Source: Pirellula staleyi DSM 6068
GTDB lineage: Bacteria > Planctomycetota > Planctomycetia > Pirellulales > Pirellulaceae
Direction: 5' to 3'
Assembly (NCBI GenBank): GCA_000025185.1
Contig: CP001848.1
Location: forward strand, 3,600,001-3,632,000
DNA: 32,000 nt
Made by a program: the position numbers and the translations under genes. The notes under the pieces are model-generated. The model saw nothing but the letters and a program-made list of their open reading frames with translations. It ran no database searches and was not told where the DNA came from. Shown here in pieces: positions 1 to 32,000 of the stretch (positions are counted from its first letter, which is position 1; each line of letters begins with the position of its first letter).

Positions 1-603
1 GTTTTGAAAGATCTCGGCCACCTTCGAGGGCATCGGATCGATGTTCAGCTGACCCGAAAAAAACGCCACCGCCTCGGCCAAACTGCTCACCGGAATGATT
101 TCGAGCGATTCGACCACCGCAGCTTCGGCGGCGTTTTCGCGCGGGACTACCATGCCGACCAGATTTTTGTGTTTGGCCGCCTCAATCGCCATCGAGAGCG
201 CTCCCTTTACGGGACGCGCAGCACCATCGAGCGCCAGTTCGCCAATCGCCGCATAACGGGCCAGTTTGTCCGACTGCATCTGACCACTCGCCACCAGCAG
301 GCCGATGGTCATCGGCAGGTCGAACGAAGCTGCCTGCTTGGGAAGTTCTGCCGGGGCGAGATTGATCACCACCCGGTCGTTCGGCGGAATGAAGCCGCTG
401 TTGGCTATGGCGCGGGCCACACGATGCGTACTTTCGCGAACTGCGGCCTCCGGCAGACCGACGAGCAACGTCTTGGGGAGAGCGCCCGCTGAGATATCGA
501 CCTCCACCTCGACCGGCACGGCGTCGATGCCCAGTAGAGAAAACGTTTGAAGTTTGGCGAGCATTCGATCCCCGTAAAGATGGGTGGTGGATTCGACGCT
601 CAT
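1..603 (-). CDS. comM: YifB/ComM-family Mg-chelatase-like AAA ATPase, N-terminal part only (gene continues past the left edge)
   Basis: This ORF is absent from the supplied track because it has no stop inside the window. The reverse-strand frame that ends exactly at base 1 reads MSVESTTHLYGDR-MLAKLQTFSLLGIDAVPVEVEVDISAGALPKTLLVGLPEAAVRESTHRVARAIANSGFIPPNDRVVINLAPAELPKQAASFDLPMTIGLLVASGQMQ... This matches my recollection of the YifB/ComM N-terminal domain (GLPE..V.E...RV..AI.NSG...P...I.INLAPA.LPK....DLP.AI.LL.AS). The start is ATG 603..601 or the more family-typical ATG 564..562. Track ORFs 4..492(+) and 182..712(-) are shadow frames of this gene. Confidence 0.8.
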   Translation of the reverse strand, partial: MSVESTTHLYGDRMLAKLQTFSLLGIDAVPVEVEVDISAGALPKTLLVGLPEAAVRESTHRVARAIANSGFIPPNDRVVINLAPAELPKQAASFDLPMTIGLLVASGQMQSDKLARYAAIGELALDGAARPVKGALSMAIEAAKHKNLVGMVVPRENAAEAAVVESLEIIPVSSLAEAVAFFSGQLNIDPMPSKVAEIFQN

Positions 604-884
604 TCTGGTGGTGTCTGGTAGCGCTCGCAAGGGTAAATGAGAAAAAACGCCTCTCGCGAAAATCCCGGGTCAGGGTGGCGCGTTTGGGGAGGGGTTCGAA
701 AGGATCGATCAAAAAAGCTTGATCCTCGCGCGAGAACGTCTACACTTGCCGCCACCCCTTTAGAAAGTTTCGTACGCATGATCGCGAACCGAAGCTCTCT
801 CCCACCGATCGATCGCGGCCAGTTAGCAATGAAAGCGATCTGCCGTTGAAAACTACAACGCCAACTTCGAAAACGCCTGCGCCG

Positions 885-1187
885 ATGGCGCGCGAGGAAG
901 ATCCGCTGCTGATCAACGCGCGGCGCGAAGCGCTGCTGGTGCTCGCCACGTGGATCATCGCCGGCACGTTCAGCGTGTCGTACTGCTACCTCTACGGCTA
1001 CGGACTCACCCCCGAGCAGTTGCATTTCACGCTCGGTTTTCCGTCGTGGATTCTCTATGGCGTGGTGATCCCTTGGGTCACATGGGCGATCCTCTCGTTT
1101 GTGATTTCGACTTTCGTGATGCAGGGAGATGCACTCGGAGCCGAAGCTGGCGATTCACTTGCGGGTGAGGATTTCGATGAACTGTAA
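885..1187 (+). CDS. small two-helix membrane protein, DUF997/YhdT-like partner of the downstream symporter
   Basis: The track ORF is 846..1187 (TTG start); I prefer ATG 885. MAREEDPLLINARREALLVLATWIIAGTF...GFPSWILYGVVIPWVTWAILSFVISTFV gives two hydrophobic helices in about 100 aa. Its stop (1185..1187) lies 11 nt inside the symporter ORF that starts at ATG 1177. This is the arrangement known for yhdT-panF. Confidence 0.6.
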   Translation: MAREEDPLLINARREALLVLATWIIAGTFSVSYCYLYGYGLTPEQLHFTLGFPSWILYGVVIPWVTWAILSFVISTFVMQGDALGAEAGDSLAGEDFDEL

Positions 1188-2850
1188 GCTTCCGATCATC
1201 GCGCTACTGGCCGAAGTCGACGCCTCTCCCAAGACCGGTTTGGGGATGGTCTTCGCCCTGCTGCTGTTCATTGCAGCCTCCGTTTGGCTCGGCACACTGG
1301 CCCAGCGCGTGGTTCGCCGCAGCACGTTTGTGAAAGGCTTTTTCCTCGGCAATCGAGGACTCGGCGCTTGGGCCATCGCCCTCACAGCCACCGTGCAAAG
1401 TGGTGGCACGTTCATGGGCTTTCCCTCGCTCGTCTACACGCATGGCTGGATCGTGGCGCTCTGGATTGGCAGCTATATGGTGGTGCCAATCACCGGCTTC
1501 GGCCTGATTGGGAAGAGAATCGCGCAGCTGTCGCGGCGGACCGGCGCAGTGACGATGCCCGAACTTTTCCGCGAGCGTTTCGATAGCCCTGTGCTTGGGC
1601 TCATCGCGTCGCTGATGATCATCAGCTTCATGTCGATCATGATGGTGGCCCAGTTCAAAGCGGGTGCCGTTGTGATGAAGCACGCATGGCCCGGCAGCGA
1701 TATTGCCTCGATGGGGGAATCGGAAACAACTTCCGATGTCGATTCACGATTTCTGATCGGCCTGGCTGTCTTTGCAATCACGGTGGTGGGCTACACGCTG
1801 ATTGGCGGCTTTCTTGCAGCGGTTTGGACCGATTTGTTTCAAAGCGTAATGATGTTCCTGGGGGTCGTGCTGCTCCTATTCCTGGCGATTAACGCGGCAG
1901 GTGGGCTCGAAAACGCAACGCGCAACGCGGTGGCTGCCACCGACATCACCTATGCCAGTGGCCCCGGCTATGCGCCCGATGGTCGTCAGTTTTTGCCCCT
2001 CACGCTCGCGATTTCATTTTTCTGCTTCTGGCCATCGACCGGTTTTTCGTCGCCAGCTGGTATTGTCAGGATCATGGCCTGCAAAGATACCAAGACGATT
2101 CGCCACTCGATCTTTTTGCTCTGTGCCTACAACCTGGGCATCTATCTTCCGCTAATTTGCATCTGCGTTTGTGCGCGGTCGATTCTTCCGAATCTGGCCA
2201 AAAGCGATGGTGTGATTCCGGTGATCGCGATCTATCTGACGAAAGATTTTCCGCTCGGCAATTTGCTAGCCGGGCTGATTCTCGCTGCCCCCTTTGGAGC
2301 GGTGATGGCGACGGTTAGTTCGTACCTGGTGGTGATTGCGTCGGGACTGGTGCGCGACATCTATCAACGTTTCATTAACCCCGCTGCTAGTGAACTTCAG
2401 CTGCAGCGAGCAGCCTGGATCACGATGATTACGGTCGGCGTGATTGCCGTGGGGTTTAACATTCAGCCGGTGGCGTTCCTGCAGGCGATTGTTGTGTTCT
2501 CGACCGGGTGCGCTGGGGCCTCGTTTATTGTGCCGACCGTGATGCTCTGCTACTGGCGGCGCGCCACAGCAGCGGGGGTGATTGCGTCGATGTTCACCGG
2601 CGCTGCCACCGTGCTGACCCTCTATCTGATCGGCTTCATGAGCCCCGACCCAATGATCGGACAAGCGACCGCGCTTAGGCCCTATTTTCTCTTCGGAATG
2701 GAGCCGCTGATTTGGGGCGTTAGCGCTTCGGCTATCGTCGGTACGCTCGTGAGCGCACTAACCGAGCCCCCAGCAAACGAGCGCTTATCGCTCTGGTTCG
2801 ACAAACAACCGGAACCATCTCCGGTCGAAGAGGTCGCGGCTTCTTCGTAA
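1177..2850 (+). CDS. sodium:solute symporter (SSS family), PanF-like
   Basis: The track ORF is 1129..2850. The likely start is ATG 1177 (MNCKLPIIALL...), which overlaps the end of the upstream small gene. The protein is polytopic with about 13 hydrophobic segments. The N-terminal pattern FFLGNRGLGAWAIALTATVQSGGTFMGFPSLVYTHGW is typical of SSS/PanF/PutP-type carriers. Substrate cannot be assigned from sequence. Confidence 0.85.
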   Translation: MNCKLPIIALLAEVDASPKTGLGMVFALLLFIAASVWLGTLAQRVVRRSTFVKGFFLGNRGLGAWAIALTATVQSGGTFMGFPSLVYTHGWIVALWIGSYMVVPITGFGLIGKRIAQLSRRTGAVTMPELFRERFDSPVLGLIASLMIISFMSIMMVAQFKAGAVVMKHAWPGSDIASMGESETTSDVDSRFLIGLAVFAITVVGYTLIGGFLAAVWTDLFQSVMMFLGVVLLLFLAINAAGGLENATRNAVAATDITYASGPGYAPDGRQFLPLTLAISFFCFWPSTGFSSPAGIVRIMACKDTKTIRHSIFLLCAYNLGIYLPLICICVCARSILPNLAKSDGVIPVIAIYLTKDFPLGNLLAGLILAAPFGAVMATVSSYLVVIASGLVRDIYQRFINPAASELQLQRAAWITMITVGVIAVGFNIQPVAFLQAIVVFSTGCAGASFIVPTVMLCYWRRATAAGVIASMFTGAATVLTLYLIGFMSPDPMIGQATALRPYFLFGMEPLIWGVSASAIVGTLVSALTEPPANERLSLWFDKQPEPSPVEEVAASS

Positions 2851-2854
2851 GCAG

Positions 2855-4552
2855 TTATTGCCCGATTCCGAGTGTCCACTTCCCCCACCAAAACGTGAAA
2901 AGGGGAATGAGGGCCACTGCTACCAAATCGAGTACGAGCCCCGCGCGGACCATGTCCGACACTTTTAAGTGGCCACTCCCAAACACGATGGCATTGGGGG
3001 GCGTTGCGACCGGAAGCATGAACCCGCAGCTTGCTGCGAGCGCTGCAGGAACCAGCAGCAGCATCGGGTCGATCTCGAGTCCAATCGCCACCTGGTAAAG
3101 AAGCGGCAGCACCGCTGTGGCGGTAGCGATGTTGCTTGCTAGTTCCGAGAATAGGATGACAGCCGCCACCAGCACCACCATGAGGAGCCAGGTCGGCAGC
3201 ACACGCAGCACCGTCACCTGTTGCCCGATCCAATTGGCGAGTCCTGTATCGTTCATCGCGACGGCGAGGCTGAGACCGCCCCCAAACAGCAGCAGTACAC
3301 CCCAGGGCAATTTGCTGGCGGTTCGCCAGTCGAGTGTGAACTCCCAGCTAGCCAGATTCACGGGCCACAGGAACAGGACCACCGCTCCTGCCATCGCGAT
3401 CCAGGCGTCATCGAGCGACTGGATACTCGGCACCCAGTCGACGAGCAGTTGCCATTTCACGATCTGCTCGCGCGTGATCCAGAGCAGAGAGATCACGAGA
3501 AAGACCGTGAGCACTTGCCATTCGCCCCGGCTCATCGGCCCTAGTTTACGCCACTCTTCTTCAAGTACTTGTTTGCTCCCCGAGGTCGACTGATTGCCGA
3601 GCGGGAAGAGCCAGTAAACAAGCGTGGCCCAGCCGATCGCGAGATAGACCATGGCAAATGGGCAAGCGAACAGCATCCACTGGGCAAACCCTAGTTCGAT
3701 CCCTTTTTCACGTACGAATCCCGCAAAAAAGACGTTTGGCGGTGTCCCCACGAGGGTTCCTACGCCACCGATACTCGCGGCATAGGCGACCCCCAGGAGC
3801 AAGCATTTGCCCAGCGCGCTGCTGGTAGACGAATCGCTTTTAGTGAGTGTCACCGAGGCCAGACTTACCTGAATCACCGAGAGTGCGATCGGCAGCATCA
3901 TCACGGTGGTGGCGGTGTTGCTGATCCAGAGACTGATGCCGGCGGTGGCCAGCATGAACCCAGCCACGAGACGTCGCGGCGCGGTTCCCACCGACAGTAG
4001 CACCAGCATCGCCACGCGACGATGCAGCCCCCAGCGTTCGAGCGCCGTGGCGATCATGAAGCCACCCATGAACAGAAAAATCGAGCGGTCGGCATAGGGA
4101 GTCGCGGCCCGCTGCACTGCCGATTCTTTGCTGAGCTGTTTACGCGGCAGCGTACGCTCGACTAGATCGCCATCGGGTATCGCAAACGCCAGGCGAAGCG
4201 TCTCCTTCTCGATGCTCAGCACCTGAGCCACCGCGCCGGTCGATTTCACGGTCACTTCGTCTCCCACACGTATCTTGTCGGTATAGATTCCGAGCAGTGG
4301 CAGGAGAATGATCGGAAGCAGCGAAGTCGCTTCGATTGCGATCGCCTCGGTCATCCACCAAATCGCCATCCAGATGCCGACTGCCGCCGTCGCGCGGCTC
4401 GGGTGATCGAGTCCGGCGGCGCCACTAGGAAGGAGGCTGTAAACCAGTAGCGCGGCAACTGGTCCGGCCAAGAGTCCCACACGCGGGATCCACGGCCAAG
4501 GGACCGATGTATCGGTAGAAGGGGGGAGAGTATCGGGCATGCGATCGTTCAC
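2855..4552 (-). CDS. SLC13/DASS-family (divalent anion:Na+ symporter-like) permease
   Basis: The 565-aa ORF is polytopic. AIWWMTEAIAIEATSLLPIILLPLLGI ... IFLFMGGFMIATALERWGLHRRVA and the C-terminal CGFMLPVATPPNAIVFGSGHL are the two hairpin/SNT-like signature regions I associate with DASS/SLC13 carriers. The start is GTG 4552 or ATG 4540. Confidence 0.8.
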   Translation of the reverse strand: MNDRMPDTLPPSTDTSVPWPWIPRVGLLAGPVAALLVYSLLPSGAAGLDHPSRATAAVGIWMAIWWMTEAIAIEATSLLPIILLPLLGIYTDKIRVGDEVTVKSTGAVAQVLSIEKETLRLAFAIPDGDLVERTLPRKQLSKESAVQRAATPYADRSIFLFMGGFMIATALERWGLHRRVAMLVLLSVGTAPRRLVAGFMLATAGISLWISNTATTVMMLPIALSVIQVSLASVTLTKSDSSTSSALGKCLLLGVAYAASIGGVGTLVGTPPNVFFAGFVREKGIELGFAQWMLFACPFAMVYLAIGWATLVYWLFPLGNQSTSGSKQVLEEEWRKLGPMSRGEWQVLTVFLVISLLWITREQIVKWQLLVDWVPSIQSLDDAWIAMAGAVVLFLWPVNLASWEFTLDWRTASKLPWGVLLLFGGGLSLAVAMNDTGLANWIGQQVTVLRVLPTWLLMVVLVAAVILFSELASNIATATAVLPLLYQVAIGLEIDPMLLLVPAALAASCGFMLPVATPPNAIVFGSGHLKVSDMVRAGLVLDLVAVALIPLFTFWWGKWTLGIGQ

Positions 4553-4557
4553 TCAAA

Positions 4558-4590
4558 GGCTCGTGCAATCCGCTGCACGTAAGACGAGCC
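4558..4590 (-). terminator. candidate stem-loop between the end of the TPR gene and the SLC13 start
   Basis: ggctcgt(4558-4564) pairs with acgagcc(4584-4590). An alternative inner stem is cgtgca(4562-4567)/tgcacg(4574-4579) with a 6-nt loop. On the minus strand the hairpin is followed only by TTTGAGT, so the U-tract is weak. It sits 5 nt from GTG 4552 and could equally be a leader structure. Confidence 0.3.
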
Positions 4591-4642
4591 CCAGAGAATA
4601 CCAACGATGTGTCGCGAGTTCACCCCAAAAACTTGGCAGAAA

Positions 4643-6262
4643 TCACTCTTCAGCGGCACCACCAAGAGTGACCGAGATTTTGTACTTCGTTTGCAAATGG
4701 GCATGCGCTTGGCTGGCATGGCCATCCTTCGGGAATTTTTTGCAGACGAGCTGAAACGCCTGAATCGCTGGTTCGGTTTGCCCCGCTTCTTCGCGCGTGT
4801 AGGCGATTTGCAACATTGCCCACGGGGCCGAACCGGCATCGCTCGCCACTTGCGAGTAGAGCGTAATCGCCTCCGCCGGTTGCTTTAGCTGACGATAGCA
4901 CCACGCCATCTGCTTGTAGTTCTCGGGGAAATTATCGCACTGACGAAAATGGCCAATCGCCTGGGCATGTTGACCCGCATCGCGAAACGTACAGCCGACT
5001 TCCCAGCGCCACCGATTGGCGTTGGCGACATCGTCGCGCACGAGCTGCTCGTACGTTGCCACCGCTTCCATCCACTTGCCTAGCTGGCGATAGGTGATGG
5101 CTAGTTCCGGTTTCACCTTCACCCCTTGCATCGGATCGACACCAAGGGCCTGCTGATACGTGGTGATGGCCTGCTCTGGGTTCTGCTGTTCGCGATAGGA
5201 ATAGGCCACGTTCATCAGCCCATCCACCTGCGAAGCAAAACGCTTGTAGGTCGTTCGGGCGGTGTCCCAGTCGTCTTGCGATTTGTACCACTGCGCCAGT
5301 CGCCCGAGCGCTTCATCATCAGCGCCAAAACGTTTGATCAGCGCCTCGTAAGCCGCTGGAACTTCCGTCTTCTGCTGCGAAGCTGCCAGCAAATCGATGA
5401 CACTTTGCGCTAGTTGTTTTGCAGCTGCTTTTCCCTCGGGAGTGCTCTCGTCGATTGCTGCACTCGACTTCAGATAAGCAATCGCTTGCTGAGCCAGTTT
5501 GAGCCCCTTGGCCTTCGACTCATCCGCGCGCATCTGCTCGGCGATTGGCTCGCGCACATAGGCGGCGACTTGAAACGGCAGTCGCGCTGCTTCATACGTG
5601 GTGGCGAGCGCTTTGACCCCTTCATCAAACGCCGCTTCTCGAAATTGGTAAACCGCAAGCTGCTGCGATGCCTGAATGCACACGTTTTGCGAATCGCGAT
5701 TGCGGGGCGTGTCGAATGTCAGCTTCTTCCACCACTCGACGCGCGAAGGAATATCGTTCTCGATCGTCGTGATGTCGATCAGCTGCTCGATCGCTTGCAC
5801 CGCTACTTGATGGGCCGGGTGATCCTTCACGAGGGCACGCAATGTTTTTTTCGCTTCGGCGACCCGGCCGATTTCTTTATACGTGCGCCCCATGTAGAAC
5901 TTCGCCGCGATCGCTTGCTGCGACTCGGGCCAATAGTCGATCACACTTTGGAAACCTTCTTTGATCGCTGTGTTCTGCTTCCGAAGTTGAACTTGCGCAA
6001 GGCTCCAGCGCAGCTGCGCGTGCGGCGCGCCGACACTCTCTTCGTAGAGCGATAGAAACTTCTCGTACTCCGCTGCTGCGACTTTATAGTCCTGATCGCG
6101 ATAATATTTTTCAGCGATTTGCAGCTGGTAGCGCTCCACTTCGCGAAGCTGTTTCCAGCTTTCCAGCGGCAACTCATGCAGCGGTTCCGCTAGCACAGGG
6201 CGCGCAGCCATGCAGGCAAATGTGCCGAGAATAATGAGCGAAACGAGCGTTTTCGCGATCAT
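4643..6262 (-). CDS. secreted TPR-repeat protein (last gene of the ExbBD cluster)
   Basis: The track ORF is 4643..6343 (GTG). I prefer ATG 6262..6260, which forms an ATGA overlap with the stop of the upstream gene and yields a signal-peptide-like N-terminus, MIAKTLVSLIILGTFACMAARPVLAEP. Many TPR-like units are visible, e.g. AEKYYRDQDYKVAAAEYEKFL, FYMGRTYKEIGRVAEAKKTLRALVKDHP, AYSYREQQNPEQAITTYQQAL, AWCYRQLKQPAEAITLYSQV and IAYTREEAGQTEPAIQAFQLVCKKFP. Confidence 0.75.
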   Translation of the reverse strand: MIAKTLVSLIILGTFACMAARPVLAEPLHELPLESWKQLREVERYQLQIAEKYYRDQDYKVAAAEYEKFLSLYEESVGAPHAQLRWSLAQVQLRKQNTAIKEGFQSVIDYWPESQQAIAAKFYMGRTYKEIGRVAEAKKTLRALVKDHPAHQVAVQAIEQLIDITTIENDIPSRVEWWKKLTFDTPRNRDSQNVCIQASQQLAVYQFREAAFDEGVKALATTYEAARLPFQVAAYVREPIAEQMRADESKAKGLKLAQQAIAYLKSSAAIDESTPEGKAAAKQLAQSVIDLLAASQQKTEVPAAYEALIKRFGADDEALGRLAQWYKSQDDWDTARTTYKRFASQVDGLMNVAYSYREQQNPEQAITTYQQALGVDPMQGVKVKPELAITYRQLGKWMEAVATYEQLVRDDVANANRWRWEVGCTFRDAGQHAQAIGHFRQCDNFPENYKQMAWCYRQLKQPAEAITLYSQVASDAGSAPWAMLQIAYTREEAGQTEPAIQAFQLVCKKFPKDGHASQAHAHLQTKYKISVTLGGAAEE

Positions 6263-7731
6263 TTGGTCGACTGTTTGGCCGCGAGCCATTTCGCATACTC
6301 CGAATGCGCGTAGTTGATCACGTTCGCGCCAAGTTGATAGCACGAGTTGTAAATTTCAGGCGAGACCCCTGCATGTCCATCCGACCAGGCGTCGCCGATG
6401 TCTCCCGGATGATAGTACGCCAACCAGCGACCATCCATCGACCAGCCGAGCGCTTCTTTGCCACCGTGAGGAGCCACGTAGGGAAACGTTCCAATCTGAA
6501 ACGGAACGCGGTGCAGCGTATCATCGAGTGGGATCGGCACAGGCCGCACTTCGGGGAGGACTCGATTCATCATCGCGACCACCTGGTTGTGAAAGTGGCG
6601 GCTCCCACCATTGTCGATGAACAGCATCCCATGCTTATCGACGAGATACTCGCGCAGCACTTTGATGTCGGAGTTCGAGGTGTTGATACTCCCCTGACCA
6701 GTCATGTAGACCAGCGGCGGACTTTGATAGAGCGGAAAGCTCGACAGCTGCGCGATGCGGCGCGATTCGGTCCGGTCGGAGACCTTCTGGCTCGTCAGGA
6801 GTCCGTACTCAAAGAGCATGTTCATATCGCCACCGACACCAAAATCTTGGTCCCAGTCGCCGCCATCATACTCGAGCCGAATGAAGCGGACTTTCCCTTG
6901 CTTGGTTCCACCAGCGAAGCCTGCGCCGGTTCCTTCACCATAGCCAATCTTGTAGGCGTGTTCGGTCACCTCTTGCAGTTCGAGTTTCACCTCATCGATC
7001 GGTGGTACTTCAAACTTGATTGCTGAAAACGGATTCACCACAAACTTTTTGCGGATCACTTTTTGGATCCGCACTGTTTGGGCCACTGTCTTTTGCTCTC
7101 CACCACCGGCCGGCATTTCGTAGGTCTCTTTACAGCCACCCACCTGCGAAAGTGAGAGCGCGACGAGCCAAAACAGCATGCTGTAGCTCAGCAGCAGCAG
7201 CGTCGACTGCTTAAGCTTCTGGCTTTTGCGACCGTAGTACCACGCATCCGGATCGACTGGATTCCAAATGGTCGCGGGCTTCGCGGCCGGTTGTTCTCGC
7301 GGCTGATGCGACTTGCGAATGCGCAGCACTTCTCGCTGTCGCGATCGATTCTCGAGCCAATAGACTGCCCAGCCGAGCCCGATGAAAAACGCGCCGCCAT
7401 TGCCGAACTGCGACAAAAACGACGTGAGGCCATACAGCCCCAGCAGATCGCAAAGGTAGACCGCTGCCGTCCAAATCGGCAGGTAGCCGAGGGTCAGCGC
7501 GAGTGGCCAGATGAGCGCCGACTGAAAATTCTGCGACCGTAAAAATGCGATCCAGGCGATCGCCAGAGGAATCGCCAGGGCGAAGATCGCGCCGAGAATC
7601 CACGATTCACTCGCGCCGAAGAATATCCAGCTGATCACGCCGAGCAACCACGCCGCGCCAAAGCCGAGCGTTGCTCGTGTGAGCATCATCGGCCAAGGTG
7701 GTGGAGGTGATAGGAGTGACTGGAGGTTCAC
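6259..7731 (-). CDS. polytopic membrane protein with C-terminal DUF4159-like domain
   Basis: This is a 490-aa ORF (GTG 7731; alternative ATG 7689). The N-terminal about 200 aa contain about 5 hydrophobic helices. The C-terminal about 230 aa (VRFIRLEYDGGDWDQDFG...PLVYMTGQGSINTSNSDIKVLREYLVDKHGMLFIDNGG...PLDDTLHRVPF...GDIGDAWSDGHAG) follow the DUF4159 pattern as I recall it: R..Y.GG.W. ... P.lymtG.g.f.fs..E...LR.YL..GGfl..D. ... l..dHPif. Confidence 0.65.
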   Translation of the reverse strand: MNLQSLLSPPPPWPMMLTRATLGFGAAWLLGVISWIFFGASESWILGAIFALAIPLAIAWIAFLRSQNFQSALIWPLALTLGYLPIWTAAVYLCDLLGLYGLTSFLSQFGNGGAFFIGLGWAVYWLENRSRQREVLRIRKSHQPREQPAAKPATIWNPVDPDAWYYGRKSQKLKQSTLLLLSYSMLFWLVALSLSQVGGCKETYEMPAGGGEQKTVAQTVRIQKVIRKKFVVNPFSAIKFEVPPIDEVKLELQEVTEHAYKIGYGEGTGAGFAGGTKQGKVRFIRLEYDGGDWDQDFGVGGDMNMLFEYGLLTSQKVSDRTESRRIAQLSSFPLYQSPPLVYMTGQGSINTSNSDIKVLREYLVDKHGMLFIDNGGSRHFHNQVVAMMNRVLPEVRPVPIPLDDTLHRVPFQIGTFPYVAPHGGKEALGWSMDGRWLAYYHPGDIGDAWSDGHAGVSPEIYNSCYQLGANVINYAHSEYAKWLAAKQSTK

Positions 7732-7789
7732 GGGAATGACTTGCGAAGTGGTGGGAATCAGTGAGCCTAAGAATCAAAACGCAAAGGAA

Positions 7790-8326
7790 CTAATCGAGCC
7801 CATCGATCAGTTTGTCGAGACTTCCATCGAGCGGATTTTTGTCAGCCGGTGCTGCTTTCGATTCGTCGATGCCGAGCACTTTAGCGGCTGCTGCGGGATC
7901 CGCTTCATCCGAAGCTGTGCTCGCGGGCGTTCCCGTCGATGCGGCCGAGGCTGAAGTATTGCCAGCTGACGATTCGCCTGATGTTGTTTCTGCAGCCGGC
8001 GCTTCTGCTGTCGCAGCGGGGGGGCTGACTACCTCAGGTTTCTTCGGGTTATTGGGACCCCACACGAGATAGGGAACAATCGTAAAGAAAGCGATGATCG
8101 CGATCGTGGCAAGAATCGCTTGCACCATGCTTTTGATGAGCAGGCTAGACGAGACGATTCCGACCACTTCCTGCGGCGAGCGTCCTCGCAGCTTCGACAA
8201 AAATTCGCGCAGTTCCGCTGCCGACGCCGAGCCATTTTGGTGCAAGTTTTTCAGCTCGCTCCCAAATCCGCGTGGGGTCGGAGTTGTTTTAGGGGATGGT
8301 TCCATCTCTTTTTTCCTCATCCGCAT
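7790..8326 (-). CDS. hypothetical single-pass membrane protein with a Pro/Ala/Ser/Thr-rich tail (syntenic position of TonB/TolA)
   Basis: This is a 178-aa ORF. It has a basic N-terminus (MRMRKKEMEP...), one hydrophobic helix (MVQAILATIAIIAFFTIVPYLVW), then a low-complexity stretch PKKPEVVSPPAATAEAPAAETTSGESSAGNTSASAASTGTPASTASDEADPAAAA and a short acidic C-terminus. I recognise no family motif. Confidence 0.6.
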   Translation of the reverse strand: MRMRKKEMEPSPKTTPTPRGFGSELKNLHQNGSASAAELREFLSKLRGRSPQEVVGIVSSSLLIKSMVQAILATIAIIAFFTIVPYLVWGPNNPKKPEVVSPPAATAEAPAAETTSGESSAGNTSASAASTGTPASTASDEADPAAAAKVLGIDESKAAPADKNPLDGSLDKLIDGLD

Positions 8327-8355
8327 GGATGCTTGGGTACAGCTAATTGGGCTGC

Positions 8356-8757
8356 TTATTTTTTCTCTTCGAGCACGTGAACTAGTTCGCCACCCGCTTC
8401 ACTAATCGCTTCAATGGCCGGCTCGAAGTACATCGACTGGGCGTCGCGATCGACTTTCAGCAGCACGGTCCGTTCGCCAGCGGGGGCGTTGCCGAGCAAC
8501 TCTTCCAGCCGCGTCGCGAGTTGCGATTGCCCGATCTCTTGGCCATTGAGATGCATTTTGCTATCGGCATCAATCAGCACGCTCACCTTCGTCGCTCCGG
8601 CCCCTTGCACATTCGCCGCCGATGCCGGTTTCCACTTCAGGTGGCTATCATCCTGGGCTCGGGCGAGGATCACAAAAAAGATGAGCAGGTTGAACGCAAT
8701 GTCCCCCATCGCCGTGCTTGGCACATCCGCTTTCATCGGTTTGCGTGGGATCTTCAT
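8356..8757 (-). CDS. ExbD/TolR-family biopolymer transport protein (second copy)
   Basis: The ORF is 133 aa. The N-terminal TM helix carries the conserved Asp (MGDIAFNLLIFFVIL). The periplasmic part, ...KVSVLIDADSKMHLNGQEI...LATRLEELL...TVLLKVDRDAQSMYFEPAIEAISEAG, fits the ExbD/TolR fold pattern. Confidence 0.85.
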   Translation of the reverse strand: MKIPRKPMKADVPSTAMGDIAFNLLIFFVILARAQDDSHLKWKPASAANVQGAGATKVSVLIDADSKMHLNGQEIGQSQLATRLEELLGNAPAGERTVLLKVDRDAQSMYFEPAIEAISEAGGELVHVLEEKK

Positions 8758-8819
8758 AGCTCAATCGTTAGTTTGATAGTCTCGAGAGTAATGCTCAGCA
8801 TCCTGAGTGCTGACAATCG

Positions 8820-9272
8820 CTAATTTCCAACCGTAATGGTTCGCTCTTCTTCGCGCTGAATCGTAATCACACCACCTAAGTCTTGAACGATCGAGGTCGC
8901 CTCGATCCAGAGGTGGTAAGGGGTATCAGGACGGCTCTTCACCACCACCACCTTATCTTCCACACGTGTCTTCCCCTTGAAGGCTTGGGCCAAGGTTTTG
9001 GGGAGTTGCTCGATCGTTACAGGGCTTCCATTCACGGTGGCTGTTGTGCGGGTCAGGACTAGTTCGATGTTCTGTGTCTTCTGCTCTTGCTGCTGCGTCT
9101 GCTCGCTTCGTGGGAGGTCTTGTTTTCGACCGCTATCAGGCTGAGCCGACGCACAGACGAGAAAGAAGACGATCAGATTGAACGCGATATCGCCGGTCGC
9201 AACCGCAGCCGGTTCGACGAGTAGTTTGCCAGTGAGTCGTCGTTTCCGAGACATCGAGCGATGTTCTTCCAA
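8820..9272 (-). CDS. ExbD/TolR-family biopolymer transport protein (first copy)
   Basis: The ORF is 150 aa (alternative start at M7). The TM helix carries the conserved Asp (TGDIAFNLIVFFLVCA). A Gln-rich linker (SEQTQQQEQKTQ) follows, then ...IELVLTRTTATVNGSPVTIEQLPKTL...VVVVKSRPDTPYHLWIEATSIVQDLG. Confidence 0.85.
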   Translation of the reverse strand: MEEHRSMSRKRRLTGKLLVEPAAVATGDIAFNLIVFFLVCASAQPDSGRKQDLPRSEQTQQQEQKTQNIELVLTRTTATVNGSPVTIEQLPKTLAQAFKGKTRVEDKVVVVKSRPDTPYHLWIEATSIVQDLGGVITIQREEERTITVGN

Positions 9273-9290
9273 GCCCAGTGAGGAGGGGAG

Positions 9291-10274
9291 TTAGACGTGC
9301 GATTTCGCGGCAACTGGTGGCGGCGCTGTGTACGAGCTGCTTGTTTCACGCGAGCTGGTGGCTAGCTGAAACGTCACCGACTCGATCAGTTCGCTCGCCG
9401 ATTCTTCTACTTCCAGCACGAAGCGATTGGTGACGCTGGTGAAGTAGTTGAACGCCACGTAAGCCGGAATGCCGACAATCAGACCAAGCACCGTAGTAAG
9501 GAGCGAAACCATGATGCCCCCCGCAGCGGCCTCGACGATATTCTTCTCCCCCATATGCTTCACGATATCGTCGAACGATACCACCATCCCCTGGACGGTG
9601 CCGAGAAAGCCAACCATCGGTGCGGCGCTTGAAATCGTCGCCAAAATCGGAAGATGCTTCTCGAGCGCGGCGACGACATGCACCGAGTAGTCATCCATCC
9701 CTTTGACCACTTGCTCTTCGATTTTGGCGGCGTCGTAGCCGAGACGTCGCGCGACGAGGTACTTCTTCAGCCCCGCGCCGAGAATGGCTGGAACCGGCCC
9801 TTTGGTCTCTTCGCACTTCGCGAGCGCTTCTTCGATCTGATCTTTCTCGAGCAAAGAGCGGACTTCCGTCCGGAGCTCTTCCTGACGACTACCGAGCATC
9901 AATAGCGCCCGCGTTCGCTCGATAATCACCCCCAGGGCCACGATTCCCATGATCAGCAGGGGCCACATGAAAAGGCCGCCTTGCAGCATGTAGAACATCA
10001 CGCCGCTGTTGGCTAGGTCGCCAAGAAACTTGCTCAGTCCACTAGGCTCGGTGGAGGCTGGCGCTGCAGCCTCGGACTCAGCAGCCTCGGATTTCGCCGG
10101 AGCGGCTGGTGCCGATTCTGGTGCAGCCTCGGTCCCGCCAGAAAGTGTTGCTGGTGGCGGAGCATCCACCGGAACAGCTGGAGCGACAGCAGCTGGCGGC
10201 GCAGCTCCCCGCGATTCTTCGGCGAGAATGTCGTCGGCTTGACCAGCTAGTGCAAGGCAAAGAACGATCCACAT
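9291..10274 (-). CDS. MotA/TolQ/ExbB-family proton-channel protein with an Ala/Pro/Glu-rich N-terminal extension
   Basis: The ORF is 327 aa. The family core is visible: GGLFMWPLLIMGIVALGVIIER (TM1) and ...LATISSAAPMVGFLGTVQGM... and ...AGGIMVSLLTTVLGLIVGIPAYVAFNYF (TM2/TM3 signature). It lies directly upstream of two ExbD genes. An in-frame TAG lies 12 nt upstream of the ATG, so the start is fixed at 10274. Confidence 0.85.
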   Translation of the reverse strand: MWIVLCLALAGQADDILAEESRGAAPPAAVAPAVPVDAPPPATLSGGTEAAPESAPAAPAKSEAAESEAAAPASTEPSGLSKFLGDLANSGVMFYMLQGGLFMWPLLIMGIVALGVIIERTRALLMLGSRQEELRTEVRSLLEKDQIEEALAKCEETKGPVPAILGAGLKKYLVARRLGYDAAKIEEQVVKGMDDYSVHVVAALEKHLPILATISSAAPMVGFLGTVQGMVVSFDDIVKHMGEKNIVEAAAGGIMVSLLTTVLGLIVGIPAYVAFNYFTSVTNRFVLEVEESASELIESVTFQLATSSRETSSSYTAPPPVAAKSHV

Positions 10275-10349
10275 GCTTGTGGTTTCCTAACAAATGCGAG
10301 CGTACGGTTCCGAGTGATGGCGGGGCTTTTTTGCCTCGCTGCATATCTA

Positions 10350-13300
10350 CTAGTCTTCATCCACGCTGTTGGCTTCAGCCTCAAACTGCTGCAGCATTTC
10401 CGGCAGCGCTAGTCGACCACGTGCATACTTGGCCGCTTCACTTTCGGCATACTTCCAGCGGCAGTTGTTGTAGCGAATGAATGCTTCGCGCAAGTTGCCA
10501 CCGAGGCGGAACGATTCGCCCGACCAGAAGAGTGCGTCGGCCCCGAGGGCATCGTCGGGAAACAGTTTCGAGAACTGGTCAAAACTCTTGCCAGCGGTCG
10601 CATACTGCTTCGATTTGTAATAGCACTGTCCCACGCGGAAGGCGAGTCGAGGGGCGTGCTGATGTCCTTCAAAGCGTTCGAGGAACTTCTCCCCCACTTG
10701 CGCGGCGATATCGAACTTTTCCGCTTTGTAGAAGTAGTCGGAGATTCGAATCATCACGTTCGGGATGAGGGGACTCTTCGGATGCGTGGCAGCGAGTGTC
10801 ACATACGCCTCGAGCGCTTGATCGAAGTCTCCCGCTTCTTCATAGCACTGCGCCAGCTTGTACTGGGCGTCGGGAGCGAGCGTATGATCGGGGAATTGAC
10901 GCAGGATCATGTCGTACGAGCGAATTGCTTCGTCCCACTGCGAAAGTTCCTGAGCAAACTGCCCCAGTAAGTACGCCACACGCGGCGCGTATTTCGGATC
11001 GGGATAGTCTTCCATCACTTCGCGGAGAATTCGACGACCTGCTTCGAGATCGGTCTTCTTTTCGTCGTCACGCTCGAGCGTCTTATGACTCTTGAAGAGC
11101 TCGAAGTAGCTTTCGGCAATGCGAAAGCGTGTTTCGACCGCGAGCGTTTCGTCGCTGAACGTTTTGCTAAACGCAGCGATCAGCCCATCGGTACCAACCA
11201 CCACGGGAATTTCGACCGACAGCGGAAGTGTGCCTGACTCGGTGCTCGCGGCACTATCGAGATAGGCAATCGTCAGCACATCGCCGAAGTAGGTTTCCAC
11301 CACAGGTTCCGCAGAATCGAGGTTCGCGGGAGTTGGTTTGTCATTCGCCTTCAGCTGCAGCGAACCGGTGAAGATGCCGCTGTGAGCCAACGTCTCTTCG
11401 AGACGGACCGATTCTTTTTCTCCGAGCTGCGAGGTGACCTCGACGACCGCCACATCGCGGGCATCGGAGGAATCGAGATCGGGATCGATCACGCGGAGGT
11501 AGATTCGCTCGCCGACATGCAGCTGCGTGATCGGTTTAGCATAGTCGCGGTCGGTGACCGCCAATTGGCCGTTCGAGATCAGCCGACCTTGTGCCGATAG
11601 ATCTTGCGAAGAGCCATCGGGGCGTCGAGCGTCGACATACAGAGCAGTGGCGATATCCTTGCCGGTCAGGTTCAGCACCTTCGTGACAAGGTTGGCACCA
11701 GCGCGCTCTTCGGCAGCACCCTCTTCGCCAACTTTCACGCGACCGACAAGATTGCGCGGCATGTCGGTGGTTAGAGGAACTACGGCTGGGCTGCTCTTGC
11801 CGCCGAGTTGCAGAATGACTTGTCCAACAAATCGCCCCTCGTCGAGCGCCCAGTCGTCGTCACCAGCAGCACCAGCGGGTGCGAAGGCGGACGACACTGT
11901 GCACATCACTTCCACTTGAGCGCCGTCGGTGGTGGTGACGATCACTGGGACCGAACTGCGCGAATCTTTAGCCGCGTCGGGGTCGATCACTTCGATGGTG
12001 AGGGGAGCTTCGAAAGCCATGCCAGCGATCGCCTGATTCTCGGTCGAAGGGATGACGGTCACTTGAGGTGCCGCTTTCGATCCTTCAGGGGGAGGGATCA
12101 CACGCGTGTTCAGCACCCGAACGATGCCCGGCGTGGGCCGAACGACATCGATCACTGTTTCGCGAGGCACGCTATGGCCGGGGAACGTGTTGTGCTGATC
12201 GACATAGCGAAGATAGACCCGATCTCCCGGTTTGACGACGATTTTTCCGGTCTCGGCCGTGAGGGAGGTGTCGATCTCTTTGGTGAATGTTCCGGTGTTG
12301 TTTTCAGTTTCGGTGGCGACGAGTTCAAGTGGCGCACCATCGTTCACCAGCACCTCGAACTTCACCGTGTCCCGTTCGCCAGAGGCATCTTCGTCGTAGT
12401 CGACCACTTCAAAGATGATCCGTTCGCCCGGATCGATGCGGCGGAGTTCTTTGCGAATCGTTTGCACGTTTCCGCCTGCGTTCTTCTCAAAGTCGTAGCT
12501 GATGGCAGTGACATTGGCGTTGTAGTAAGTCGCTTGCAGCTTCCCGGTAAGTAGCTGACTACCGCCGAGTTCGTTGAGGGTCACTTCGTCGGTGTAGGTA
12601 GCGGTGATCGTATCTCCTGCAGCGATTTCGAGCGTGTCGTTTTCAGCAAGTCCCAACACATCTTCCTGGGTGGGGATGTAGAGCTTGCCCGGTTCTAGCG
12701 AAAAGACTTCGACGTTGCTGAAAGCGACCGCTTCGCCTCGATACTCGTTGGTGGTGAGACGAACATAGCGGAGCTCGGTTTCGGGGAAGTGGAAATCCCA
12801 CTGCGGACCTTGCACCACCACGCCACTCTTCGACGGACGAAGGGCCACGCCCCGGAGGTCCATCAGTCCGCCGTTTTGGATTTCGAGAGGAGTGATCGTG
12901 AGAGTTTGAGCCCCGGCGGCTTCAATCAGCAGCGTCCCGACGCGATCGGTGCGGAATGTTTCCCAGTTGCCAGTATCAGGGACACTGCATTCGAGTGAAA
13001 CGTTGCCGACGGTCACGCGGAAGCGACCACCAGCCCCTTGATGGGCATAATTGAGGAGCACTTCGTAGAGACCAGCCGCCGGCAATTCAATATCCCACGA
13101 CGCTTTGTCGTCGAGCGATTGCCAGTAGTTGATGATCGCTTTGTCTCCCTCACCCTTGACGCCAAACTGCTCGGTTTTCTTTTCAAATTTGGCAGTGGAA
13201 GCAAGAAGCGGAATGGCGGCTGGCGGGGCAACTTGTTTTTCCCCGGCTGTAGCAACGATCGAGCTGCTATCGAAATCAGCAGCGCGGAACGCGCGGAGCC

Positions 13301-16300
13301 GAACTTCATCCTCGGTGAGATCGGCGCGAGCAATGGTGGCTTCGACAGCCGACTGTCCTTGATTGGAAGCGGCGAAAATGGCAATGTCGTGTAGGCCACT
13401 CTTGAGCCACAAATCGACCGCGCGTCCACCAGGACCCACGGCCAACTCTTCGACTCCGTTCACTACCACAGCTGTCTTGGTTCCGCTCACATGGATGCGG
13501 AGAGCACCGGTGCGTGGCTGAGCGAGTTTACCCTGCCAAATCACGCCGAATGACTTAGAGCTATCGTCGCTCCCTTCAGCCCGGACATAGCGGAGCGTAG
13601 GAACTTTTTGCGAAGCAATCGATCGAGCATTTTTCGAGAGATCGGCGACTTGTTGCCAGGTGGTGTAGTCGTGCGAGTTTCCTCCGTACACCGTTTCGGT
13701 CATTTCGGCATAAGGCTGCGCGAGTGTGGCTGCGAGTGGACGCTGTGGATAAGTCGCCAGTCGGAACCAGAATTCGCCATCCTGACTGCCGTAGAGATCG
13801 CCGCGTACTGGATAGTTACGCATTTCGCTGGGCGATGTGAAGCGGACACGTGAGGTGGCGTAAACATCCTTCATGTCGACGGTGAGAAGTTTCGGAGCCA
13901 CTCCATCGGGCTCGCTCATCCAGAACGATTTCGGATCGCGATCGATCGCCATTAGCGGGCTGTGATCGATAGAGGTGTCGGTCGCTAGGGCACCGGCGGG
14001 AAGCTCGCCCGTTTTGGCAGTCCCTTCAAAAATTCCCGAGTGGGCAGCTGTTTCAATCAACTTCACTTGCACTTGGTCGCCACTGTCGGCGGTCAGCTTG
14101 ATCGTGATCGAATCGGGATCGTTGGTGAGATCGCGATCGGGGTCTTTGACACGGAGATGCACCAAATTGCCGGGCTTGATTTGATCGGCGGGGCGAATTT
14201 GCGAACGTCGATTGTCTTGCTGATCTTCCGACAATTCCTGCTCGAGTGTTTGGCTGAAGGTCGACTGGGCGGCATCGACAATCGGACTGCTGGCGACCTC
14301 AAAACGAGCATCGGCAGCGACTCGAATCTCGACATCGGAGAGGGGGACGTTGCGGAACTCGGCCTTAAACTCTTCAGGATAGTCGCAGCGGATAGTGTCG
14401 TTACCGGTGAGCTGCAACACACCATCGCCGGTCGATGCTTGACCGAGTCGCGTGTCGATGTCGGCGCGGAACAGACCTTTGCCAGCTCCTGCGCCGGTGA
14501 GATAGACCGTTTCGCTGTCACCACCGGGAAGAGTAGTGACCCGAACAGGAATTCGATTATGGCCGCGGCTGATTCCGAGATCGCTATCGTGCACCACGAT
14601 CGAAAGCGGCAAGCCGGGGACGTGACGTCGCTTGCTGGCGCGTCCCAGCCGACCGACCGTACGGAGCAAGTTCAGCTGATCGATATATTTTTCTTCAGCG
14701 CCGTAGACTTCGGCGAGATTGAACAGGGCTTGATTGGCCAGTTCGACGTTCGGAACGCGTTCGAGAACCGCGCGGAAAATATCGCGTGCTTCGTCGCGGT
14801 CGCCACGTCGAAACGCCAGGACACCCCGCAAGAACTCGGCCCGAACGACTACGTCGACTTCGGTGCTGCGGGCTAGTTTTTCGAACACAAGCTCGGCCTG
14901 ATCGTAGACCTTTTGCGACATGAAGGTTTCGCCGATACCAAACTCGGCTTCGGTCGCTTGCGGTGTTCCGGGATAGCGGTTCACCACCGTGGTGAACTCG
15001 CTGCGGGCGATATCAAACCGCTGACCTTTGAAGAAGTTTTTGGCGAGCAGCAGCTGCATTTGGGCCTTCACGGCGTCTTCCACTTGCATCGACTCGCTCC
15101 ACTTCACGAGCCAGCCGCGGAGCACTTCTTCAACGTAGTCTTGATTGGTTTCGCCACCCGCTGCAATGAGTCGGTCGCACACAAACACGAGCAGATCGGC
15201 GGGAAGTTCGTTGCGGTTCTCATCGAAGAGTTGTTTGTTGGCGAGGTAGGTATCGAACGCCAGTCGTTCGTCGCCGAGACGGAAGTAGAGGGCCGATTGC
15301 AAGAGTGGCGCGATGGGGCTGGAATCGTCGATGGTGAGTCCCACGCCGCCGAGACGCGCGAGGGACTGCGTGGTGATGTCGCGAACTGCCTTTTTACGTG
15401 GCTCGTCGACATTGGGAATGTTAGCCAGCATGCCAGTCGAAAGCGTGAGGGCGGTGACGAAGTCCTTGCGAACCACGGCAGCCTGCGCAAACGGTGCGAG
15501 GCGATCCCAGTCGTACCATTCATTGCCAACAATTCGCGTCAGCCGCTGCAACTGAAGTTGGCGTGCCATGCGTGCGCCCGGAGCAATCGGGGTTTCTTCG
15601 AGGATCGCCAGGGCAGCGCTGGCCGAAGCAGGATGCACATCGAGATCGCGGATCGCGGCCAAGATTTGTGTTTTCTGGGGCGGGGTGAGTTTGTCGCTCG
15701 CGCGGGTCTGATCGATGATGGTCGAGAATTGCCACATGTCGTAGTCTGCGCCACGCAGAGGCTGTTTCCGCTGACGCTCGATGCTTGTTTTGAGGGTTTG
15801 AGCAAAACCATTTACATCGCCCGCAGCGAGCTGGTCGGCTGCAATTATTTGCGCAAATCGGCCATGAAACTCTGTCTCTTTGGCAAGCAATTTTTGGAGC
15901 AACTGCGAGCGCTGATCTCCCATCGATCGCTCGAGAATGCGAGCCGACGATTCGCGGAATTCATAGCCGCTGCCTGTCTCCATGTTGGTGGTCCACCATG
16001 CAATCGCTTCCGCCTCGAGTTTGCATTTGAAGAGCATGTCGCCAATCGACGTGGCACTATTCATGTCGCGATAAAAACGTTTTTCAGCATCGAGAATGTA
16101 GGCGAGCGATCGACGCGCGAGATCGGTATCGAGGTTGTTCTTTTCAGCAGCAGTAAGGAGCCGACGCCAGTGATCGCCGTACGCAGTTTGAGCAGGAAGC
16201 TTGAGGAAATGTTCCGCTGCCGCTTTCATCTCCTCGGGCTTGCCGTGATCGGTCGTGGTCTCGAGGTAGTAGGCGGCCCCTTGGTGATCGGTCGGGAACT

Positions 16301-18059
16301 TCTCGCACCAGAGCTTCGCCACAGGAATTTGCTCTGCGCGTTTGTTGCCGGGGGCATGGTGCCGATAGAAGTCGAGCTGCGTCCAGAGGATTGAGCGCTG
16401 CGCACCTTCGGGAAGATTGTTGAAAATGCCTGGTTCGAGCAGCTTTTTGCGAATCGGTTCACCAGCAGCATGCTGCGAGCCGCGCTGCTCGATCCACATG
16501 GCGACCAGTTGATCCGACGTCACTTTTTTGAGTTCGTCGGCGGCCAAATCACCACGTGGCTTAAGTTCTTTGTTCTGCCGCGCGGAGTTGCTCCAGTTTT
16601 TCAGAACATCGCGCAGGCTTGCGAGATGGGGATGCTTACGAAGCGAATTTCCAACGAGCGCCAGATCGCTCTTAAATTCGTTATCGTCGGTGGCGCTCGA
16701 GAGGAGCCAGTCGATGGCATTGTGCGTGTGACCATCGTCGGTCGGTGAATTGGCAATCAGTTCACGCAGCACACGTTTAGCTGAGGCAATGTCCTTGAGG
16801 CGATCGCGATAGAGTTCAAGCGCCAGTACGTAGCGGAGGTAGTAAGCCTGCGGCTTGTTCTGGCCAATCGCAGCCTGAATCTTCTGCGCGGCGACGTTCC
16901 ACTGCGCAGCTTCGGTGCCGATTTCGCGAACGTAGACAGCCGCGTTGCTGTTGGTCGTCGGATCGTCGGCCAGCACTTGCTCGAAGAGCGAGATAGCGCG
17001 ACCACGGTCGCCAGCAGCAAGGTACGAGTGCGCAAGATAGCCCACCGTTTGGAATCGATCCACGCGATCGGCGTACTTTGCTGCATACTCATTGACGAGT
17101 GGTTCGAGCTCTCCCGGCTTAGCGCCGGCGTAATGCAATCGCTGAATCAGCTGGAAGTGCAGGAGCTGGCTATCCTTGATCGCGCGGGCTTGCTTCAGGC
17201 TATCGGCGGCATTGGCATGCTGGCTCAAATTGCCGTGATTTTCAGCCATTTTGATGTGGAAATCGCGAAGCGAATCGCCATTGCCACCGAGCCCCTTAGC
17301 GAGGATTTTTTGACCCATCGCGGCACTTTTGGCCCAGGCACCGATACGGCGATAGGCGTCGAACGACTGCATCCCGATATCGCGAGCAAAAGGGCCCGCT
17401 GGAAACTTGTCGAACATCGCTTCGGCTTGTTGGGCAGCGAGGTCAATCGACTCGCCGTTGCCAATCCAGAGCCAAAGATTCATCGCCTGCAGGCCATACT
17501 TAATTCCCGTTTCATTGGTTCCTTGACGGGTCCATACTGCCTGCGCTGCTTCGGCAGCTCGCTCGCGATCTTCCATCTGAGCCAGCGCGTCGGCTAGCCG
17601 AACTTCCACGGCTGCTGCCTGAGGACTGCTGGGATAGCGCGCGATGAATTGTCGACAAGCGGCAGAGAGATCTTTGTTGCGCGAAAGTGCTTCCAGACCA
17701 TCGATCAACTTGAGCATCACCTCTTGGTGGCGCGCATCGCCCGGGTGTGCCGATGCAAATTGTTGGCCTACACGGACCAGTCCAAACAATCGCGCGTCTT
17801 GATGGTAGAGATTGACGAGCTCCACCATGGCATTGGCCGCTTCAGGCGAACTGTCCTTATGCTTGCCAAGTTCCGCTTCGAGCAGCGATGCCTTTTGGCT
17901 CACCTCATCTTGCACGGGGGCCGGTTTAGTCGGCGCTGCTTGTCCCCACAGCGATGGAGCGCCACCCATGAGCGTGAGCAGCATCATTACGGGGGCCGCA
18001 GCACGGCACAACACAGTTCGAGTTATCGAAAACGTTGCAGTTGACATCGGAGTTGTCAC
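10350..18059 (-). CDS. giant (2569 aa) secreted TPR protein with a central beta-rich region carrying repeated modules and lectin-like domains
   Basis: This is a single uninterrupted ORF with a signal-like N-terminus (...AAAPVMMLLTLMGGAPSLWGQAAP). There are about 1100 aa of helical TPR-like repeats (approx nt 14650-17900). The central beta-rich region spans approx 11250-14610. The C-terminal YbgF/BamD-type TPRs cover approx 10350-11020 (YPDPKYAPRVAYLLGQFAQELSQWDEAIRSYDMILRQFPDHTLAPDAQYKLAQCYEEAGDFDQALEAYVTLAATHPKSPL...). Subdomains are described in the findings. Confidence 0.85.
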   Translation of the reverse strand: MTTPMSTATFSITRTVLCRAAAPVMMLLTLMGGAPSLWGQAAPTKPAPVQDEVSQKASLLEAELGKHKDSSPEAANAMVELVNLYHQDARLFGLVRVGQQFASAHPGDARHQEVMLKLIDGLEALSRNKDLSAACRQFIARYPSSPQAAAVEVRLADALAQMEDRERAAEAAQAVWTRQGTNETGIKYGLQAMNLWLWIGNGESIDLAAQQAEAMFDKFPAGPFARDIGMQSFDAYRRIGAWAKSAAMGQKILAKGLGGNGDSLRDFHIKMAENHGNLSQHANAADSLKQARAIKDSQLLHFQLIQRLHYAGAKPGELEPLVNEYAAKYADRVDRFQTVGYLAHSYLAAGDRGRAISLFEQVLADDPTTNSNAAVYVREIGTEAAQWNVAAQKIQAAIGQNKPQAYYLRYVLALELYRDRLKDIASAKRVLRELIANSPTDDGHTHNAIDWLLSSATDDNEFKSDLALVGNSLRKHPHLASLRDVLKNWSNSARQNKELKPRGDLAADELKKVTSDQLVAMWIEQRGSQHAAGEPIRKKLLEPGIFNNLPEGAQRSILWTQLDFYRHHAPGNKRAEQIPVAKLWCEKFPTDHQGAAYYLETTTDHGKPEEMKAAAEHFLKLPAQTAYGDHWRRLLTAAEKNNLDTDLARRSLAYILDAEKRFYRDMNSATSIGDMLFKCKLEAEAIAWWTTNMETGSGYEFRESSARILERSMGDQRSQLLQKLLAKETEFHGRFAQIIAADQLAAGDVNGFAQTLKTSIERQRKQPLRGADYDMWQFSTIIDQTRASDKLTPPQKTQILAAIRDLDVHPASASAALAILEETPIAPGARMARQLQLQRLTRIVGNEWYDWDRLAPFAQAAVVRKDFVTALTLSTGMLANIPNVDEPRKKAVRDITTQSLARLGGVGLTIDDSSPIAPLLQSALYFRLGDERLAFDTYLANKQLFDENRNELPADLLVFVCDRLIAAGGETNQDYVEEVLRGWLVKWSESMQVEDAVKAQMQLLLAKNFFKGQRFDIARSEFTTVVNRYPGTPQATEAEFGIGETFMSQKVYDQAELVFEKLARSTEVDVVVRAEFLRGVLAFRRGDRDEARDIFRAVLERVPNVELANQALFNLAEVYGAEEKYIDQLNLLRTVGRLGRASKRRHVPGLPLSIVVHDSDLGISRGHNRIPVRVTTLPGGDSETVYLTGAGAGKGLFRADIDTRLGQASTGDGVLQLTGNDTIRCDYPEEFKAEFRNVPLSDVEIRVAADARFEVASSPIVDAAQSTFSQTLEQELSEDQQDNRRSQIRPADQIKPGNLVHLRVKDPDRDLTNDPDSITIKLTADSGDQVQVKLIETAAHSGIFEGTAKTGELPAGALATDTSIDHSPLMAIDRDPKSFWMSEPDGVAPKLLTVDMKDVYATSRVRFTSPSEMRNYPVRGDLYGSQDGEFWFRLATYPQRPLAATLAQPYAEMTETVYGGNSHDYTTWQQVADLSKNARSIASQKVPTLRYVRAEGSDDSSKSFGVIWQGKLAQPRTGALRIHVSGTKTAVVVNGVEELAVGPGGRAVDLWLKSGLHDIAIFAASNQGQSAVEATIARADLTEDEVRLRAFRAADFDSSSIVATAGEKQVAPPAAIPLLASTAKFEKKTEQFGVKGEGDKAIINYWQSLDDKASWDIELPAAGLYEVLLNYAHQGAGGRFRVTVGNVSLECSVPDTGNWETFRTDRVGTLLIEAAGAQTLTITPLEIQNGGLMDLRGVALRPSKSGVVVQGPQWDFHFPETELRYVRLTTNEYRGEAVAFSNVEVFSLEPGKLYIPTQEDVLGLAENDTLEIAAGDTITATYTDEVTLNELGGSQLLTGKLQATYYNANVTAISYDFEKNAGGNVQTIRKELRRIDPGERIIFEVVDYDEDASGERDTVKFEVLVNDGAPLELVATETENNTGTFTKEIDTSLTAETGKIVVKPGDRVYLRYVDQHNTFPGHSVPRETVIDVVRPTPGIVRVLNTRVIPPPEGSKAAPQVTVIPSTENQAIAGMAFEAPLTIEVIDPDAAKDSRSSVPVIVTTTDGAQVEVMCTVSSAFAPAGAAGDDDWALDEGRFVGQVILQLGGKSSPAVVPLTTDMPRNLVGRVKVGEEGAAEERAGANLVTKVLNLTGKDIATALYVDARRPDGSSQDLSAQGRLISNGQLAVTDRDYAKPITQLHVGERIYLRVIDPDLDSSDARDVAVVEVTSQLGEKESVRLEETLAHSGIFTGSLQLKANDKPTPANLDSAEPVVETYFGDVLTIAYLDSAASTESGTLPLSVEIPVVVGTDGLIAAFSKTFSDETLAVETRFRIAESYFELFKSHKTLERDDEKKTDLEAGRRILREVMEDYPDPKYAPRVAYLLGQFAQELSQWDEAIRSYDMILRQFPDHTLAPDAQYKLAQCYEEAGDFDQALEAYVTLAATHPKSPLIPNVMIRISDYFYKAEKFDIAAQVGEKFLERFEGHQHAPRLAFRVGQCYYKSKQYATAGKSFDQFSKLFPDDALGADALFWSGESFRLGGNLREAFIRYNNCRWKYAESEAAKYARGRLALPEMLQQFEAEANSVDED
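11250..11513 (-). repeat. beta-module copy G5
   Basis: GERIYLRVIDPDLDSSDARDVAVVEVTSQLGEKESVRLEETLAHSGIFTGSLQLK...FGDVLTIAYLDSA. Confidence 0.55.
12195..12428 (-). repeat. beta-module copy G3
   Basis: GERIIFEVVDYDEDASGERDTVKFEVLVNDGAPLELVATETENNTGTFTKEIDT...KPGDRVYLRYVDQ. Confidence 0.55.
14004..14171 (-). repeat. beta-module copy G2
   Basis: GNLVHLRVKDPDRDLTNDPDSITIKLTADSGDQVQVKLIETAAHSGIFEGTAKTGE. Confidence 0.55.
14367..14606 (-). repeat. beta-module copy G1 (protein-level repeat in the giant protein)
   Basis: LSIVVHDSDLGISRGHNRIPVRVTTLPGGDSETVYLTGAGAGKGLFRADI...GVLQLTGNDTIRCDYPEEF. It follows the same pattern as the other copies: acidic D.D loop, a strand pair, a G.F motif, then a terminal ..I...Y.D/E strand. 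Confidence 0.45.
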
Positions 18060-18115
18060 CTAGCAGTCGCAGGAAAGAACAGGCATAAAACCAGCGGAAA
18101 ACAAGCAGAAAACGA

Positions 18116-20485
18116 TTAGAAGCCCGACTTCACGAGGGCGTCGGAAATCTTCTTCGCGTCGGCTGCAAGCGGGCTCTCGGGGAACTCGCTGATGAGTTGG
18201 TCGAAACGTTGTCGAGCTTCGGCCTTGCGCTCCATGCGATAGAGGCAGCGGCCGTAGTTGAACAAAATGACGTCGAGAAATTTGGCGTCAGGTTGGCTTG
18301 CGAGCACAGTTTCAAACGTGTCGACCGCGCGAGCGTAATCTTTTTGGATGTAGTAGTAGTTGGCCATCTTGGCGACCGCTTCACCAACGCGACCACTATC
18401 GGGAAACTCGTCGTACACTTTTTTGTACTCTTGAAACGCGCGATCTTGCAGCTGAGCTGCCGCGGCAGGTTCGGCCTTCGCCGACATGTCGTCGTAGCAC
18501 AAAGCCACGCCAAACTGAGCCTCCCCGCGAAGGGTGCTCGTTTGCATCGACACGAGCCGCGAGAAGATGCCGATCGCTCGTTGCAGTTCCCCTTGAGTCC
18601 GGGCGACTTCGGCCAGTTGCAGCAGCGCATCATCGACGAATCCACTCTCAGGGAACTCGGTTTGCAGACGCTGACACATCGCGGCTGCCAGGTCGAGCTT
18701 GTCCATCGCGAAGTAGATGTTCCACAGCTGCACGTAGGTCTGTTCCAGCAGACTTCCACCCAGTTTGCGAGCGTCGATGGCAATCTCGTCGCACATCGTG
18801 AGTGCCTGGTTGTACTTCTCGGTCGCTTTATCCTTGAGGCCGAATTCCTTGTAGCGATTCCCAATTTGCGTAAGGGCGTCGGCTGTCTTCAGCTGCGTTT
18901 GAATCTTCAGCTCTTGATCGGAGATTTCAGTCTTGGTGACACGTACACCACCGATGCTCCCCTCGAGACAAGCAGCTTCGGCCTGTACCTGACGAATTCC
19001 ATCGCGGCTGTGCGATTCGTCGAGATAGGTGATCCGGACAATATCTTGCGGCGCTGCTTCGAGGGTGTCATTCCCGGCAACGACTTGCTCGGCCTTCAGT
19101 AGCGGCACTGAGCCATGAAAGAGCCCGCTATGGATGGCACTATCTGTTTTCTGATCGACCGTCGGCTGTGCGGGAGCTGCAGGATCGGTGGACGAACTGA
19201 CCGTGGGTCGCTCACTCACCACCACAGCGGGAATCACTTCGTTTAAGGTGATTTCGAGCGAATCGATCAGTTTCAGTTTCGGTACTTCGAGCGCTGCGGC
19301 ATCTTCGGGAAGATCGTCGGCTGGTTTCTCAGCTGGAACCGCTGGCTGAGTTTGGGCGAGTTTGACGAGTTCTTCTTCGATCTCGACTTCCGTTTTTCGG
19401 CGATAGACTTCGACGAGCACTTTCAGCGTGTCGGACTGCGGCGAGGTATCGCGGTCGGCATCGCTCAGGCGAATGTTGACGCTCTTCCCGAGAACAACAC
19501 CGTTGACAGTTTCGGCGTAAGCACCGTCGGTAATCGCGGCATTGGCAGTTCCAACCACCAGCACATCCTTCAGGACGGGCACTTTCAGTTTTTTGTCGGC
19601 TGTATGTTCGTCGACATAAGTGACGTTCACACGATCACCGCCACGAACTTCCAGCGTGCCGTTGCCAGGAACCGGGGAACCGAGCCGCGATCCGATGGAA
19701 CCGAGCACGAGCCGGACATTTCGACCAACAGGAAAACAGTCGGCTGTTTCTTCGTCGCCACTCGTCGTTTTGCAGAGCACCTTGATCGGCTGATCGGGTT
19801 CGAGGACAGCCAGATCGGCATCTTCGATTTTCAAGAAGAGTCGCTTACCCGCTTCAAGTTTCTCCCCGGCTTCGGTATCGCTCGAGAGAGTCGTTCCGAC
19901 TTTCTCGAGAGCGGAGATGGCTCGGCTGTAGTGTCCGAGTTGAAAGTGACCGAGCCCAATGTAGTAGTACGCTTCGTTCACCTGGGGGCTGACCGGATAG
20001 TCTTCGATCACATCGCGCATGATCTGAAAGCATTTGCCATAGTTGCGAGCATGGTAGTAGCAGATGCCGAGTTTCAGGGTTGCTTCCGCGCGCTGCGCTT
20101 CATCGCGGTTCTCTTCGGCGGCCACCGATTCGAAATAGGGACGGGCTCGATCGTAGGCTCGTTCGCGATCGAGGTAGAAGTTCCCCAGTCGCAGCGAAGC
20201 TTCAAAACGATGCTTGCTGCGCGGATAACGCTCGATCACCGATTTCCAAATCTCGACCGCCTTGTCGGTTTCCTCGGCATCGAGTCGCGCGTCGCCAGCT
20301 TCGAGCAACTTACGAGCAGCCCGGTCTTCCACGAGCGAGCCCCGCGCGGGGGAGCCAGCTTCCGCTTCTTCAGCGGGCTCTTGCGCCGCGAGATGCGCTG
20401 GCGAGAGCGGAAAAGCTATGCAGAGCAGAGCAGAGGCGAGCGCGAAGAGCAGCGTACGAATTCCGAAGTTCATCGGGCGCGACAT
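18116..20485 (-). CDS. secreted TPR protein (789 aa), a smaller paralogue-like version of the giant protein architecture
   Basis: It has a signal peptide (MSRPMNFGIRTLLFALASALLCIAFPLSPAHLAAQEP). The N-terminal TPRs are YbgF-type (RYPRSKHRFEASLRLGNFYL..., DYPVSPQVNEAYYYIGLGHFQLGHYSRAISALEKV). Two central beta-modules follow, then C-terminal TPRs (EFPESGFVDDALLQLAEVARTQGELQRAIGIFSRLV; EFPDSGRVGEAVAKMANYYYIQKDYARAVDTFETVL; EFPESPLAADAKKISDAL). Confidence 0.8.
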   Translation of the reverse strand: MSRPMNFGIRTLLFALASALLCIAFPLSPAHLAAQEPAEEAEAGSPARGSLVEDRAARKLLEAGDARLDAEETDKAVEIWKSVIERYPRSKHRFEASLRLGNFYLDRERAYDRARPYFESVAAEENRDEAQRAEATLKLGICYYHARNYGKCFQIMRDVIEDYPVSPQVNEAYYYIGLGHFQLGHYSRAISALEKVGTTLSSDTEAGEKLEAGKRLFLKIEDADLAVLEPDQPIKVLCKTTSGDEETADCFPVGRNVRLVLGSIGSRLGSPVPGNGTLEVRGGDRVNVTYVDEHTADKKLKVPVLKDVLVVGTANAAITDGAYAETVNGVVLGKSVNIRLSDADRDTSPQSDTLKVLVEVYRRKTEVEIEEELVKLAQTQPAVPAEKPADDLPEDAAALEVPKLKLIDSLEITLNEVIPAVVVSERPTVSSSTDPAAPAQPTVDQKTDSAIHSGLFHGSVPLLKAEQVVAGNDTLEAAPQDIVRITYLDESHSRDGIRQVQAEAACLEGSIGGVRVTKTEISDQELKIQTQLKTADALTQIGNRYKEFGLKDKATEKYNQALTMCDEIAIDARKLGGSLLEQTYVQLWNIYFAMDKLDLAAAMCQRLQTEFPESGFVDDALLQLAEVARTQGELQRAIGIFSRLVSMQTSTLRGEAQFGVALCYDDMSAKAEPAAAAQLQDRAFQEYKKVYDEFPDSGRVGEAVAKMANYYYIQKDYARAVDTFETVLASQPDAKFLDVILFNYGRCLYRMERKAEARQRFDQLISEFPESPLAADAKKISDALVKSGF
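19010..19489 (-). repeat. beta-module copy S2 (in the 789-aa protein, with a long insert)
   Basis: GKSVNIRLSDADRDTSPQSDTLKVLVEVYRRK...(about 90-aa Pro/Ala/Glu-rich insert)...SAIHSGLFHGSVPL...DIVRITYLDESH. Confidence 0.5.
19604..19849 (-). repeat. beta-module copy S1 (in the 789-aa protein)
   Basis: GKRLFLKIEDADLAVLEPDQPIKVLCKTTSGDEETADCFPVGRN...LEVRGGDRVNVTYVDEH. Confidence 0.45.
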
Positions 20486-20532
20486 CGGATGGGCCTTGCG
20501 TCGTTAGATAGGAAAAGAAGGAGAGGCAGGCG

Positions 20533-20562
20533 TTTGAAGCATGGCATCGTGCTGGCTTCAAA
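20533..20562 (-). promoter_or_regulatory. perfect 8-bp-stem hairpin in the probable 5' leader of the cluster
   Basis: tttgaagc(20533-20540) pairs with gcttcaaa(20555-20562) around a 14-nt loop. It lies 48-77 nt upstream of ATG 20485 on the minus strand. Function unknown. Confidence 0.25.
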
Positions 20563-20785
20563 GTTGCCACTCGCGGTGGACAAGTGGGCCGAGGGATGCC
20601 TGCAGGCAAACATCCACTATGGCTCAAGTTCGCGGAGCGTCAAACACACGCGATCCATCCGCGATGGTCCAAAAGCTCCGATGCATCGAATAACCGTTAC
20701 GACCGGTCCGCTAGACCGAACTTCGTGTGGTTTCAACAGTAAGAATAGATGGCCGGAGAGGCGGGTTTCGTTACAGGAGGATGCT

Positions 20786-20810
20786 CTGCAGGTCGCGGTC
20801 GCACCTGCAG
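20786..20810 (-). promoter_or_regulatory. perfect 8-bp palindromic stem-loop about 100 nt downstream of the DUF1501 stop
   Basis: ctgcaggt(20786-20793) pairs with acctgcag(20803-20810) around a 9-nt loop, cgcggtcgc. No U-tract follows on the minus strand, so it is not a classical intrinsic terminator. Confidence 0.25.
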
Positions 20811-20911
20811 ATGCAGCATCGTTTTCGAAGGAATAGAAGCGGGCGAGGTCCATCGTCGCTTGGTCGAGCGGAAGCGATGGACCTCTGGTTGGTTGTTGGC
20901 TGTTGAGGCCA

Positions 20912-22171
20912 TTACGCGAACAGTTCGTCGATCTTTTTGCCTTGATCCACGAGTCGCATTGGGCGCTCAAGTGGGGTCATCACTTCCTTGTCGGGGTCGA
21001 TGCCGAGGGCATGACAGATCGATGCGTGGAGGTCTTGCACCTTCACGGGACGATCCTTGGGTTCGGCACCATCTTCATCCGACGAACCGATGACTTGACC
21101 ACCACGAATACCACCACCAGCCATGAAGCAGCTGAAGACATTGGCCCAGTGATCGCGCCCCGCATCTTTGTTGATGCGTGGGGTCCGACCAAATTCGCTG
21201 AGCATGATCACCATCGTTTTCTCGAGCATGCCACTGGCAGCGAGGTCTTCAATCAGCGAGCCGAGACCTGGATCCATCACTTCGCCATGATCGCGCATCG
21301 CGGGGAAGTTGTTGGAGTGCGTGTCGAAACCACCACGATTGATTTGTACGAAGCGAACACCCTTTTCGACCAGTCGCTTGGCCAGAAGTGCGCCACGACC
21401 AAACGGAGTATTGCCGTAGCGATCGATCGTCTCTTTCGGAACCTTCCCGAGTTCGAACGCCTCGAGGGCTGGGCTCCGCATCAGACGGACAGCATCGTCG
21501 ATCGAGGTCTGAGCGCTGCTCAAGCGTTCGTCGGTGCTACTACCATTGAAGCGGGCATTGAATTTCGCGAGTGTTTCGAGCCGCTTATTGCCGCGCTCGT
21601 TCACAATCCCTTCCGGGAAGGCCAAGTAGGGATCTTTGTCGCCCGGACTGGGGACGAAATAAGCTTCGCACTTCTGACCCAGATAGCCAGCCCGTGGAGC
21701 CATGCCACTGATCGAAATGTAAGCTGGCAAATCGCCGAGCGGGGGAAGCTCGTGAGCTGCCACTGAACCCATGCCTGGGTGAACAAGGTTCGGACCAGGC
21801 AGGTAGCTGGTTTGAAGGTTGTACGACGCCCGTCCGTGATCGCCTTGCGTTCCGGCGATCGAGCGAATCAGCGTGGCGTGCTTCATTTGCGAAGCCACTT
21901 TGGGAAAGGCTTCAGAGATTTCGATGCCACTCACCGATGTCTTGATCGGGGCCAGTTCGCCACCGGTGGGACGCCCTGGCTTGGGATCCCAGGTATCGAT
22001 GTGCGACATACCACCGCCGTTCCAGAACAGAATCACATGTTCGCATTTGGCGGCGTGGCTCTTGCCCGACATTGCGAGGAGCTGATGCACATTCATGCCC
22101 AGCAGGGAGGCTCCGCCAGCGGCCATCAAGGCGCGGCGCGTCATGTGATAATCACGGCAGCCAGTGGACAT
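20912..22171 (-). CDS. DUF1501 domain protein (sulfatase/alkaline-phosphatase-like fold) with a Tat-type signal
   Basis: The ORF is 419 aa. The N-terminus MTRRALMAAGGASLLG carries a twin-arginine motif. ILFWNGGGMSHIDTWDPKP, ...FDTHSNNF..., ...MLSEFGRTPRIN...GRDHW... and the C-terminal ...VDQGKKIDELFA match the DUF1501 pattern I know from Planctomycetes and Verrucomicrobia. Confidence 0.85.
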   Translation of the reverse strand: MSTGCRDYHMTRRALMAAGGASLLGMNVHQLLAMSGKSHAAKCEHVILFWNGGGMSHIDTWDPKPGRPTGGELAPIKTSVSGIEISEAFPKVASQMKHATLIRSIAGTQGDHGRASYNLQTSYLPGPNLVHPGMGSVAAHELPPLGDLPAYISISGMAPRAGYLGQKCEAYFVPSPGDKDPYLAFPEGIVNERGNKRLETLAKFNARFNGSSTDERLSSAQTSIDDAVRLMRSPALEAFELGKVPKETIDRYGNTPFGRGALLAKRLVEKGVRFVQINRGGFDTHSNNFPAMRDHGEVMDPGLGSLIEDLAASGMLEKTMVIMLSEFGRTPRINKDAGRDHWANVFSCFMAGGGIRGGQVIGSSDEDGAEPKDRPVKVQDLHASICHALGIDPDKEVMTPLERPMRLVDQGKKIDELFA

Positions 22172-22248
22172 ACGAGGAACTCCTAAGGGAAATGTCGGGC
22201 AGAAGTGTGCAAGTGAACGGGAAGTGATTGGGACAAATATCGTTTGAA

Positions 22249-24420
22249 TTACGGCAGAAACCGGAACTCATTGCAGTTGATGAGGACCCAGCGCAAATCG
22301 GCCATGCCTTCTTCAACGGTCGGTGCGCCGGTGATCATCTCGCGGCTTTCAGCGAGTTCATCAGCCGACGGACGACGCGTCAGGATCTCGAGGTATGCCA
22401 GTTTGATCGCGGCGTCGAGGTTTTGGTCTTTGCCACGCAGCAGACCGTAAATCGGTTCGAGGTCGCCAACCCGGGCTGCTTCGTGCGTGAGACGTCCGTT
22501 GAGCATCATCAGCGCTTGACGCATCGACGCGCTGTCGTCGCGCAAGTCACCCAGGTCGCTACGATTCGGCTGACCAAAAACGCGGAGGAAGTGTCCATCG
22601 GGAGCTGGCGACTGCATGCGGAGCGACGTCGTGAAGACGGGGTTCTCATCGACCACTCGCTTGACGATCTTCTCGTCGTATTCCATCCCCCCGCCACCAC
22701 GATTCATTCGTTCCATGGCCATCCGCTGCGCTTCCAGTTCTTCTTTCGACATCACCGCCATCGCTTCGACTTCCACTTCGGGTTCGTCTTGCTCGGCGAG
22801 CAGTTTTCCGAAGTCGAGTTCAATCGCATCTTCGAGAGCATACGATCCATCGGCCTGCATCACCTTGGGGCCACTCATTCCAGCCATCCCGGGAGCCATC
22901 ATCGCTGGTTTGTTATTTCCAGCGAGGAGTTGAGCGACCGGCTTGCCCGTCTCTCCTGGTTTCGCCTTCGGGGTACGGACCACTTCGGTGATCGTCCGCT
23001 CGTTACGTCCGGGGGAATGTTTGGGGGTGAAAAGGTGCCCAGCAGTCACGATGCTGTCGTAGAGCGATTCCGCGAGCATGCGCCGAACAGGAGTCGCCAG
23101 CAGAGCTGCTTCGAGTTCCATGCGGGTCACTTCTTCGATTTCCTGTGGCGCGTGGCCACGCTGATAGGCATCGCTGGTGGCGACCAGTTTGACGAGCGTT
23201 CGGAGGTCGTAGTCGCTGGCGACAAACTCTTCGGCCAGATAGTCCAAGGCGGCTGGATGAGCCGCTGGATTGTCGTCGCGGAAGTCGTCGACTGGTTCGA
23301 CAAAACCACGCCCCACCATCGTCTTCCACACACGGTTGACGAACGAGCGGGCGAAGAAACGATTGCGAGGATCGGTGATTTGACGAGCGAGCTGCGATCG
23401 CAAATCACTCGCTTTGTAGAGACCAGCTTGGATATCGATCTTACGAATATCTTTCTTAGCCTCTTGCGTGGCGAGTTCCTCGCCGAAGCTACCACTCGCT
23501 CGGCTGGCGACCTTCGCCGATGAATCTTCGAGCAAATCATCGACTGTGGGGCCGGTGGGCTTGGGCTTGGCAGCTTCCTTGGCGGCACGCACTTTCTCCA
23601 TCCGAACGACATACTCGGGCTTGCCACTGAAGTCGATCATTTGGAACGGAAAACGTGGCTCCAGTGCCTTGCGATCCTTCATTTCAGCTTCGCCTTCCGG
23701 CGGCCAGAGGATGCTGGTTTGTTCGGTTTCGGTAGCGAAGACCACGCGAGTCAGCTGACTTTCGAAACGACGTGTGCGGCCGAAGAAGGCAGCCATGTCG
23801 TAGAAGTCGCGGCGAGTCCAGACATCGAAGGGATGATCGTGACACTGGGCACAGCCGATCCGAACTCCGAGAAACACTTGGGATGTGATGCTCGCCATCG
23901 CGAGAGGATCAGCGTCGTCCCCGAGGATGAATCCTGCTTCAGGAGTCTTGCCTGCTTTGCCGTTGGTGGAGATCAGCTTTTGAGCCATCTGGTCGTAAGG
24001 CATGCCGGTGGAGATGGCATTGTGGACGTAGGCAATCAGGGCAGCACCGCCGCTCGCTTCGCTACGGATGCGGAGCATGTCGGCGTAGAACATCGTCCAG
24101 CGGTCGGCGAAGCGAGGGTCGGCCAGAAGTTTGTCGATCAGCTGCTCGCGACGGGTTTGAGCAGGCATCGCGGCGAATTCGCGAACTTCGGCTTCGGTCG
24201 GAATGCGACCGATCAGATCGACGTAAATGCGGCGGAGGAAGATATGGTCACCCACCACCGGCATCGCTGCCGTGGTGATACCAGCCTCTTGATTCTCGCG
24301 GTCGACGACGGCATCGAGCGGATTGCGAGCCGAGGCTGTGGAACCGAGGGCCAAAAGTGCAACGACCAGAAACGATCGAATCCCCGTGGTGAAATTCCCG
24401 GAGCTGAAACTCATTGGCAT
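22249..24420 (-). CDS. DUF1549/DUF1553 domain protein (PSD-type, no N-terminal cytochrome-c domain)
   Basis: The ORF is 723 aa with a signal peptide (...FLVVALLALGSTASA). The DUF1549-type block is FLRRIYVDLIGRIPTEAEVREF...DKLLADPRFADRW and ends in GCAQCHDHPFD. The DUF1553-type C-terminus runs ...LRMQSPAPDGHFLRVFGQPNRSD...RQALMMLNG.... It sits immediately upstream of DUF1501, which is the usual pairing. Confidence 0.85.
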   Translation of the reverse strand: MPMSFSSGNFTTGIRSFLVVALLALGSTASARNPLDAVVDRENQEAGITTAAMPVVGDHIFLRRIYVDLIGRIPTEAEVREFAAMPAQTRREQLIDKLLADPRFADRWTMFYADMLRIRSEASGGAALIAYVHNAISTGMPYDQMAQKLISTNGKAGKTPEAGFILGDDADPLAMASITSQVFLGVRIGCAQCHDHPFDVWTRRDFYDMAAFFGRTRRFESQLTRVVFATETEQTSILWPPEGEAEMKDRKALEPRFPFQMIDFSGKPEYVVRMEKVRAAKEAAKPKPTGPTVDDLLEDSSAKVASRASGSFGEELATQEAKKDIRKIDIQAGLYKASDLRSQLARQITDPRNRFFARSFVNRVWKTMVGRGFVEPVDDFRDDNPAAHPAALDYLAEEFVASDYDLRTLVKLVATSDAYQRGHAPQEIEEVTRMELEAALLATPVRRMLAESLYDSIVTAGHLFTPKHSPGRNERTITEVVRTPKAKPGETGKPVAQLLAGNNKPAMMAPGMAGMSGPKVMQADGSYALEDAIELDFGKLLAEQDEPEVEVEAMAVMSKEELEAQRMAMERMNRGGGGMEYDEKIVKRVVDENPVFTTSLRMQSPAPDGHFLRVFGQPNRSDLGDLRDDSASMRQALMMLNGRLTHEAARVGDLEPIYGLLRGKDQNLDAAIKLAYLEILTRRPSADELAESREMITGAPTVEEGMADLRWVLINCNEFRFLP

Positions 24421-24692
24421 CGCGATGTTCCCCCAGTTTCCGCCGAGCGGACGAAATGTCGAGCGAATGCCGACATTCCTTAGGTGCTGATCCTAAGCAC
24501 AACCGGTCGTCTGAGTAAACGAATTCCCCGTTAAAAGGGATGACGCCCCGGATTAGCACACTATGGCCGATGACCCATCAGCCGTTACTTGAAGAATTGA
24601 AATAGTGCCAGCAAGGGGCTGAGATTGGCAGCTCTTATCGCTGTAAGTGCTGGATGAGAAGCTAGTTAGTGATCAACGTTGGGGCCGGTCAA

Positions 24693-25208
24693 TTACCGTC
24701 GTTTTTTACGGACGATTCCGAGGGCGTCCTCGATGTCCTTACGGAGCAGGGCGGTTTCGTATTGCTCTTCGACCTTGATACGCAGCAGGGGAAGGCCAGC
24801 TGCGGCGAGGGCCGCGTTCACAAATCGATCCCGTTCTTGCCGATCGGGGCGTCGATGCGAACTGTCGTCAAGTTCAATCGCCAGTTTGACTTCCAGCGTG
24901 TCGTTGTCGCAAATCACAAAGTCGATATGTTTGCCCGCGATGCGGTTTTGCCAGGTTTGAAACTTGCGTGTTTTGGCGCGCACCTTAATCAGATCGGCCA
25001 GCCGGACCATGGAGAATATTTGCCAGTCGTCGCGCACCGCTATTTGCAGCGTGCGGAGGAAATTGATCTCGGCTGGCGTGAGCAGAACGCCGCGCCGCTC
25101 GTAAGGCATCGGACCATCGCGCAGCGACGCCATGGCAATAATGAGGAGGACCGCCGCCACCAATAGAAACAGCAGCAGCGGCCAATTATCGATTAGCAGC
25201 TGACCCAT
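24693..25208 (-). CDS. membrane-anchored DUF2726 domain protein (restriction-endonuclease-like fold)
   Basis: The ORF is 171 aa. The N-terminal helix is WPLLLFLLVAAVLLIIAMASL. The rest reads LLTPAEINFLRTLQIAV...QIFSMVRLADLI...AGKHIDFVICDNDTLEVKLAIELDDSSH...RDRFVNAALAAAGLPLLRI. This is the DUF2726 pattern, with the D...(E/D).D/K-like core HIDFVICD...IELDD. Confidence 0.65.
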   Translation of the reverse strand: MGQLLIDNWPLLLFLLVAAVLLIIAMASLRDGPMPYERRGVLLTPAEINFLRTLQIAVRDDWQIFSMVRLADLIKVRAKTRKFQTWQNRIAGKHIDFVICDNDTLEVKLAIELDDSSHRRPDRQERDRFVNAALAAAGLPLLRIKVEEQYETALLRKDIEDALGIVRKKRR

Positions 25209-25376
25209 GGCGTGACCGGTTTCTCGTCGGCAAGCGACGAACGAGGCTCATTGGCGGGGGAGAGGCCGGTGAGAGATGTCTATCGAGTCGCTGGTTGTAC
25301 CATCGCTCGAGAAGCATCCGCTTCCATCATCGGAGCCCGGTGGGTGATGCTTGAGTGATTTGCAGTGCGCAAAGTC

Positions 25377-25405
25377 TTGACGTAAATAATCTTGCGATAG
25401 TTATT
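25377..25405 (+). promoter_or_regulatory. weak sigma70-like promoter candidate for the HD-GYP unit
   Basis: TTGACG(25377-25382) is followed by an unusually AT-rich patch, taaataatcttgcgatagttatt. Possible -10 elements are tagtta (15-nt spacer) or gttatt (17-nt spacer), and neither is a good match. Planctomycete promoter rules are poorly known. Confidence 0.2.
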
Positions 25406-25718
25406 CCTGCTGGAGCTATTGGGAAAACCTTGCCGCGCCAACCAGCAGCGGATGACCCCGAAAGAGCTGTTCTGAGGCGGTGTCTAGCACGCCGTCAAAA
25501 CCGGATACATCAAATTGCATATCTGGCAATTCTGCGAACTCTCGCACAGCTGATACGATCGCTACGAGCTACCTGCGTTGCGGAGAACCGCATGTCGGAG
25601 CGGTGTTCTCTACTCCCTTTGGGTTTTGCTTGGCGCAGGGGAGTGACGTAGTTTTGTCTGGCGTTTGATACTAAGAGGCCTCACCGCACTGGGTGGGGTC
25701 ATTCCTGGACCGGCATTC

Positions 25719-27371
25719 CCCATGCGAACTGTCGCCGAGAACTACCGACTCTCTCCTGTCAGCGATACCGCGCTGCAAGCAGAGCTCACCAAGCTGGCCA
25801 TCTCGCTTCGAGATGCGTTTGGCGTGGCGTTCTCCCTTTGGCACCGCGAGACGGGGGAATTGCTCTACGTCTCTCTCCAGCAGCCAGGCAGTAACGATCC
25901 GATTCGTGGTGAATTGGTCCGGGCGATTGTCGGCAACGAACCCCAGTTCCTGGCCGACGAAGATTCCGTGGCTGTGCTCGCCGTGCCGCTCCAAACGCCG
26001 TGTGGCGTTCCTGTGGCAGCGACCGCCGTGTTCGCACTTCGGCAAGTCGATTTTAGCGAAAACCTGCACGCCGCCTCCGAAGTCCTCGGACTCTCGCACG
26101 ACCGCGCGGCGAGCTGGATCAACCGACAAATCATATGGCCTGCCAATGCCCTGATTCGACTGGCCGCAAGTGTGCAGTCGCAGTCATTGGCCCTCGCCGA
26201 AGTTTCGCGTCTGCAAAATGAAGTCGAGAAGCTCTCAACCAGCCTCGCCTCTACCTACGAAGAGATTTGCCTGCTTCACGGGGTGACCCAAAACTTGCGA
26301 ATCTCGAGCGACGAATACAAACTGTGCGGATTGGTAATCGATTGGCTGCTCGACTGCGTCCCCGCCGAGTGGGCTGCGATCCAGTTATTGCCGGTCGTTG
26401 AAGCGGGGCAAAATACTTATAAGGCACGCACCGCGCCCCAGCTGATCGCAAGTTCGCATTGCCCCCTTTCGAGCGACGAGTTTTCGAAGCTCGTCGAGTA
26501 CTTGCAGCTCGAGCCTTCTGCTGGGCCAGTCGTGGTGAATCGTGGCGTCACCGGTGAAGCCAATTGGCCCTTTGCCAATATTCACGAACTGATTGTGGTC
26601 CCGATGGCCGAAGGGGATCGAGCCCTGGGCTGGCTCGCGGTGTTTAATCACGTCGAGTCGCTGGAGTTTGGTACGGTCGAAGCGAGTTTGCTTAGCAGTG
26701 TCGGCGCCATGCTCGGCATTCACAGCAGCAACCGCGACCTCTATCGCGAGCAGTCTGAATTTCTCGCCACCGTGGTGCGAGCACTCACCTCGGCTATCGA
26801 TGCCAAAGACCCGTACACCTGCGGTCATAGCGATCGTGTGGCCCGAATTTCGGTGCGGCTGGCTAAAGAACTCGGCTGCGATCCAGAAACGCTCCATACC
26901 CTCTACATGTCGGGACTGCTGCACGATATTGGCAAGATCGGCATCGACGACGCTGTGCTCCGTAAACCGGGGATGCTGACCGATGAAGAGTTCGAGCATA
27001 TCAAACAGCATCCTGAACTCGGCTATCGCATTCTGGCCGATATCAAGCAACTTTCCGACGTGCTTCCAGCGGTGCTGCACCACCACGAGCAGTGGGATGG
27101 CCGCGGCTATCCGTTCAAACTAGCGAGTGAGCAAATCCCGCTGATCGCCCGCATTGTGGCAGTGGCGGATGCTTTCGACGCCATGTCGAGCGATCGTCCT
27201 TATCGCAAGGGAATGCCTGAAGAAAAGGTGCACGATGTCTTTCGTCGGGGCGCTGGCAAGCAGTGGGATCCCGCAGTCATCGAGGCGTTCTTCACCGCCC
27301 GCGAAGATATCCGCGCCATCTGCAGCAGCGAACGCGCGAACCTCTCCCTCGACGTCGAGCAGTGGACTTAA
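25719..27371 (+). CDS. GAF-domain-containing HD-GYP phosphodiesterase (cyclic-dinucleotide hydrolase family)
   Basis: The track ORF is 25665..27371 (TTG); the first ATG is at 25719 (MRTVAENYRL). The C-terminal HD-GYP signature is complete: GHSDRVARISVRLAKELG, LLHDIGKIGI, and HHHEQWDGRGYP at 27078..27113, followed by ADAFDAMSSDRPYRK. Before it come a coiled-coil/linker (LQNEVEKLSTSLASTYEEICLLHGVTQNL), a GAF-like region (...ELIVVPMAEGDRALGWLAVFNH...) and a possible second GAF-like N-terminal region. Confidence 0.85.
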   Translation, partial: PMRTVAENYRLSPVSDTALQAELTKLAISLRDAFGVAFSLWHRETGELLYVSLQQPGSNDPIRGELVRAIVGNEPQFLADEDSVAVLAVPLQTPCGVPVAATAVFALRQVDFSENLHAASEVLGLSHDRAASWINRQIIWPANALIRLAASVQSQSLALAEVSRLQNEVEKLSTSLASTYEEICLLHGVTQNLRISSDEYKLCGLVIDWLLDCVPAEWAAIQLLPVVEAGQNTYKARTAPQLIASSHCPLSSDEFSKLVEYLQLEPSAGPVVVNRGVTGEANWPFANIHELIVVPMAEGDRALGWLAVFNHVESLEFGTVEASLLSSVGAMLGIHSSNRDLYREQSEFLATVVRALTSAIDAKDPYTCGHSDRVARISVRLAKELGCDPETLHTLYMSGLLHDIGKIGIDDAVLRKPGMLTDEEFEHIKQHPELGYRILADIKQLSDVLPAVLHHHEQWDGRGYPFKLASEQIPLIARIVAVADAFDAMSSDRPYRKGMPEEKVHDVFRRGAGKQWDPAVIEAFFTAREDIRAICSSERANLSLDVEQWT

Positions 27372-27421
27372 GATACTAGAGCCTTCAGTTGCTCCCTCTC
27401 TAGTCACCACTGTGTCACTCT

Positions 27422-27919
27422 ATGGCTCGCCAAGAATCGGATCGTGAAGACTTGCTGCGCGAAGCAACCGCGCTGGTGCAGCGTGTGGAACTGCGTGTTG
27501 TTGATCAACCGGAATCGATGGTGGTCGGCTTTCGTCGCGATGGCTCAGCCAGCTTCTATTTTACTCCCGACTTCGTCGTGCAAACGAATCGAGCGGGAGA
27601 ACTGCGACGTGTCTATTTCGCGGGACGGCTCCTGAAAGCTGTCGACGGAACACTCGCAGCACTGCAGCGCCAGCGTCAGGACGATGCAGTCATTCTTTTG
27701 CGGACCGATCTAATTCCCGAAGAGCAAACCCAGTTGCTCGAGCAGGTGACCAAGGCCATTCTCCAACTCAAACACGACCTCGGCGACCACGCACCCGCGC
27801 GCTACGAAGTGGTGGGAGAAGTTCCTGTCGATGGCAATGTACTCGCTCGCGTGCGCTCGCTGCTCGAAGAACTCAAGTTACCACTCCCAGTGGCCGCTCG
27901 TCCCAACGTCGCGGGATAA
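27422..27919 (+). CDS. hypothetical soluble protein (165 aa), no recognisable family
   Basis: ATG 27422 lies 50 nt after the HD-GYP stop on the same strand. There is no hydrophobic segment. The sequence is mixed beta then helical (...MVVGFRRDGSASFYFTPDFVVQTNRAGELRRVYFAGRLLKAVDG... then ...EEQTQLLEQVTKAILQLKHDL...). Coding status is supported only by ORF length, operon position and an ordinary amino-acid composition. Confidence 0.55.
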   Translation: MARQESDREDLLREATALVQRVELRVVDQPESMVVGFRRDGSASFYFTPDFVVQTNRAGELRRVYFAGRLLKAVDGTLAALQRQRQDDAVILLRTDLIPEEQTQLLEQVTKAILQLKHDLGDHAPARYEVVGEVPVDGNVLARVRSLLEELKLPLPVAARPNVAG

Positions 27920-28010
27920 CGAGAAGCGTGCTCGGCATTGAGCCTCCGAGTCGCGAGGACTATCATCACGAAGCTCTGCTCGCCGCTCCCTTCGCATCGT
28001 TATTGCTCGC

Positions 28011-29477
28011 ATGAATTTGCTCGTCGCCATCGCAGCCGATAGTTTTCTCGATTCCACGATCGATTCACTTCCACATGCCGCGCATGATGCTGAGTCGTTT
28101 GCCAAAGTCTTGGAATCGCTCGCTTACTCCGCCGATGATCGCATCGTCCTGACCGGCACTTCGGCCACCAAAACGACTATCGAATCGAAATTGCGGCGAC
28201 TGGTGAAGAGCCTCAAGGCCGACGATGCACTCTGCCTCCTATGGATCGGCAAAGGGTTTGCTATCGATGGCCTCAGCTACGTTGCCTGTCACGATACCGA
28301 CCCCGATGACCCCGAAGGAACCAGCGTAGCGCTCGATTCGGTCTTGCGTCAGTTGCAGTCGGCACCCTGTAAGCAAACGCTCGTGCTCCTCGATACCTCT
28401 TACGGCCCCCTCACCGATCCAGCGACGACCAATCTCGAGCCCTGTATCGAAATTCAAGAGCTCGCGGAATTGCTCGGTGAAGAACCACGCATGGTGGTGA
28501 TCGGGTCGGCTGCGGCCCAGGAACTCTCGCTCCCGCTCACTGCCACAGGGCATTCTCTCTGGATGCATCACCTGCTTGAAGCCTTCGCGGGGAAAGCATT
28601 GCCGCGTAAAACGAAGCTGACCGTCGCTGCCTTGCTCGGTTACTTTAGCGAGCAATTTCCGCGAACGATTTCGACAGCCTTTGCCTCGAAAAAGTCGCAG
28701 AATCCTTGGTTCTTACCCAAGTCGACCGCCAAAGTGCTGCTGGCCGATCTGGCAGGCGCCTCAGGCGAAAATAGCGACCACGCGGAACTGTCGCGCGAGC
28801 AAGTGCGTGGAATCATCCTGCAATCGAAACGACCGATCAGCGTGAAAGGGCTTTCTGGTTATCGCAAAGGGATGCAGATTCCCGATCGCGCCAGTAGTTC
28901 GTCGCAAGCCTTTTTGTTTTCGCTCGCGAAAGAAGAAATCGAAGCCGACTTGAAGGCCGTCTTCGCGAATCTCCGTCAGAACTTCAAGTTCAAGCGGGCC
29001 GATATTCAGCTCGACAACGTCGGAGATGGAACCGGCACGATCACGACCCCTTACTTCAATTACTCGATTCAGCTCGAGCTCGAGGATGGCAACACCCACG
29101 TGGTGATATTCCATCGGCTGATCGATGCCATTAAAGATCCCGACAAGATTTTCTCGCTCCCCTTTGCGCAGGTGTTTCAGTCGACATTTGACACGGCGGT
29201 GATCGGGGTGCCCGAAAAGCTTGATCTCGAGGCACTCGTCGATCGGCTCGAGGACCTCGAAAACGACAAAATTCAGCTCGACTACGATCCCGACCTCACA
29301 AGTTGCACGCTTCGGTTGGCTGGGGTCGTCGGAGAGATTGAAATCACAGCCGATGCCATCACGATTGTGAATCACCGAGCCGATGCGCCTCGCCAGTTGC
29401 TAAGGTCGTTTCTCGACTTGCAGAAACTCCTGACCTCCTCCGGTTCCACGCCACTCTTGCCCTTCGGCGACGAATAA
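28011..29477 (+). CDS. caspase-fold (peptidase C14-like) domain protein with substituted catalytic dyad plus an uncharacterised about 240-aa C-terminal domain
   Basis: The N-terminal about 240 aa align by eye to the bacterial caspase/orthocaspase p20 pattern. LLVAIAADSF...LPHAAHDAESFAKVLESLAY corresponds to alvIGi..Y....L....nDA..m...L...Gf. ATKTTIESKLRRLVKSLKADDALCLLWIGKGFAIDG corresponds to at...i...l..l......D.l.fyfsGHG. TSVALDSVLRQLQSAPCKQTLVLLDTSYGP corresponds to ...l....l.......k.l.ilDaC.sg. Lys81 (28251..28253) occupies the His position and Ser130 (28398..28400) the Cys position. Confidence 0.6.
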   Translation: MNLLVAIAADSFLDSTIDSLPHAAHDAESFAKVLESLAYSADDRIVLTGTSATKTTIESKLRRLVKSLKADDALCLLWIGKGFAIDGLSYVACHDTDPDDPEGTSVALDSVLRQLQSAPCKQTLVLLDTSYGPLTDPATTNLEPCIEIQELAELLGEEPRMVVIGSAAAQELSLPLTATGHSLWMHHLLEAFAGKALPRKTKLTVAALLGYFSEQFPRTISTAFASKKSQNPWFLPKSTAKVLLADLAGASGENSDHAELSREQVRGIILQSKRPISVKGLSGYRKGMQIPDRASSSSQAFLFSLAKEEIEADLKAVFANLRQNFKFKRADIQLDNVGDGTGTITTPYFNYSIQLELEDGNTHVVIFHRLIDAIKDPDKIFSLPFAQVFQSTFDTAVIGVPEKLDLEALVDRLEDLENDKIQLDYDPDLTSCTLRLAGVVGEIEITADAITIVNHRADAPRQLLRSFLDLQKLLTSSGSTPLLPFGDE

Positions 29478-29625
29478 TCGGCTCGACCTAGTGGTCGATT
29501 CCCGCGGCTCTCTGCTGCCACCTTGCTCAAGAGCCTCGGTGAGTGCACCATAGGGAATTGCCATCATCGAAACTTCTCGGCCAGCCCAATCCTCGCCGCC
29601 CAGTTTTCGAGAATGGTTTATCAGC

Positions 29626-29698
<73 letters not shown>

Positions 29699-29802
29699 TT
29701 GGCTTACTTCGCGGCAGTTGGTTGCGATCCGCCGCAAATGTTGACAGATGTACAGTGTATCTGCTAGGCTGCCTGAATCTCATCTGCCAGGAGTTTCGGG
29801 TT

Positions 29803-30195
29803 ATGAAATTTGCCTACACGATTTTGTACGTCAACGATGTCACCGCCTCGATTGAGTTCTACGAGCGAGCTTTTGGCATGACGCGCCGCTTCGTACACGA
29901 GAGCAATACGTACGCGGAACTCGAAACGGAGGGGACGACCCTTTCGTTTGCTCAGCACGATCTGGCTCGGTCGAATTTGCCGATCGATTTTGTGAAGAGT
30001 TCGCTGCAGCAAGCTCCCGCCGGTTTTGAGATTGGTATCTCGACCGACGATGTGCCAGCGGCTTATGCCCTGGCGATTGCTGCTGGCGCTACGCCACTGG
30101 CAGAGCCCAAAACCAAACCTTGGGGGCAGGTGGTCGCATATGTACGCGACCTCGATGGGGTGCTAGTCGAGCTTTGCACCCCGATGGGCCTGTAG
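29803..30195 (+). CDS. VOC (glyoxalase/bleomycin-resistance/dioxygenase) family protein
   Basis: The track ORF 29668..30195 would overlap the tRNA. The real start is most likely ATG 29803, preceded by ccaggag. The 130-aa product, MKFAYTILYVNDVTASIEFYERAFGM...YAELETEGTTLSFAQHD...GFEIGISTDDVPAAYALAIAAGATPLAEPKTKPWGQVVAYVRDLDGVLVELCTP, shows the typical paired beta-alpha-beta-beta-beta VOC pattern. Confidence 0.8.
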   Translation: MKFAYTILYVNDVTASIEFYERAFGMTRRFVHESNTYAELETEGTTLSFAQHDLARSNLPIDFVKSSLQQAPAGFEIGISTDDVPAAYALAIAAGATPLAEPKTKPWGQVVAYVRDLDGVLVELCTPMGL

Positions 30196-30273
30196 GAAGA
30201 AATAGTTCGTCTTAGGAAGAACTAGACTGCTGTTGATTACCTGGCATTACTAAATTCCGGGCTCGTGTCTCCA

Positions 30274-31143
30274 CTAGCCGAAACTGCCGGTGAGATATTT
30301 TTCCGTCAGCGGATTTTTGGGCGTTTGGAATATCTGCGACGTGTGACCACGTTCGATCATTTGCCCGAGGTACATGAAACTGGTGAAGTCGGCACAGCGG
30401 GCCGCTTGTTCCATGTTGTGCGTGACGATCAAGATCGTCACTTTGTGTTTGAGCGCGAACATCATGTCTTCGATGCGTGATGTCGCAATCGGATCGAGTG
30501 CCGAGGTCGGTTCGTCGAGCAAAAGTAGTTCAGGATCAGTTGCCAGCGCTCGAGCGACGCACAATCGCTGCTGCTGACCACCTGAAAGTTTGAACGCCGA
30601 ATGATGCAGTCGGTCTTTCACTTCGTCCCACAAGGCGGCTGAACGGAGAGCAAACTCGACCCGTTCATTAAGCACCGAACGGTTATTGATAAATCGCAGC
30701 CGCAAGCCATAGGCCACGTTCTCGTAGATCGACTTCGGAAACGGATTCGGTTTTTGAAAAACCATGCCGGTGCGGAGACGCATCTCCATCGGGTCGACAT
30801 CGGGGCTGAGGATGTTGATGGGGGCCTGGTCGATGCCGCTTGGTTGCAGCATGATTTCCCCCTCGTAGTGATTTCCTGGGTAAAGATCGTGCATCCGGTT
30901 AAAGCAACGCAGCAGCGTGCTTTTGCCGCATCCTGAAGGTCCGATTAAAGCAGTGATGGTGTGCTGCGGAATGGGCAAGCTCACGCTATGGAGCACCTGC
31001 TTGGTGCCGTAGAAGAAACTGACGTTCTTCACTTCGGCCTTGAGCTTGCTGGCGTCGATCAAACGCGGATCGCCACGCCCGGGAAAGTCGTTCGACTCAG
31101 CCGGCGGAGTGGATACTGGTTTGGTGGGAACGTTGCTCATCAA
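30274..31143 (-). CDS. pstB: phosphate ABC transporter ATP-binding protein PstB
   Basis: Walker A is GPSGCGKST, the signature is LSGGQQQRL, and Walker B is [12 protein letters not shown]. PstB-specific blocks are present: FYG..QVL..VSL.I....[24 protein letters not shown] and the C-terminal [19 protein letters not shown]. It lies directly downstream of pstA. Confidence 0.9.
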
Positions 31144-31183
31144 TCAAACTCGCAGCAAGAGCGCGAAACCGCAGGAAAAGATC

Positions 31184-32000
31184 TTACCACTTAATCTTGC
31201 GCCGCATCTGATAGCGAACATAGATCGCGATGGCATTCATGCTGAGCGTAAAAAAGATCAGCACCAGTCCTGTAGCAGCGGCTCGTGCATGGAAATCGGC
31301 GGTGGGACGCGACACCCAGTTGAACATCTGAATCGGCATCACGGTGAAGCCCGAAAACAGCCACTTGAAGCTGATGAAAGGTAATTCAGAGGTGATGGGA
31401 GAGGGGGGGATAAACGCGACGTACGAGAGTGCGCCGATGGTGATCAGCGGCGCGGTTTCACCGAGGGCTCGCGACATGGCGATGATCGTACCGGTTGCAA
31501 TACCACCGATCGAATAAGGAATGAGGTGGTAGCGAATCACTTGCCACTTCGTTGCGCCAGCAGCGTAGGCAGCTTCGCGAATCGCAGCCGGAATAGCACG
31601 GATCGCTTCACGTGTCGAAACAATCACGATGGGCAAGACGAGTGTCGCCAGCGTGAGCCCACCGACAAGAATGCAGCGCCCCAGATTGAACTGATAAACC
31701 AAAATTCCGAGTGCCATTAAGCCATAAATAATCGAAGGAACGCCCGCGAGATTCGAGATGTTGATTTCAATCAGGGTGGTGATGAAATTCTTCGGGGCAT
31801 ATTCTTCGAGATAAACGGCAGCTGCAATTCCGAGCGGAACAGCCGTGACGAGTGTCACCACAATAATGGCGAACGATCCCACGCTGGCCGAAAGAATGCC
31901 AGCACGCTCTGCTTTTCGCGAGGGAAAGTTGCGCAGAAAATCGAGGTTCAGGCTCGAGTAGCCGTCGTGAATCAAATCGCCCAGCAAGAAGATCAGCGTC
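31184..32000 (-). CDS. pstA: phosphate ABC transporter permease PstA (5' end beyond the right edge)
   Basis: The track ORF 31184..31987 starts at an internal TTG. The frame stays open to the window edge (...TLIFLLGDLIHDGYSSLNLDFLRNFPSRKAERAGI...). The ABC permease EAA loop is present (REAAYAAGATKWQVIRYHLIPYSIGGIATG), and the sequence ends ...RYQMRRKIKW. It lies upstream of pstB. Confidence 0.85.
   Translation of the reverse strand, partial: TLIFLLGDLIHDGYSSLNLDFLRNFPSRKAERAGILSASVGSFAIIVVTLVTAVPLGIAAAVYLEEYAPKNFITTLIEINISNLAGVPSIIYGLMALGILVYQFNLGRCILVGGLTLATLVLPIVIVSTREAIRAIPAAIREAAYAAGATKWQVIRYHLIPYSIGGIATGTIIAMSRALGETAPLITIGALSYVAFIPPSPITSELPFISFKWLFSGFTVMPIQMFNWVSRPTADFHARAAATGLVLIFFTLSMNAIAIYVRYQMRRKIKW

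Follow-up and report, generated by a model that had tools for sequence, protein, structure and literature searches.

A conserved planctomycete gene cluster combining a Tol/Exb-type motor, TPR proteins and two putative force transducers

In Ton and Tol systems the partner of the motor is TonB or TolA, and a locus of Pirellula staleyi DSM 6068 raises the question of what such a motor drives when it is found instead with three large TPR scaffolds, a DUF4159 protein and a small membrane-anchored protein. The locus lies in a window of 32,000 nucleotides (CP001848.1, positions 3,600,001 to 3,632,000), which is the whole stretch of DNA analysed. A preliminary description had reported eight co-directional ORFs, encoding ExbB, two ExbD copies, a DUF4159 protein, a 178-aa protein and three TPR proteins, and had considered the locus neither a canonical Ton nor a canonical Tol-Pal system. 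By ORF check, all eight lie on the minus strand at 4643-20485, with the coordinates first given; the recomputed spacers (56, 75, 18, 62, 29 and 58 nt) also match, as does the ATGA overlap, in which the DUF4159 stop TGA (6261-6259) meets an ATG at 6262. Pfam agrees with the assignments, and the non-canonical character is borne out, since the scanned genes of the window yielded no domain of TonB_C, TolA, TolB, Pal or a TonB-dependent receptor and the motor genes fall short of the NCBIfam equivalog thresholds for exbB as well as for tolQ. The limits of the cluster had to be redrawn, as the conserved block reaches upstream to 24420.

The ExbB/TolQ-like stator subunit (327 aa, 9291..10274, minus strand; PF01618, E = 1.3e-22) has a signal-like segment at its N-terminus and an extension rich in Ala, Pro and Glu. 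Its best NCBIfam match is tolQ with 101.5 bits (cut-off 221), in comparison with 70 bits for exbB, and among solved structures it comes closest to E. coli TolQ (8odt, E = 6e-14). The equivalents of TolQ T145 and T178 are retained (FLGTVQG and LLTTVLG), in keeping with the TM2/TM3 signature described previously. The other subunits are the TolR-like ExbD1 (150 aa, 8820..9272, minus strand; PF02472, E = 1.3e-14) and ExbD2 (133 aa, 8356..8757, minus strand; PF02472, E = 2.2e-14). Both have GDIAFNL with the TM aspartate, as had been noted, and the Asp of ExbD2 aligns to the TM Asp of Serratia ExbD (chain 7ajq_F). Matching each other at only ~27-31%, they are distinct paralogues, each forming its own conserved orthologue group.

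The position of TonB is held by orf178 (7790..8326, minus strand), a single-pass membrane protein with N-in topology, for which 0 Pfam families even at E <= 10 and 0 NCBIfam matches were obtained. It had been taken for an orphan, a view contradicted by orthologues in place in 66 of 68 loci. An alignment of 66 orthologues reveals a conserved cytoplasmic motif (ELREFLxxLxGRSPQEVxG), a TM helix terminating in TVxPY, a variable Pro/Ala/Ser/Thr linker and a conserved C-terminal peptide (AMGIDETKxADPxxNPLDxxLDKLLDG). This architecture is similar to that of TonB/TolA, but orf178 has no folded C-domain. The preliminary description had overlooked this TonB/TolA-like design, both in orf178 and in the final helix of the DUF4159 protein.

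The DUF4159 membrane protein (~476 aa, 6259..7689, minus strand; PF13709, E = 3e-34) starts with a four-helix membrane bundle and a positively charged cytoplasmic loop. These are followed by a fifth helix (TM5), which has the same N-in/C-out orientation as TonB, by a conserved yet unstructured segment (~186-260) and by the DUF4159 domain, which sits in the periplasm by positive-inside topology. For the AF2 model (pLDDT 82.7, with residues 197-256 below 50), the top Foldseek match was 4I66 (Hoch_4089; E = 2e-7, TM 0.80), followed by class-I glutamine amidotransferase domains, and the modelled fold of the C-domain is glutamine-amidotransferase-like, neither vWA nor TonB-like. By alignments A1 and A2, in which Q161, S162, Y169 and F173 are invariant, TM5 is conserved in sequence, unlike a generic anchor, and the segment behind it, predicted to be disordered, fits a fold-upon-binding element. 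The module of TM5 and segment is found only jointly with the DUF4159 C-domain; in one database protein (P0202, 1001 aa), DUF4159 is fused to TPR566-type TPR repeats. In deep-branching clusters, S/A-x3-H, the core of the TonB/TolA SHLS motif, is borne by the TM helix of the small proteins equivalent to orf178 and, by family comparison, also by TM5 of the DUF4159 protein. The clade of the window lacks the TonB-type His in both helices, with K/Q in orf178 and Tyr169 in TM5, which counts against a transducer role.

TPR_6/YfiO-type repeats were identified by Pfam in the three TPR proteins. TPR789 (18116..20485, minus strand; Pfam and NCBIfam TPR), predicted to be secreted and bearing an N-terminal hydrophobic segment, combines N-terminal TPR, a central beta region with DxD...SGxFxG motifs and C-terminal YbgF/BamD-like TPR, and scores 112.8 bits against TIGR02795 (cut-off 90.1). 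TPR566 (4643..6262, minus strand; Pfam/NCBIfam TPR), also a predicted secreted TPR protein, has an N-terminal YbgF-like module. The third, GIANT (2569 aa, 10350..18059, minus strand; analysed by Pfam/NCBIfam, AF2 and Foldseek), comprises a signal peptide, TPR-like helices over ~1130 aa, beta-sandwich domains over ~1150 aa, some of them discoidin/CBM6-like, and C-terminal YbgF/BamD-like TPR. Its residues 1150-2300 were modelled by AF2 as all-beta (pLDDT 82.8), and Foldseek related this region to S-layer Ig arrays, PorU, alpha2-macroglobulin, CBM and galactose-oxidase domains. The earlier idea of a carbohydrate-binding-like protein is supported: the beta modules are present, and PF00754/PF22633 (F5/8-C) are recorded among the precomputed Pfam families of many homologues, while the matches of the window protein itself are sub-threshold (F5_F8_type_C 26.9 bits, CBM_6 20.6 bits). 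PA14 is found in distant homologues.

A gene-neighbourhood survey showed that relatives keep the block together as a unit, one of the points at which the preliminary description had exposed itself to refutation. Across 80 planctomycete genome loci, with record names including Pirellulaceae, Planctomycetaceae, Schlesneria, Rhodopirellula, Fuerstiella, Anatilimnocola and others, the order GIANT-ExbB-ExbD1-ExbD2-orf178-DUF4159-TPR566 is nearly invariant. Counted around the DUF4159 gene, with denominators that differ by gene, GIANT is in place in 46/47 loci (its C-terminus directly upstream of ExbB), ExbB in 50/55, ExbD1 in 60/60, ExbD2 in 64/64 (median identity 66%) and TPR566 in 70/71, directly downstream of DUF4159. 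Protein identity is only 50-60% across planctomycete orders, yet synteny is retained. Very distant relatives, with DUF4159 ~30-36% identical, repeat the cassette of a giant TPR protein with PA14, ExbB, ExbD, ExbD, a small protein, DUF4159 and a TPR-like protein. GIANT follows TPR789 in 15 of 17 metagenomic loci, and Gemmataceae also keep TPR789-GIANT (in locus L092 the TPR789 orthologue, 55% identical, is upstream of GIANT). The arrangement is far beyond chance; the genes form a genuine cluster that is kept across planctomycete bacteria. Counted against the explanation favoured below are the clusters broken in a minority of genomes between ExbB and ExbD1 (L042, L044 and others), the one broken after ExbD2 (L093), and the Verrucomicrobia GIANT homologues, which do not adjoin a motor.

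The upstream extension, previously overlooked, consists of a PSCyt2/PSD1 protein (DUF1549/DUF1553; 723 aa, 22249..24420, minus strand; PF07583 and PF07587) and a DUF1501 protein with an N-terminal twin-arginine signal, MTRRALMAAGG (419 aa, 20912..22171, minus strand; PF07394, E = 7e-104). In metagenomic loci the two stand ahead of TPR789-GIANT in 13/13 cases. No gene of the neighbourhood is better conserved than DUF1501, which is 65-80% identical in 13/13 loci and lies immediately upstream of the TPR789 orthologue; wherever the flank of a metagenomic locus is long enough, the PSCyt2/PSD1 orthologue (45-67% identical) precedes DUF1501-TPR789-GIANT, and it also occurs in L042, L047, L084 and L093. 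Since the 426-nt gap between DUF1501 and TPR789 is not conserved in sequence, DUF1501 is probably a separate transcription unit.

Among known systems, the closest architecture is that of Agl-Glt, and the likeness drawn in the preliminary description is apt: in both, a single TolQ-like subunit is accompanied by two TolR-like subunits that differ from each other, two proteins anchored in the membrane come downstream of the motor, and the TPR proteins of the periplasm are large; in Agl-Glt the two TM transducers GltG and GltJ were modelled docking on the TPR pillar GltD (PMC11761067). The closest published idea, which the preliminary description had missed, is the class "TPR-tolQ-2x tolR-vWA transducer", whose TPR-tolQ-tolR-tolR front end is shared by the cluster; gliding was suggested there for these related vWA systems (Williams-Jones et al. 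2025, PMC12204202). According to the supplement of the cited paper, no pal was found in Planctomycetes, a lineage reported without Tol-Pal loci.

What the genes encode, their key residues, the folds, the logic of the topology and the conservation of synteny are established, and the explanation that we favour, as slightly likelier right than wrong, is a planctomycete envelope machine built on a Tol/Exb-type stator, in which orf178 and the DUF4159 protein act as transducers to the TPR proteins in the service of envelope housekeeping. As to physical couplings, direction of force flow and physiological role, we infer a proton-driven 5:2 stator, with an ExbB pentamer encircling an ExbD1-ExbD2 heterodimer that has a proton-binding Asp in each ExbD. 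Replacing TonB/TolA after the motor genes, orf178 and the DUF4159 protein would dock on this stator and pass work to TPR789, GIANT and TPR566; the unstructured DUF4159 segment and the C-terminal peptide of orf178 may bind TPR grooves and/or ExbD periplasmic domains, by analogy with GltG and GltJ on GltD. The most likely job would be housekeeping that couples outer membrane, peptidoglycan and inner membrane, and the cluster would represent a variant of motor-driven envelope force transduction in bacteria reported to be devoid of Tol-Pal. The cluster encodes no outer-membrane component, which was counted against this explanation, and the TPR/lectin scaffold, first proposed as the output of the motor, is only a candidate for it.

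Polysaccharide import, also raised at the outset, is speculation. Here the motor would power the capture or import of glycans or other macromolecules over the outer membrane, with GIANT as substrate-binding scaffold and the sulfatase-like DUF1501 processing cargo. The F5/8-C and CBM6/35-like modules, their replacement by PA14 in distant cassettes, the conserved Tat-exported DUF1501 and its PSCyt2/PSD1 partner, and an uptake mechanism that reviews describe as unknown in planctomycetes (PMC12673574) argue for it. We nevertheless judge it unlikely, given the lack in the cluster of a conserved outer-membrane channel, receptor, glycoside hydrolase or inner-membrane sugar transporter, the sub-threshold lectin-like matches, and a single copy and high conservation across orders that resemble a housekeeping machine more than a substrate-specific locus; peptidoglycan or LPS are equally possible ligands. 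That the motor instead moves or exports GIANT on the cell surface, for motility, adhesion or secretion of the Agl-Glt/GldLM kind, would agree with the AglRQS-like subunit logic, the two transducers and TPR pillars, the S-layer and PorU-like Ig arrays of GIANT and the gliding proposed for vWA systems. It is highly improbable, since GltA/B/H/K-like barrels, a CglB-like adhesin, a cytoplasmic platform and T9SS components are absent from the cluster, the GltE model scores only 22.6 bits against a cut-off of 225 and gliding, to our knowledge, has not been described for these planctomycetes.

The coupling itself can be read in two other ways. TM5 ends in a lipobox-like GGC, and it could be a lipoprotein-type signal ([LIVM]-x-G-C) rather than a motor-docking helix, the domain being a lipid-anchored periplasmic enzyme or binding protein, with orf178 alone, or nothing, coupled to the motor. 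Cys186, behind a basic stretch, a hydrophobic helix and a small residue, is near-invariant (51/72 DUF4159 family members); invariant His/Asp abound in the domain (e.g., HFHNQ, PLDDxxHR, PHGG, YYHPGD), suggesting a catalytic or metal site, the domain could be an enzyme rather than a grappling domain, and stand-alone DUF4159 proteins exist (4I66, 200 aa; a second copy of 303 aa in L087). This is quite doubtful in view of the four TM helices ahead of TM5, atypical of lipoprotein precursors, a TM5 conservation well beyond the needs of a signal peptide, the S-x3-H of deep branches and the absence of this Cys from some family members. Another alternative is an ordinary energiser serving canonical TonB and receptors encoded elsewhere, with the TPR, orf178 and DUF4159 genes as accessories, like TtpB/TtpD of Vibrio TonB2, or mere neighbours. 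Bona fide Ton systems with one ExbB and two ExbD exist, such as Xanthomonas tonB-exbB-exbD1-exbD2. The TPR protein TtpD2, an essential accessory of Vibrio TonB2, provides a further precedent (PMC6957404). Such an assignment is very unlikely, however, as a TonB_C-less protein occupies the TonB position, ExbB is closer to TolQ, no receptor or TonB was found within 10 kb in ~100 loci (by homology to window genes or Pfam listing), and the DUF4159/TPR synteny lasts over very long divergence.

Two gene starts merit comment. The DUF4159 gene probably begins near 7689/7686, and not at the alternative GTG 7731, because its homologues have 475-500 aa; for TPR566, ATG 6262 is likely the true start, giving 539 aa with a signal peptide.

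The minus-strand cluster of the window probably belongs to an emerging class of non-TonB, motor-coupled envelope systems. In transcription order it comprises TPR789 (20485-18116, 789 aa), the giant TPR protein GIANT (18059-10350, 2569 aa), ExbB (10274-9291, 327 aa), ExbD1 (9272-8820, 150 aa), ExbD2 (8757-8356, 133 aa), the small protein orf178 (8326-7790, 178 aa), the DUF4159 protein (from 7731 or 7689 to 6259, about 476 aa) and TPR566 (from 6343 or 6262 to 4643, 539 aa counted from 6262). All genes are encoded on the minus strand with spacers of 56, 75, 18, 62, 29 and 58 nt, as the preliminary description had them. The stop codon of the DUF4159 gene is overlapped by the ATG at 6262 (ATGA), and TPR566 read from this codon displays a typical signal peptide at its N-terminus, MIAKTLVSLIILGTFACMA. 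Promoter and terminator scans returned counts not above those of shuffled sequence and were uninformative for operon structure.

The stator gene set is complete, catalytic residues included. ExbB matches PF01618 (MotA_ExbB) in Pfam with E = 1.3e-22 and E. coli TolQ (8odt) with E = 6e-14, and it keeps the TM2 and TM3 threonines equivalent to T145 and T178. By NCBIfam it is closer to tolQ than to exbB (101.5 versus 70 bits), both values being far under the equivalog cut-offs of 221 (TIGR02796) and 206 (TIGR02797). The two ExbD proteins match PF02472 with E of about 1e-14 and carry the GDIAFNL motif with its transmembrane aspartate, which in ExbD2 aligns with the aspartate of Serratia ExbD. The ExbD equivalog cut-offs were likewise missed (21-22 bits versus 153-216), as was that of tolR, TIGR02801 (23.3 versus 127.3 bits).

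Downstream of the motor, orf178 matched no Pfam family, even at E <= 10; with 66 orthologues aligned, it divides into four parts. On the cytoplasmic side the motif ELREFLxxLxGRSPQEVxG is conserved and lies next to a TM helix that ends in TVxPY; then come a variable linker rich in Pro, Ala, Ser and Thr and a conserved 30-residue C-terminal peptide, AMGIDETKxADPxxNPLDxxLDKLLDG. orf178 thus has the layout of TonB and TolA, with an N-in anchor and a flexible spacer, the globular C-terminal domain being reduced to a peptide. The TonB C-terminal domain (PF03544/PF13103) was detected neither in orf178 nor in the DUF4159 protein, even at E <= 10, and the preliminary view that these two proteins would not match TonB_C or TolA profiles is borne out at the same threshold.

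In the DUF4159 protein, PF13709 covers the C-terminal 200 residues (E = 3e-34; 118.7 bits versus a gathering score of 25.9). The AF2 model, with an overall pLDDT of 82.7, shows four membrane helices at the N-terminus and then a positively charged loop, a fifth helix (TM5, residues 157-181), a segment at 197-256 and an alpha/beta domain at 260-476. The segment has pLDDT values below 50, yet it is among the best-conserved parts of the alignment. A Foldseek search with the DUF4159 domain returned 4I66, a DUF4159 structure from structural genomics, as best match (E = 2e-7, target TM-score 0.80), followed by class-I glutamine amidotransferase domains, so the domain is neither TonB_C/TolA nor vWA.

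Conservation is also pronounced in TM5, where L159, Q161, S162 and Y169 are invariant, F173 is near-invariant, and a near-invariant GGC closes the periplasmic end. When residues 130-265 were searched with HMMER against 1.84 billion cluster representatives, the module of TM5 and the following segment was found in 117 clusters only, and the DUF4159 C-terminal domain was present in 10/10 scanned members of this family. Two database proteins of the family, P0220 and P0225, contain TM2 domains as well, within large N-terminal extensions. A single scanned member, P0202 (1001 aa), joins the DUF4159 protein to TPR566-like TPR repeats, which may represent a genuine fusion or result from a frameshift at the ATGA overlap. 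The cysteine of the GGC, Cys186, is near-invariant (51/72 family members) within a lipobox-like [LIVM]-x-G-C where TM5 reaches the periplasm. Together with G184 and G185 it is encoded at 7132-7140; it is preceded by a basic stretch and looks like an internal lipoprotein signal placed after four TM helices.

The three TPR proteins, TPR789, GIANT and TPR566, each start with a signal-type hydrophobic segment, are rich in TPR_6, TPR_16 and YfiO repeats according to Pfam, and match the YbgF/CpoB TPR model of NCBIfam, in agreement with the YbgF-like repeats noticed earlier. Summed over several repeats, the TIGR02795 scores exceed the cut-off in GIANT (142.7) and TPR789 (112.8). TolA_bind_tri, the trimerisation domain of CpoB, was not matched by any of these proteins, which are 539-2569 aa long. 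In GIANT, TPR-like helices account for about 1130 residues and beta structure for about 1150, and a YbgF/BamD-like TPR block forms the C-terminus; the beta region contains repeated (V/I)xDxDxD...SGxFxG motifs that are also present in TPR789. The AF2 model of residues 1150-2300 is all-beta with a pLDDT of 82.8. Its Foldseek matches were Ig/MG-type arrays (Nitrosopumilus S-layer, PorU, alpha2-macroglobulin/complement) and also jelly rolls of the CBM or galactose-oxidase type.

GIANT had been described as lectin-like. This part of the preliminary description is plausible on the predicted CBM/jelly-roll folds and on the PF00754/PF22633 families recorded for many homologues in precomputed Pfam data, but it is not carried by the Pfam matches of GIANT itself, which are sub-threshold (F5/8 type C, 26.9 versus 28.2 bits; CBM6/35, about 20 bits). 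Verrucomicrobial homologues are about 45% identical in part of the beta/TPR region (L081 2-3514 and L082 10001-15034, both homologous loci in other genomes), and no ExbB/ExbD or DUF4159 genes are adjacent to them. A verrucomicrobial protein encoded upstream of a GIANT homologue was considered as a relative of TPR789 and was rejected, as the two are not related.

The distribution of the cluster was evaluated using its proteins as queries. For the DUF4159 protein, full-length homologues with 52-81% identity number more than 1000, and the named ones belong to Planctomycetota. A genome scan with one genome per species gave 271 matching stretches, from which 80 loci were kept, covering Pirellulaceae, Planctomycetaceae, Schlesneria, Planctomicrobium, Fuerstiella, Rhodopirellula, Rubripirellula and the complete genome of Anatilimnocola sp. 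NA78. By tblastn of the window proteins, order and strand are nearly the same everywhere in these 80 loci. Among the loci with enough flank for each gene, the C-terminus of GIANT was immediately upstream of ExbB in 46/47, and the following genes were in place in 50/55 (ExbB), 60/60 (ExbD1), 64/64 (ExbD2), 66/68 (orf178) and 70/71 (TPR566). The block is thus conserved as a unit, at 46/47 to 70/71 for most genes and at 50/55 for ExbB, which goes against the refuting case of a non-conserved block raised in the preliminary description.

The exceptions are splits rather than losses. The cluster is broken between ExbB and ExbD1 in L042/L047 and in L044/L052/L067, with the TPR789-GIANT module placed just downstream of TPR566 in L042/L047, and after ExbD2 in L093. 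In the Gemmataceae locus L092 the module of small protein, DUF4159 and TPR566 is divergent from TPR789-GIANT, and TPR789 is 55% identical over its full length. Two MAG contigs bear foreign labels, Bacteroidales for L093 (GCA_026931725.1) and Candidatus Kuenenia for L069. Their gene content includes planctomycete hallmark genes or DUF4159 orthologues of 64% identity, and the labels are probably binning errors.

The most distant DUF4159 relatives, in loci L085, L087 and L089 with 63-72% GC, keep the cassette: a giant TPR gene (with PA14), ExbB, ExbD, ExbD, a small protein, DUF4159 and a TPR-like gene. Only in these deep-branching relatives is S/A-x3-H, the core of the SHLS motif of TonB and TolA, found in the small protein (L085 2497-3015, L087 9523-9951, L089 9655-9990) and in the last helix of the DUF4159 protein (L085 3054-4637, L087 10001-12001, L089 10001-11794). 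Of the evidence gathered, this motif most strongly indicates that orf178 and the DUF4159 protein may descend from, or converge on, TonB-like motor-docking anchors. No His occurs in the TM helix of orf178 or of the DUF4159 protein of the window, the latter having Y169; the window clade has lost the TonB-type His, and Tyr169 stands in its place in the DUF4159 protein. In the distant cassettes the cluster is also followed by a second DUF4159 protein, only 303 aa long, and by a protein with a PA14 domain (L087 14017-16362), and a 166-167-aa protein without family is encoded between the giant TPR gene and ExbB (L087 7242-7742, L085 475-978).

Several known systems share components with the cluster. 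As in Tol-Pal, ExbB has TolQ as its nearest relative (NCBIfam and PDB sequence search), and CpoB/YbgF-type TPR_6 modules are present in all three TPR proteins; the single conserved copy further suggests a housekeeping envelope role, as in Tol-Pal. However, the cluster encodes two TolR-like proteins instead of one, and its TPR proteins are 3-15 times the size of CpoB and gave no match to its trimerisation domain. TolA (including domain III), TolB (PF07676/PF04052, beta-propeller) and a Pal/OmpA-like domain were searched for and found in no window gene. Planctomycetes are reported to be devoid of Pal and Tol-Pal loci, no pal having been found in them according to the supplement of PMC12204202. 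Tol-Pal membership was rejected on the missing TolA, TolB and Pal and on the missed tolQ/tolR equivalog cut-offs.

The ExbB/ExbD core is likewise shared with Ton systems that have extra components. The tonB-exbB-exbD1-exbD2 genes of Xanthomonas include two ExbD paralogues, as does the cluster. The Vibrio TonB2 operon, TtpB-TtpC-ExbB-ExbD-TonB2-TtpD, encodes the TPR accessory TtpD2 at its end (PMC6957404), and a TPR gene also closes the present cluster. Unlike Ton systems, the cluster has no TonB C-terminal domain and no nearby receptor genes: TonB-dependent receptors are absent from the 32-kb window and from the related loci with Pfam gene lists, while in loci without such lists the check was limited to homologues of window genes. 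No Fur-type iron context was seen at the cluster. Ton membership was rejected on the absence of TonB_C, and the earlier assessment of the cluster as neither Ton nor Tol-Pal is supported by the absence of TonB_C, TolA, TolB and Pal together with the missed equivalog cut-offs. An anti-phage defence system, Zorya-like and MotAB-like, was also rejected, with no PADLOC match at E <= 1e-3 for the seven cluster proteins other than GIANT.

The closest architectural analogue is the Agl-Glt machinery of Myxococcus xanthus, in which an AglR pentamer surrounds AglQ and AglS, and the disordered segments and C-terminal domains of the single-pass transducers GltG and GltJ are modelled docking on a TPR pillar, GltD/GltE (PMC11761067). 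The likeness drawn in the preliminary description is upheld by the one TolQ-like and two distinct TolR-like stator genes found here. It extends to the two single-pass proteins with long disordered periplasmic segments and to the large periplasmic TPR proteins, the docking pillars of Agl-Glt (PMC11761067). In contrast, GltG and GltJ possess TonB-C-like ends and cytoplasmic FHA/GYF domains, and none of these is found in the cluster. Genes for the Glt outer-membrane barrels, the CglB adhesin and the cytoplasmic platform are absent from the window. Membership in Agl-Glt was rejected, given that TonB_C and the outer-membrane components are lacking and that the GltE model NF033758 scores 22.6 versus 225 bits.

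The nearest published concept is that of the vWA force-transducer clusters, reported in Planctomycetes, Verrucomicrobia and other phyla (Williams-Jones et al., Mol Biol Evol 2025, PMC12204202). [quoted passage not shown] In the Tichowtungia cluster, two membrane-anchored proteins come after the motor, each combining a TM helix and a disordered region with a globular C-terminal domain that is not of the TonB type (PMC12204202). The present cluster differs in that this domain is DUF4159, with a class-I glutamine-amidotransferase-like fold; that the first protein downstream of the motor has no globular C-terminal domain at all; that the DUF4159 protein starts with four additional TM helices; that the SHLS-type His is missing in the window clade; and that the TPR protein, which contains beta-sandwich modules, reaches 2569 aa and is accompanied by two more flanking TPR genes. 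The vWA Pfam domain was not matched by the cluster proteins. The term DUF4159 does not occur in the text or supplement of PMC12204202, a literature search for it gave only the Pfam database paper, and nothing on this cluster was found in the literature on planctomycete ExbB/TolQ/TonB, including a 2025 review and Boedeker 2017.

The helices of orf178 and the DUF4159 protein have the TonB orientation, and they are accompanied by a conserved disordered segment, a conserved terminal peptide, secreted TPR scaffolds and a tight, ancient synteny. A plausible mechanism of motor coupling can be outlined on this basis. Proton flow through ExbB5-ExbD1/ExbD2 would be converted to movement, and the DUF4159 protein (via TM5) and orf178 would ride on the stator; the conserved unstructured elements of both proteins may bind the periplasmic domains of ExbD, the grooves of the TPR proteins or both, and the TPR/beta-sandwich proteins may link to peptidoglycan, the outer membrane or surface glycans. 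A live rival to the riding role of TM5 is that this helix serves as a lipoprotein-type signal and that DUF4159 is an enzyme; the lipobox-like GGC at the end of TM5 speaks for it. As for the function served, a role in envelope maintenance analogous to Tol-Pal is favoured because of the housekeeping-like conservation, the TolQ-like ExbB and the CpoB-like TPR modules. Glycan uptake is a live rival here, its link to polysaccharides being speculation.

Planctomycetes have a Gram-negative envelope, and many are without FtsZ. For inner-membrane energy coupling to their outer envelope, the cluster represents a single, highly conserved candidate that is genetically testable in Planctopirus or Gemmata, with relevance to planctomycete cell biology and to the field of 5:2 motors. 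It is conceivable, if rather doubtful, that DUF4159 defines a third class of TonB/TolA-like transducers, after the TonB/TolA C-terminal domains and the proposed vWA class, and that ten genes (PSCyt2/PSD1, DUF1501, TPR789, GIANT, ExbB, ExbD1, ExbD2, orf178, DUF4159 and TPR566) form a planctomycete trans-envelope energy-coupling machine, either replacing Tol-Pal in FtsZ-less, Pal-less budders or energising macromolecule capture. For three widespread families, DUF4159, DUF1501 and DUF1549/1553, the cluster itself would provide the first functional context, and it would extend the emerging idea of 5:2 proton motors driving varied periplasmic transducers beyond TonB/TolA.

The first two of these ten genes belong to families hugely expanded in planctomycetes, DUF1501 and PSCyt2/PSD1 (DUF1549/DUF1553), and form the upstream flank of the cluster as planctomycete hallmark families, at 20912-24420 on the minus strand. 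With TPR789 as seed, 17 loci were obtained from a metagenome scan, and in all 13 with enough upstream sequence PSCyt2/PSD1, DUF1501, TPR789 and GIANT lie on one strand (13/13), DUF1501 being the best-conserved gene of the neighbourhood (65-80% identity). The orthologous pair is also found at L084 and L042/L047, and in L093 it is displaced to a position after ExbD2. Since it is absent upstream in L083, its association with the cluster is wide and not universal. The DUF1501 protein carries a twin-arginine signal. As the gap between DUF1501 and TPR789 is variable (about 180-700 nt) and unconserved in sequence across nine aligned loci, the two genes are probably on separate transcripts, and no shared regulatory element is proposed.

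On the downstream flank lies a Na/sulfate symporter gene. Further upstream, the genes at 24693-29477 have no relation to the cluster. They encode a DUF2726/restriction-endonuclease-like protein on the minus strand (24693-25208) and three proteins on the plus strand, namely one with an HD/HD_5 domain (25665-27371), one of 165 aa without family (27422-27919) and one with a caspase domain, Peptidase_C14 (28011-29477). The sole match of the Rfam scan was a tRNA, identified by ARAGORN as tRNA-Met (CAT) at 29626-29698 on the plus strand, with 70 bits in Rfam. This tRNA overlaps the mechanical start of a glyoxalase-family ORF (29668-30195), and the true start of the latter must therefore be further downstream.
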